A stretch of DNA of 64,000 bases, from contig JBLDXI010000023.1 in NCBI GenBank assembly GCA_047495785.1, positions 62,001 to 126,000 of the forward strand. Direction: 5' to 3'. A model generated the notes under the pieces. It was given only the letters and a program-made list of their open reading frames with translations. It made no database searches and was not told where the DNA came from. Shown here piece after piece: positions 1 through 64,000 of the stretch. Source of the DNA: Lepidodermella squamata (taxonomy: Eukaryota; Animalia; Gastrotricha). A program made the translations under genes and the position numbers. Position 1 is the first letter of the stretch. Each line of letters starts with the position of its first letter.

Positions 1-159
1 GTTTCTAATACAGAAAATTCACTATATATGTGATGAGTCGAGAAGGGTTCGAAATAATAAAGGTCAGGCCTCAAATAAAGGGCGGTCCCAAATGTAAGAC
101 GGGGTTTTGACTTGATTTGAAAAAAATAAAGAACAGGCCCTACAATTCGGGCAGTACGG
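1..159. mobile_element. Probable right end of a pogo/Tc1-mariner-type MITE cut by the window edge
   Basis: Ends ...GGCCCTACAATTCGGGCAGTACGG followed by TA, the reverse complement of a TA|CCGTA... pogo-like terminus. The other end is not in the window. Confidence 0.3.
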
Positions 160-752
160 TAGTTGTACTTTTTGATACTCGCCTTGTGAGTTAAATGGGG
201 GTTTCGGCTGTTGCGTTTTATTGCACTTCGTTCTCTACTATTATGATTGCACGACGGCCGTGTGGTAAGTGGTAATATGTAAGCGAGCAATCGGCCGCCG
301 AAAATTCAATTCTGTCATTTTGAGAACGCACCACTGTCTGAATTTGGAACTTGAAACGCAGACATTTATGTGAAAACAACTCGCCTACTCTTCAATATAT
401 CAAAGGCTGTTACGAAGCCCGAGTTCTCGTTTCACATCAGGTACAAATACTCACAAATTAAGGTGTTGAATTGCCGATCGGACTGCTCACCTAATCCGGA
501 AAACCAAACGGAAACATTACGCTGAGTGTGAAGTGGTCGGCGACTCGCTAATGGGCCTTGGAGTCAGGCGATGTCTGAGAATAAATGAATCGTGGACCTT
601 CCAATAATAAATGGCGCAGTAGAAAAAAGGATTTTCTTCATGAGGGGGAATGGCATGCGAATGCATCCCATTTCGCCCTCCCCTTCAAATCCGCCGCACC
701 TCTATATCTTCGCTCCCGATCAAGTGTTTAATAACAGACAGTCGCATCAAGT

Positions 753-3737
753 ATGCTTTGTACATCTTTTTCCGTGTATGCGATAATTCTAAGCGCAGCT
801 GCGTATGCTGCGCTGCTCGGCCTCAACGAACCGATGCCGAGCGTCATCGCTTTGGCTGACACCAGCAATTCGACGCGCTCGACTGTTCGCGTGCTGACAA
901 CCATGACGTACACGGGCGTATTCCCGGGCGGGCCGCTGTGCACCGTCGCCACAGAGGCAGCTCTTGTAACTGCGCCAAATGCCGAACTGGCTGCCGGACT
1001 ACAACTTAGAATTCGAGCTCTTCGACGACCAAGTGAGTATACGTCGATATTTGTATGAAACTAAAACTAGTGTCGTGTAACCACGCAGTGCAATGATGGC
1101 TTTGGAGTCAGCGGGGTGGTGCAGCGGTTGCGGTACAACGACGTGGCAGATCACCGCCTGCCGATTTTCATGCCCTCAGAATGCGCCGCACAGGGCCAAG
1201 GTCTCGCGGCCATGGCTTTGCGACATTTCGACGTCATAGGGGTACGTTTATTCATTGGTTGGTACTAAGGCCACGCGAAAGAACATTTCAAGTTGGAAAT
1301 AAGAACCATCGAAATGGCAATAATTGAATCACTTGAACTAGATTCATCAGTTGATGCTTGAAGCATAGCTTTCTCCCGTTTTTTTCAATTGTAACGTATC
1401 CGCAACCTTCGTTTTATAAAGACTCCGTCTTTTACTGTTTCAAAGATTGCCATTTTCCCGCTATCAGTCGATGTGGCTCTCAATCGCAAGAAATTCGACC
1501 ACCTGGTGGCGTTGGGCGAGCAGCCGGACTTTTACTACGCAGCCATGGTCGATTTCGTTGTCGCCATGAACTGGACCCGCGTCGCCGCTCTCTCCGAGAT
1601 CGTACCTCTCTTCAACATTGTAATCTCTTTCATGGCTCTGACGCGCATTCTATCATGTTGTAAGATCTGTTTATTTTCAATAGCTTGATTCGTTCCTGGT
1701 GCAGCACCTGGACAAGCATCACATCCAGCTGATCTACATGGAGCAGATCAGCTTCGAGTTTGACGTGCGGTCGTTCTCGCTCGAGGAATTCCGATCGAGA
1801 GACGCGCGCATCATGGTGATCAGTGTTTTCGAGGGCGCTCTCGCCGCCTGCGTGCTGCATCGCAACGGCTTCCACGGGCGCAAGTTCGTGTTCCTATTCT
1901 TCGGCTGGGACAACATCGGCGAGCCGCCGTATATTCCGCCCGAGGCCGCTGAGTGGTGCACGCGAGACATGGTCTACGAAGTTCTCAAGTCGGTCATCCG
2001 ATTCACAGACACCACCTGGAACACTGTGCTGGGTGACGGGTTTCATGACGTAGCCGGTGGGTCGATGGCTGATCTGTACGCCGAGTTCGATCGAAGAATA
2101 GAGGCCCCGCGTACTTCAACCGGGTTCGACTATTGGCCCGAGATTTGCTACGATCGAACTATTGCTGCCGGCTTGGCGTTGAATCTAACCGAGACCGCCC
2201 TGAAATTGAGTAAGTTCATCCCCATGAAAGTAAATATGTAAATAGCGATGTGATACACACTCAGGGAACGAAACTCTCTCGGATTGGCTGACGGACACTG
2301 ACAAGTTCAAAGTCAACGGGTCGCAATTCGTATCGCTGATGCAGCAGGAACTCATGAAGTTGAAGTTCACGGGTCTGAAGGCGGACTACGAATTCGACAA
2401 AGCGACCCGGCTGCCGAAAACTGTCTTCCCAGTGAGTTTCAGGCAAGCCGTAGTCACCAGCGATTTGAATGTCACCTCGACACTCATCGCAGCAGACTCG
2501 CCTGTGATAAACAGCAACCGTTCCTTGGATTTGAAAAGAAGGGCCATGACCTGGGGCGGTGCTATACCGCGTGATTCATTGCAGGTGCACCGTGTTCTGC
2601 AGCCGTACCTACCCACGGCGACTAATGCTGCACTGAAAGGTTGTCACTTTAACTGAAGTCCATGCAAAATTTATCAAAATTGTGTACCTAATTAATCACA
2701 GCTTTCGCTGGTCTGGCAATACTGGTAATTGTAATTTTGGCCGTTTCGCTGAAATGGGGCAAGCAACTTGGTGGTGGCAGGCCAGGGCGATGTGATTACG
2801 CGATGCTTGCAGGCAACGTACTCATTCTATCGCACGTGCTTGTGCTGCCGATGCAATCAGTCAGTTCGGTCAGCATCAGCTGCTCCATTCAAGCCATGCT
2901 GTGCACTCTGGGCGCATCGCTGAATCTAGCCAGCCTCGCAACACGGCTTGAAGATGAGCTGAACAGCAACCGCTCGACCATTCGACGACTCGATGCGTTT
3001 CTCAAGTTCAAAGGCGCTTTCAGCCTCATTTGGGCGGTGTGCCAAAGTGCTCTCCTCGCTGCGTCGTTGAGCTCGGCCCCGATCAAAGCAACAGCTTCGA
3101 GATTGGCAGTCTTGCGTGAAGACGACGAATCCGCGCTGATGGCGTACCATCTCCAGTGCGAGTTCCAGCCCTTCGCGGCATCGTCACAGCTTTCCTCTGC
3201 GTTTTTCGGCCTCGCCTTGGTCACTAACGCGCTGCTGCTGATCCATAGCGTTCAACTGGCGCTGCGCCGATTGCGGAAGAGGTCAAACGCAGTCGCGGAG
3301 CAAACTACTGTGAATTCTCGTTTCAAATCACGAAATGAAATGATAAAAAAACACTTAACGGTAACAAAGCTATGAATTTTGATTTCTGTTTTTAATTACT
3401 AATGCATGCGATTTTGAAACAGGGAGATCGCGGGCGTGTCAGTTTGATGGCCAATCTAGCCCTGTGCAACTGCGGGCTCGTTGTAGCTGCCACTCTGATA
3501 GCATTCCTCGGCGTGAATGACGCGCGGCACGTCGCGGTCTGTGTGGCCGCTTCATCGCTCTGTTTCGTCGCCTTGAATTCGGCGATACTCGCCGTGAACT
3601 TATACCAGCCAGCGAATCGAGAAAAGCACGATCATGGCCATCATGGCGGTTGGAGAGCTAGATCGCCGTTCAACGGCTCGCCGGCTCATTTCGAATTCCC
3701 CGACCATACATCGACACTTCGATGTGACTCTAAGTAG
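753..3737 (+). pseudogene. GABA-B-like class C GPCR, subfamily A, copy A1; frameshift in exon 1 (pseudogene or sequencing error)
   Basis: Exons ~753-1032, 1089-1240, ~1446-1619, 1684-2209, 2264-2639, 2702-3309, 3424-3737 with GT-AG introns. Motifs FPGGPLCTVA, NWLPDY..FDDQ|CNDG, MNWTRVA, RDARI, FFGW, EICYD, FTGL and seven hydrophobic helices match the GABA-B VFT+7TM layout. About 2 nt are missing near 965-970 relative to paralogs A2/A4 (LDNLR), shifting the frame. Confidence 0.8.
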
Positions 3738-4200
3738 CTTCTCTCCGTTCTCTATGTTGTTATACACACCCTAAATACACTTCTGAAAGCTCGGTACCCT
3801 CGGGCTTGCATACACTTGCATTTCGAACGGCTTATTTAAATAAAGCATGATAATTAAAATTCATATATATTTAACCGATGCTTAACATGCGCCATCATTT
3901 CAACACAAAATGCGTAAACAAGTCATTTTACTGGGCTTAGTTTTATCCCAATCAGCCCCAAGCTGACCGAGCCTGATGGCCTCTGGCTGTCGCCGTGGAG
4001 CTAGCTTCGATATTACAGATATACTTGACGTCAGATGTAAGGCTAAATAGCTGCTAATTACGGCTCCCTGACGTCAAGCATTCACCGCCAGCAGAGATTG
4101 CAAATAGTTGGCACGTCATCATCATCATCATCGCTCAGCATATCATCTGTAGTGTATTCCCAGTTGTGTCCTTATCTCTTACAGATGCTCAGATGAAAAA

Positions 4201-7200
4201 ATGATGTTACCAAAGCTGCCTATTCTCGCCAGCTTCACCGCTTTATTACAATCAGCGTGCCTCTACTCAGTGCGCGCGAAATTGAATATGACAGAACCCA
4301 TGCCGGAGCTAGTCGTTTCCCCACGCGAGCAGGCTGCGAATCGAACGCTCATTAAAATAGCAGCGAGTCTGACTTACAGCGGGCTGTTCGGATCCGGGCC
4401 GATCTGCACTGTTGCAACCATTTCAGCGCTCGACAATCTGAGGAAGCAGAGCAACTGGCTGCCTGATTACCAAGTAGGTTTCGGGTTCTTCGACGATGTC
4501 GTAAGTTTGCAACGCTTCAACCATGGCTTTGTATTTTCTAATTTCTTGAAGTGTGACAACGGCCCGGCTTTCAATGGGCTGATGCAGCGAATTCGAGCAA
4601 GTGACACGGCTGAGAATCAGTTCCCACTCGTGTTGCTCAGCGAATGCATCGACCAAGCTCAAATTCTTTCTAGCATGGCCTTGCAGTACGTAGACTTCAT
4701 CGGCGTAAGTCGTATTAGTCGTCAATCGGTCAAAATCCTGGTTTTATTCTTGTTAAAATAAAGATGGCCGGCCTGCCGTTGATAATCGAGCAAGTTACCA
4801 ACAGGCACCGCTATCGAAATTTCTTCGCTTTTGGCGAACAACCGGATTTCTACTACCCGGCACTCGTGCAGTACCTGTTGGCTATGAACTGGCGAAAGGT
4901 CGGCATTTTATCCGAGACGGCGATGTATTTTACGCTGGTAAGCATGTCCACCACTTATTCTTCAGAACCTAATAGCGTGTCGAGATGAAATAGCATAGAC
5001 AATAATATCAGATCGGAAACTTACAGTTCTCCTATAGCGTACAATTGCATCAGATGTCAGAAGGGATTAGCGAACCTGCTTGCCTAATTTTCACGCTCTT
5101 TTAACGCTCGCATACACTTGCATTGAAAAATGATCGATTTTGAGGATCGATTTCACAATCTGGTTAGTGATCTTAATTCCTTTAAAAATTAGACCTTGCA
5201 GGGAATTTCGCGGGCTGTCAGAATCATTAAATTTTATTTCAGCACCAATTTCGGTTGATTTTCTACTACATTTTGAAAACAATCATTTTCAGTTTTCAGC
5301 AAAACTGCCAAAGTGGCTCAAGTTTGCGGGCGGAAGTTTTATATGCTTCAATTGTATTATAATATATTTTATTTAAATATAACTGTTGCACTCATCAGAT
5401 GGACAATTACCTGGGTAAGCACTTGGACGATCATGGTATCCAGCTGCTGTACCTTGAGAAGATCGATTTCAGCATTAGCTTGGATGGCTACACTCTAGAA
5501 GAGTTCGCATCGCGAGACCCTCGCATAATTATCGTACAGGTGTATTACGGAACCCTCGCAGCGTGCATTCTACACCGTGCAGGCTTCCACGGGCCAAAGT
5601 ACGTGTTTTTCTTCTACGGCTGGGACAACATTGGCAAGAGCCCGGAAGTGCCGCCCGAAGCTGCAGATTGGTGTACACAGGAGATGATTTTGCAAGTCGC
5701 CGCCAGTGTCATCCGATACACTGATACCAACTGGAATTTGGTGTATGGACCCAATTTCACAGACTCCACCGGGCAGTCGATGGATGGCCTGAAGAATACT
5801 CTTGAGCAGGAGATCTTTGACCCTCAGGCGACGCTAAGCTACGACTACTGGCCTGAGCTGTGCTATGACAGGGCTGTGGCAGTTGGCATAGCCCTAAATC
5901 TGACTGAGGCAGAGTTGCGCAAAAGTGAGCTATTATTCTCGAATTCCGATTTTTCATTTTCAAAGACGAAAATTTAACAGGAAACCAAACTCTGTCGGAT
6001 TGGTTTACAAATAGGGAACTTTTTCAATCCCGTGGATATGAACTCGCGAGTTTGATGCGCAGCGTAATGGCTACCATTGAATTTGTCGGTTTGAAAGCAA
6101 ATTACGCATTCGAGGAGGCAACAGGCGAGTCCAAGACGAAATTCCCGGTTACGTTCAGCCAAACCGTGGCCCAAGGCAGCACGAGCTACTACGTCCCAGT
6201 CGCTTTCGCGGTGCCAGCCGGCGGGGCGAAAAAGCGACTTGTTGCGTCGCAATTCGCGACTGCCAACTGGCGAACAATCGGCAACGTTCCGCCGGTAGAT
6301 TCGCTCAGAATTATCCGAATTTTGGAAAGGCCCGTGCCATTGCCAGCTAACGTTGTTCTCAAAGGTGAGTCTCATTTCCTGATTTGTTTCAATAAGACAG
6401 TGTACGAAGTTGAGGTTGCATACATGGGATAGGGGAGAATGGGTGTACCCCCAGCTGGAGAGGTTCGGGCAAGACTTTAATACCAAGTTAGGGAGAGAGC
6501 AATCAAGATCTCCAGTTGGCGAAATCAAAATGGAAACTCCCCAAAAAACCAAATGGGCCCGAAAATACCCCTAATTCGAGGATCATACCACACGCACCTG
6601 TGGTACCCTTTTGGGTAGCGAGTATAGGGCCAACATGCGCGAAATACCGACACGAAAACCCTATTTCGTACACTGTCTCCAGATACCTTTCTGTTTGCTA
6701 TTTGTTTCAACGATCCTTTTGTTTTTCCTAAATCATTCAGTGTTGAGTAGTTTGCTTATGATCGCTGTGTTCAGCTGCTTTATCGCGATACGATACGTAA
6801 AACTTTCAGAACTCTCCAACAGCGTCATCAGCAGCGAGCAGCGGCGAGTAAGGGCATCACGCAATAAATTGCTCGATGGATCACTTATAGCCGTGGGGAA
6901 TGCCCTTATTCTCGCGAATGTTCTCGCTATCCCGGTCGATGCGACGAACAAGATTGCCAGGAACTGCACAGTTGCCGCCGTGCTGTGCCAGCTCGGCTTC
7001 AGCCTCAGCCTGGCAGGCGTCGCCAGTCAGATGAGCCGCGAATATTGCCGCAAAGGCGCACTCCTCACCGCACTGCCCGTGAACTGGTTCAACCGAAAAT
7101 TTCACTCGCGAGCAAGCTTCACCATGTCGTGGGCGATTCTTCACGGCGTCCTGTTAGCTATTGCCTTGTTGATTTCGCCGATCAGAGTCGCCGACGTCGA

Positions 7201-7764
7201 GTTGCCACTTCGATCTCTAACGTCCGACTACAACGTCGCGATATCGCCGCACAGGTTCGACTGCGAATGGCCGCTGCTGTTCGACGCATCGCACGGGCTG
7301 GATCTGTTAGGCATCTCCATTTGCCTGCATTCACTACTAATTCTACATCTGATCCACTTGTCGCTGTCCATGCTCCGATTTCAGGCTAAAGCAGCCCAGA
7401 AGAAATTCCTTATGGCGGCTATGCGTCAACTTGTCACAGTGAGTGTAAAGCAGTTAGTTGTTGGTTATGAGAACTTGTTTACTGTTCTTACTTCTTACAG
7501 ATCACAATCATGACAAGGACATCAATTCGTCGCACTTTTGCGGCGCGAAAGTGGATGAGCAGAGGCACGTACATGCCGGCTAATTTCGTGTTCTGCGCTA
7601 GTACCGCCCTGCTCGCAGGCGTGCTCGTCGCTCTCTTAGACTCGAGCAGCATGCCGCATCTGCTGATCACGCAAGCCGTCACGTCGCTCGCCTTCGTTGC
7701 CCTCAGCCTCGGTCTGCTTTTCGCCCCAGAGATGATCTTTAATCACAGGCTCTACGGTGACTAA
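4201..7764 (+). CDS. GABA-B-like class C GPCR, subfamily A, copy A2 (apparently intact, 7 exons)
   Basis: Exons 4201-4500, 4552-4704, 4764-4937, 5399-5924, 5981-6364, 6741-7438, 7501-7764 at the same intron positions and phases as A1. Signal peptide, VFT motifs (GPICTVA, FDDV|CDNG, RDPRII, FYGWDNIG, WPELCYD) and 7TM with TM3 Cys and ECL2 Cys. Confidence 0.88.
6395..6678. mobile_element. Small inverted-repeat element (MITE-like) in an A2 intron
   Basis: 14-bp perfect inverted repeat AGACAGTGTACGAA (6395-6408) / TTCGTACACTGTCT (6665-6678) containing CAGTG...CACTG. It enlarges an intron that is about 60 nt in paralogs. No clear TSD. Confidence 0.45.
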
Positions 7765-8435
7765 TAAACAAAGAGCCGGTATTAAGCGTTCTTTCATTAA
7801 ATCAACTCGTATCTAAGTCAGTCGCAAGTTCAATGGCGCTTATAACTTCGCCTCCTCCTGTTCGGCATTATTTGTCGAGAGGGAGTGACGCGCCAGCCAT
7901 GCCGCATGAGCCAAAGCGGATTCGCCTTTCAAGTAGCGCACAGACCTCAGACAATTTGACCGATATTATGATTGCCTGTAACCAATCTCACCAAGTGTCT
8001 GAGAAGCTATAGTAAGGCAGTGACAGTTTACTAATATAGTATGAAATGTGGACTTTTAGGTATTTAGCAACTTGAATCTGGTGGTCTAACAGAACACGAC
8101 ACAGCATCCTCAGTCCTCATCAGGTTTCATGCTGTTCTGACATTTGCATGAAGCAAAATAGACAATAAAAATTAAGTTCAACCTGGAAAACGTTTAGAAT
8201 ATTCGGGGGCTATTCCCTGATTAGCACTGGACACAATGGACAGTTTATTCACTGCGTATTCTTATCTGGCTTTCTTATACACGCATGAAGAACGCAGAGA
8301 AGGTATGCTATTCTAGTAGGCGTGATACGAAAATCGGCAAAAAGATAAGGAATGTTATCAATTACACCTATATATCCCACCCAGTGGTACTAATTCCTAG
8401 TGGAGTAAGTGTGTTTTCCTGTGCTTCCTCAGTCC

Positions 8436-10545
8436 ATGAATTACGCTAAAATGAACGCTTCTGTTTCGCTGTCCTCGACCGCTCGTAGCGACTTCGAAAT
8501 GGAAGTAGAATCGCCATCAGGCGATAAATGCTACTTGCGACGCGGCATCAACATGATAACTGAACAGCCAGTGCATGAACCGTCCGTCTTCAACTGGATG
8601 CACGTTCTCGTCGTTTTCCTGTGCGCTGGCCTCACGTACGGCGCTGTTCTCATCGAAGTATCAACGCTTCCTGGTGTACCCGATCCGACATCGAAATTCG
8701 GCATTCCAGCTGCAAATATCGACAATTATTTGCTTGATACTGATCAATTTGTAACAGCTCGCACGAGGAAGTCTCTGAACTCAATCACCGCCTTTGGACC
8801 TAGGCCTGCTAGGTCTGATGCGGCTGAAAATACAGTCCAGTTCTTCAATTCTTACCTAACAAATCTAGCTAAGCTGCTACCTGCAGGTAGCCCGCATCGA
8901 TTTTCTTACGCTGTTCGACCGAGATCTTCAAACAATCAGGGTATGATGAACGTGGTCGCCAAAGTTGAATCGAATGCTTTGAAATCGGACTCCTCCATCC
9001 TTGTCAGCTGCCACTATGATTCCGTTGCTAAGGTAAAGCTGTAAACAATGTAGTAAATTGGCCTAATCCGTTGTCCAATTTTTTTAGGCTCCTGGAGCAG
9101 GCGATGATGCTCTCAACTGCGCAATTATGATGGAAATGATCCGAGCCCTCCTGTCATCAAGCACCCCTGTCTCACAGCCCATCATTTTCCTATTCAATGA
9201 AGGCGAGGAGAATCGCATGCTGGGAGCCAAGGCATTTGTCCAAACAGACCCATGGCGGACGAATATCAAAACCTTCATCAATTTAGATGCGGCTGGCAGC
9301 GGTGGTCGCGAAGTTCTGTTTCAAAGCGGACCCGGAGCTGATACAAATCGAGTGATTGAGGCTTACAGCAAAGGCGTGACCTACCCATTTGCGACAGTGA
9401 TCGCGCAAGAAATCTACGCATCTGGCGTAATCCCGTCTTACACTGACTACGAAACTTACACTCAAGACGGCAAGTGGCCGGGCATCGACATCGCCTATTA
9501 CTCAAATGGTTACGTCTACCATACGCCATACGATACGCCAGACCGCATTCCAGACGGGACGATCCAGCGATGCGGGACTAACATTCTAGGAATCGCTAAA
9601 TATCTAGCGAGCGATGCCGAACTCGACAGTTATTCAAATTTGGACATTGCGTCAACGTCGGCGGACCAGAAAGTTGTGTATTTCGACATTTTCGGCCTTT
9701 CGATGGCCGTTTACGACTTTGCAACAGCTGGCTACGCTATCAACAGCCTGGGCATCATTTTCGTCTTCGCTAGAATCATCGTTCGATGTGCTGTGACGCG
9801 GCTGAGTTACTTGAAGACGTTTTCCTTAGTGCTGGTAGCTCAAATCCTAACACTTGTGATTCCTGGCGGCATTCTAGTCATGACAGGGTACTTGCTGCAA
9901 TCGGGTGGCGCGGGTAGCGGCTTTTGGTACGCCCGGCCTTGGATGCTGCTCTTCATCCATGTTTTCCCGGCTATTACACTCGGCGTTCTTATTCACGCTC
10001 TCATCTTCCGCTTCATCATCGCGAGATTCGAGGCAGACGTCCAAAATGCTCACGATGCAGCAATCGACGTTGCCATGGTGATTTGCAGCATTCTAGTGGC
10101 AGCTGCGACTGGCCTCGGCTATGCGAGCGGGTACATTTTCGCCATTTTCTGGGTCTGGTGGCCGTTGATTTTCGACTCGATGGGCGTCGCATTCCAGAAG
10201 TTGGTTCTCGCCCCGAAACCCTTCTCAAATTGGGTGCTCGCGACCGTTGCCTCGCTTCGCCACTTCATAACAACGTTCGTGCCTACGTTTTACTACTTCT
10301 ACGTCATGAGCATCCTGCTGGACACGATGGTGCCGATAGCCGGCCGGTCGGGTGAGGTCGACCCGTCCTACGAATTGATTATCGCCGGTATTGTTGCGCT
10401 GATGACGCTGTTCCCGCTCATGTTCCACTCGGCTACTGTCCACCTCGCGGCAGGGCGTGTTGTTCACTTTTTACTCCTAGCTTTGCTGCTTATTATCATT
10501 GGCGTCATCATGCTTTTCTCACTTCCCGCAGCCTCGCCCTACTAA
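8436..10545 (+). CDS. ERMP1: ERMP1-like M28 membrane metallopeptidase, copy 1 (2 exons, ~684 aa, lacks the C-terminal luminal domain)
   Basis: Exons 8436-9032 and 9088-10545 (55-nt intron). N-terminal TM, then M28 motifs SCHYDSV, APGAGDD, FLFNEGEE, FINLDAAGSGGRE.LFQ.GP, G.IPS.TDY, PGIDIAY..NGYVYHT.YD and VYFD, followed by a multi-TM block. Confidence 0.9.
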
Positions 10546-10809
10546 ATACACAGTTCAACACGTTTTGTTGGCATCAGGAAACCTGTTGACACGACTACTG
10601 TATTGATACATATTATATGAATAAAGAATCAATTATACTTATACTTGTACGGCTATCCGATTGGAGTCTGAATAGACATTTTTTCATGCGTTCGAGAGTC
10701 GTAATTTGACTATTTCATTGTAAAATAGCCCTATTTGAATCATTCTCGCTTTTCCCTTGCATGCGAAAGCGCCACGGGGATGAACCGAACAGAACGCTCT
10801 GCTGTTCTT

Positions 10810-13655
10810 TCACTTTGTCACGTCTCGCCGATTTGTTTTGATCGAATCAGCGATGAAAACGTGCGGCCTGGGACTAGCTGACGAGATGTCACGTTGAACG
10901 TGTGGTTTCGTCTTTAGAAACGGGCGCATCAGCCATTTACTATCAACTAAAGCCGTGTGCAGCGCGCAGTAACTCAGTGCTATGCATGAGATACTGAGCT
11001 GAAGAGCCATATCGCTGCCAGCAACCAAAACCACGATGAGCAGGCCGCCTAGCATGGTCAGCACCTGCAGCTGCGCGCAGCGAATGGCCGGTTGCAGGTC
11101 GATGATAATTTGCCGAAACAGCCGCCGGGGTTTCGCGTGTTTACACTTCTGAGGAAATACACAAATGTTAGTGTATAAGTCCCGAAAAAGCTCAGACACT
11201 GATTACAGCCGAGAAAATGAACTTATTGCTACTTACAACATGAACGTCGTAGACTTTGAAGCAGAGCAGAAGCCACACAAGAACGTGGGATGTCATTATT
11301 GCAGCAACGAGGCCAAGCGTGACCGCGTGATCCCAATCTAAACGAGTGACGTGCATGTACGGAAGGTAGGCGACACCCTGGTCTTGCGAGTAGTACCTCG
11401 GCAGCTCGACGGTCTCGCCACCACTCACGATGGACGAGTCGTGAAGCAGGGCGCTGACGAGCGCGATGTTCATAGCCATCCACGGAATGGCAATAACGAG
11501 CAGGCTCGGCAGCGGCCGTTGAGCACAACGCGATTCGAGCCACCGGCCAGCTCGCAGGAACTTGACGAAGCATCCCGAAAGACTTGCGCTCAGGCCAACA
11601 CTCAGCAAAAAGCCTGCAGCCGCGTTGTGGCTGTTCACACTCACAGCTGACTGCTCGCTGGAGCTGTACGCCACAGGAGCGTGGCAAAGCATCAAGGCGG
11701 TGGCAAACCGAATGAAACCGTCCTCGGTTGCGCTGCCAAACCGCGTTTGATCACTTATACTGTATCGCCAGCTTAGCCGCGCAATCAATAAATTGAGCAG
11801 CAGAAGTAGAGCAGAGATTCCTGCGGGGGAGTTACGTTAAGTTAGCTAATAAGTGTGTCAAAGATGAAAAGGCTCACCGATCATAACTGTTCTCGCGACA
11901 TTATTGATGTAGTGCAAGGCAACTCGTTCGATTCGGACGCTATCAAGCGGCAGATAGCCCACTGGGCGGCCCCGCCACACAGGTCCACCATTCAGAGGCA
12001 TCACGGCTGTATCTGACGAGTGGAAGTATGCGATCACTATCTTTGCCAGACTGCTGTTGACGTAGCGCATCTGCGAGAAAGCCATGCTGTAGCCGAGCGT
12101 ATTACGCGACGTCTGTCGATCGAATGCGAAAGCGCCTTTGCTGCCATTGACTCGAAGCGAACTCACTGCGTCTTTCATGAGACCCTGCAAAACTTTGCCA
12201 CGTTGCTCGAAATTCGGAGATTGCGTTGTCCAATCAGCGAGTGTTGAGTTGTATCGCTGCCTGAGCAGCTGCTCGAAGCGGTCGACGGCAAATCCAGCGA
12301 ATTGAGCCACTTCGTAGCAATCGCCCGGCCACACTGCGTAGCCTGGAGCTTGTTTCGCATCGTACACCTTCGCGTCCATAGCCGTCGCAAAATCTGCGGC
12401 GTTGACTCCGAGATCGTCGCGGTAACTCGGCCCGTAAATGTCGCTTTGGCGCGCGTAAGAAACGAATAGCCAACTCTCGACAACTTCCTCCAGCATTGCT
12501 CTCGTGCACCACGACTTGACGTAGTCAGGGATCGTGGCTGTCACCGGATCAAAGATGCTCCAGTCGCTGGCTAGGATGACGTAACTCGGGCCGTACATGC
12601 CGTATCGATGCAGCCAGCAAGCCACGCTAATCGGTGCGTTTGTGTTCGACAGGATAATTCGAGGCTCAGCGTGACGCATGGCACGCATTGCCGAAGACAT
12701 CTCGACGGAATCCTGCGACAGGAACGTCACTTTGCCCAGCCACACCACGCTGATATTCAAGCGCTCCAGCATGGGAAGCGTGTACTTTTCAGCCTGTGAA
12801 TGAAAAGAATATAAACATCTTTCCGGCAAGAACGGAGAACACAAGTTTTATAAATGTTAGGAACTTTTTCAAGGGCCTTATAGCGGCCAAAGCCACTCCA
12901 TAATTAGCTGATTGTACTAACATCGTTGAAATAGGGCAGATCTTCGGAGAAAATGGCGAGGCGGTTCCAGCCGTAGTGCAGCATCAAGTAGGCGAGTGCG
13001 TCGTACTGCACGATGGGCGCGTAGAACAGCTGGTAGACGGCGTCGAAGCGGCCCGGTTGTGACAGTGCAGCTTCATTCTGCATGTAAACTGTCACTGCGG
13101 TCATGTTTAGTTGCTTCAGCGCCTGGGCGATGACTGACTGGCCAACTGTTGCGCACCAGCCAGTGATCACGAGGGGCACACGGTCGGTTTGCTCGCCGTT
13201 CAGCAGTTCACGCATCGTTCTGTCAATAGCCGCAGCGTCATCGCACTAAGTATTCAAAATAATTTCTATAGCAGGGAGCTATATAGAAAGGGAGCTTTTG
13301 GCTCTTCGCAAATTACAAGGTCGTCAATGACTTGAATTTCGAGGTCGTAGCCGTCAAGCCACGGCTTTGCGGCGCGGTTCGCCTCGAACTGATCCAACGC
13401 GACTTCAATAGCCTTTGTGCACAGCGGACCGACTGGGAAACTGGAACCGCCGTAGTTGAGATGAGCGAGAATGCTCAACGTAACACGGCCAGGTGAAGCA
13501 TTCGCCGACTGGTCACCGGCTGTTCGGGATTTCACGAGGCCTACAGATTGCAGGCTGGCGTTGGCGTAAACTTTTTCACCCAAGCAAAAGCGAATGCTTG
13601 TAGCGACGCAGTAGAAAATCGCAATGGACAGTAGCATAATTTTTAAAATTTTCAT
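10810..13655 (-). CDS. GABA-B-like class C GPCR, subfamily B, copy B1 (apparently intact, 5 exons)
   Basis: Minus-strand exons 13655-13317, 13245-12922, 12793-11878, 11820-11237, 11148-10810 with GT-AG introns. Signal peptide, HLNYGG..FPVGPLCTKA, IDDL|CDD, YGWNRLAIFSE, EPRII, GDCYE, NGSKG.F.FD and 7TM. Confidence 0.88.
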
Positions 13656-14910
13656 TAAGCCTGAATGTCTTCAGCAGACCACGAAGATACCTTTTCAAGG
13701 AAAGAATGCAATGCCGTAGGCGTCTAATGGTGACTCCCTCTTTCCGATCGCTAGCTAAGGGATTGTTCCGATTTCAAATGTCACTTATTAGGTCGTTTTG
13801 TTGGCGTGGGATGTTCCCCCTTTGCCTATGCGAGAAATCAGACAATTTATGCGACATATAAATTCGATGTTGGATTAGGATTTTCGCGACAAAACTGTGA
13901 TTGACGTGAGCATTCGGAAGGCAAGCGGTCGCACAGCTAGAATGTTGCATTACGCCTTGGAGTTGTTATCACTTGGAGACTAATAATGTCAGGAGGTGAC
14001 GCATGCCGATTAGCTTAGTCAATTGTACGCGGCTTTTAATGTACAGCCGCAGACAAATAGGTGAAACGCCTACGATTGCAGCGGTGAATTCAGCGCATTC
14101 AATGCGAGTGGGAATTACATTTTCTGTGATGCTGCGTCTTTAAGACCCCTCAATCTCAGCGACGGTTCCGCACAGAATGATGTCCCCAGTGTAGAATAGC
14201 TCATATTCAGCGGCTGCACCCGTACACAAAGTGCGAAGCTATTGCGAGTTTCCCCGATGTTGTGCTAGAAGCATTGAACTCATTCACTTTTTTAAGCAAC
14301 AAAGGCGTAACGAGCCAGCATTAAATATTAAAACGATTGTCCTCCCAGTCCGCTACTCTTCCAAATTCCAAATGGCCAGGCGATGCAAGGTCCCATTATA
14401 TTCCAGGATGATCGAACGGCCATCAGCCACCCACTATTCATAATAACTGCTATCGAGGTAATTCAAAATCGGAAAAGCTTGGTAATAAGATGTAAAAGTT
14501 TTCGCAGAGTTGCAAACAAGGCTTTTGGTAGCAGCCATCCAGCAATCCCCCATCCCCCATACTAATTTGTAACTCATCGAAAGTCTGTGAATTTGATTTG
14601 CGTCAAAGGTTTTTAATAAAAAATACTTATATGAGAAAAAGCAGAGCTGTTACTTCTTCTCCGTTTATTTCATTTTCTAACCGATTCCTGTACACATCAT
14701 GGACACAACTGACTAGCGCCGACGTACTGCTTTCGACGCGCCACTTGCACCGAATTGGGGCACTGATGCTGACGGTTGGGTTGGCGTTCGTAGGCGATTT
14801 TCAGCTTTCCTGAGAACATTTTCGAACATGACTGCATTCATCACAACTATCGAAAGATAGCTAAAGCAGATGACGAGCGAGGAGATGGCTACTTGTAGGG
14901 CGCCGAAATC

Positions 14911-16257
14911 CTTGGGACTAATAGTAGATGGACTCGACACTCCTCAAAATTATTCGGACGGGAGCAAAAAATGGCTGAATCGCGATTTTTTTCCACGCTG
15001 AATTTATGAATGAAAATAATCTTGTTTTTACAACAACACGCAGCCTTCTCCCATTAAGCCGCGAAAAATTGTCAATCTTGGGCAATGGGGTCGCGATTTC
15101 TCCGCAGGTATAAGCGATATGAAAATAATTCTTGAAGATTCAAGAAGAGCAACTCAAGACGCATGCGGCGATGCCAAACAGGGGCAATTTTGTTGCCCAT
15201 TTTTGTGATTAAATCCAAATTTCCTAAACAATACCATCTTTCTAATAGTTCAGAAGAAGGCCTGGAAATATAGGAATAATCGCCAATTTTTCTACGATTT
15301 TCGGGGTTTTGATTGAAGGGTTCGGAGTTACAACATTATTTCAATTTTCAATTTTGGTTCAGCTTTTCTAGCCAATTTTTCATTTGCGAAGGTTATGGTT
15401 AGGACGTGGGTTAGTTAAGAGGTGGGTTTGGGTTAATTTCAAAATAGAATTCGCAAAAGAAATAGTTAAAATGTATCTCATATTTTTGTAAAAATACTCG
15501 TATCCTTTCGTTGAAATATCGACTCAAATATGTTTATCCACCTTCATTATTATATTCCTTTGTTAAAAATAGTTAACGCAATCGAAAAGGGAACATAGTA
15601 CTTTGGAGGAAGATCCATAATTTAAATTGGTCTTCGATCAAATGCCGCCTAAAATCTTGCGATTTCTGAAATATTGGCCATACAAATTTTGAACATGCAA
15701 TTTTTGCCAAATTGCAAGGTAAATATTGAATGATTGGGAACCGTTTGGTATTATATTCGCCGCGTGGTCTAGGAACCCTGAAATTCAGTTTTATCGGCAA
15801 ATGAGTCGGGTAAATAATAAGCCTTATCGTGCGTTTTCACCCCAAAAATCAGTTAATTTGTCAGAGAACAGCGTTAAATATTATGCGCACAAGGCGCAGG
15901 CCTGATCGCGGTAGCTTATAATCAAAGTGAAATTTCAGTGGCTTCTAAAGGTGAATACTCAATAAATTTTTCATGGCTGCCTTCCTCGAACGACGATCTA
16001 TGCGACGATTCAATTCATTCAAGAAAAAGGTGTGTAGTTTTGGAGCAATCATGTTCCCCGCATAAAATCGACGACCGAAATTTTGCGTAATGGTGAGATG
16101 CTTGTTTTGGGGTTGAAATTATTGTTAATCGGCCATTTTTTTCTGTGATCAAAACAACACGCGATCAATCTCCACGTTTTTTGCCTCTCTGGTCTCCCCG
16201 AACGATTTATTATGCGTTAGATAGGAAGTGTCGAGTCCATCTACTATTAGTCCCAAG
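14911..16257. mobile_element. Non-autonomous DNA transposon with 31-bp perfect TIRs and 8-bp TSD (P- or hAT-like)
   Basis: TIR CTTGGGACTAATAGTAGATGGACTCGACACT at 14911-14941 and its reverse complement at 16227-16257. TSD CCGAAATC at 14903-14910 and 16258-16265. Removing it restores B2 ...LLASDFG|ALQVAISS... Confidence 0.93.
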
Positions 16258-17553
16258 CCGAAATCACTCGCCAGCAGCAGGCTGATTAGAAGCCCGGCAC
16301 ATATCGTCACACCCTGCAGTTGCACGCATTTGATTGCGAGCTTGAAATCTTGGAGAACAGAGCGGAAACCCACAGGTGGTGATTTCTTCATCTTGCGCTT
16401 CTAAAATCATAAAAGGAATAATTAAAAAATCGAATGGAAGTAAAATTTGACATTACCATGGCGAGGTCGTAGCTTTTGTAGCAAATCATCAGCATGACTA
16501 CACAATGGAGTGAAACAATCGAGGCCAGTAAGCCTCCCGTTTCCCATTTCGCGAGATTTAACCGCAACACGAGGCGAGTTGGCAGATAGGGTTCACTTTG
16601 ATCTTGCGAGTAGTGACGGGCTAGCTGCTCAACTTCTACGTAGGAGAGACCGTCAAACCTGACGAAAGCAGTCATCAGACAGACGTTGACGACCAGCCAC
16701 GGCGATGAGTAACTCAAAGTGTTTAGAACAGATCGCCGCACTGTGCTACTCTTCAGTGATCGCGAAGCTAACACGATTGCACCTCGGTTTATTTTTGCAT
16801 AGAAACTCGCGCAGTGTAATCGTTCGTTAATCCAATCGTTAGAACAAAAGCGGCACAAGTGATGTGGTTAATCAAGCTACTCGCCTTACTCGAGTCATAG
16901 CTCAACGACACCGGACAGTAAAGAAGCATAACAGCATTCGCTGCAAGTATCGCCACATTCTCGCATTTGAAACTGATTTTTTCTATACGCTCTTTGATGC
17001 TGAAAATAGCCAGGAGTAAAATGAGAACAATTCCAAATAAGGAGAATCCTAGTAAACGTAGAGCCATCAATTACGGGCAGAAGCAAGAAAAGCTAATACT
17101 AACCTAAGAGGCATCCCACTGCTGAATGATTGACTGAGTTGAGTACCACAGGAGCCAGTCGGACATTGTCACCCGGGGGTAAGTTAGCTGGGCAACTTCG
17201 CCACAGTGGACCACCATTCAACTGGAAAACAGAGTCATCACTCGATCGGTAATAAGCCATTGCAAAGTTGGACAGCTGCGAGTGCTTCACATCGTATCGC
17301 ATCTGTGAGAAGGTCATGGTGTAGCCGTGGATGTTCTTCGAAGTAACTCGGTCGAACGCGAATACGCCCTTACTCCCGTTTACGTTTAGTGAGCTTATCG
17401 CATCCTTCATCAAGCCTTGAAAGTACCGCCCATTATCGCGAAAATTCGCTGAATCAGTCGTCCATTCTGTGAGTGTTGAATTGAGGCGTGTTCTCAGATT
17501 ACGTTCAATCGCATCGACGGCGAACTCGGTGAATTGAGCGACCTCGTAGCAAT

Positions 17554-17889
17554 GTCTTCCTCTTCCCTCTCTTCCATCTCTTTCTTCCATTTTATTACGA
17601 ACTTATTGCGCCATGTGAGTAATGCGCATACACAACAAAGTATTCAAATATAATAAAAAATGCGCCTTAATAATTTTTGTAATGAAATTTGTCGAATTGT
17701 GATTGGCTCGCGTCAGTGACTCCGCCAGAACTTCCTCTATAAAAGGAAGAATATATTGGAATTGGACAATATTGGACAATATTGGAATTGGAATTGGACA
17801 ATTGGAATAGCATTGGAAGAAGTGGAAGAAGAAGGGAAGAGAGAGTGGAAGAATTGGAAGAAGGAAGAAAGAGAAGGAAGAGGAAGAAA
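17554..17889. mobile_element. Low-complexity insertion with pyrimidine/purine inverted ends and TTGGA(A/C) satellite, inside a B2 exon
   Basis: Flanked by CAAT duplication (17550-17553, 17890-17893). Left end TCTTCCTCTTCC..., right end ...GGAAGAGGAAGA. Absent from B1 and B3, which read WPGDCYEV / WSGDCYEV. Confidence 0.75.
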
Positions 17890-20385
17890 CAATCACCAGG
17901 CCAAACCGAGTATCCAGGAGCCTCTCGTACATTGTAGATTTTCGAATCCATAGCTGCAGTGAAATCTTCGCTAGAAACTCCGAGATCGTCGCGGTATTTC
18001 GGCCCGTAGATGTCACTCAGCCTCGCGTAGGAAACAAATACCCAACTCTCAATCGATTGGCTCAGCATTTGCCTGGTACACCACGACTGCACATAGCTGG
18101 GGATCTGGGCGGTTTCCGGGTCGAAAATGCCCCAGTCTGAGGTGAGAATGACGTAACTTGGCCCGACCATGCCGTTTTTGTAGAGCCAACATGCGAAGGC
18201 GACAACGCCGTCGGTATTCGCGAAAATGATTCGCGGCTCGGCGGATCGCATTGCTTGAAATGCGGTGGACATCTCAGCTTCATCCTCGCATTGGAACGTA
18301 ACCCTGCCGAGCCACACAACGCTAACGTTGAGTCGGCTTAGCATTGGCAGAGAGTATTTCTCGACCTACATCAAATCAGATTATGACGAGATTATAATAA
18401 GATCAGACATTAGGCTAATCTACGATGTTATTGATTTAGTGGATGATTACTATGCGTGGGGCTGGTAACGTCCTAACGTAATGAAGTAGTTGATTTGAAA
18501 TTAGCTGAAATTAAATATGGGAAAAGCGACTATACATTTTACCTGAGAGATGACTTCATAGTGAAAACATTAATACGTTTAGTCTAGCACAGCCCGAATA
18601 TGTGGGTTAACTAGGTGAAATTGGGACATTTAGGTAGGACATTTTGGACATTTTGAATTCGCAAAACTAACGTCATTGTAGTAGGGCACATCCTCTGAGA
18701 AAATGGCAGTCCTGTGCCAGCCGTAGTGCACCATGAGGTGAGCGAGCGACTCGTACAGGAAGGACTATGGGCCCATAGAACAGCTGGTAGACGGCGTCGA
18801 AGCGGCTCGGTTGCGACTGAGCTGCTTCGTTTTGCATGTACACCGTCACTGCGGTCATGTTGAGCTGCTTCACAGACTGGCCAACAGTCGGACACCAGCC
18901 AGTGATAACGAGAGGAATCCGCTTGGGCTGCTCCGTCGTGATGAGCTCACGCATCGTCCGATCAATCGTCGTTGCCTCATCGCACTGTATCAAACGAATA
19001 ATTGATAGTTGAAGGTTTTTTAGCATAGAAAAATGTTCATGCCTCATCGTCGACAACCTGAATTTCGAGGTCGTTGTCTGCCAGCCAGTTGCTACGCCGT
19101 CGCAGTACTTCGAAACGACCCAGCGCGAGCTCCATGGCTTTGGTGCAAAGTGGCCCGACCGCATAGTAACCAGACCCGCCGTAGTTCAAGTGGGCTAGCA
19201 CACTCAGAACGGGCCTTGCTCTGGAGTTGCTGAACGGTTCCGGACGAATCGCCCCGTCGAGACTTGCGTTGAGATGGACTCGCTTGCAAACAACAGCAAC
19301 AGCTGCTGCGGCTAACAGGAGTATAGGGCAGCTAATAAGCGTGTTATAGGTCATGACGGTGGAAGTGAACACAAAATGTCAATCAGTCTACTAAAGAAAA
19401 TCGAAGTCAAAAATGTGTCCTGCGCTCGTAGACGTCGGTGTTTACCGCATTGTATCGTTAATATTTCATCAATAAAAAGCATGCTTCCGCATCACGCATT
19501 CTGCTAAGTCGGCACTTGAGGAGGAACTACGTGGTCGCCATGGTCGAAATACATCAATTAACGTATCATGTGTAAAGCAATCAACATCGATTAGTGCTGA
19601 AGTCTTAAGAACTATTGTCTATCAAGATTGCGATCAGAATGCCCGTTCAACATAGCGTGGATGACTGCCCTATTTTTCCTTATTAGCGTTATTAGAGCTA
19701 TAATTCGGTTAAACAACCGTTTATTAGCAAAATTGTTCCATAACAGAATCTTTTCATTCCTCAAATGAGCGGATGATCATTCTCTCGTTGACTAGACATT
19801 AATTGGTGTGACCTTACGTCAAGAATACATCAGGTCAAGTCAATATTTTCAAGCTTCAACAACAGTCAGAGTTGAAATTCATAGTCTCGATCAAGTGCGA
19901 CAAGTGGGGTTGAATGTAATTTGCCGAGCAGAATATTTCCTCTCCGGTCAGACGCGAGGCAGATTCGCCTTCCTCAAAACTCAAAGAGTAGCAAATAAAA
20001 CATTTTATTTACACGGCCATCTTAAGTGCTGCTATCCGAAAACGCGTCATAAAGTAGCGCTGATGATAGAAGCGCTTCTCACTTATAGCACGGTGCACGT
20101 GTAACCATAAATTTGCGATGTAAGGCGCACTATTTTACACCTATTTTCAACACGTGAATGTCCGCCCCAGCTGAACTACACTACAGGCTCAGCACGATCG
20201 CACGACCCTACGTTTTGTTGCGATCACGCAGATCAATTCGTGCCGCTGTCACCTGAGCTAAAACTTCCGAAACATTCGTCGGTGACTATATGTAAGCACT
20301 GAAAGCAGGATGTCTGATTGAAACTATGCTACTAGCCTTGTGTGAGAAAGTTCGCCCATCGCCCTCAGTGCAAATTTCGACAAAC

Positions 20386-22629
20386 ATGCTTGTTTTGAAA
20401 TGCCTGATTGCTGCCGGATTACTTTCAACTGAAGCAGCAGCGGCCGGTAATAATAACAAGACGAAATTGCGAATCGCAGTCATCACAACCATCGCCCTCA
20501 ACGATCCGAGGCAGGCTCAGGCGTCGATTGCTTTGACGCGATACGTGGCTGACCTAGTCAACAGTCGCAACGACATTCTACGCGATTACTCAATCGAATT
20601 CGATTTCCGCGATGACGTCGCCGGTTTCCAAGCGGCGTCGCGCTTGATCGAATCTCGCCGCGATGCGACCGGCCTGCAATCGCCCATTGTCATCGGCCCA
20701 GTCGCTTCTAGTGGCTGTAAAGCTGTTGGCCCTCTTCTGTACTACGTCAACGCCGTCGCGATCTCACCCCTCTGCGTTGCTTCGATTCTGTACGACAACC
20801 CGCTGATGCCTAATTTGTACCTCACATTGACAAGCGCGAAAACAACAGTCATGGCTATGCTGGTTTTCATGCAGCGAATCGGAAATTGGCAGAAAATCGG
20901 CGTATTAGCTTCAACCAACAGTTTGGAATTCTCGTCAGCCTTATTTCTGCACGATCAGGCTGTGGCTCATGCGATGAAAGTTTCTTTTTTCGATACCATT
21001 AACGAGCTGACCCCAGAATTCATCGCCGATTTGAAGCGGAGCGGTGTTCGAATCATCTCGATTGTGACTAGCAACTACTTGCTGGCATCGCAAGTTCTGT
21101 GCGAGGCCTACAAAGCCGGCATGTACGGACCTCGTTACGTATTCTTGTCCTTCTCGCTAGCTTTCACACTGAGCCCTCCGTCAGGCTGCCAGACGTCTTT
21201 TTTAATGCAGCAGGCAAGACAGGCGTTTTACTTTGGCAATTCTGCGAAGGCGAGAGATTACTCGATAACTAGCGATTTGGGCGATACACCCGAGCAATTC
21301 GAAGCTTTTGTAGCCAATTCGACAAAGCTGAGGCCGGAAGAGTATTTGATAGCCTACGTGAGCCGCGACACGGCGTCAAATGCTATTATGGCTCTCGATG
21401 AAACCGAACGGCGATTGAGCTCTGAATTCGGTCTCTCATTGAGGGATTACACAAATCAACCTGATATTGTAGCCAGAGTCGCTAGAGAAGCTGTTTTGGC
21501 GAAGGAATTTGTCGTAGCAAGAGTTGGCCGCATGAGGTACAGCAAAACTGGCGGGATTTCGGGTGACTTCCGTGTGGTAACTAACTGGTCGCCGCAGAAT
21601 GGCATCCAGCAGGTTTTCACAGTGCAACAAGGGCCTAATTTCACTTTCACGGGTGAATGGCTTGCAAAAAGCTATACGATACAGAAGTCGGCTAGTTATG
21701 CATGGATCAGTGGCTCTCCACCACTAGACCAGCCGATCTTCGACATCACGCTAGTCTCAATCGAATTTGCAGTCACCATTACGATTTTTATTCTAGCAAT
21801 AGGCTTTTCGATACTAACGATTGGTTTGGTATCATGGCTGACTCTGAAAAAACCGGGAAATACTAAGTCCAAAATGCCTCCTTTACTTGGATGTCTGAGT
21901 TTAAACGCCTCTGCAATACTTTTTTCGCTAGAGCCTAATCAGTCCGTGCAAGTTTCTGCTTTCATGCTTTTAGGCCTAGGAATTTCTGCAATCTGCAGTA
22001 GCTTAACATCTCGCCTAGTGATGTGGAACGCCAACGCGCGGAAATCAATCAAGCAAGTGTCGAAGCCCGGGCAGCGTAGCACACTGCGATCGTCACGCAT
22101 GTTTCCTTCGGTAGATCAAGAGCGCGAGTCTAACTCAGAGGTTCGCTTTCAAACCTCTCCGGATGTTTTCGGTTTGAAAGCCATTGGAGCAGCGTTCGGC
22201 TGTTTCTTGCCTAGTGCATGCTTTTTAATAGCATGGGCGGTTTCCGATATGCCAGAGTGCCCACAAGTTCCGGCATTGCCTGCTATTTACGACGAGATCT
22301 CAGATACAATAGAACAGACCTTGGTAGTAAGGTGTTCGATGACTTCTACGGGTCTTGGTCTGCTAGGGGCGGTAGCGGCTCTCAATATGGCGATGATTCT
22401 CGCGAGCCTGTTTTCGGCCTATGAGCTCAAGCAAATGCGAGGCGTAAAGAAGTATCGCAGCGAATTTCTTGCAACAAGTGCATCTGCTGTGGTTTTCGCT
22501 ACTCTGCTGCCTGCGGGGCTGCTGATTGCGATTCTGCTTGGCGGCGATCCGACTAAACAGCAGGCTGCTATCAGTTTCATATCTTTGTCGTTATCATCCG
22601 CCGTTTCCTGTGCTTTCCTGTGCTGTTAG
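20386..22629 (+). CDS. GABA-B-like class C GPCR, subfamily C, copy C1 (intronless, ~747 aa)
   Basis: Single ORF, with the likely ATG at 20386 before a signal peptide. VNSRNDILRDY, PIVIGP, WQKIG, LKRSGVRII, LCEAYKAGMYGPRYVFL, PPLD stalk and 7TM; the stop falls directly after TM7. Confidence 0.9.
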   Translation: MLVLKCLIAAGLLSTEAAAAGNNNKTKLRIAVITTIALNDPRQAQASIALTRYVADLVNSRNDILRDYSIEFDFRDDVAGFQAASRLIESRRDATGLQSPIVIGPVASSGCKAVGPLLYYVNAVAISPLCVASILYDNPLMPNLYLTLTSAKTTVMAMLVFMQRIGNWQKIGVLASTNSLEFSSALFLHDQAVAHAMKVSFFDTINELTPEFIADLKRSGVRIISIVTSNYLLASQVLCEAYKAGMYGPRYVFLSFSLAFTLSPPSGCQTSFLMQQARQAFYFGNSAKARDYSITSDLGDTPEQFEAFVANSTKLRPEEYLIAYVSRDTASNAIMALDETERRLSSEFGLSLRDYTNQPDIVARVAREAVLAKEFVVARVGRMRYSKTGGISGDFRVVTNWSPQNGIQQVFTVQQGPNFTFTGEWLAKSYTIQKSASYAWISGSPPLDQPIFDITLVSIEFAVTITIFILAIGFSILTIGLVSWLTLKKPGNTKSKMPPLLGCLSLNASAILFSLEPNQSVQVSAFMLLGLGISAICSSLTSRLVMWNANARKSIKQVSKPGQRSTLRSSRMFPSVDQERESNSEVRFQTSPDVFGLKAIGAAFGCFLPSACFLIAWAVSDMPECPQVPALPAIYDEISDTIEQTLVVRCSMTSTGLGLLGAVAALNMAMILASLFSAYELKQMRGVKKYRSEFLATSASAVVFATLLPAGLLIAILLGGDPTKQQAAISFISLSLSSAVSCAFLCC

Positions 22630-22823
22630 GCAACAAAACCAACGGCCGAATATTGTGAAATGATTCATTATTATCCTCTATTGCTGCTTTAAAATTGGGC
22701 GACGGGCATAAAAATACATCACGGTACCAATCGTACAGTTGGTTAGCTGGCCTCATTTCTGAGGCTTCTCTCAAAATACGCATCTCTAAGGCACTCGATG
22801 AATCCATACCCTCTGATGTGTTG

Positions 22824-23673
22824 GCACATTTTCCGGCCCGCCGGTGTTTCCTCCGCGCGCGCTCCTATTGGTTGGGGCTTATTGCGCAACATTTCAAGAT
22901 AATTATAGCCTACCCGCGCGCGCGCACTCGAACGCGCCCTGAGCGCCCGTGGAATTATTTCGAAGAACACGCCTTTTTTATGAAAAATTATCAAATTAAA
23001 AAAAAATAAACTGGAAATAGCCATTTTAGGCGCGCTATTTTAGGCTATTTTAGGGTGATGTTAAACACTTCAGGGAAAAATTCTGTTCAAATTTAAAATC
23101 AACTTGAAATACCAATGAAAAAAGCGAAAATACGAGCAAGCAAGCAATGTTTTATTCGATCAAAACAAATTAACTAGCACCAGCCACGGGTGGGCTTTGG
23201 GCGCGTCCTGAAATATTTTCGAATCAACACAATAAATACAGACAAAATACATATTATCTATACATACACGTGCATAACATATGGTTATAATATAAGTTAT
23301 AATACATAATATAAAGTTATAATACGTATAGTTCTGATCATGACGTGGGAATTATTTAAATGAATTGGCGAAGACAGAAAAGAGAGGACAGGAGAATTAC
23401 GCGTTAATTGTTATTACTGTTAGGGTAAACGTGTAATTTAAGAGCGAAAATACGAAAATTTCGCCTTTTATGCCACCCACCACGCATATCCAACCCCTAG
23501 CGCGCCGTTATTCTCCTGAATTTCGGACTTGTACATTTTCCTGCGCGCGGCGCGAGGGTGGGCTGCAATTATTTGTTGCGCAATAAATGCGAGCGAGGCG
23601 TATTTACGCGTAAAACGAGCCAACCAATAGGAGCGCGCGCGCGGAGGAAACACCGGCGGGCCGGAAAATGTGC
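22824..23673. mobile_element. Mutator-type (MULE) MITE with ~50-bp TIRs and 9-bp TSD
   Basis: TIR GCACATTTTCCGGCCCGCCGGTGTTTCCTCCGCGCGC...CTCCTATTGGTTGG at both ends. TSD GATGTGTTG at 22815-22823 and 23674-23682. Confidence 0.9.
23136..23442 (-). mobile_element. 5'-truncated non-LTR retroelement 3' end nested in the MULE MITE
   Basis: 13-bp TSD AGCGAAAATACGA (23123-23135, 23443-23455). Reverse complement of about 32380-32672; ends in AATAAA plus a (TTGC)n tail. Confidence 0.85.
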
Positions 23674-23780
23674 GATGTGTTGTGGTATCAATTATGCATT
23701 TCAACATCAGTTCTCATCATTTTTTCTTCTGTCTGTGGTACTTATCATCTCATTTATCAATGCATTTATCGATTATTCAG

Positions 23781-25610
23781 AAAATCAGACTTTATCGGAT
23801 TGGTTCACCCGGCAGGATCGGCTAATACCGTCGAACGGGAACGAAATAACGTCAATTATAAAACAAGCCATTCTTGACACGCCATTCGTTGGACTGAAGG
23901 CCAATTACGAGTTCAACCGATCGACAGAAGTCGTGAAATCGATGTTTCCGATCAGCTTCGTCCAAACACGAGTCGTGGGGAATGTCACTACAGCGGCAGT
24001 CATAGCTATCGCAGTTCCGGTCAACAACTCGGATCGCACTCTTTCTTTGATGCCTCGGGCTATGCAGTGGCGCACTAGGGGAAACGTACCACCGGTTGAT
24101 GCTTTGAGGATTCTTCCGGTAATGCAGCCTCCCATACCAATAGCTGTGAACTCTTTCTTGAAAGGTGACTAGTGGTTGAAACCTTTTCTTGTTATGAGCT
24201 TATGTTTACAATTTCGTTTGGAAACAGCTGCTGGATCAATGCTGGTTTATTCTGCTTTAGTTTTATTGGCTTTGCCTCATGTAAAGAAGTTCACTGCCAT
24301 GAGACCACACCTCAACTGGAACGTGAGGCTCATGTTGATTGGGGACATTTTACTACTGGTGCATGGTCTCACTGTACCATTCAGCTCAACGGCCCAGACA
24401 GCCATACTTTGCGATTGCCCATCTTTCAAAAATACTATCTCTCGCCTACAGTTACCGTACGACGTTAAAGCTACATATATATCCTTCTACCTTAACTACC
24501 TAATTCTGACTGGGTCCTTGATTTTGGTTAAAATAAATGTAAGTAAAATATCGCTCTCATAAATTATATTAAATTATATTATCTGCACGTGTGATTGTGA
24601 CGTCTGAATCTGTAATATATTTCGAACGACGCACGCGTATACCTCTCGACGCCTATCTATATGTTATATCTATCTATATGTTATCTATACGTTATACGTT
24701 ATATCTATATGTTATATCGCCAAAGAGTTGTGATATTTGTGGTGCGCCCAAAGCCCAACCGTGGCCGGTGCTTTTTATTTCTTTTGAAACAATAAAACAA
24801 ACAGCTTCCTACTTTGCGATGCCCAGGCTGCGGTATGGATCTTAGGCTTCTCGCTGGCCATCTCATCCTGCAACGAGCATCTGTTTCGTAGCAGCACAGC
24901 GACTCACTCCAAGGTATTGCCAGGTTTGCCGTGTCTGGTATGGACCCTGCTGCAAGCCGCTCTGTTCGCTGTTGTTATCTTCGGAAATTCGCACACCAGA
25001 CTCGCGAAAGCAGAACTCAGCAGTCACGTTTATGACGATGAAGGTCGCGCCGCAATACGAGCATTTCGTTTCGATTGCACGTTTGGCTTTTTCGATTCGA
25101 AATCGTCAACCGCAGTTTTCGCCGTTGCTCTCATTCTGCACGCGCTCATGTTTCTTTTTCTGGTCAAATCAGCGTTGATGGCTATCAAGTACCAAGGAAG
25201 AGCTAAGCGACAGGTGAGTTGTAAATCTAGAGCTTGATGTTAACAGATTCTTATTTGAACAGCGTGTCGCCACTCGCCGTTTCAACTGGATCGCTGCGTT
25301 CGCCTTCGGTGGCTTTGGCCTGGTCGTTGCTTCTGCTTTGATAGTCATCCTCGACATGTGGAATACGCAACACGTCGTGTCAACCATCGCATTAGCATCG
25401 ATATGTTTCGTTGCCCTAAATCAGGCGGCTGTTATGAAGCATTTGATACAGAAGCCCGTTTCTACGGCGCGTAAGGGCGTGGAGACTTGGGTTACCCCCA
25501 GGTCAGTATTCTTCAACAAGACAAATGTAATTCAGGCGAGTCAAGGTTCGCTAAGTTCGGCATCCCGTTCGGTTATTGTCAAAGTTCGACCTATCGGAAA
25601 AACGGGCTGA
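23781..25610 (+). pseudogene. Partial subfamily-A GPCR (A3): only the last three exons, close paralog of the A4 3' half, with a retro-insertion in TM3
   Basis: Begins at acceptor AG 23779-23780 (NQTLSDWF...), with exons to 25610 and high similarity to 31989-33783. No upstream VFT exons lie between C1 and this point. Confidence 0.85.
24416..24809 (+). mobile_element. 5'-truncated non-LTR retroelement 3' end inserted in A3 TM3
   Basis: 11-bp TSD TACTTTGCGAT (24405-24415, 24810-24820). Shares the 3' motif GCGCCCAAAGCC..TGGCCGGTGCT...AATAAAACA with the copies at 23136 and 32254. Contains a TATC/TATG microsatellite. Confidence 0.85.
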
Positions 25611-25619
25611 AGGGCAGAA

Positions 25620-26120
25620 GGGTTTTTTTTTATTCGCAACACTTCGAACAGTATATACTGTATTTTGTGTATTATTGTTCGAAAATAGCACTCTCTACAA
25701 AAAATGCAATAATTTTCTAAGCGTTCGTAAATTCGCTGTTTTTTATACAGCATAAAGTGTATTTTTCCAACACATAATTTTCGAATCTGTGCAAAATGCA
25801 GAAATAGTGAACCATTCGCATATGTGACTTTCTTAACTAGGCGAAATCGATGTGGAGGGTTCGACTCCTCGTGGGGTCAAGCCATTTTTTTTCTTCTAAT
25901 TTTCACCCCAGCACTTTTTATGCGCACAATCAGCCCCATTTCTACACTTTGCACACTTTTTCTGGCTGTATTTTTTGTTGGAAAAATAGGGCTGTATTTT
26001 CTGTATTTTTTTTCGAATTCGTAGAAAATACAGGAGAAATACAGTATTTCTGTAGCGAATTTTTGAATGCAACAAACTGTAGCTGTAGCTGTATTTTTTG
26101 TTGCGAATAAAAAAAACCCC
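25620..26120. mobile_element. MITE-like element with ~22-bp TIRs and an internal tRNA B-box-like motif
   Basis: GGGTTTTTTTTTATTCGCAACA at the left and TGTTGCGAATAAAAAAAACCC at the right. CTGTATTTT/AAATACAG subterminal repeats. GGTTCGACTCC at ~25858. No TSD recognised. Confidence 0.6.
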
Positions 26121-26903
26121 TCAATCGATCTTATGTAAAAATGTTGTCACCTGAACAGCTTCATGCACGGCTTACGACACGCGAATAGCTCGACCATCGA
26201 TGGTTTAGTTAGGTCTTATAAATGGCCCCATATATGTATGTATACACCTCCATCTTATTAATCACGCCATAAAAAAATTTGGAACTGCTCTCGGAGAGCA
26301 GCAGCACGCGCGACTTCTTTCCATCGTTTTTATTTTTCCATTTTTCTCAAGTTGAACGTTATCATACTGTAAAATGACTACAGTATTTCCTTATTTCGAC
26401 ATATTTCGACTACCGTCTTTAACAGTTTACGGTTTTCCGTTAGTGGCATACTGCACATACACAGGTGACCATGTCCGAAGGATAGGGAAACTTGCTCAAG
26501 GTACGTTTTTGCATCGAACGCACGGCCTTCATAAATGAGGTTATGCCGCTGCGTTCGTTCTATAGGTCCCGGGGACAGCGTATCTACTTATGCAAGTTTT
26601 ACGGATACAAAGCTGTTCTCAAGATCAAGCATGGCTTAAATGGCGTAATTTGGGATTGCTACAGTTCTGAGTTATAGAGCCGGAATCTTCTACTGTCGTC
26701 TATGACAGCTGTTAGCTTAAGGGCTAAAGGTAACCACAAAGATGCATAAGACGAATGCATATCGTTAGCTGTATGCTGTATACAACTTGACATGAGAAAA
26801 AATCCCAAAATTTGAAACAAGCAGTGGTCTGGATGGCTGATGCATTTGCTGATCATTTAATTTAAACCTAAAATATAAACCCATGGAAAAATACTGAAAT
26901 CAA

Positions 26904-28880
26904 TTACAAGGGCGACACGTTAACTCTTAGCCGTGAGAAAACAGGGTACAACCAGATGAGTGACTCAGATAATGAAAATATCTCAGCCATAATACTGATA
27001 GCTGTACGCTGGTGAACTGGATTCGCAGCTAACGTAACTGCAATTAGTACGTTGATGGGAAGCAGAGTAGCTCCGTTTATGGCGGCGATGCATGACGCGG
27101 GGAACTCGCGGCAATTCTCAAACACAACCCTGATTTGTTTCAGCTTGAAAGCAGCGATCACAGCAACAGATGCAGAAACATTTGAAAGGCTCCGATCGAG
27201 CCCAAAAGCGCCAAGCTGACGCCTGACATTGGGCACGTCACGAACCAAGTTTCTTCAACTGTGTCAGTCATTTCATCGTAGATCGGCTGTTGATTCGACT
27301 GCTCGACGCATTTCAAGTCTTGATGTGTGGTAGTCAGCCATGCGATGAGTAGTCCAATACTAGGCGTGGCCAGCAGTGGCGCCCATGCCGCTGTTTCCCG
27401 GTCGAATGTTTGAATTTTCAGCTTCAGAAGATTCACCGCCGATTTTCATGTTTCAATATATTTGAGGCGATACCTGCTTCTTAGCGGCGATGCTTTTCCT
27501 TGCAATCGTAGTAGATCACCAAAACTGTTCCTCACAAATATATCTATGACTAAGACCCGTGCGGTCACGACACCACAAACCAATGTGAGACCGATGCCTA
27601 ACATGAAGTAGGATGCACTTTCGATTTCGCTGCTGTTAACACCGCGATCGACAACGAAAAGGGCTGATGAGGTGTCTAGAAACAAACATCCTGTTGGACC
27701 AATAGTCTTGATCCAATTATAATTATTCCGAGCAGCTAGTTTACTGGTAGAAATGAGGAAAACTCCCAGTAGTTGAAAAGCTGAAGTAATTATGACCAAA
27801 CAGGAAACAATGGCGAGAACTGACCTTGAAATCAGAGTGAAACTCCTTCTTACTAAATGCTGGTCCAATGGAGGTGACCCTGAGATCCAATAGACTTTTC
27901 GCATTGCTTCTAGAGTGTAACTTTGTAGATCATAGTCTTCCAAGCTTCTGTTAGGGTTTGATTTGGCGAGGTAAATATTTTGCATGCCGGCTGATCAGCT
28001 CCACTGAGCTATCCCCCAAAAACATCCCCAACAGCTGCCCAGTTTTGCTGTACGAAGTCTTGCCAATCCTGATGCCGATCGGCTCACTGGACAGAATAAC
28101 TTGCTCAGCGACCGAGGCGACGATTTCCGGTTGTGCTTAGTAATCACTCAGAGAAAGGCTGAATTTAGCTTTCAGCCTACTTTCCGTCTTACTAAAAATG
28201 ATGGCGACGTTGGCGAGGACGTCGTGAAGGTGAAACGAGGAAAAATATTCATCCGAATTCAAATTAGACGCTTGACTTATGTAAGCCTCGAACTCGGCAG
28301 CAGTATCACCGAGATTTAATGTCGCGATTCATTGGCTTCATGACGTTACCAAAATAGAAAGCTTGTCGTGCCTGCTCTTTTAGCACATCTAAAGTGCAAC
28401 CTGGAAATGGCGTCTGCGAGAAAGCGGTAGAAAACGTGAGGAAAAAGTATTTCGGCCCGTGGATACCGGCCTTGTACGCCTCGCACAGAAATCGAGGAAC
28501 GATAACACACGCAAAAGTTGATACCACTACGATCCTCAGACCTTATGCCTTCAATTACGCATCATATCTTCTGGCGTGAAGAAGAGCGCTGACAAGAAAT
28601 CATTCACGTTGATATTAGCTGTGAGCAAAGCAACACTATTCCACCTGCCAATCTGCTTTATGAAGGTGGTCATTGCCATAACAGTCGCTTTAAATACGCT
28701 ATATACGCTATATATAGACGTAGCTATCGTGAGAATCATGTTTGGGTACAGTTGTCTGTCGGCCAGAAATGCTGCGTTGCAATAGGTTGGCACCAAAATC
28801 GAGTGGATGTGATGAAGAAAAGAGCCGATGGTTTTGCACGTTCCCACAACTCAGTTTTACAAGCTCCTACTCTCATCGGA
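26904..28880 (-). pseudogene. Subfamily-C GPCR pseudogene (C2), many frameshifts
   Basis: Fragments in several frames match C3/C4: LYPNMILTIATS, GRWNSVALLT, VPRFLCEAYKAGIHGPKY, WISGSPPLDQ, CVEQSNQQPIYDEMTDTVEETWFVTC, REFPASCIAAI. Confidence 0.88.
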
Positions 28881-29019
28881 ATTCTTCGTTCAGTTTTATT
28901 GCGCTCAGTTGCGTATCTCAATTTGTCCGTGGAGATAATATGTTTTCTCTGCGCCATCAAGCTAAAATATCTTAGTTTTGGTACAGACCACGTTGATGTC
29001 ATGCTGAATTGAATTTTTA

Positions 29020-29219
29020 TCGAAAAAGGCGGAAATATCTTAGTTTAGCGACATCCAAGATTACAAGTTTTTCGATTGCATCCCTCACGGTAAATCAAAA
29101 TAATTCGAATCAAAAAGCCGCTTTGTGTAAATCAATCATTATAAATCTAAATCAGCGAAAATAGGGCCTGAATCCAATCAAATCCAATCAAGCCAAATCA
29201 AATCAAATCCAAAGCACTG
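29020..29219. mobile_element. Probable right end of a hAT-like element
   Basis: CAAAT/CAAATC subterminal repeats ending in ...AAAGCACTG at 29219, at the place where the C2 5' end is lost. No partner TIR found. Confidence 0.35.
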
Positions 29220-30196
29220 GTCTCCTCAACGAATTTGCATGCTATCAGTACCGACTATAGGAAATAAATGACTATTTTTCATTTAGCCCATTTCTATTTT
29301 TGACACTCACTTCTGTGAGCGATACAAACACTGGCTCGAGTCACGAAATCGTGACAAAACACCACCTACCGCCGTGCTTGTTTGCGGAAGCTCAAGAGCG
29401 GAAGCGTGTTATGAAAAACTTCAGCAACACGAATCTCAGCCTCATATCTATGCTGAAGAACTGCTGTTTCTTCGATAGATCTATGATAACTAATGTGATT
29501 CTGTACCTCAGGTGATCTCTATACGCCTCGGTTACGATTGACGATAAATATGACTGCTGATGTTCAGTCTCAAGGGTATGCCTCCATGCTTCAAATGTCG
29601 CAACTGATTCAACTGGTAGACGTGGAGTTACTTCTAGGTGTTCAGTGAAGTGGAGCCAATGAAGTTAGCCACGCCACTGCCCCACCGGTTTCATTTTCGG
29701 GTCAAGTTCTCTATCGTTTTGGCTAACTTCAACGGCCTCACGACGAATTTTCCCGATGGAAACAACTCTTTTTAATGAGTGGGGCGTCATGCGATACTAA
29801 AATTCGGCGGGGTACCTTGTCGCTATTTAGAAGGATGCGGAAAAGCTGGTATGAACTGTGAATTTTTTTGTTAGGCATGCAAATGTCTTAATGCGTAGAC
29901 GTTTCCGCTGCGGACGCAGCTATGATTGACTTCATAATACAATAACAATACTACAGATTTATTTCTCCTCACCTCAACAACGCCGTCTTCATCCTTTCCG
30001 GTTTTGTGAGGGGCGATGGCAGGTGAAGACTAGTCATCATCAACCCCCACAAATGGAGAGCCTACGTTTACTTAAAATGCTAAGTTGTCAATTTGACGAG
30101 ATTATCATTCAAGGCGCATAAATCTGTACCGCTTTTATGTATTCAATAATTCTCAATTCTCTCTATCAGTTGATTTTCCGAATACAAACCTTGAAA

Positions 30197-33100
30197 ATGC
30201 TCTTTCAGCTGATAGCCGCTACTCTATTAGCGGTATCGTCGCAGGCTGAAAAGCTTGATTTGAACGAACCCATACCCGATCTGCTAGTGTCGCCACAAGC
30301 AAGCCCAAATCGAACATTAGTTACGCTGATAACCAGTTCGGCATACACTGGTTATTTCCCGGGCGGACCTTTGTGCACGGTGGCTCAGATTTCAGCATTT
30401 GACAACTTGCGAATAATGCCGAATTGGCTGCCTGAATACGAAATCGGGCTCGAATATTTTGACGATGCGGTGAGTAATTCTAATTTTGATTTCGTTAAGA
30501 ATTGTACATCCTTGATATACGGGATATCAGTGCGACGACGGCCTTGCGATAAACGGGCTCATGACTAAATTGTTGGCATCAGATAGTGTAAGCAGTCGGT
30601 TCCCCTTGATTCTCACTGCTGATTGCGGTGGAAATTCTCAAGACCTAACAGCATTAATACTGCCTCATTTCAATCACGTTGGGGTAAGATTGAATATTAC
30701 TCAACATCTTATGTCCGGGATTGACCATCTCCACTGTAGATTGCTGTTTTTCCTCTGACATTGCAGTTGCTAGAAAATCGAAAGAGAAACTCGAATCTGT
30801 TAGCAATCGGCGATAGGATTGACTGCGTTTTTCCCGCTCTGACAGAATTCCTTCATGCGATGGGTTGGACTAAAGTCGCCATTCTGTCAGAAGTTATTCC
30901 TTACAACATTGCGGCAAGTTTCAAATAGTATCAATCTCGCTCATTTGACTATAGCATTCAACTGATAACAGATGGACAAGTATCTTGTTGAAAACCTCGA
31001 GCAAGCAGAAATAGAATTGCTGTATATGGAGAAGTTTTTATCTGGCCTCGATCCTGGCTCGTTTGAGCAGCTCAAAGCTCGCGATCCGCGGATAATAATC
31101 GTCATGGTTTATGACGGCGGCAGCGCAGCATGTTTGCTCCATCGCGCAGGCTTCCACGGGCCGAAGTACGCATTCCTCTTCTACGGCTGGGAGAATATCG
31201 GCAACCCACCTTACATACCCGAAAGTTTTCCCTGGTGCACAGCTGAAATGGTTTATGAAGTAAACTTATACCCATGGCGACCTAAGAGGTATATTGATTT
31301 CTTGATTTCTTTTTAGATAATGGAAAGTGTTTTGCGGTTTACGGATTCGCCGTGGGAATTTTACTATGGCGCGTCATTTCGCGACTTTTCGGGGCAATCG
31401 ATGCACCAGCTTCATCAGACTCTAGATGAGGAGATTGAAACTCCTCAACTGTCATCCGGCTACGACTACTGGCCCGAGATCTGCTACGACAAGGCAATTG
31501 CTGTTGGTCTGGCTCTCAACGCAACCGAAGCAATTCTCAACAAAAGTAAGGTTGACCCACCGTTGATGCATAGAACCTTAGATTTATATGTGGTGTTCAT
31601 GTTTACTGCGCCGATGTTGCGGTTGCGTGGTGGTGAAAGTTGCTGCTGTAGTGCTTTTTGCAGAATTTTTTCATTTATCACCACCGGTTAATTAATCATC
31701 GAAAAATTACTGATCTCCTGATTGAAGCAATATCACCACGCGAGCGAAGAAATAATGTGAAGCTCGCTAAGCAAAACACCACCTCCTTTGGAGTGAAATC
31801 CTAAAAACGCACATGAGCAATCCTTTCCATTATTTGGCTATCATAGCAGCAAAGCGTCATAAATCTCTTGGGGACATCCCGAACTGGCAGGTAATTGCGT
31901 CCAAAATGTGCGTCTATTCGCAATCAAGTGAACGCGTAGAACGCATTAAATAGTTTACTTTTTTCTCCTATCAATGTTATCAATACAGAAAATCAGACAT
32001 TGTCGGATTGGTTCACTGGGCAGGAGCAGCTAGCGTCCAACGGGAATGAAATAACGTCCATCGTGAAGCAAGGCATTCTGGAGACGTCTTTCGTTGGACT
32101 GAAAGCCAATTACGAGTTCAACCGATCGACAGAGGTGGCGAGATCGATGTTTCCGATCAGCTTCACTCAGATGCGAGTCATGGGAAATTTCACTACAACG
32201 GCTGTAATAGCAATAGCAGTTCCGGTCAACAATTCAGAACGCACTCTTTCGTTTGTTAATAGTATCAATCATAATGTTAATAATTTTGTCAATTCAATTA
32301 TCGAATCCATAGTAACTTGCAAATCCGTCAACAATATCGCACTGCCACACATCTTAACTATAGCTTCTAACTACCGACTCGCTCTTAAATTACACGTTTA
32401 CCCTAACAGTAATAACAATTAATGCGTAATTCTCCTGTCCTCTCTTTTCTGTCTTCGCCAATTTATTTAAATAATTCCCACGTCATGATCAGAACTATAT
32501 GTATTATAACTTTATATTATGTATTATAACTTATATTGTAACTATATGTTATGCACGTGTATGTATACATATATATCTGTCTGTGTTTATTATGTTCGAA
32601 AATATTCCAGGACGCGCCCAAAGCCGATGGCCGGTGCTAGTTTGCTTTTTTGATCAAATAAAACATTGCTTGCTCTTTCGTTGAAGGCCGAGGCCATGCA
32701 GTGGCGTACGAGGGGAAACGTACCACCGGTTGATTTTTTGAAGATTCTCCTAGTGATGCAGCCTCCCATTCCTATAGCTGTAAATTCCTTTCTGAAAAGT
32801 GAGTTTTAACAATTCATTATACTAGATACACATGTATCCATTTTGGCGAGCAGCTGCCGGATCAATGCTGGTTTGTTCTGCAGCACTTTTAATGGCGTTA
32901 CCGCATGTGAAAAAATTCGCTACGATGAGACGAAAACTCAACTGGAACGTGAGACTCATGTTGATTGGGAACGTTTTACTGCTGGTGCATGGTCTTACAG
33001 TACCATTTAGCTCAGCAGGCCAGACAACTAAGCTGTGCGATAACCAGGCTGTGATATGGATCCTAGGCTTCTCTCTGGCCATCTCAGCCTGCAACGAGCA

Positions 33101-33783
33101 CCTGATGCGTAGCAGCGCAGCCTATTCGCCACGAACTCGCCGAACACGAAATTTCCGAGGCTTGCCGTGCCTGCTTTGGACCCTGCTACAAGCCGCCTTG
33201 TTCGCTGTTGTCATTGGTCTATCGTGGACTAGAGTAACGCAGGCAGATCTCAGCATTCAGGAGACAGACGATGAAGGCCGCATTGCGATCAGAGAGTTTC
33301 GTTACGATTGCGCGTTCGGCTTTTTCAATTCAGTAGCGTCAACCGCAGTTTTCGCAGTCGCTCTTATTCTCCACGCGCTCATGTTGACTTTTCTGGTCAA
33401 ATCAGCGTTGAGAGCGGTAAAGCATGAAGCACTGAGACATGTGAGTTGCGAACCTTCCGTGATACTGACAATGACTAATTTGGGTTTGATTTCAGCAGCA
33501 TGTGGCATCCCGCCGTTTCAACTGGATTGCCGCGTTTGCTTTCGGCGGTTTCGGCCTGGTCGTTGCTTCTGCTTTGATTGTCATCCTCGACATGTGGAAT
33601 ACGCAACACGTCGTGTCAACCATCGCTTTGGCATCGATAGGCTTCGTGGCTTTAAACCAGGCGGCTGTTCTGAAGCATTTGTTGCAGAAGCCAGTCGCTT
33701 CCTCGCGTCAAGGTCTGCAGAGTTGGGTTACTCCGAGGGCAATATTCATCAATGGTCGCAACACATCAGGAAGAACAGGCTAG
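30197..33783 (+). pseudogene. GABA-B-like class C GPCR, subfamily A, copy A4 (complete, but one exon is interrupted by a retro-insertion)
   Basis: Exons 30197-30469, 30530-30683, 30740-30913, 30972-31259, 31317-31545, 31989-~32798 (with insertion 32254-32672), ~32853-33440 and ~33496-33783. Same motifs as A1/A2. The insertion introduces a stop at 32420-32422. Confidence 0.85.
32254..32672 (+). mobile_element. 5'-truncated non-LTR retroelement 3' end inserted in an A4 exon
   Basis: 10-bp TSD CTCTTTCGTT (32244-32253, 32673-32682). Removal restores RTLSLKAEAMQW (A3: RTLSLMPRAMQW). Ends AATAAAACATTGCTTG. Confidence 0.88.
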
Positions 33784-34629
33784 GGCCCCAAATACCCATC
33801 GATAATATTCTAGATATGACTGTTTCCGCCTAAAAAACACTGAAATAGATCATCACTCACTCACTTTTGACACTGTTATGCGTGGTAATCGTGAGCTTTT
33901 AGAGACGGTCAACTTTAAAGCTTGGCCATGTTTCGGCATTCAAAAATGTGCTTCTTGATGTTATTGTCAAGGTAATCAGATGTTATTCTATTTTTTTGTT
34001 TTAATGGAAATATGACCGAAAAGGTCGGGTTTGGCGTATTTTTGTGTATTTTCCGGAAAATGGCAGAACGTGTGTAAAACGTGTGTTGACTTGAAGAGGG
34101 ACGATTCCTAGATTTCTTTACTCAGCTATTCTTAATGATTTTGAATTTTCAAATTTCAGACCTCTAGGATGTTCCCAATCGCCTTAACAAATAGAAATTC
34201 TCAGAAATGCCCTGGAAAGAGTCAGGTTGATTCAGGTTATCCTAGACCCTGAAGACGCTAGCTTGATCCCAACAAAATGTTTGAAAATGCACCGAGATTC
34301 CTCACTCCTCACCTCAGATTAAACTCAGAAATGTCGACAGCGCATGAAAAACACCCAAGCTTATTGGGCGAGGGATTTTGCATATACATGTATGTGTAAT
34401 GAAAACTGAAATATTTTAAGCGTGCATTTTCGAAATTAGAAATTGTTACTGCTAAACTGTGCAGTTTGCAGCCCATTTTCTCAGCAACCCTGAAGAAAAT
34501 CAACCTATATCCTATATGCAAAATTTCAACCGATTGGCTTCTCGTTTATTGATCTTGAAAGTTTATTGAACATCAAAATCTCACGATGTCAACTGAAGGG
34601 GTCAGGCGTCAGGATTATAGCGGTATCAA

Positions 34630-34898
34630 GCTTTTTGAAACGGCGGTGTGAGGACCATGCCTAGCCACGCCTAGCATTGGAATACTCATCGCATGGCTGA
34701 CTGCCACAAATCTCATCGAGCAGCCGAATCAACAGCCGATTTACGATGAAATCGCTGACACAGTTGAAGAAACGTGGTTCGTTACTTGCCCAATGTCAAG
34801 TGTTAGCTTGGCGCTTTTAGGCACTAATGGAGCCTTTCTAATACTTCAACTTCAGTGCCTCTACTTTCAGATCGCTGCTTTCAAACTGAAAAAAATCA
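34630..34898 (+). pseudogene. Isolated subfamily-C fragment (TM4-ECL2-TM5), most like C2, in inverted orientation
   Basis: Translates as LATPSIGILIAWL...EQPNQQPIYDEIADTVEETWFVTCPMSSVSLALLG...IAAFKLK. Confidence 0.8.
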
Positions 34899-35742
34899 TA
34901 ATCATCTAATTAACATGTGCACACGGGAAACGTGGGAACAATGACAAGATATAATTGACCTTCATCGATTTCGCAGTAAAGCACCGAACTTTTTACTCTC
35001 AAATTTTCTTCGTAACACTGCCAGGTAACTTGAAAAGTCATTCATATTCTTAGCTTCCTGAAACATCGCAACCTCGTAAAGATACATTAATGCAACATGA
35101 TCTTCAACAGCTGCTGCTTGTGGTTGATTCAAGAAGAGAGCTCAGTTACAAACGAGCAAAACAAAATTTGCGAGCTGCTGAGTTGTTTATTGATCAAAAT
35201 GTATCTTCTGATTGGCCGTATAAATGGGTTTTAGCTACTTTTTCGGACATCGACTTTCATCTGTGCGCGTCCACGGTAAGCCACTTCGGTGAATAGCGGG
35301 GCTAATTTCTGAGCGCAAGATCGCGCTCATCTCGAATCCTGCTAATTAAATTAAATTTCCCGCCAGATCGGCGGTGGCAATCTAATCAACTGTTGGAATG
35401 ACATCAATGCGTATAGTTTCGTTTTATGCAGCGTCAATTCACAATTGCGCGATTTCTCATCGGCTACACTAGGCATTTTGTCTTAAGCTTTATACATTAT
35501 ATTATAACCCAGTTGTAATCAGTGGTTTTGATTTCAAATCAAAATCCCTGACAGTAATTAATACGCCGAACGTGTAATGTTCCTATCTAAAATGCGTCTT
35601 CGTGACTATCTACTGTCTACTTTCTACTTGATTTCCTGCACATTTTTTGAACAAAGACAGCGGGACAATACAAAAATATATCAGAGTGTCAAATTACGGG
35701 AGCCTTTTTCCTTAGATGTTAATCACGTTTAACTAAACTTCA

Positions 35743-38467
35743 ATGATTTCGAGTTTTATCATCGCCAACCTGCTCGCAGCTGCACTTGCGAGCAAGGTTT
35801 CCTACAATGCTAGTATGGAGGGTAGGATTCGTTCAGGCAACTCATCCCGTCCCCTTTTGAGTATCCTCGCCCACTTGAACTATGGCGGATCCAGCTACCC
35901 AGCCGGGCCGCTCTGCACAAAGGCGATGGAGGTTGCTCTGGACCAATTCAAAGCGAAAGGCATGTGGCTCGAGAGTTACGACTTGGAAATCCAAGTCATC
36001 GATGATCTGGTAGGACATTTTTAACCTATAACTGAAATTAAATAAGCCTAAACTTCTAGTGCGACGATGCTGAAACGATAGACAAAACGATGCGCGAGTT
36101 GGTATCTCCAAATGCAAACAACCGAATCCCACTTGTCATAAGTGGTTGGTGCCCCACCGTTGGTCAGTCTGTTGTCGCTCAGGCGTTGAAACAGCTCAAC
36201 ATGAGCGCCGTGACCATTTACTTGCAAAACGAGGCCGCGCTTTCGCAGCCGTCACGTTTCGATGCTGTCTATCAACTTTTCTTCGCTCCAATCGTCCAAT
36301 ACGATGCTCTGGCTTACTTCGTGCTCTATAACGGCTGGCGAAGGCTTGCCATCTTCTCCGAAGACCTTAACTATTTCAACGATGTAAGCTTCCAAGACAC
36401 GGATGCGAGGTATTCATTATTGCTCATTATTTCACAGGCTGAGAAGTACACGCTTCCGATGCTGAGCCGACTCAATATCACTGTCACATGGCTGGGAAAA
36501 GTAACTTTCCTGTCAGAAGATGCTGCTGAGATGTCTTCCGCCGTTCGTGCTATGCGATTGTCCGAACCTCTGATAATTCTCGCGAATACCGACTCTCCAG
36601 TCAGCCTGGCTTGTTGGCTCTATCACTACGGCTTATATGGACCCAGCTACGTCATCGTAGCCAGCGATTGGGCTATTTTCGACCCAGCAACCACCCAAAT
36701 TCCCAGCTACGTTCAATCGTGGTGCACAAGGTTTATGTTGAGCCAGGTGATCGAGAGCTGGGTGTTTGTATCCTACGCAAGGCAAAGCAACATTTTCGGG
36801 CCGAACTATCGAGACAGCCTAGGATTAACTGATGACGATTTCACAGCGGCTATGGAATCGAAGATCTACGACGTCAAGCAAGCACCCGGTTATTCCTTAT
36901 GGTCAGGGGACTGTTATGAAGTCGCTCAATTCACTGGGTTTGCAATCGAACAAATTGAGCGCACTCTGAGAGACTCACTCAACTCGACGCTATCAGAATG
37001 GACTACGGAGACGGAGAATTTCCGGCAAAATGGCCGGTTCTTCCACAGTTTGATGAAAGATGCGATAAGCTCGCTTCACATCAATGGCAGCAAGGGCGCA
37101 TTCAAATTTGACCGCCAGACTTCGCGAAACACCCTGGGCTACAGCATGACCTTCTCGCAGATGCGGTATCGAGACGTCGAACGGAAGTCGATAAAGAATT
37201 TCATCATGGCCTACTTCAGATCAAGTGACAACACGGTATTCCCGTTGAACGGCGGTCCCATCTGGCGGACGGAGGGTAACATCAAGCCGGGGGATACAGT
37301 TCGTATTTTGAGATATTCTAAACCATTAATTAGACCTTCTGCATCTTGGGCGATATTAGGTAGGTTTTACTAGATTTTTCTGCAAAATGGTTCATTTAAC
37401 GTCCTCTCCTGCTAGTTTTGACGTGCTTTGGTTTTGTTTGCTTGATCGGATTATTGGCTGTGACACTGTGTGATCGATCTGAGAACTACATTTCGAAACC
37501 AGAGGATTGCCTCATCCTACTAGGCAACGCTCTAATGCTATGCTATTGCATTCTTTCAGTAACCATTGACGCTGAAGACGAGCGTAAGTTGTTCAGGCAA
37601 TATGCGGCTGGTTGCTTCTCTCTAACCTGTGGATTCGGCCTAGTCATGTCAGGCACATTGACCAAAATCAATCATGGCCTGAAAATCACGTCATCTCGAC
37701 AGGTTTGCAGGATTCCTCAGGTTCAATTCATAGCTTTGGACGCAGCATGGTTCGTGGTGAATGCGGTCCTAATGGCAGCTTTCGTAGCCAGTGGCTCTTT
37801 AAGCAATGTGGAAGTGGTGAATCTCGCTCGCACGTATTCTAGTGACGAAAGCGTGGCATATTTGCCATTCAGACTCCAACCAAACCTAAACTGGGACACG
37901 CAAGAAACGATGGGGATTCTTGCTACCATTTTGACTACGCATGCGCTGGGCGTTCTTTTCATTTGTTTCAAAAGTTTCGAACTCGAAATGGTGAGTAGTA
38001 TGAGGGGATATTAGCTAATGTATCAGAAAATAGGGTTTCCCTTCCTAGAAGAAACAGGATCCTCAATTTTACCAATTACTAATTGTTAAAATTTACAGAA
38101 GTGCAAGTCGTGCAAAGTGCCTGCTTGCACCATGGTAGTCTCGCAGTTCTACCCAACAATGAAATTTTTTCGCTTCCAAGTCATGACAATTCTGGCCGAA
38201 ATTCTCGTCGCGATACTTCTGGCTGATGACGGCGAGGCGTTACAAATCACCGTTGCATCGATTGTCTTCTGCGTAGTCTTCATAAACATGTTTGTACTGA
38301 ATTTGAATAGATTAGTGCCAAATCAAGTGCAACGACATCAATCCGCAACTACCAATGTTTTACTCGCCTCCCGCCTGAGCAATGCGACGCAACTACGGGC
38401 GAGCTACCCTGGCAAACTAGTCACTGTGCAGCCACATCGGGAGAGGAGCGCGAGTACTCAGATTTAG
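35743..38467 (+). CDS. GABA-B-like class C GPCR, subfamily B, copy B3 (apparently intact, 5 exons)
   Basis: Exons 35743-36009, 36060-36383, 36438-37359, 37416-37990, 38099-38467. Same intron positions as B1 and high similarity to it in the VFT. Confidence 0.9.
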
Positions 38468-38587
38468 GCCGGATTAAACGATTTATGAAAGAGTAGCCAA
38501 CTTTGCGAGTTCGGAAAATAAAAAATTGATGCTACTCATAAAACTCGATTTATTTGTATGTAAATGGTTGTATGTTTATGGTATGTA

Positions 38588-39115
38588 AATTTTCATCGTA
38601 AATGGGCCGCTGATTTGACTGTTCAACACATTTAGCGCTCAGTTGAGAGGCAAACAATGCGACAATGAGGCTTAAACTTGGACTGGCTCTTGGCTATATA
38701 CTTTGTGCATAAATCGCTATTTTGCGCTCGAAAGCTCTGAATGTTTCGGGCGAGAATTGAAATTTCAGTTTTTGTGATTGTACCGGGTATCGATACATAG
38801 TTGGCGGCATATTTGGGCTTGTAGCTATGCTGGATTTTCGCAGCCATTCTATGGTGTTCGTCTTAACAAATTACGACTAACATTCTATTCATCATGCTGC
38901 TAAAACTATTCTCAGGCCTAGGCCTGGAAGGAAAAACGAGGTGTTTTCAAGGTCTGTACTTCCGGCTCTTCCATCGCAAAAGCGCAAAAGCTGCCGAAGC
39001 TGCGGCAAGACAAAATCAGGAGATTAGGCGTTTTGATTGTCATTGACGTAGATGGTTGCTGTCAGCAAGGCGACTTTTTCCACCTGCCGAGCAGCTTTAT
39101 AAAAGCCAAAATCGC
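38588..39115 (-). pseudogene. Degenerate, internally deleted subfamily-C relic
   Basis: 38588-38630 matches C3 40749-40791 (CVEQSNQRPIYDEN). About 38900-38960 matches TM3 (ENTSFFL.GLGL), and about 39040-39100 matches GRWKKVALLT...ND. Confidence 0.7.
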
Positions 39116-39159
39116 CGCACTCGGCTCCGTACAGATATAAACGTTTTACTCATGTTATA

Positions 39160-39907
39160 AAGTACGGATGATAATTTTTTTGCCTCGCAGTTTTTTAATA
39201 GCTCCGCAACCATGAGGAATTTTTGGAGCGGGTTTCACCAGCCGATAGATCTAGTCTGGTGTAAACTTCCCCTAAATCCTCGTTAAATTTGGATAAAATT
39301 TGAGAAATTGATGACGAAAATGCTTCTTGTGATTTTTGGTGAAAAAGTTCATTTTTGAAAAATGCTATTTTACATCCGATGTGACTTGTGGCAATCATTT
39401 TTCTTGTCAGAGGGTTCAGATTTAGTCGAGAGGTGGTCCACTATTCATCCATGTCGCCGATTTCCACAAAAATCAACAATTGCACAACCCGAAACTTGCA
39501 GCTTTGCAAATTTGGTGCGGTTTCCCAAAAATTTCAAAACCCATTTGGATCTCATTTCGTCATTGAGAAACGTTTCTGTTCGGTCCAAAGTGAAAATCTC
39601 GGTTAACGGAGCGGTATTGACATCGATCCCTGCTAAGAATATGGTCCAATTTCGCTTTACTGCAGGAAAATGACAAAAAAACGCTAAAAACTGGAAAATA
39701 GCATTTTTCAAAAATGAACTTTTTCACCAAAAATCACAAGAAGCATTTTCGTCATCAATTTCTCAAATTTTATCCAAATTTAACGAGGATTTAGGGGAAG
39801 TTTACACCAGACTAGATCTATCGGCTGGTGAAACCCGCTCCAAAAGATTCCTCATGGTTGCGGAGCTATTAAAAAACTGCGAGGCAAAAAAATTATCATC
39901 CGTACTT
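39160..39907. mobile_element. Foldback MITE with ~210-bp near-perfect TIRs and TA flanks
   Basis: 39158-39371 is the near-exact reverse complement of 39695-39909, with termini TA|AAGTACGGATG...CATCCGTACTT|TA. Confidence 0.9.
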
Positions 39908-40356
39908 TACCATACAAATATAACTCATTACTTGGCGGATTCATTATTTTTCAGCGTCTTCCTAACGTGCTCTCGGACGCGAGGCGGAGTCAGTCACATA
40001 CCTATTTTTAAATGCAAAATGCACATCATGTCATCAACATCATTACCTACATCAGTGAATATTTATTTTTCGTTGACTCGTACTCCGATGGGCGATGTGT
40101 TTACAGCTTGATTGCGTGAAATTCTCAATTTGCTTATCTCTAGTTCGGAGGAGTGTTCCACATTATTTGTTTCAAGTTGCGACATTGACCCTCAAAAATA
40201 AATAACGGGGGCTCAAGTAAACTCAGAAGGTTGTCCGAGAAGCAGAAAGCAGTTGACGAAGGGTGAATATCTCAGGCGAAGAGCTCTGGTCTCTGCTGTA
40301 GGTTCGAGGGGCAGGGAAGGAGCCATCAGCAGTTTAAAGAGGGGTTATAGCTGTAA

Positions 40357-42708
40357 TCAACCTGTAATCCTCTGTGTGCTTCGATCCGTGCGCAGGTCAC
40401 GGGGCCGAATACGTTTAAGAAACGGGTAGAGCAATGTAGCCGATACCATGAAAGAGAATACTAAAGTCGTGAAGCTGACAGCTGTTCGCTGATTGACAGG
40501 ATTCTGATTTAATAGCACAGCAATCAAAGCACCAGCCGGTATCACAGTGACACCGGTGATGGCGGCTATGCAAGACGCCGTAAACTCACGGCAATGCTCT
40601 GATACACCACGGATTTGTTTCAACTGAAACGCAGTCATCAAAGTGTAGATTAGCAGCAGCATCTGAACCATCCCGAACGATCCTAGCAGGGCTAAACTAA
40701 CGTCCGGCATTTCACATATCACGAACCAAGTTTCTTCCACAGCATCAGAATTTTCATCGTAAATGGGCCGCTGATTTGACTGTTCAACACATGTTGAGTT
40801 ATAGCGAGTAATCAACCACGCGATTATCAAGCCTAAGCTAGGGCAAGCTACAACAGGCCCGTAGATCACGGTATTGTGGTCAAACGTTTTGAAAGTCTCC
40901 GACGTGAATCGAACTATCAGCTTTTGTGATGGAGCCGTAAGGGAGCCGTACATGCTTATCGGGAAAGATGGGTATGCAACGTTCAGTCGCGACTTCCGCA
41001 GCCCTTCTCGGATACTCGATCGAACAAATGCATTCACCACAGACATTCTAGCCGTGATCATGCCGCAAACTACGCTCAAGCCTAGCCCTAGAAGGAAAAA
41101 CGAGGCGTTTTCAATTGCTGCGCTTCCGGCACTTAGCTTTGTCACGGAACTTGCTGCAGCTGCGTTTAAAGTAAGCAATCCAAGTAGGCCGAATACCTTC
41201 GTCCGTCCGAAATTCCACTGAGCCCATTTCTTGAAAGAAATCGCTGCTATACCTGCTAGTTGAAAACAGGATGAGAAGATCGATAAGGCTATAACAATCG
41301 AAAAGACTGCAGTCGAAATTCGGAGAAATACTACCCGAAAAATTGGTTGATCTAGCGGAAGTGTCATTGAATTCGTGCCATTTATTGTTTCCAGTGAGTA
41401 ACTTCTCAGATCGAATTCTTCAAGAGCTTTGTTCAGACTCTGCTTGACAAGGTACAGTATCTGCACCCCAGATGACTGGCTCCACTGAGTCACAACCTGA
41501 ATATCACCTAGGAATTGGCCAGTTTTGCTGTAAGAAGTTCTACCAACTCTGATCCCATTCGGTTCCCTAGCTAGAATAACTTCTTTTGCAATTGAAACCA
41601 CAATTTCAGGGCGGCTAGGATAGTCTCTGAGTGAGAGATTAAATTCAGCTTTCAGCTTGCGATCAGTCTCATTGAGGGCTAACGCAACGCTAGTAAGAAC
41701 ATCGTGTACGTGAAAGGACGTCAAGTATTCATCTACGGTAAAATTTGTTGCTCGACTAATGAAAGCCTCAAACTGATCAGCTGTATCGCCAAGGTCTGAG
41801 ATTCTGTCGCGTATTGTTGGCCTTTGTGCATTGCCGAAGTAGAAAGTTTGCCTAGCTTGTTCTTTCAGCACAGTTGCACTGCAACCGGGAAATGGAGATA
41901 GAGAGAAAGCGTTTGTAATTGCAAGGAAAACAAATTTAGGTCCGGTTATTCCAGCTTTGTAAGCCTCACAAAGAAATCGTGGGACGATTGTCGAGCTGAA
42001 GCTCGTGATAACTACAATCCTCAAGCCTGTTTGCTTCAGACTCGCAATCACCTCGAAATCAGACGTTGCTTCATCGATCAGGTTGAATATTGGAACTTCA
42101 ACCCCGGCTGCTACTGCTCGGTCGTTGAAAAACAGCCCGGTCTTAATATCATTGCTGTAGATGGCTGTTGTGAGCGAGGCGACCTTTTTCCATCTGCCGA
42201 CCTGCTGTATGAACGTTAACATTGCCATGGCAGTTGTTCTTGATGTTGCCAGGGTAAGCAACATATTCGGGTACAAATTTCTATCGGTCAAAACTTGAGC
42301 GACGCAGAAGCTCGACAGAGAAACTGTTTGAATGTGGCCAAGAAACGTCCCGACAGCCCTGCAGCCCGATGAAGTTGCCGGTCCCATGATGATTGGAGAT
42401 TGCAGTCCGATCGAAGGGTCTTCTCTGCGGAAGCCAATCAAGCGCGAAGCTGCTTGCCATCCCACGATCTCATCCATCAGGTGGAATTCGAGGAAATAGT
42501 CGTTCAACACATCGCTTCTCGCGTTGATTTTATCGGCGACATAATGCATGGTTTCCACCCCGGCTTGAGCTTGTTTTGGGTCGATCAGGTATATCGGGGA
42601 CAGAATTGCCACCCGCAGCTTTTGTGATCTGTAGCCAGCCGTCATGCTTGGCCAAATCGCAGAAATATGCAGCAGAAGCGTGACAACGATGAAGCTGTTT
42701 CGAACCAT
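40357..42708 (-). CDS. GABA-B-like class C GPCR, subfamily C, copy C3 (intronless, 783 aa)
   Basis: Single ORF with signal peptide, VFT (INARSDVLNDY, PIIMGP, GRWKKVA, FLCEAYKAGITGPKFVFL), PLDQP stalk and seven TM helices. Confidence 0.92.
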   Translation of the reverse strand: MVRNSFIVVTLLLHISAIWPSMTAGYRSQKLRVAILSPIYLIDPKQAQAGVETMHYVADKINARSDVLNDYFLEFHLMDEIVGWQAASRLIGFRREDPSIGLQSPIIMGPATSSGCRAVGTFLGHIQTVSLSSFCVAQVLTDRNLYPNMLLTLATSRTTAMAMLTFIQQVGRWKKVASLTTAIYSNDIKTGLFFNDRAVAAGVEVPIFNLIDEATSDFEVIASLKQTGLRIVVITSFSSTIVPRFLCEAYKAGITGPKFVFLAITNAFSLSPFPGCSATVLKEQARQTFYFGNAQRPTIRDRISDLGDTADQFEAFISRATNFTVDEYLTSFHVHDVLTSVALALNETDRKLKAEFNLSLRDYPSRPEIVVSIAKEVILAREPNGIRVGRTSYSKTGQFLGDIQVVTQWSQSSGVQILYLVKQSLNKALEEFDLRSYSLETINGTNSMTLPLDQPIFRVVFLRISTAVFSIVIALSIFSSCFQLAGIAAISFKKWAQWNFGRTKVFGLLGLLTLNAAAASSVTKLSAGSAAIENASFFLLGLGLSVVCGMITARMSVVNAFVRSSIREGLRKSRLNVAYPSFPISMYGSLTAPSQKLIVRFTSETFKTFDHNTVIYGPVVACPSLGLIIAWLITRYNSTCVEQSNQRPIYDENSDAVEETWFVICEMPDVSLALLGSFGMVQMLLLIYTLMTAFQLKQIRGVSEHCREFTASCIAAITGVTVIPAGALIAVLLNQNPVNQRTAVSFTTLVFSFMVSATLLYPFLKRIRPRDLRTDRSTQRITG

Positions 42709-43023
42709 GTTTTGACAATGATAATAAACAGTTGGGAAACGCTGAAATCTGCTGATTCCACGGATTTCCGCATAACGCCAGCAATGCTAGGATTTATATT
42801 TCAAAATCGATGCATGCAAAATGAACCGACAACACCCTCACTATCGCATTTCGCCCAACTGCTCGTGCAAGAGCATAATAGCAACAGATTCGGTAAATGG
42901 CGGAGTAATTGAGGCATTGATCGAGCTACTCGTGAGCAACATCGTCAGGCAGTGCGAGAATGCACAGTGCACAAATGGCTGACCACGCGAAATAAGCTGA
43001 AATGTCCTGGAACTGATTCGATC

Positions 43024-43080
43024 GCACTTTTTCCGGCCCGCCGGTGTTTCCTCCGCGCACACGCTCCTAGTTGTTGGTGC
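43024..43080. mobile_element. Solo TIR of the same MULE-MITE family as 22824-23673
   Basis: GCACTTTTTCCGGCCCGCCGGTGTTTCCTCCGCGCACACGCTCCTA is a near copy of the 22824 TIR. No partner end seen. Confidence 0.75.
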
Positions 43081-43121
43081 TTGTTGCGTAACATAATGTT
43101 ATAAAATATTTTTTTTATATT

Positions 43122-43725
43122 CCTCTTCGCGACTGAACTTCGTTTCCATTTTGAAGAGAACGGAGGTATGCGAAGAATGATCCTAACTGACCCCCACAGT
43201 CGAGGATGAAATACAGTAGGCAACAACCATGTGCCACTCAGCTTTTTCGAAAGAAACCGATCCCGCTAGTTGAACATCGGGGTTAATTTTTACTTCTAAA
43301 CCTTTTTTTCGCCGGGATTTTTCCCATTTTCTCGTTTCTCAGTTGTTTTGTATTTTCTATCTTTGGCCTTACTTTTTTATTTATGTTGCGCAATAGTTGA
43401 AGATAAATTATATGGGCCATAACTTTCATTTTATTTTACGCCAACCCCTGGAAATAAACATACTGGCACAACATTTCTTTTCACCCTTTTATCTTTTATC
43501 CCCAATTTTAATCGAATTCTTTTAACCCGATTTTCAGCTTTCAGCTAGCTGAAATGGTGTCTTTTGAAAAAGATGAATGGCGCATGATTGTTAACTCGAT
43601 TGAAAACTATGAATTTTTCGGAAAAAGCAAGATTTTCAACTGTGGGGTTGGGTAAGAATTTCTCTTTGCCTGCCTTCGCCCTCTTCAAAACCGGAAACGG
43701 TAAATGACGCTCAGTCTAGAAGAGG
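43122..43725. mobile_element. Old MITE with long degenerate TIRs
   Basis: 43122-43275 aligns, with mismatches and indels, to the reverse complement of 43540-43725 (CCTCTTC..GACTGA...TTTTGAAGAG...CCCCACAGT). Confidence 0.6.
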
Positions 43726-43835
43726 TTTAAATAAAACTAGTATTATTATTATCTTTTTTGAAGCGTACGGTTTGATGGTATAGCGAAATCATTAGATTTA
43801 GATTGTAACTTCTTAAATACGCCAGAACGTCACCT

Positions 43836-43873
43836 CCGACATGTTTCGGCTTTATTAGGCCATCTTCAGGGTC
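43836..43873 (-). ncRNA. Minimal type-I hammerhead ribozyme motif of the Penelope element
   Basis: Minus strand GACC-CUGAAGA-UGGC(CUAAUAAA)GCC-GAAA-CAUGUC^GG: intact core boxes, stem II, palindromic ACAUGU stem III and a GUC cleavage triplet. Confidence 0.8.
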
Positions 43874-44072
43874 TAACAACAAATTTGTATTCTCAACATA
43901 CTGTTCCAATGCAAGCGTTAAGGCAAGTATTACCTGCTTTCGTCACTAATCATGAACAACAGGAGTAAAAATGCTATCAGTCGTAAGTGTCTAGAACTAA
44001 CATGATCTATATCAACAAAAATAGTAAAATATAGACTTTGAAACGCGAAAAATATACAGGTTAAGATACGAT

Positions 44073-45011
44073 TCAGTTAGTGCAATAGTTATTAAGGCTA
44101 GGGTTATGAGCTTGTATGAAGAGTTTCTCAGTTCTAAGTAGTCTGAACGGTACTTTACATGAGTGAAGAATCGGAGTGTCAAAAGGTACATCATTCTTGG
44201 CGCAAGTCTTGAAGTGTTCACCGATGGTGCCAACCTTCTGTGCATTTGACGCATAACAGTGTTGGGTCGTGCGGTACGCAACTGGTTGGCTAGTACAGCC
44301 GATGTAGATTTGACCACATGTTGTACACTTCTGTCCATAGATGACGTGTTGTTTAGGGCATAGCGAGCAGGCTTTTTTGGACAGGCCACATAGACAACCC
44401 CAACATTTGTAGCTGGTATGTTTGTAATCAGCGAACCGCGTCGTGACTATTAATTTCAAGGGTGTTGATTTCCAACATATCTGGATGTCGCGTTGGAAGA
44501 ACGCCGTGAGCTTTTTTACCGAATCTTTCAGCCTATTGGCCACATTATCTCCCATGAATGGCAATGACAGCCTGGCAATGTTCAGTTTTTTTAGTTTGGG
44601 CGGTTTTGATGAAAGAACCAGTGAGATAGTTCTTTCAATGAGGTCAACCTCATAGCCACTGTCCTTGGCTATCGTGCGGAATTCAGTGATCATGTTCAAC
44701 AGAAGCGATGAGTGCGTGTACTTAACCATACGGTTAGCTAATCCAAACAACGCATTGCGTTTTACAACACTGGGGTGGAACGAATTGGCCAACAGAATGT
44801 GTTTTGGGGCCATAGGTTTTCGGTAAAATTTGTACAAAAGACAACCGTTTTCAATATACACAGTAGTATCAAGAAAGTTAATCGTTTTAGGTCCGATTTC
44901 AAGTGTGAACTTCACGTCACTATTTACAATGTCGTTTCTGAATTTTTCGAGCGATCTTTGGTTACCTCTCCATAGGCAGAAAACGTCGTCAACGAATCTT
45001 TTCCAGCACAA
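44073..45011 (-). CDS. Penelope reverse transcriptase (C-terminal part) and GIY-YIG endonuclease, truncated
   Basis: WKRFVDDVF catalytic motif, VKFTLE, INFLD, FYRKP, NSFHP..K, then VIYGQKCTTCGQIYIGCT...R...H and E...I....PSLN. Confidence 0.92.
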   Translation of the reverse strand: MCWKRFVDDVFCLWRGNQRSLEKFRNDIVNSDVKFTLEIGPKTINFLDTTVYIENGCLLYKFYRKPMAPKHILLANSFHPSVVKRNALFGLANRMVKYTHSSLLLNMITEFRTIAKDSGYEVDLIERTISLVLSSKPPKLKKLNIARLSLPFMGDNVANRLKDSVKKLTAFFQRDIQICWKSTPLKLIVTTRFADYKHTSYKCWGCLCGLSKKACSLCPKQHVIYGQKCTTCGQIYIGCTSQPVAYRTTQHCYASNAQKVGTIGEHFKTCAKNDVPFDTPILHSCKVPFRLLRTEKLFIQAHNPSLNNYCTN

Positions 45012-46365
45012 AATTCATGTTTTTGATGAGCTAAAAACAGCCGAACGTATTCACTCTGAATTAGTTTCCTTGTTCAGACACAATATTGACGATACGCTGT
45101 ATGAATTCTTGCTTCCTCGCTCTATCATGTTTGCTGTACTTCTCCAAACCCTCAAGGACCACAAGCCTGAGAAAAATTATCCAGTTAGACCGATCATTAG
45201 TGCCAAAAACACACCTTGTGAACCAAATTCAGAGTGAATACGTTCGGCTGTTTTTAGCTCATCAAAAACATGAATTTTGTGCTGGAAAAGATTCTGGAAA
45301 AGATTCGTAATCAAAGAATTCGTTTCATAAGATCAGCGATTAGATCCAAGATAAAGCTCAAGCTGGTTTGATGAAAATTCAGGTTTATGAGTTCATGAGT
45401 CTTGAGTTTATATGAATCCTTGAACTTCGGCAAAAAAGAAACCATGACCGGTCCAATGACTATCGAATGGCCACTGGACGAGCTGGGATTCCCTGAAAAA
45501 TTCATGGTTGCGAACAGCTACATGAGCAATTGAACCGAATTTATCCCTCCAGAATCAGGCGACTAAAGATGTGGCATTTTCACTAGCTGCTTATTTTATA
45601 CCAAGCGAAGTGAAAAAAAGTGAATTAATATTTTCGAGATCGCACAATTAGGCACGTGCCCATGTGAAATCGTGAAAAAAGCGCTAGTAGCGTGAAAATT
45701 GTGAATGGAAAATGTCGAAATTCAGATTTTCGACGACTAAAAATTCAAATTTCGGAACCGCGCCCCGGATTTTAGTCACAAAATCCAGCTAAAAATTACG
45801 AATTTTCCATATTTTTTTCACCGAAAATCGAGATGGATGTTTTGGAGAAAAAATTTGTCGAAGTTATCGCTATACATGTTAGTATAGGGGCCAAAGGTCG
45901 CGTGATTTTATTTTCACATAACAGGGCTAGATTGTGAGTGTCATATCTTCAGTATTTTTTTATCTATGCAAAACACATTTTTGGCGGGCTCATGAAAATG
46001 ACCTTGAAAATTGTCGATTGGTTTCACGAAAAGTTTTATTAGTGTTAATATTCATGAGGCATACTGATTAGTATCGGATCACTGAATTCTTGGTTGAACG
46101 TTGGAATTATATCAAAATTATGGTTTTTCTCAAATACACTACCGAATTACAGGATACAGGAGAAATACAGGAGAACCGAATTGGGCCTCTCTCTGGAGAC
46201 AATCTATTCAATACTGCAGGTGATATAAACATTACTTCTTTCGTGGCCATTCAAACCTTGATTTTATTCAAATGGTGTTTCTTATATATTATCGCAGCCA
46301 AGTGACATTATTTCTATTATTACTTCTCTCAAAAACCGTTGAGCCTAATGTTACGTTCACATACT

Positions 46366-46630
46366 GCTTCGGAGACGCGTCCGAAGTTTTAGCCTCCGAA
46401 GTTTCGTAATCGCTCTCCGAAGTTTGAGATTTTCTATCACAAACGCGCGCACTTTGGACTACGCGCCCGAAGTGAGAACAATGGGCGGCGCGCACGCACT
46501 GGACAAAGGACGCGCGCAAACTTCGGTTCGGAGAGGCCCACAACTGCTCATCTCCGAAGCGCCTCCGAACCGAAGTTTGTGCGTGTCCGAAGTTACTACG
46601 TACGCACGCGCGCGCGGCCACTTGACTGCG
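46366..46630. repeat. GC-rich cluster of CCGAAG(TT) motifs in both orientations with a local hairpin; probable transposon subterminal region
   Basis: About 8 copies of CCGAAG(TT)/CTTCGG. GCAAACTTCGGTTCGGAGAGGC pairs imperfectly with GCCTCCGAACCGAAGTTTGT. Confidence 0.55.
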
Positions 46631-46865
46631 CGAGGTAGGGCGACGACATAAATTAATTGTTCCTGTGGCATCTTCAATTGGTATTATTGACTATAAATGA
46701 CGAAAATGACGAAAATGACGTAAATTTCAATATAAATTAAATTTTTCTATCTCGGTTTTTTCATTATATGCCAGCCCGAGGGCGCCAAGCATTTACAAAA
46801 TTCTAGTGATTTTCAACTTTCACAGCTTGTGAAGTTGCAGGAGCCGTTGCAGCCGGGTCTCTAGC

Positions 46866-48827
46866 TTGGTTGTCTTCCACTACTTCAGCCACCACCAGCG
46901 AAACAGCTACCGCCTCAATACTGTACGGTGTGAATTCTTGGTTGAACGTTGGAATTATATCAAAATTACCTCAACAATTACAGTACCTCAACAATTGCAG
47001 ACCAATCCGCTGCAGCTGAACGAGGCCAGTAACCATCTTGTCAAGGAACTAGTCTCCAAGGCTGTTAACGATTTAATAAAAAATCTCAACTCTAAAAGCC
47101 TATCGTCACTCACGAGTAACGATTTGGCAAAAGTCATGGACGATCTTCGCGACGAAGCCGCTGCTAGTCCAGACCTTGGACTTGACGATAAGCTCATTAC
47201 TGAACAGTTGTCGTTACTCTCAAAACTCTCACCGAACGCTTAACCGAAGCTGCGAAGGAGAAAGATAAGAAAACGAAAGCATCCAAAGGAACGAATCCCC
47301 CAGCCTCAGCGTCAACGGCAAACAAACGCGGCCGTCCCAACACGAGTGCCGAAGACAGTGCTGAAATGAAACCGCCAGCAAAACAATCAACATCTTCCCA
47401 AAGTCAACCTCCCAGTCAAATGCTGGCATCGGCAAATGACTCCTTTGTGTACACAGATCAGTAAAAAGTCAACTTGTTCTACTAAGCCCTAAACTTTCTA
47501 CTTTCTACTTTTTTCTACTCTTCTACCGTACTTAATTATATATTATGAATATGATCACAGCAAAAATACTTTTGTGTAATGTTAACAGTATAATGAAGCG
47601 CAAGAATGAGATTTCGTCGGTTATGAACCGCAGACAGGTAGATGTTGCGTGCTTCAACGAACTGAAAATTAAGAAGGGTGACACTTATTTCATCCCAAAT
47701 TACAGAACTCTGGCTCTTGAGCGCACCAGCCACGGAGGAGGCGTCGGAGTAAACCCAGCAACGCATCTAACCGTCGAAAATTTCGGAAAAAATACTATAG
47801 ATCGCGTAGAGATAGCTTTTGTCGATATCAGGCTCGGCGACCGTATAATTCGAATCGCGACTGCCTACTGCCCCGACCAGACTGTTCCTATGACACAACA
47901 AGCTCTGGACTACATAATAAAGGACGGAGCCACTCTTCTATGTGGAGACCTCAATGCGAAGCATGAACGTTTCGGCTGTAAGAGTCGAAACTCTAATGGG
48001 ACCAAACTGTTACCGCTGCTGCTAAACAATAATCTCGTTATGTTAAGTAAAGGTCAAGTTACTCATCGCTCACCGATAGGAGAAGATGATCAGCTGGACG
48101 TATTCACATGTTCCAGGGAATTGAAAGACTATTTCTCGACGCCCTACGTCTTGCCGTCTGTTGGTACTGAACACTTACCAGTGGTTATAGAGTACTCAGC
48201 CTTATCTTTAACGGGAAAAGGACAGAATTTCTACACAGAATATCGATATAACTATCGCAACGTAAACTGGACGATATTCAAGAGCGATATGGACGAAATG
48301 TGTGAACGCATTTTGGCAAACAGACCGATAAAATTTGAAGATCAGCCCTCCATGGATCTGTTTTACAAAGGTATCGAAGACATTTTTTGTACAACAAGGG
48401 ACAAGCACATAGCTAGAATACCCGCGGGGAAACTAAAAATTTGTCGAACGACCAAACCGATACTTATTGCCACGAAAAATCGAAATAGGCTTCAGCGACT
48501 AGCTAAGAAGTATAATTCTCCGTCTCTGAAGAGGGCGTATTACAAATCCCGCGACCAAGTGACCGAAATGTGGACAAAAGAGACAAACCGGTGGGTATAC
48601 AAAAAACAAATAAGCGCGCATGGTCACTTCGGAACGCAGAAGACCGGCTATACCACGCAGACGCAAAAGCCGCCGCCAGCTTACCTTGCTTCGAACCTGG
48701 AGTCATAAATGAAGAAGCTAGAAGTGTTTTAAATACGGATATGATAAGAAACCACATTCGAGACCTTAAAATGAAAGCCCCAGGCCACGACAATGTTCAT
48801 AACACTTTGCTTAAACAAGCCTTATGA
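46866..48827 (+). mobile_element. Truncated LINE (ORF1 remnant, ORF2 APE endonuclease and the very start of the RT region)
   Basis: ORF 47545-48708 has the exo/endo/phosphatase motifs CNVNS, FNELK, GGGV, AYCP, LLCGDLNAKH, NSNG, QLDV and TEHLPV. A frameshifted continuation contains KAPGHD; the RT core is absent. Confidence 0.88.
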
Positions 48828-49329
48828 TCAGCGTGCGCGCGCACGCAATAGCGAGAAAAGGAAGAGTCAATTCATTTGCGTCATAGCGCACTTTCCTTCT
48901 TTATTTTTCTCGAGCTCCATCATGACGATAACTTCCATACAGTTTGAAAGCATAAATTAGATTGATTGAAAGCAACAAAAATTTTCGCTGGAATCAGCAG
49001 CAGCAGTTAAGAGTCAATAAAATATTGCCATGTTTTCAGAATTATCGTCTGGATTTTAAGAAATATTGAAATATTGTAATGTAACTAACGGCTTTAACAA
49101 TCTTCGATAAGATCTGAGATACATCAAGTAAGTATAAAGTATAAAATCAAGTATTTCAGACAATTAAAAATTTTGAGTTATTGACGTTTAAGCGAAACAA
49201 TGGGTTCAAAATGGCCACTAAGGCCGGAGCCGGAGAATTTTAGGAAAATGGCGCCATTAGAATGATCAAAAGCAATTGTATTATTTGCACTTGAAGTGTC
49301 ATAATTTAGGGCAATCACATTCTCGTAAG

Positions 49330-50387
49330 CAGTGTTCCGACTGCGGGGGGTACGGGGGTGGCGCGTACCCCCTTGGAGATTACCCAAAAAGTGGAAGGGG
49401 TGCCACGTACCCCCTAGCAGATTTGAAAAAGGAAATTTTTATGAAAAAATCTGGCTTCACCATGGGTCAAAATTTGAAAATGTTCATTCTAAATGACACT
49501 ATTATCAGCTTTCCAAGCGTTTTACGTATAATAATTGGTGTGACTTTCGATGACTAAGCGTACAGCGAGAATCCCAAACAACTTGGAATATCCCAATAAA
49601 TTTCTGATAATGAGCTTAAAAAATTAAAAATCAAAATTTGAACGCTGCGGAATTTTTAAAAACAAATTAGATATTCTGAATCAGCATGAAAAGTTGGGCT
49701 AGAGTGCAAATTTGCGCGCGATTACATTGAAAATTGAGGGAGAAATAGTGGAAAGTAAATTTTCATTTTAGTGAGCGCGCGCACTACGAAATCAGCTTCC
49801 TCGCAAACGCGGGCGAGGTTGTACACGCATTAACCGGAGAAAAGCGATCGCAGTTGACGTGCGCGTGCTAGTCACGCACATACAAGCGCGCTTCTTCAAC
49901 GTCTCATTTCTCCCTCAATTTTCAATGTAATCGCGCGCATATTTGCAGTCTAGCCTAACTTTTCATGCTGATTCAGAATATCTAATTTGTTTTTAAAAAT
50001 TCCGCAGCGTTCAAATTTTGATTTTTAATTTTTTACGCGCCACATTTTTTAGACGATATCTAATGCAAAATTTGACGTAATTTCAACAGTTTGTTAATAA
50101 GTTATATCAATTTAAATGCAATTTTGGGCAAAATTGCTTCGAAAATCTAAAATTTTTCTTGCTCGCTTCGCTTGCACACGAGAAGGATAGCCTGTTTAAT
50201 TTCACGCTTCAGTTCAACTAAACACCTGTAAAATTGTTGCACGTTGCCAATTTCTAATGAAAAATGGAAATATATAAATAGTAATTATAGGTGTTAGCTG
50301 GCAATGCGAGCGAACGAAGTTCGCGAGCGAAATTTTTTTATCACCTTTTGGCGTACCCCCTAGCACTCAAACCTAGTCGGATCACTG
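49330..50387. mobile_element. Non-autonomous hAT element with 13-bp TIRs and 8-bp TSD
   Basis: CAGTGTTCCGACT ... AGTCGGATCACTG (12/13 match), TSD CTCGTAAG at 49322-49329 and 50388-50395, subterminal GTACCCCCT repeats. Removal restores ...RYTYE|NVIAL... Confidence 0.92.
49617..50035. repeat. Foldback with ~130-bp inverted arms inside the hAT element
   Basis: 49617-49747 is the near-perfect reverse complement of 49906-50035, around a GC-rich spacer of about 160 bp. Confidence 0.9.
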
Positions 50388-52267
50388 CTCGTAAGTATAA
50401 CGGTGCCAGCCGCTTCGAGTGGCGCCAGCGATGCTGGAGTGCTCGGCGCCGTAGATGAATATTGGTATTTGAAACAGGGCCGCGGCGGCGTGTACTTCAG
50501 GGCCATCGGTTGGCTGCCCGAGCCTGGTTTTCAGGTTTTTCAGCGAGTGTCGCGGCGAAAGCTGGCAAACCTTCCAGGCATTGACGTTGAACAAGTGCCG
50601 GCAGATGAGCACGACCACGGCGGTGTTTCACCCGACGTTTGCCACTTGCACCACCGTATCCTTCGACAGCTTGTTCTGGGTTAATTTCAGCAAGATTGGA
50701 CTTCGGTGTCTTCGGCTCAACTGGACCTTTGCCGATTGTGTCAAGCGCCTTCAATACCAGGCCGTAGTCAACGTCCAAGGCAGCTCTGGCGTACATAGCA
50801 ATCGTGTCAGCTTTGCGTCGAGAGATTTTGTTTTTAGACATGTCCTGACGTATTTCAACGACAGCATTCGAAACGGTGCCTTTTGGACAACCGGCCAGCC
50901 GAACGTAGGGTGACCACCAGCACGGAAAAATGGCCAACAGGTTGTCTCTGAACATAGTCGCGATTTTAGGGCAGAAGTAAGGGTTCGCTTCAAAATCGCC
51001 ACGGTCGATTTGACGATTTGCTGCCGAAAGTTCCTCGCTGAAAACTCGTTCGAATTGAGAGAAAATAGGCTGACAGGCTTGCTTGTAGGTCGGTTGCTTT
51101 TGAACCAAGTCGTTTTTGATGTCAAAAAACATTAAATTCGAGCCAACTTCTCCTGAGACCGGATTGTCAGTAGACTGGCCATCCTGCTGATTGATCTCCG
51201 CCTGAACATCGATAGCGGCTTTCATGGCTGACTCCACCTCGTCTCGAAGTACGACGCCCTGATTCCAAACCGCCATGAGTTCAGCATCGGCAGCGGAAAC
51301 TTCAGGAGTCAGAAATTTGTTCACTGTTAACCGAGTCGAAGAAACTTCAGGAAATTCAAGAAATTTTCCGAACTTTGAATTACTCCAAAGCATTTCAGCA
51401 AGGCAAATTTCGAATCCGAACCATGTTCGCGATCAGTTCGGAACCAATTCGAAATCGCTTTAACAACATGGCCGATGCAGAGCAGTATGAAGGTAAAGAT
51501 GCAACCCTCGGGTATGACGACTTCGCCGGGTCGATCAGCTTCATCAATCGGCCGGGTAAACGTAACAACGCGAAATATATGCCTGAAAGCAGCATTGATT
51601 GAAGGTCTGACTGACCGCTTGAAGTAAGTCGAAGGAAATATCGCAAACCACGCCTCGCGGGCCCTTACAACTGGAATGGGCAGCATGGACGCGTTGTTTC
51701 CAAAGCCCGAGGGCATTTTGAATGGCGTTGGCGTGTTGATTAGCCAAAAACCAGGTCAGAAGAACGACGTTCGCCAAAAAACCAGCAAGACCAGCGCGGC
51801 TCGGGCACATGACGTATTGAAGAACGGCGCTGCCATCTTGCTCATCATTAGCAATCGTTTCACCCGTCGCATCAATATGAACCAGTAGGTCCTCGAAAAG
51901 CGAAACCAATTTAAAGAACAGAGAAATTTGATCATTCAGGAGTAAAATGCAGAATGTCGGAATTCCTATTTCTCGTATGTACACCTTCTCAGGAGGGCCA
52001 TTCTTCTGCTCCTCTCGTAAACAAGCCAAGTCGATGTAGCCATTGGCGTGAAATCTGACCAAAAGCTGCTTGTCCGATTTCGCTTTTCGGATAACTTCCG
52101 CCGATGGAGCCTGAGATAAATTGTTGTTGTCGCGAGCCTCTTGAGGAACTTTGCCATAAAGCTTGGCGTGAAGAACAACGGCCGATTCAGATGAAGATGC
52201 TAATTCCTCGCGGCGTTCGATTTGCCAGTGCTAGTCACATGTCTTACCCAGACCGGCACGGGCAGTG

Positions 52268-52526
52268 CCGAACACCGCCGAACAACGTTTTTTGAAGAAA
52301 AACAGCGACGAACAGGCCCGAACAATTTTCGGATGTCGATCGAAGACTCCGAACAAAGTGGAACAACTGCTAGCGTTTGTTCGATGTTGTTCCTTTATGT
52401 GAAACGTAACGAAGCATAACGAACAAAAGCGAACTAGTGGAAAATAAATGTTCGGAGTTGTTCATTGCTGTGAAACGTGACGTACAAAACAGAACAAATA
52501 TACACATTTTGTTCCCAGTTGTTCCC
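52268..52526. repeat. Array of GAACA/TGTTC motifs in both orientations upstream of the transposase
   Basis: More than ten GAACA or TGTTC occurrences in about 260 bp; probable transposase-binding subterminal repeats. Confidence 0.5.
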
Positions 52527-53617
52527 GTCTAGTTTAATCGGATGCAAGTAGGAAAATATGTGAAATTATGAGTCGAATTTCAACTCGTGACCGTTGACTA
52601 ATCGAATTAATAAAACAGCTCATAGTAGCCCAATGTTTTACAGGTTACGTGTTTTGCCATTGCAAATTCGTGTATAATGGAATTTTCGGCATTGTCTCTT
52701 GCTCAAATATGGTGCTCTCATTTCCATTAGTTTAATACCAAGAAATAAGAATAAATGAAAACAAGCGCATTTGAGTCATAATACGGCACATTTTATTGCT
52801 GAAATACCAGTTGTAGTCCTAATGATTTATATAAAATAAATCATAAAACTCGCGCTTCATCCATGCATAGCAAGTAGTCAGATTAATCACTGGATTTTGC
52901 GGTTTGAAATTATACATTTTTCTCGCAGATGCCCAACGGTTTGAAGCTCGAAGGGACATGTTCTCCGCTGATCAAGTTGTATCGTCAGAAATTAGCCTTT
53001 TTAATGGCCTGTAATTGAGTCAAATAGCTGAGAAATATCGATTTCATAAGGCTCGCTCAATCACGATGTATTATTTTGGAGAGAAAACTTATGCGATCGT
53101 AAAGTTATAACCATTCGGGAATATTTAAGGAAAATTCAATGTGATTATATATGGCAGTAACAGCTCCAACTTTTCTTACGAGATCAGGTTAAGAAGTCAT
53201 AAATCGTAACAACAAATAAATCATTATTTAATTAATATTTAGTTAAGATTTTATGATTCTCAGTTAAGATTTCAGGGAACAGAAGCCGGGAACATATTGT
53301 AATGTAATAGCACATATTTTCAAGGTTCAAATTGAAATTCGGAGTTCGAAGGGAAGAAATTAGGAAATATTAAGGCGGATGTGAAGCATCATTTGTTCTC
53401 ATTACAACACGGCGATGTAAAGATGCCCTGAAATTATTACCAAAATCACCAGTTATCACAAACGAAATCACTATTGCAATATCGAATATGGATGAGCATT
53501 GATATATTTCACCTCGTAGAAAATAAACGAATTACTTCATGAAACAATCATATTTTAGGAGCAACTCTACGGCACATTATTCAAATGAGAATTTGCCTTC
53601 GAGGTGGATCGGGTTCG

Positions 53618-53953
53618 TTAGGGTGTAGATCGCGACCTAGAAGGACGAGCGGAAGGCGATGCGATTGTACAGTTTATCGCAGACGGAGTATTGAACCTGT
53701 TGTTGCCAACGAAGAGGCCGCTGTTGACGAACAAGGCATATGGCACCAAGCTCCACGACTTGAGGCCGACGAACGACGAGGCCAAATCCGCCAGTCTCCA
53801 GTCGGTGAAGAAGAGACCGAAATTGGAGATCGAGTAGCCGTAGATGCCAGACGAATTGTTATTTAGGCAGTTGAACAGGCTGAACGAGTTCGGGTAGCCG
53901 TAATAATCCCCACATGCTAGGTACGACTGGAATAAAGAGGGTACTTCAGTCAT
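53618..53953 (-). other. Coding-like fragment of unknown identity within the TE island
   Basis: GC-rich island in AT-rich surroundings; the minus frame has strong C/G third-position bias (GIYGYSISNFGLFFTDW...). No family recognised. Confidence 0.3.
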
Positions 53954-54795
53954 GCCGTAACAGCTGAGCTGCTTCTCATTTCAGCACCGATGGCTGCGCT
54001 AAGTGTTGGCCAGCCACAGGAGTGCAGTAGTAAACCAACGTAATTTTCTCTCGCCTCTGATCTCGCTTCTTCCAGCTGATCATCCATTTCATCTTCAATT
54101 CGACACTCAGTAGCCTATTAATAATAATAATTAAGACTTGATTAAAAAAAGACATTTCTATCGCACCTTATCCACGGCACCGTACCAGGATGCTGCTGCT
54201 AATTGTTGAGGATTTAGTGCCCGGCGAGAGGAGACTAGAGATTGGGCGGGGAAAGTGAGCGTATCAGGAGTTCTCCCTGATTTTCCCTGATTTTCCTATC
54301 ACAACATTATTACTACTGGAGTAGACAGAATAAAATGTCGACTTACCTCACGTCCCATAGTTACTGATGGTTACAATATTTTGATACGAAATTCGATTAA
54401 AATCATTCGAGACTAGGATAAATTGATATCGAAGCCAGTTTCATTTGCTATGATGCGAAGCTTGGCGATTTCGGCGAGTCGGGCGAAGATGATTCTAAAA
54501 TAGCACAATATTATTATTTTAATTGTTTAAACAAATAGCGATCTATAAATTATTAATTATTCAGTAGAACTTCGTACTGAAAAACTATTTTCCAAGCTCT
54601 TAACCCTAGCCCTAATAACTACTGTAACAAATAATTACTCATGCAATTTTTATTTTAATAGATCATGATTTCTGTCTTTGATTCTTTTGATCATTAATTT
54701 TTGATACTTACACGAAAAACGATTGTTTACAACATTGGTAAACTTGTTTAATATTAGTCTCGAAACTTGATTGTTGATATCCTTATTTGTTGTCA

Positions 54796-54837
54796 GACCC
54801 TGAAGATCATGGCTGAATAAAAGCTGAAACATGTCGG
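54796..54837 (+). ncRNA. Second Penelope-type hammerhead motif (solo pseudo-LTR remnant, possibly degenerate)
   Basis: GACC-CUGAAGA-UCAU-GGCU(GAAUAAA)AGCU-GAAA-CAUGUC^GG with the same ATTTGTTGT.AGACC leader as the 43836-43873 copy. It has extra nucleotides before stem II. Confidence 0.65.
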
Positions 54838-55890
54838 ATTAGGCGACTGGTTTTTCGTTTTTAAGTCTTAATTCTTAATTATGATATCGCTTTACCATCA
54901 AATCTTACGACTAAAAATCGAAATAGTTTATTGCAGCCGATAAATTTCCATGGATGAGCCCGTTGTATGGCGAGAATCGGTTGAAACTTGCAAGCCGCCT
55001 GTTCGAGCAAAATTCTTGCCTGAAACAGCAAGGAATCCTCCTCGGACAACCTCTCCAGAAGAATGATTGCTGCTTAAGTCTTTTTCAAATGGATCGCTGT
55101 CCGGACTCTGGACGAATATTTACGCTTCGAGGCAACAATTTATTTGCGCTCCTCGCGGAAGCTGTAAGGATCATTTTTCATTTGCTTGGCATCGATCTGG
55201 ACTACACTGACAGACCACAAAAAACTGCTTCATGAAGCAAGTTCGATTTTTGCAAGTGGTTTTAATTCATTTTATTTGCTTCAGCAAATTTCAAGTTCTT
55301 CAATTTCAGTGGTTCATATTGCTCCTTAAATTACGAAAAATATAACCAGCGTGTTCGTTGTGATTTCACCTATCTGGAACCATCAGCCAAAATGTTTAAT
55401 TGTGATCGGAACCAACGAAATATTTAGTTTCCATGGCCTCAAAGCCTATGATGAATCAGCTGACCATCTGTCGCCCTTGGCGTACACCCTTTTTGACGTT
55501 AGGGGGCGATCTCTACTGAATCATTTGTCATCAGAATGAAGATGCATTTAATTGATTGTGATTAATTTCTCTGTATTCTGTATTATAGGGGATGCTTATC
55601 AGAAATAAAGCTGATTATGTATTTTGTATTGTCTTGTTGGGAACATCTATCAAACTCATAATGAGTGGCTAAGTGAGTTCTGAGGCTATGTGTTATGTGT
55701 CACATTAAAAGTGACCAATCGTGAAATGTCGACAATTTAAAACAAAATCGCCATATTCAATGTGTACAATTTGGCGGATCCTTACAACGCCATGTTGACC
55801 ACAAGGGGTAATCCATATTATCGAGGAATGCGAATCCGAATTGATTTTTCTATCCGGAATAGTGATCAAAAAAAAATCACTGCTCTGATA

Positions 55891-57996
55891 TCAATGCTCT
55901 GATACACCACGGATTTGTTTCAACTGAAACGCAGTCATCAGCGTGTAGATTAGCAGCAGCATCTGAATGGCCCCGAACGATCCTAGCAGGGCTAAACTAA
56001 CGTCCGGCATTTCACATATCACGAACCAAGTTTCTTCCACAGTATCAGAATTTTCATCGTAAATGGGCCGCTGATTTGACTGTTCAACACATGTTGAGTT
56101 ATAGCGAGTAATCAACCACGCGATTATCAAGCCTAAGCTAGGGCAAGCTACAACAGGCCCGTAAGTCACGGTTTTGTTGTCAAACGTTTTGAAAGTCCCC
56201 GACGTGAATCGAACTATCAGTTTCGGTGATCGAGCCGTAGATGGATACATGCTTGTCGGGGCAGATGTCGGGGCCACGGTTAATCGTGATTTCCGCAGCC
56301 CTTTTCTGATGCTCGCTCTAACAAATGCATTTAGGACTGACATTTTGGCTGTAATCAGGCTGCAAACGAAACTCAGGCCGAGGCCTAGAATGAAAATCAC
56401 GGCGTTTTCAATTTCTGCGCTTCCGGCACTCTGTTCTATCACGGAAAGGGCTGAAGCTGCGTTTAAGCTGACGAGACCTATCAAGACGAAGATTTTTGAC
56501 CGTCCAAAATTCCAGAGATCGAATTTCTTGAAAGAAATCGCTGCTATACCTGCTAGTTTTAAACAGGATGAGAAAATCGATAAGGCTATGACAATCGAAA
56601 AGACTGCCGTCGAAATTCGGAGAAAAACCTTCCGAAAAATCGGTTGATCCAGCGGGAGTCTCATTGCAATCGGGTTGAGCGTATCCAACGAGTAACTTCT
56701 CAGATCGAATTCTTCAAGAGCTTTGTTCAGACTTTGCTTGACAAGGTACAGTATCTGCATGCCAGCTGACTGGCTCCACTGAGTCACAACCTGAATATCT
56801 CCCAGCAGTTGGCCAGTTTTGCTGTATGAAGTTCTACCAACTCTGATCCCATTCGGTTCCCTAGCTAAAATAACTTCTTTGGCAATGGAAACCACAATTT
56901 CAGGGCGACTTTCATAGTCTCTGAGTGAGAGATTGAATTCAGTCTTCAACCTACGATCAGTCTCATTGAGGGCTAATACGGCGTTAGTAAGAACATCGTT
57001 GATGTGGAAAGAAGTCAGGTACTCATCAACAGTCAAGTTTGTTGCACGGCTGATGAAACTCTCAAACTGATCAGCTGTATCGCCAAGGTCCGAAATTCTG
57101 TCGCGAACCGTCGGCCTTTGCGCATTGCCAAAGTAGAAAGTTTGCCTAGCTTGGTCTCTTAGTAGCTCCGAACTGCAGCCAAGTAGCGGAGACAATGAGA
57201 AAGCATTCGAAAATGCGAGGAAAACAAATCTGGGCCCAGTTATTCCAGCCTTGTGAGCCTCACAAAGAAATCGCGGGACGATTGTCGAGCTGAAGCTTGA
57301 AATAACTAGAATCCTTAAGCCGGATTTCTTCAGACTGGCAATCACCTCCAACATTGCTTCATCGATCAGGTTGAATATTGGAACTTCAAGCCCGGCTGCT
57401 ACTGCTCGGTTGTTGAAATACAGCCCAGTCAGAAAATCGCTGCCGTAGAGGGTTGTTGTGAGCGAGGCGACCTTTTTCCATCTACCAACCTGCTGAATGA
57501 ACCTTAGCATTGCCACGGCAGTTATTCTTGATGTTGCCAGGGTAAGGAACATATTCGGGTACAAATTTCTATCGGTCAACTGCTGAGCGACGCAAAAGCT
57601 CGACAGAGAAACTGTTTTAATGTGGCCTAGAAAAGTCCCGACAGCCGTGCAGCCCGTTGCAACCGCCGGTCCAATGACGATTGGAGATTGCAATCCGATC
57701 GAAGGGTCTTCTCTGCGGAACCCAATCAAGCGCGAAGCTGCTTGCCATCCCACGATCTCGTCCATCAGGTGGAACTCGAGGAAATAGTCGTTCAACACAT
57801 CACTTCTAGCGTTGATTTTATCGGCGACATAATGCATGGTTTCCACCCCGGCTTGAGCTTGTTTTGGGTCGATCAGGTAAATCGGGGACAGAATTGCCAC
57901 CCGCAGCTTTTGTGCTCTGTAGCCAGCCGTCATGCTTGACCGAATCGCAGAAATATGCATCAGAAGTGTGACAATTATTAACCTGTTTTGAAGCAT
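55891..57996 (-). pseudogene. Subfamily-C GPCR C4: close paralog of C3, truncated after TM5 (701 aa; no TM6 or TM7)
   Basis: Collinear with C3 up to QIRGVSEH, then a stop at a junction with a short TGCTCTGATA duplication, followed by unrelated AT-rich DNA. The ORF is otherwise undisrupted. Confidence 0.85.
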
Positions 57997-58352
57997 GTTT
58001 TTGTCAATTATTAGTGCAGTATGAAAATTTTAATATTTTGAAACCACCGGAATCCGCATGATTGCAGTCATGCTTGGTTTAATATTTCAAAATCGATAAA
58101 AATATGCACCCGGCAAAAGCCATTTCCAACAGACAAATTTTACTCTCGCATTTCACTAATTTTGCACGTCCAGGCCTTCAACGAACTAATCAGCTGCAGA
58201 AATAAGCGGCGAATTCGGCTAGTTCATTGACCTCATGGCGAATGCCCCATTGCTAATTAGGCACGCATTTGAGGTGTTGACGCAAGATCTCGATCATTAC
58301 CCTTGCTTTCACATCAGCCTCTAACCCAACTGTCGAATTTCTGAAATGAAAA

Positions 58353-60650
58353 ATGGTCAGCTTTATTGCTTTCGCTTTATTTAGCCTCAACGCTGCGTTC
58401 AGCGTGGCGACGGCTGCATTCAACGAAACAAAGCCGGTGAAACTGAAAATTCTATTTCTCGCCACCCTCACTCAAATCGACCCATTTGCAACGAAACTGA
58501 TGACGCTGTCTGCGGAATTTGCTATCGAACGTGCTAATGCCAGGCCGGATGTTCTTCCCGGTTATCAATTGGAACTTGAATTCGCCGATGAGGATCTAGG
58601 GAATGCAGCCGTTCGGCAATTGGTCAACTTCAGGAATCGGGCCGCCGATGAGTTGCAAGCCCCTATTATCGTCGGGCCTAGTTTCTCTACTGGTTGCAAA
58701 GCTGCTGGTGCGATTTTACACTACTTAAGCACAGTTGGCATTAGCCAATCTTGCGTGGGACCTAAATTTGAAGACCGCTGGCTTACTCCGAACATGTACC
58801 TATCTCTGTCAACGTTCAGATCGTCTATAATGACGATTCTCATATTCATCAAAGATGTCGGAAAATGGAAGCGATTCGGCATTTGGGCCAATTCTGGCAA
58901 TGTCAACGATTATCAAAACGCGTTCTTCCTTAATGAAAAGGCTGTTAGCTCGGGCCTAGCAGTTCCTTGGTTTAACATTGCCACTGAAGTTCTTCAGGAG
59001 GATCTCGAGTCTTTGAAGATAAGCGGGCTTAGAATCATTTATATAGGAAATTCGAACGGCGTAATTCTAGTCAAATTTCTTTGCGAGGCCCATCTAGCTG
59101 GACTCAGGGGGCCTCGATACATCTTTCTGGCTCCATCCGGTGGGATTGGTGCCTCTCCCGCGAATTCGAAATGTTCTCAGACGGTGTTGATCGAGCAAAT
59201 TCGTCACACTTACTTCTTCGGCAACACCTACCTAGAAAACTACACTCAAACTACAGATCTGGGCTATACTAATCTCGAATTATACAGTGAGATTAGCCGC
59301 AGGGCAAATCGATCGCTGGATGCACTGGCTTGGCTAATAGTTGGCCATGATTCCACCCTAGCAGTCATTATGGCTCTGAATGCTACAGAGACGAAACTCA
59401 GAGCCAACTACAATATGTCGCTACGTGACTATTCTGAAAATCCGCAGTTTATAGCTAGCATTGCCAACGAGTCTGTGATGAATGTTCGATTCACAGGTGC
59501 TCATTACGGCGAGAGGTTCTACAGCTCAGCCGGGCTAATTCAAGGCGATGTTCAAGGCGCACTCATCTATCGTGAGTCATTCGGCGTTAAATACGTTGGA
59601 TTGCAGCGATTAAAGGCCGGGAATCACAGTCAGAATCCATACGATATTGCCAACTATGAAATCAACTTTGTTCGTGATGTGGATTGGATCGAAGGGAGGC
59701 CGCCTTTGGACAGACCTAGAATTGAAATTTGCACCTCGAAAATTTCATTTGAGCTAATTGCCGTAATTTGGTCTGCGCTGAGTGTACTTTCGTCCAACCA
59801 AGCTGTCGCTGCTATTTTCCTCTGGAAATTCAGGCTTCACATCTGGGTGAAATTTCCACGTGCTAAAATGTTTGGTCTAGGAGGCTGTCTACTTCTAAAT
59901 TTATCAGCAGGAACTTTCGTACTTGAGAATCACTTCGCCCAAATATGTACGATTTTTCTTATTTTAGTCAGCGGATCAATGATTTTCGGCACAGCTTCTA
60001 TCAGACCAATTGTTCTGCTGGAATTTACGCGAGAAGTTCGAACTCACGCGAAAAAAGTTAAAAGAGAGCATCCGTTCAATATTTGGTTCTCGGCGCAAAT
60101 CTGGTGGATCTTGGATATTTCCGTCGTCAGGGCAGTTTCAATCTATACTCTGGTTTGTGCTTCTCTGTCCGCGGGCTTGATCGCTAGCCAGAATTTCAAA
60201 TGCGAATCGAAGCTTTCATTCGGGTCATTTTACAACGATGCATCAGATACCGTGTTTGAGAGTCAATCGATGCAGTGTTCATGGAGTGCTGCTTACACCA
60301 CCGTTGGTTGGAGTCTCATCGGGACGATTGCAGGACTCCAAACTGTAGCTCTGTCCCTCGCCATCGTCTCGTGCTATCAATTGAAGCGAGTGAAAGGCAT
60401 GGCCCGTGTTCGTGAGTTTTGGCCCATGTGCTTCGCTGCCGCCACTGGCATAACCCTGTACGCGTCTGCCATTGGCGTAGCAGTGCTAACAGCGCAAGAT
60501 CAAGTGGAGCAGCGTATTGCTGTGTCGCTGTGCTGTCTCCTGATTTCAATGACCGAGTCTGCCACCTGGATTGCGCCTCTAGCATCGAACATATTGCAAC
60601 GCCGTCGCATTGCTGCTAGGAGACGATTCTCCGAAAGGAGTTCACGATAA
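58353..60650 (+). CDS. GABA-B-like class C GPCR, subfamily C, copy C5 (intronless, 765 aa)
   Basis: Single ORF with signal peptide, NARPDVLPGYQL, PIIVGP, GKWKRFG, FLCEAHLAGLRGPRYIFL, FTG, PPLD, 7TM and an Arg-rich short tail. Confidence 0.92.
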   Translation: MVSFIAFALFSLNAAFSVATAAFNETKPVKLKILFLATLTQIDPFATKLMTLSAEFAIERANARPDVLPGYQLELEFADEDLGNAAVRQLVNFRNRAADELQAPIIVGPSFSTGCKAAGAILHYLSTVGISQSCVGPKFEDRWLTPNMYLSLSTFRSSIMTILIFIKDVGKWKRFGIWANSGNVNDYQNAFFLNEKAVSSGLAVPWFNIATEVLQEDLESLKISGLRIIYIGNSNGVILVKFLCEAHLAGLRGPRYIFLAPSGGIGASPANSKCSQTVLIEQIRHTYFFGNTYLENYTQTTDLGYTNLELYSEISRRANRSLDALAWLIVGHDSTLAVIMALNATETKLRANYNMSLRDYSENPQFIASIANESVMNVRFTGAHYGERFYSSAGLIQGDVQGALIYRESFGVKYVGLQRLKAGNHSQNPYDIANYEINFVRDVDWIEGRPPLDRPRIEICTSKISFELIAVIWSALSVLSSNQAVAAIFLWKFRLHIWVKFPRAKMFGLGGCLLLNLSAGTFVLENHFAQICTIFLILVSGSMIFGTASIRPIVLLEFTREVRTHAKKVKREHPFNIWFSAQIWWILDISVVRAVSIYTLVCASLSAGLIASQNFKCESKLSFGSFYNDASDTVFESQSMQCSWSAAYTTVGWSLIGTIAGLQTVALSLAIVSCYQLKRVKGMARVREFWPMCFAAATGITLYASAIGVAVLTAQDQVEQRIAVSLCCLLISMTESATWIAPLASNILQRRRIAARRRFSERSSR

Positions 60651-61300
60651 TCATCGAGTGCAAGCGAAGCACTGTTAGAAGCTAAGAAACGCTGATAATG
60701 AATTTAATGTTTAATTAGTTCAGTTGGAATAAAACGGCTATACCATAAACTAACTATGTGTTCGTCTCGCGGAAGAACCAGCACTTTGTCTATTCTGAAA
60801 AGTACTACATATCCATGGCTCTATAGAAGAGCAGTATAATACTCTGCGAACTGTTAAATTAGCTACGGCCGACGCCCTGTACTCGCTGAACAGCTGAAAG
60901 AAAAACTGGTGGGTATTTACCAGATTAACAGATCAATTTGAAATTCGCAAAAAATAGATGGTGCGTGATTTTGACGACGATAAATGATAAACACTCTTAA
61001 TTGCTTCATTTTGAGATGTTCATCTTTTAAAAAAGGGAGAAATTTCAAAATATTTAGGCTGACTGCTCCGGCTTTAATTTCGCTTATATCAGGGAGACAT
61101 ACGACCTGCCTCTCTCGGTTCTCACTGTCTCCTCTTGGGTCGATCACACTATAACAAATGATGTGATATTCATAAAGCTATTTCATATAGCAACTATTTA
61201 CCATTTATTGCCATACTATTTTAATTATTTCCAATTATTTTCAAAAATTATTGGAGCAAAACTAAATTCGTTGAAGTTGGGTTTGCATGCGAATCCGCTT

Positions 61301-63354
61301 CTAGAAGGGTAACGCTTTGGGCAAAGCGAAGACAAGAATAGGACTGATAGCTATTGGAACTAACAGAAAAGTCAAGAAATAAAGAACGCGCCCTCCAGTC
61401 AGCGCAACAACAGCCGAGTTGAACATGAGCGGGAAAATGGTCATAAGCCAAACGATAGCCGAAATGATATACTCATAAGCTGTCCAAGTTTTATGACATT
61501 CATCGGGACATTTAAAACGGCCAGCAACCGGGATCATCACCTCGAGCAGAACAGTTGTGACGTAGAAGTAGTAGAGAGTCGGGATGAAGGTGACACAAAA
61601 GTGTCTAATCATAGCGATGATTCCAGCCAGCCACTTTGGTATTGGGATCCATGAGAAAACAAGCTTTTGTAGCGTCACTCCGATCGAATCGAAAATCAGT
61701 GGCCACCAAAGCCAGAAAAGGGAGAAAATGTAACTGCTGGCGATTTGAAGAGCTGTGGTAATAGCAACAACGAGGCTAACAATAACGAGAGCACCATCGA
61801 TGCAGGCGTCATGAGCACTTTGTAGGTCCTTGTCCACTTTAGAAATGATAAATCGATAGAATGACGCGTGAATAAGCACGCCGATAAACACAGAAGGGGA
61901 AACATGGGTGAAGATGAGCAGCCACGGCCGGAACCACATGAACAGCCGAACCGTACTGATGGTTTGCAAAAACGAGGCAAACATCAGAACTCCAAGTGTT
62001 GCCAAAAACGTGATGAATTGAGCAGACAGAGCTAAGCCGAAAGTCTTTAGATATAGAAATTGGCTAAAAACACCACGAATGATGATTCTTGCGACTACAA
62101 AAATGATGGCCAAGCTATTTAGGGCTATGCCAAAAGTTGAAAAACCATAGATTATCATTGAATAGCCGAACGCGTCGAAAAAGACTGGTCGATGAGATTT
62201 TCCAGCTGCTTTGCTGCCCAATCGACCATAATGCTTAACAGTTTCGTCATTTGCGAGAAATTTAGTGATGCCGTATATGTTGACACCAGCGCGTTGTATT
62301 GTCCCATCCGGAATTCGGTCAACCGTGTCGTGGGGCGTGTGATACACGTAGCTATTCGCGTAGTAAGCAATGTCGATGCCAGGCCATCGAGCCTGCTCCG
62401 TCCAAATGGTGTAGTCTGTATCTGACCCTACGAGACGAGACTGGTAAATCTCCTGGCCAAGCACAGTTCCAAATGGGTACTTTGCACCCTTGGAATACGC
62501 TTCAATCAGTCGATACGTATCAGGACCAGGCCCGCCTTGGAACAGCAACTCTCGCCCGCCGCTACCAACTGCGTCCAAGTTTATGAAGGTTTTAATGTCG
62601 CCGCGCCAAGGATCGGTTCCAGCAAAGACCTCAGCGCCCAACAGGCCTTTTTCTTCGCCTTCATTGAAGAGAAATATAACTGAATTCACAATCGGCGATT
62701 TAGAGGACAGCATCGCTCGGATAATCTCCATCACGAGTGCGCAATTCAATCCGTTGTCACTAGCTCCGGGGCCCTGAAATGATAAAAGCGGTAACTGTTG
62801 GAGAAGACCTTTTTCAAACATACCTCCTCTCCACTGTCATAATGACTATTTACAAGGACCGCAGAAATGTTAGTTCCATCAATGGGATCGATTCTTCCAA
62901 TAATATTCGTAGCATTATACCTGTTACCCGTCGGATTTCTGATTGCAACTGAAAACTTGAATGGTGCATCGTCAGGCAACAGTCGAGACAAATTTGTCAA
63001 ATAATCCGTTATGAAGGCGGCAGTTTGCTGCGAGTTATTTGATCCAAGTGGCCTGATACCAAAACTGAAAATGTTGTACAGAGATTTTCTCGCCCTAGCC
63101 ATTACGAATTGATCCGTGTCAAGTAGGTAACTCTCTACGTTTTCAGCTGGTATTCCGAATTGTGAAGACGGGTCAGGGACCGAGGGGAGTCTGCGTGTTT
63201 CAAGGTGCGCTGCTCCGTAAGTTAGGAGAGCAATGGCGAAGATTGCCAGGAGGTGTAACCAATTGAGCGGAGCCGTATCTTCAACGGGCTGGTCAGTCAC
63301 CAAGTTGACGCCTTTTTTGACGTGCCACTTTTCTCGAGTCGAGTTATCCCCCAT
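61301..63354 (-). CDS. ERMP1: ERMP1-like M28 membrane metallopeptidase, copy 2 (2 exons, ~667 aa, same C-terminal truncation)
   Basis: Exons 63354-62824 and 62773-61301 (50-nt intron at the same position as in copy 1). NSHYDS, GPGASDN, FLFNEGEE, FINLDAVGSGGRE, SDTDY, YVYHT and a multi-TM block. Start codon uncertain. Confidence 0.9.
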
Positions 63355-63726
63355 TGCAGTAACAGTTGTAAATGAGCTCAATTAGGGAAGGAATAATTTC
63401 ATTTGGAAAGATAAGGAGGACTTTTTACTTTATGATGCGCGATTTTTGCTAAAATAATTCACCACCTGGGCATGTAACTCCGATACCGCATTCAAGGCCT
63501 CGACTTGCAGCGTGAATCTTATCTCCTTATCGAGAAAAGCATCAGCGATAAGCAGTCACGTTATCAGTCACGCATAGTTCGTGTGCGTACACTCAGATAA
63601 CAGATAATTCAGCGTCAATATTTCTAGAATCTTGAAATCATCAAGACATAACAATGAAATTAAATGGAGGACAACGAATTGTGATATCCTCCAAAGTGAG
63701 AGAGCCGTGTTGATCTGGAGATTTAT

Positions 63727-64000
63727 TTATTTAAGGGAAAGATACCCCAGCATTATAATGTTGAACGAAATATTGCAAACGCAGAAGAGAAAAAAGGCCA
63801 CAATGTCGATAACAATGAAGACTGGGACTGCCACCACTGCAACACCTGACTTTTCTATAAGCTTTATCGTGGAAAATCCTGCAAAAACCGCACATGATCG
63901 CAGAGTATGTCGAAGTAGCCATGGCGAACATGATGACGCCAAGGATGTAGAACGAATTTAAGATATGTTGGGGTGACTGAGGAACAGCGGCCGAGAACAG
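63727..64000 (-). other. Possible 3' part of a membrane-protein gene entering from beyond the window
   Basis: Hydrophobic stretches in two minus frames (FYILGVIMFAMA..., VAVVAVPVFIVIDIVAFFLF...). No family recognised. Confidence 0.25.

Follow-up and report, generated by a model that had tools for sequence, protein, structure and literature searches.

Organization of the Receptor Cluster

The window analysed here, a continuous stretch of 64,000 nucleotides, harbours 14 loci of one receptor family, comprising 12 gene-sized loci and two relics. The cluster occupies positions 753-60650, from the ATG of A1 to the stop codon of C5. Searches by tblastn with the curated proteins of A2, B1, B3, C1, C3, and C5 as queries returned exactly these 14 places, in agreement with the original prediction of 12 loci plus two relics within about 60 kb. 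Exon structure differs by subfamily, with seven exons in A, five in B, and intronless genes in C. Gene models were obtained by dynamic programming on codon usage with a bonus for conservation among paralogues, and the final models of A2, B1, and B3 were checked by hand; for subfamilies A and B the splicing was deduced from homology and from the consensus at splice sites, and not from RNA. The introns are of the GT-AG type and measure 50-128 nt in A2, B1, and B3, except that A2 also has two longer ones, of 376 and 461 nt. These models gave the same division that had been predicted, with six intact copies (A2, B1, B3, C1, C3, and C5) and six damaged ones (A1, A3, A4, B2, C2, and C4).

The subfamily A loci all lie on the plus strand. 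A2 (4201..7764; tblastn extent 4201-7761) is intact and encodes 832 aa in seven exons (4201-4500, 4552-4704, 4764-4937, 5399-5924, 5981-6364, 6741-7438, and 7501-7764), all of its donors reading GTAAGT, GTGAGT, GTAAGC, or GTGAGC; the protein carries a signal peptide and seven hydrophobic segments. A1 (753..3734; tblastn extent 828-3303), with about seven exons, is damaged by a frameshift near 960-975 that places the conserved NWLPDY...FDD motif in a different frame, while the remainder is colinear with A2. A3 (23777..25607; tblastn extent 23777-25213) is a 5'-truncated copy without the first ~385 codons, its homology to A2 starting at A2 residue 385, and retains the C-terminal flytrap lobe and the seven helices. 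A4 (30197..33780; tblastn extent 30197-33431) is probably damaged, since a stop-bearing insertion at 31289-31327 interrupts a conserved exon and a further ~430 nt at 32261-32686 break another; A1, A2, and A3 are uninterrupted at both positions.

Two members of subfamily B are intact. B1 (10810..13655, minus strand; tblastn extent 10813-13655) encodes 833 aa in five exons (13655-13317, 13245-12922, 12793-11878, 11820-11237, and 11148-10810) separated by introns of 71, 128, 57, and 88 nt. B3 (35743..38467, plus strand; tblastn extent 35743-38464) encodes 818 aa, also in five exons (35743-36009, 36060-36383, 36438-37359, 37416-37990, and 38099-38467), with introns of 50, 54, 56, and 108 nt. B2 (16152..19354, minus strand; tblastn extent 16221-19285) is a pseudogene: its flytrap segment contains frameshifts, a low-complexity insertion is present, TM3 has been deleted, and TM7 is degenerate.

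Subfamily C includes three intact genes, each a single intronless ORF: C1 (20326..22629, plus strand, 767 aa; tblastn extent 20326-22626), C3 (40357..42708, minus strand, 783 aa; tblastn extent 40360-42708), and C5 (58353..60650, plus strand, 765 aa; tblastn extent 58353-60647). The pseudogene C2 (26907..28850, minus strand; tblastn extent 26925-28838) is broken into at least seven frame pieces and has lost its N-terminus, with positions 116-761 of the C-family profile still covered. C4 (55891..57996, minus strand; tblastn extent 55894-58008) is a truncated recent duplicate of C3 without TM6-TM7: its homology to C3 stops abruptly at codon 701, where a stop codon lies at the breakpoint, and the DNA identity of 74-97% up to that codon becomes random past it. 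Both relics also belong to this subfamily. One, at 34637..34882 on the plus strand, covers only the TM4-TM5 region and was found by tblastn with C3/C4 at 49-53% identity (E 1e-18), with a profile match of 4e-20 over positions 612-693. The other, at 38577..39023 on the minus strand (tblastn extent 38589-38966, together with profile pieces), corresponds to the TM3-TM5 region and is 39-44% identical to C3/C4 (tblastn E 1e-20 to 3e-22).

The locus had been described as a tandem array. The local cluster is real; strict tandem order is not found, as orientations are mixed and the subfamilies are interleaved. A transposon-rich spacer of 13 kb lies inside the receptor span, and transposon debris is present in the cluster. 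Two ERMP1-like peptidase genes, unrelated to the receptors, were also identified, ERMP1a within the span and ERMP1b just beyond its end; the ERMP1 protein search gave matches of just 32-39% identity, in nematodes, Corallochytrium, and fungi. The Rfam scan of the whole window gave no match.

Domain Architecture and Affinity to GABA-B Receptors

All 12 gene-sized loci encode class C GPCRs of the GABA-B type, consisting of a Venus-flytrap domain, a short stalk, and seven helices without a cysteine-rich domain. The lack of the latter, as predicted, is indicated by the missing NCD3G match in Pfam, by a linker of ~25-35 residues between the flytrap and TM1 that contains no cysteines in A, B, or C, and by the structural model of C1. 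All intact proteins have a signal peptide and about seven hydrophobic segments. The flytrap is bilobed, the stalk carries a GABA-B-like G-x-PP-x-D motif, and only a very short tail follows at the C-terminus.

Both expected Pfam domains were detected in C1, ANF_receptor at 1.1e-14 and 7tm_3 at 8.3e-10 (39.2 bits, the cut-off being 33.5). ANF_receptor was further recovered in C3 (1.2e-19) and C5 (5.8e-10), the matches of C1, C3, C4, and C5 ranging from E 1e-10 to 1e-19 and all passing the cut-off. The flytrap exon of B3 reached 3e-4, below the cut-off, and is grouped with ANF_receptor clusters in the protein atlas; single ORFs of A and B gave no significant Pfam match. The evidence for a 7tm_3-type domain is thus direct in C but only indirect in A and B, where it consists of the seven hydrophobic segments, the hhalign alignment of B with C across the helices, and PDB matches restricted to GABA-B receptors.

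Searches of the PDB with C1 alone placed GABBR1 first (5e-9), followed by T1R (0.04). A clade profile of 34 sequences matched both GABA-B subunits over their full length, GABBR1 at 2.5e-124 and GABBR2 at 1e-104, with GABBR1 colinear from the flytrap through TM7, whereas mGluR4 was matched by the same profile at 1e-25 in the flytrap only. The TM1-5 exons of A and B matched no PDB entries other than GABA-B R1/R2 (E 0.0035-0.09, weak), and share with GABA-B the LGFSL signature of TM3; for the B3 flytrap exon, GABBR2 was the only match (E 0.02). The AlphaFold model of C1 (pLDDT 87.4) shows the flytrap, the stalk, seven helices, and an ECL2 hairpin. The top 26 Foldseek matches of this model were all GABA-B subunits (TM 0.62-0.72), while CaSR and mGluR gave a TM of about 0.4 with an rmsd above 14 A. 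Profile, PDB, and structure searches therefore identify GABBR1/2 as the nearest known relatives, so that the predicted GABA-B scaffold is well founded. Among AlphaFold-DB clusters, the best match of the C1 model was B3RV24 (E 1.4e-35), which we take to be a Trichoplax entry. Alignment with GABBR1 additionally allowed a basic residue at 3.50 and a Glu at 6.35, the pair forming the ionic lock, to be read in C1, C3, and C5.

Other families were considered and rejected: GPR156, which has no flytrap; GPR158/179, which has a Cache domain; BOSS; and mGluR, CaSR, T1R, and V2R, which carry a cysteine-rich domain. For CaSR, mGluR, and T1R, the sequence match to the array receptors is confined to the flytrap, and the three-dimensional fit is poor.

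Subfamily Relationships and Relatives in Other Animals

The division into three subfamilies, also part of the original prediction, is real. Identity is 34-44% within A (68% for A3/A4), 47-52% within B, and 30-40% within C (84% at the amino acid level for C3/C4); in full-length alignments C1 and C3 are 40% identical and C5 is 30-32% identical to C1/C3. Between subfamilies it falls to 22-27% for A against B and to about 20-27% for A/B against C in partial alignments. Profile-profile comparison by hhalign linked A with B at E 3e-51, A with C at 7e-16, and B with C at 2e-8.

In the FastTree and IQ-TREE phylogenies, which are unrooted and contain no mGluR outgroup, subfamily C and A+B appear as two separate deep lineages and not as one radiation. 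Both fall outside the clade of named GABBR1/2 (Lineus, Gigantopelta, Owenia, and Holothuria), which received a support of 100 in FastTree and 99 in IQ-TREE, so the array receptors are, as judged from the trees, not GABBR1/2 orthologues. In structural alignments they are only 12-17% identical to GABBR1/2 (human; Drosophila GABA-B-R1/R2; PDB 7ca3, 6wiv, 9jqx, and 9jr0), despite sharing with them the CRD-less flytrap-stalk-7TM plan, the G-x-PP-x-D stalk motif, the LGFSL-type signature of TM3, the best sequence and structure matches, and, in subfamily C, the basic 3.50 and acidic 6.35 residues. They differ also in being multicopy, clustered, and half pseudogenised, and in the intronless genes of subfamily C.

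The nearest relatives of subfamily C are ENA metagenome proteins (P0001-P0043; ERZ23486764, ERZ23486787, ERZ27332993, and ERZ27333047), which matched over their full length with 299-90 bits, are encoded by intronless ORFs of ~760-820 aa, and form one clade with subfamily C (support 100). They lie on compact animal contigs together with activin receptor, TAF1, RIC3, and iGluR genes. Clade C is common to at least one other animal represented in metagenomes. However, they are only 17-24% identical to C1 and, on the contigs seen, are mostly single genes amid housekeeping genes, with one possible pair, and not arrays. The TAF1 of this metagenomic relative is only ~35% identical to that of molluscs or hemichordates. 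The word-indexed protein search with C1 gave no match, the family being too divergent for that index, and no relative of the B3 flytrap exon was found in the JGI metagenomes.

Turnover, Selection, and Expression

The receptors constitute a real lineage-specific gene family. No conserved one-to-one orthologue was found among 1.84 billion protein representatives, where the best match reached 299 bits with an identity of at most about 24%, consistent with the lineage-specific repertoire originally proposed. The local clustering, the degradation of half of the copies, and the very different ages of the duplicates likewise fit the proposed birth-and-death evolution, in which the cluster has grown and decayed via repeated local duplication. 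Clustering, rapid turnover, many pseudogenes, and the lack of conserved orthologues, all seen in this array, are genomic traits of chemoreceptor families.

Intact copies are under purifying selection. The dN/dS of C3/C4 is 0.26, with a patchy dS of 0.06-0.76, and values of 0.1-0.27 were obtained wherever dS was measurable in B1/B3 and C1/C3; as dS is saturated in old pairs, informative values are limited to C3/C4 and a few windows. In both B1/B3 and C1/C3, the seven helices change at a higher rate than the flytrap, and in B1/B3 the dN of the helices (0.64-0.92) exceeds that of the flytrap (0.13-0.31) 2-5 times.

Expression was assessed in one small cDNA run, in which A2 was covered at a depth of 0-4 and lacked splice joints, the neighbouring ERMP1a reached 60-120, and 25% of the sampled words of C1 were found. 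The low signal of A2 could mean that the gene is expressed sparsely in sensory cells, that it is active only at certain stages, or that it is silent. The last of these recalls an array in decay, in which most or all copies would be non-functional leftovers of segmental duplication, with the intact ORFs being merely young, as the six broken copies of 12, the two relics, the transposon debris, and the essentially silent A2 might suggest. However, the six intact copies are old, with within-subfamily identities of only 30-52% and saturated dS, and have nevertheless kept frames of 765-833 codons, consensus splice sites, and a dN/dS of 0.1-0.3. A stop-free ORF of 767 codons has a chance probability of about 1e-16, and the cDNA words of C1 also speak against this reading. 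A decaying array is considered highly unlikely.

Ligand Pocket and Possible Signalling Partners

The GABA-binding pocket has been lost in subfamily C. Eight contacts were scored in GB1b numbering, which was verified on the letters of the chain: W65, S130, G151, S153, H170, Y250, W278, and E349. C1, C3, and C5 have retained S130 alone, and the remaining seven are replaced, in order, by D, L/F/S, V, L, N/S, S/T, and I/T/W. In B3, a P occupies the S130 position and an F the H170 position, in a mapping of the A/B pockets that rests on weak alignments. Since the GABA-contact residues are replaced, the ligands are expected to be other than GABA. The contact columns are hypervariable across relatives, and as variation among the copies is greatest in the pocket, the small molecules recognised probably differ from copy to copy. 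The lobe-1 pocket is invariant within subfamily C, where W65, S153, and H170 are uniformly replaced by D, V, and L, respectively, which argues for a shared ligand class over broad tuning in these receptors.

By analogy with the solved GABA-B receptors, a small extracellular ligand would close the flytrap of one subunit in a dimer, and this closure would rearrange the two seven-helix domains and thereby activate a G protein. GABA-B is obligately heterodimeric, and its coupling to the G protein is confined to GB2 (structures 7eb2 and 9jr0 are among the Foldseek matches of C1), and a parallel is provided by T1R1 and T1R2, which pair with T1R3. The faster evolution of the helices could mean that they have been freed from coupling to a G protein, like those of GB1. 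The array proteins might on this basis act as ligand-binding subunits whose diverse flytraps signal through a common conserved partner encoded elsewhere, with their own helices under relaxed constraint. The 2-5 times faster helices of B1/B3, the faster helices of C1/C3, the obligate heterodimer of GABA-B, and, in a weak alignment, the GB2-like Pro of B3 at the S130 position are all in keeping with such pairing. However, the tails past the last helix measure 0-70 residues and, unlike those of GABBR1/2, contain neither the coiled-coil GBR2_CC (PF18455), which Pfam did not detect in the receptors, nor an ER-retention tail that would enforce it; moreover, the ionic-lock residues are retained in subfamily C, and no partner gene was identified. 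As a general explanation of the array, partner subunits seem improbable.

Comparison with Known Systems and Proposed Function

The original prediction assumed that GABA-B receptors usually form a small conserved family. This does not hold, as GABA-B-like expansions have already been published for placozoans (Trichoplax), sponges, corals, and acorn worms (Saccoglossus), and in the passages cited from these papers ligands other than GABA are also suggested. The array resembles these expansions, as described there, in its many divergent paralogues per genome, in pockets where the GABA contacts are not conserved, and in the suggested sensing of small molecules or nutrients. The likeness is one of kind and not necessarily one of orthology with the placozoan, sponge, coral, or Saccoglossus clades. 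The host differs in being apparently a fast-evolving bilaterian with introns of ~50 nt, and the physical organization documented here, in which subfamilies interleave, relics occur, and six of the 12 copies are broken, is absent from the cited passages. Accordingly, the claim that the repertoire was built independently on the GABA-B scaffold stands with respect to the scaffold, but not as something new in kind: the array adds a further, well-documented case to a phenomenon already known.

The vertebrate V2R/OlfC and T1R receptors offer a second comparison, as they combine a class C flytrap and seven helices with genomic clusters, many pseudogenes, and rapid turnover. They belong, however, to the CaSR-related branch and carry the cysteine-rich domain, whereas the array receptors have no NCD3G; in addition, the helices outpace the flytrap here in B1/B3 and C1/C3, and V2R/OlfC show the opposite.

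A sensory role appears to be the most likely reading. We regard it as about evenly balanced that this is a GABA-B-type cluster, evolving by birth and death, whose copies serve chemical sensing in a broad sense, including environmental or nutrient cues, possibly by pairing with a common signalling partner. Weighing against chemical sensing are the helices that outpace the flytrap in B1/B3 and C1/C3, the invariant lobe-1 pocket of subfamily C, and the occurrence of the metagenomic relatives mostly as single genes. The receptors could instead serve internal signalling in neurons or in other tissues, as an expanded neuromodulatory or metabolic set that senses transmitters, metabolites, or peptides. 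Their closest family, GABA-B, consists of neuromodulator receptors, and the moderate to strong purifying selection, the invariant lobe-1 pocket of subfamily C, and the dispersed single-gene relatives in another animal agree with such a role; in the parts of the literature cited, the expanded sets of animals that lack neurons are considered as sensors of amino acids or transmitters (PMC10133484; 10.1101/120998). However, fast turnover with half of the local copies pseudogenised, the lack of conserved orthologues, and the very low bulk expression of A2 in the cDNA run would be unusual for core signalling receptors, and internal signalling is viewed as a rather unlikely alternative to chemical sensing.

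If the genes are sensory, the GABA-B scaffold, besides the CRD-bearing CaSR-related branch, would be convertible into a large repertoire with fast turnover in a bilaterian, and this genome would add another bilaterian with a large GABA-B-like set. Within one family, the locus offers a clean example of three intron-structure classes (seven exons, five exons, and intronless), and its curated models make six receptors with rebuilt pockets available for expression and for the screening of ligands. In a bolder and quite tentative extension, CRD-less GABA-B-type receptors would form one of the main chemoreceptor repertoires of a fast-evolving bilaterian, in which the flytrap subunits may share a signalling partner. 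If this is true, a large sensory GPCR family arose independently of the rhodopsin-like, V2R/OlfC, GR/OR, and nematode families.

Composition of the Receptor Cluster and Gene Models

Four long ORFs of the window (701-783 aa) each carry the Pfam domain ANF_receptor, and one of them, at 20326-22629 (locus C1), also has 7tm_3 above the curated Pfam cut-off. With the long ORFs and shorter ORFs as tblastn queries, three groups of mutually alike loci were obtained (subfamilies A, B, and C), and curated proteins searched against the window by tblastn returned 12 gene-sized loci, two short relics, and no further loci, exactly as originally predicted. Their order is A1 (+), A2 (+), an ERMP1-like peptidase gene (+), B1 (-), B2 (-), C1 (+), A3 (+), C2 (-), A4 (+), a C relic (+), B3 (+), a C relic (-), C3 (-), 13 kb of transposon debris, C4 (-), C5 (+), and a second ERMP1-like gene (-). 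The cluster is therefore real but, since orientations are mixed and subfamilies interleaved, it is not the strict head-to-tail arrangement that the term tandem array implied.

The peptidase genes, ERMP1a (8409-10545, +) inside the cluster and ERMP1b (61301-63381, -) just past its far end, are paralogues with 55% identity encoding ERMP1/FXNA-like M28 metallopeptidases (Pfam Peptidase_M28 and ERMP1-TM). The transposon-rich spacer between C3 and C4 (43000-55890) contains a reverse-transcriptase C-terminus with a weak GIY-YIG ORF (44076-45014, -), perhaps Penelope-like, and a LINE-type AP-endonuclease ORF that includes the beginning of an RT (47536-48824, +); ORFs of 311 and 228 codons (50500-52230, -) had no Pfam match and are unexplained.

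Gene models were built by a dynamic programme using codon usage and paralogue conservation, with junctions then checked by eye and by enumeration. Subfamily C has no introns, its intact members C1, C3, and C5 being single exons of 767, 783, and 765 aa, and short GT-AG introns interrupt the genes of subfamilies A and B. The intact A2 (832 aa) comprises seven exons separated by introns of 51, 59, 461, 56, 376, and 62 nt, while B1 (833 aa; 71, 128, 57, and 88 nt) and B3 (818 aa; 50, 54, 56, and 108 nt) have five each, and all four B introns coincide with an intron position in A. Introns of ~55 nt are genuine in this genome, because a spliced cDNA contig of the neighboring ERMP1a skips its 55-nt GT-AG intron at 9031-9085. 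In A2 intron 3, a DNA contig of sequencing run X1 skips 402 nt (window 4971-5374), a sign that a segment here, probably a small insertion, is polymorphic for presence or absence.

The models yielded the same division into intact and damaged copies as the original prediction, whose observation was confirmed in detail. A1 is frameshifted around 960-975, A3 is missing its first ~385 codons, A4 bears insertions within exons uninterrupted in A1, A2, and A3, B2 has several lesions, and C2 lies in at least seven frame pieces without an N-terminus. C4 (55894-57996, -) matches C3 at 84% identity as far as codon 701, where the likeness ends abruptly at a stop codon, so that TM6-7 are absent. At this break the motif TATCAGAGCA is present twice inside 25 nt, which may mark a junction left by rearrangement or insertion.

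Affinity to GABA-B Receptors

The predicted GABA-B affinity was borne out. In a single-sequence PDB search, C1 matched GABBR1 (5e-9) and GABBR2 (~7e-4), with T1R as the next family (0.04). A 34-sequence profile of subfamily C and its relatives matched GABBR1 over its full length (2.5e-124) and GABBR2 (1e-104), and mGluR4 (1e-25) in the first lobe of the Venus-flytrap domain only; its three spiralian members annotated as GABA-B-like somewhat inflate these E-values and leave the ranking unaffected, because C1 alone already gives the same order. The AlphaFold model of C1 (pLDDT 87.4, pTM 0.70) comprises a flytrap, a beta-strand stalk, seven helices, and an ECL2 hairpin, and all 26 top Foldseek matches in the PDB were GABA-B subunits (TM 0.62-0.72, ~750 columns). 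CaSR and mGluR superposed poorly (TM about 0.4, rmsd 14-18 A), since C1 lacks their cysteine-rich spacer, and the top AlphaFold-DB cluster was the uncharacterised class C protein B3RV24. Invariant cysteines were observed in subfamily C, two within the ECL2 hairpin (C1 C645 and C670) and two, in C1, C3, C4, and C5, flanking the equivalents of GABBR1 (GB1) S130 and S153 (C1 C131 and C150).

The helices of A and B were not recognized by Pfam. A profile of their TM1-5 exons matched, across the whole PDB, solely GABA-B R1/R2 (E 0.0035-0.09), with which it shares the TM3 signature C...LGFSL, and the sole PDB match of the B3 flytrap exon was GABBR2 (E 0.02). All intact proteins possess a signal peptide, about seven hydrophobic segments, and 0-70 residues after the last helix, and no coiled-coil tail occurs in the window receptors.

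Divergence from Canonical GABA-B Receptors

By hhalign, A and B are close to each other (E 3e-51), and C is the more distant relation of both (7e-16 to A, 2e-8 to B). Trees were computed with FastTree (109 rows) and IQ-TREE (LG+C20, 46 rows). The C genes of the window formed one clade (support 99-100) inside a clade of metagenomic proteins (100), A and B formed a separate clade (100), and named GABBR1/2 of Lineus, Gigantopelta, Owenia, and Holothuria constituted a third, well-supported one. The three subfamilies are thus two deep lineages, not one radiation, and, judged by sequence, the window receptors are not canonical GABA-B receptors. As both trees are unrooted and without an mGluR outgroup, the predicted membership of the GABA-B type stands, but "belonging to the CRD-less GABA-B-type branch" (CRD, cysteine-rich domain) is preferable to "GABA-B-derived".

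Eight GABA-contact positions of GB1 (W65, S130, G151, S153, H170, Y250, W278, and E349) were mapped in a numbering that we take to be that of Geng et al. 2013, validated by the presence of each expected letter at its computed offset in the matched PDB chain. Only the S130 equivalent is retained in C1, C3, and C5, the other positions, hypervariable in the relatives, being D, L/F/S, V, L, N/S, S/T, and I/T/W. In subfamily C the class C ionic lock can be read, with a basic residue at TM3 3.50 and Glu at 6.35, which fits a switchable receptor.

Evolutionary Dynamics

Duplicate ages span recent to deep. C3 (40360-42708, -) and C4 differ by a patchy dS of 0.34 (range 0.06-0.76; 0.06 at codons 601-700 and 0.76 at codons 501-600), which suggests gene conversion between copies, and dS is saturated for pairs within and between subfamilies. 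Values of dN/dS were low, at 0.26 for C3/C4 and 0.1-0.27 for B1/B3 and C1/C3 in measurable windows, so the long-lived intact copies are constrained. In B1/B3 and C1/C3 the seven-helix domain is the faster-evolving part and the flytrap the slower (subfamily B dN 0.64-0.92 vs 0.13-0.31). This is unexpected in a chemoreceptor family; in vertebrate class C chemoreceptors the pattern is reversed. One reading is that the receptors are GB1-like ligand-binding subunits signaling via a partner; the fast helices may be a sign that such subunits do not need them for G-protein coupling.

Expression and Haplotypes

Two public runs contain DNA of the window. X1, with an even depth of about 100, behaves as genomic DNA, and X2 is a cDNA library, with a SMART-type oligo, and no spliced leader, directly at the ERMP1a 5' end (8431) and the 55-nt intron removed. 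ERMP1a is well expressed in X2 (depth 60-120). A2 reached a depth of 0-4, an intergenic stretch being equally faint, and had no splice joints in X2, so its bulk expression is low or absent; a quarter of the sampled C1 words were found there. Over 8431-10050, numerous single-base differences from the window (about 2-5%) are common to X1 and X2, and in X2 two alleles of 8639-8825, carrying 0 and 10 differences, occur at comparable depth. It follows that either the organism or culture is highly heterozygous or the window represents one of two diverged haplotypes. The genome has introns of ~50 nt, a GC content of about 45%, and haplotypes differing by 2-5%.

Relatives and Published Expansions

A profile from four C proteins, searched against 1.84 billion representative proteins, found 347 relatives (38 below 1e-30; top score 299 bits), the ~45 best being unnamed ORFs of ENA metagenome assemblies. 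The closest protein to C1 in this library has at most about 24% identity, so conserved 1:1 orthologues are absent from it. The nearest C relatives lie on compact animal contigs from few metagenome samples (ERZ23486764, ERZ23486787, ERZ27332993, and ERZ27333047). The animal behind these loci (L001-L009) has very compact, intron-poor genes and carries at least ~40 divergent subfamily C relatives, mostly single genes dispersed among housekeeping genes, with neighbors that include an activin receptor, TAF1, SOCS-box genes, RIC3, and an iGluR. Its TAF1 shares just ~35% identity with that of molluscs or hemichordates, and this animal and the window's organism may be members of one poorly sampled lineage.

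The interpretation in the original prediction was half right. What is upheld is a cluster of GABA-B-type receptors that evolves by birth and death, has rebuilt pockets, and lacks orthologues, but the subfamilies represent two deep lineages and such expansions are already a known phenomenon. GABA-B-like receptors number nine in Tethya and 46 over four demosponges (bioRxiv 10.1101/120998), and 37 in Trichoplax, 16 in Stylophora, and 29 in Saccoglossus (PMC10133484); other ligands or nutrient sensing have been suggested for them (10.1101/120998; PMC10133484). For the receptors described here, a chemosensory role is a hypothesis whose support is limited to genomic style and low bulk expression.
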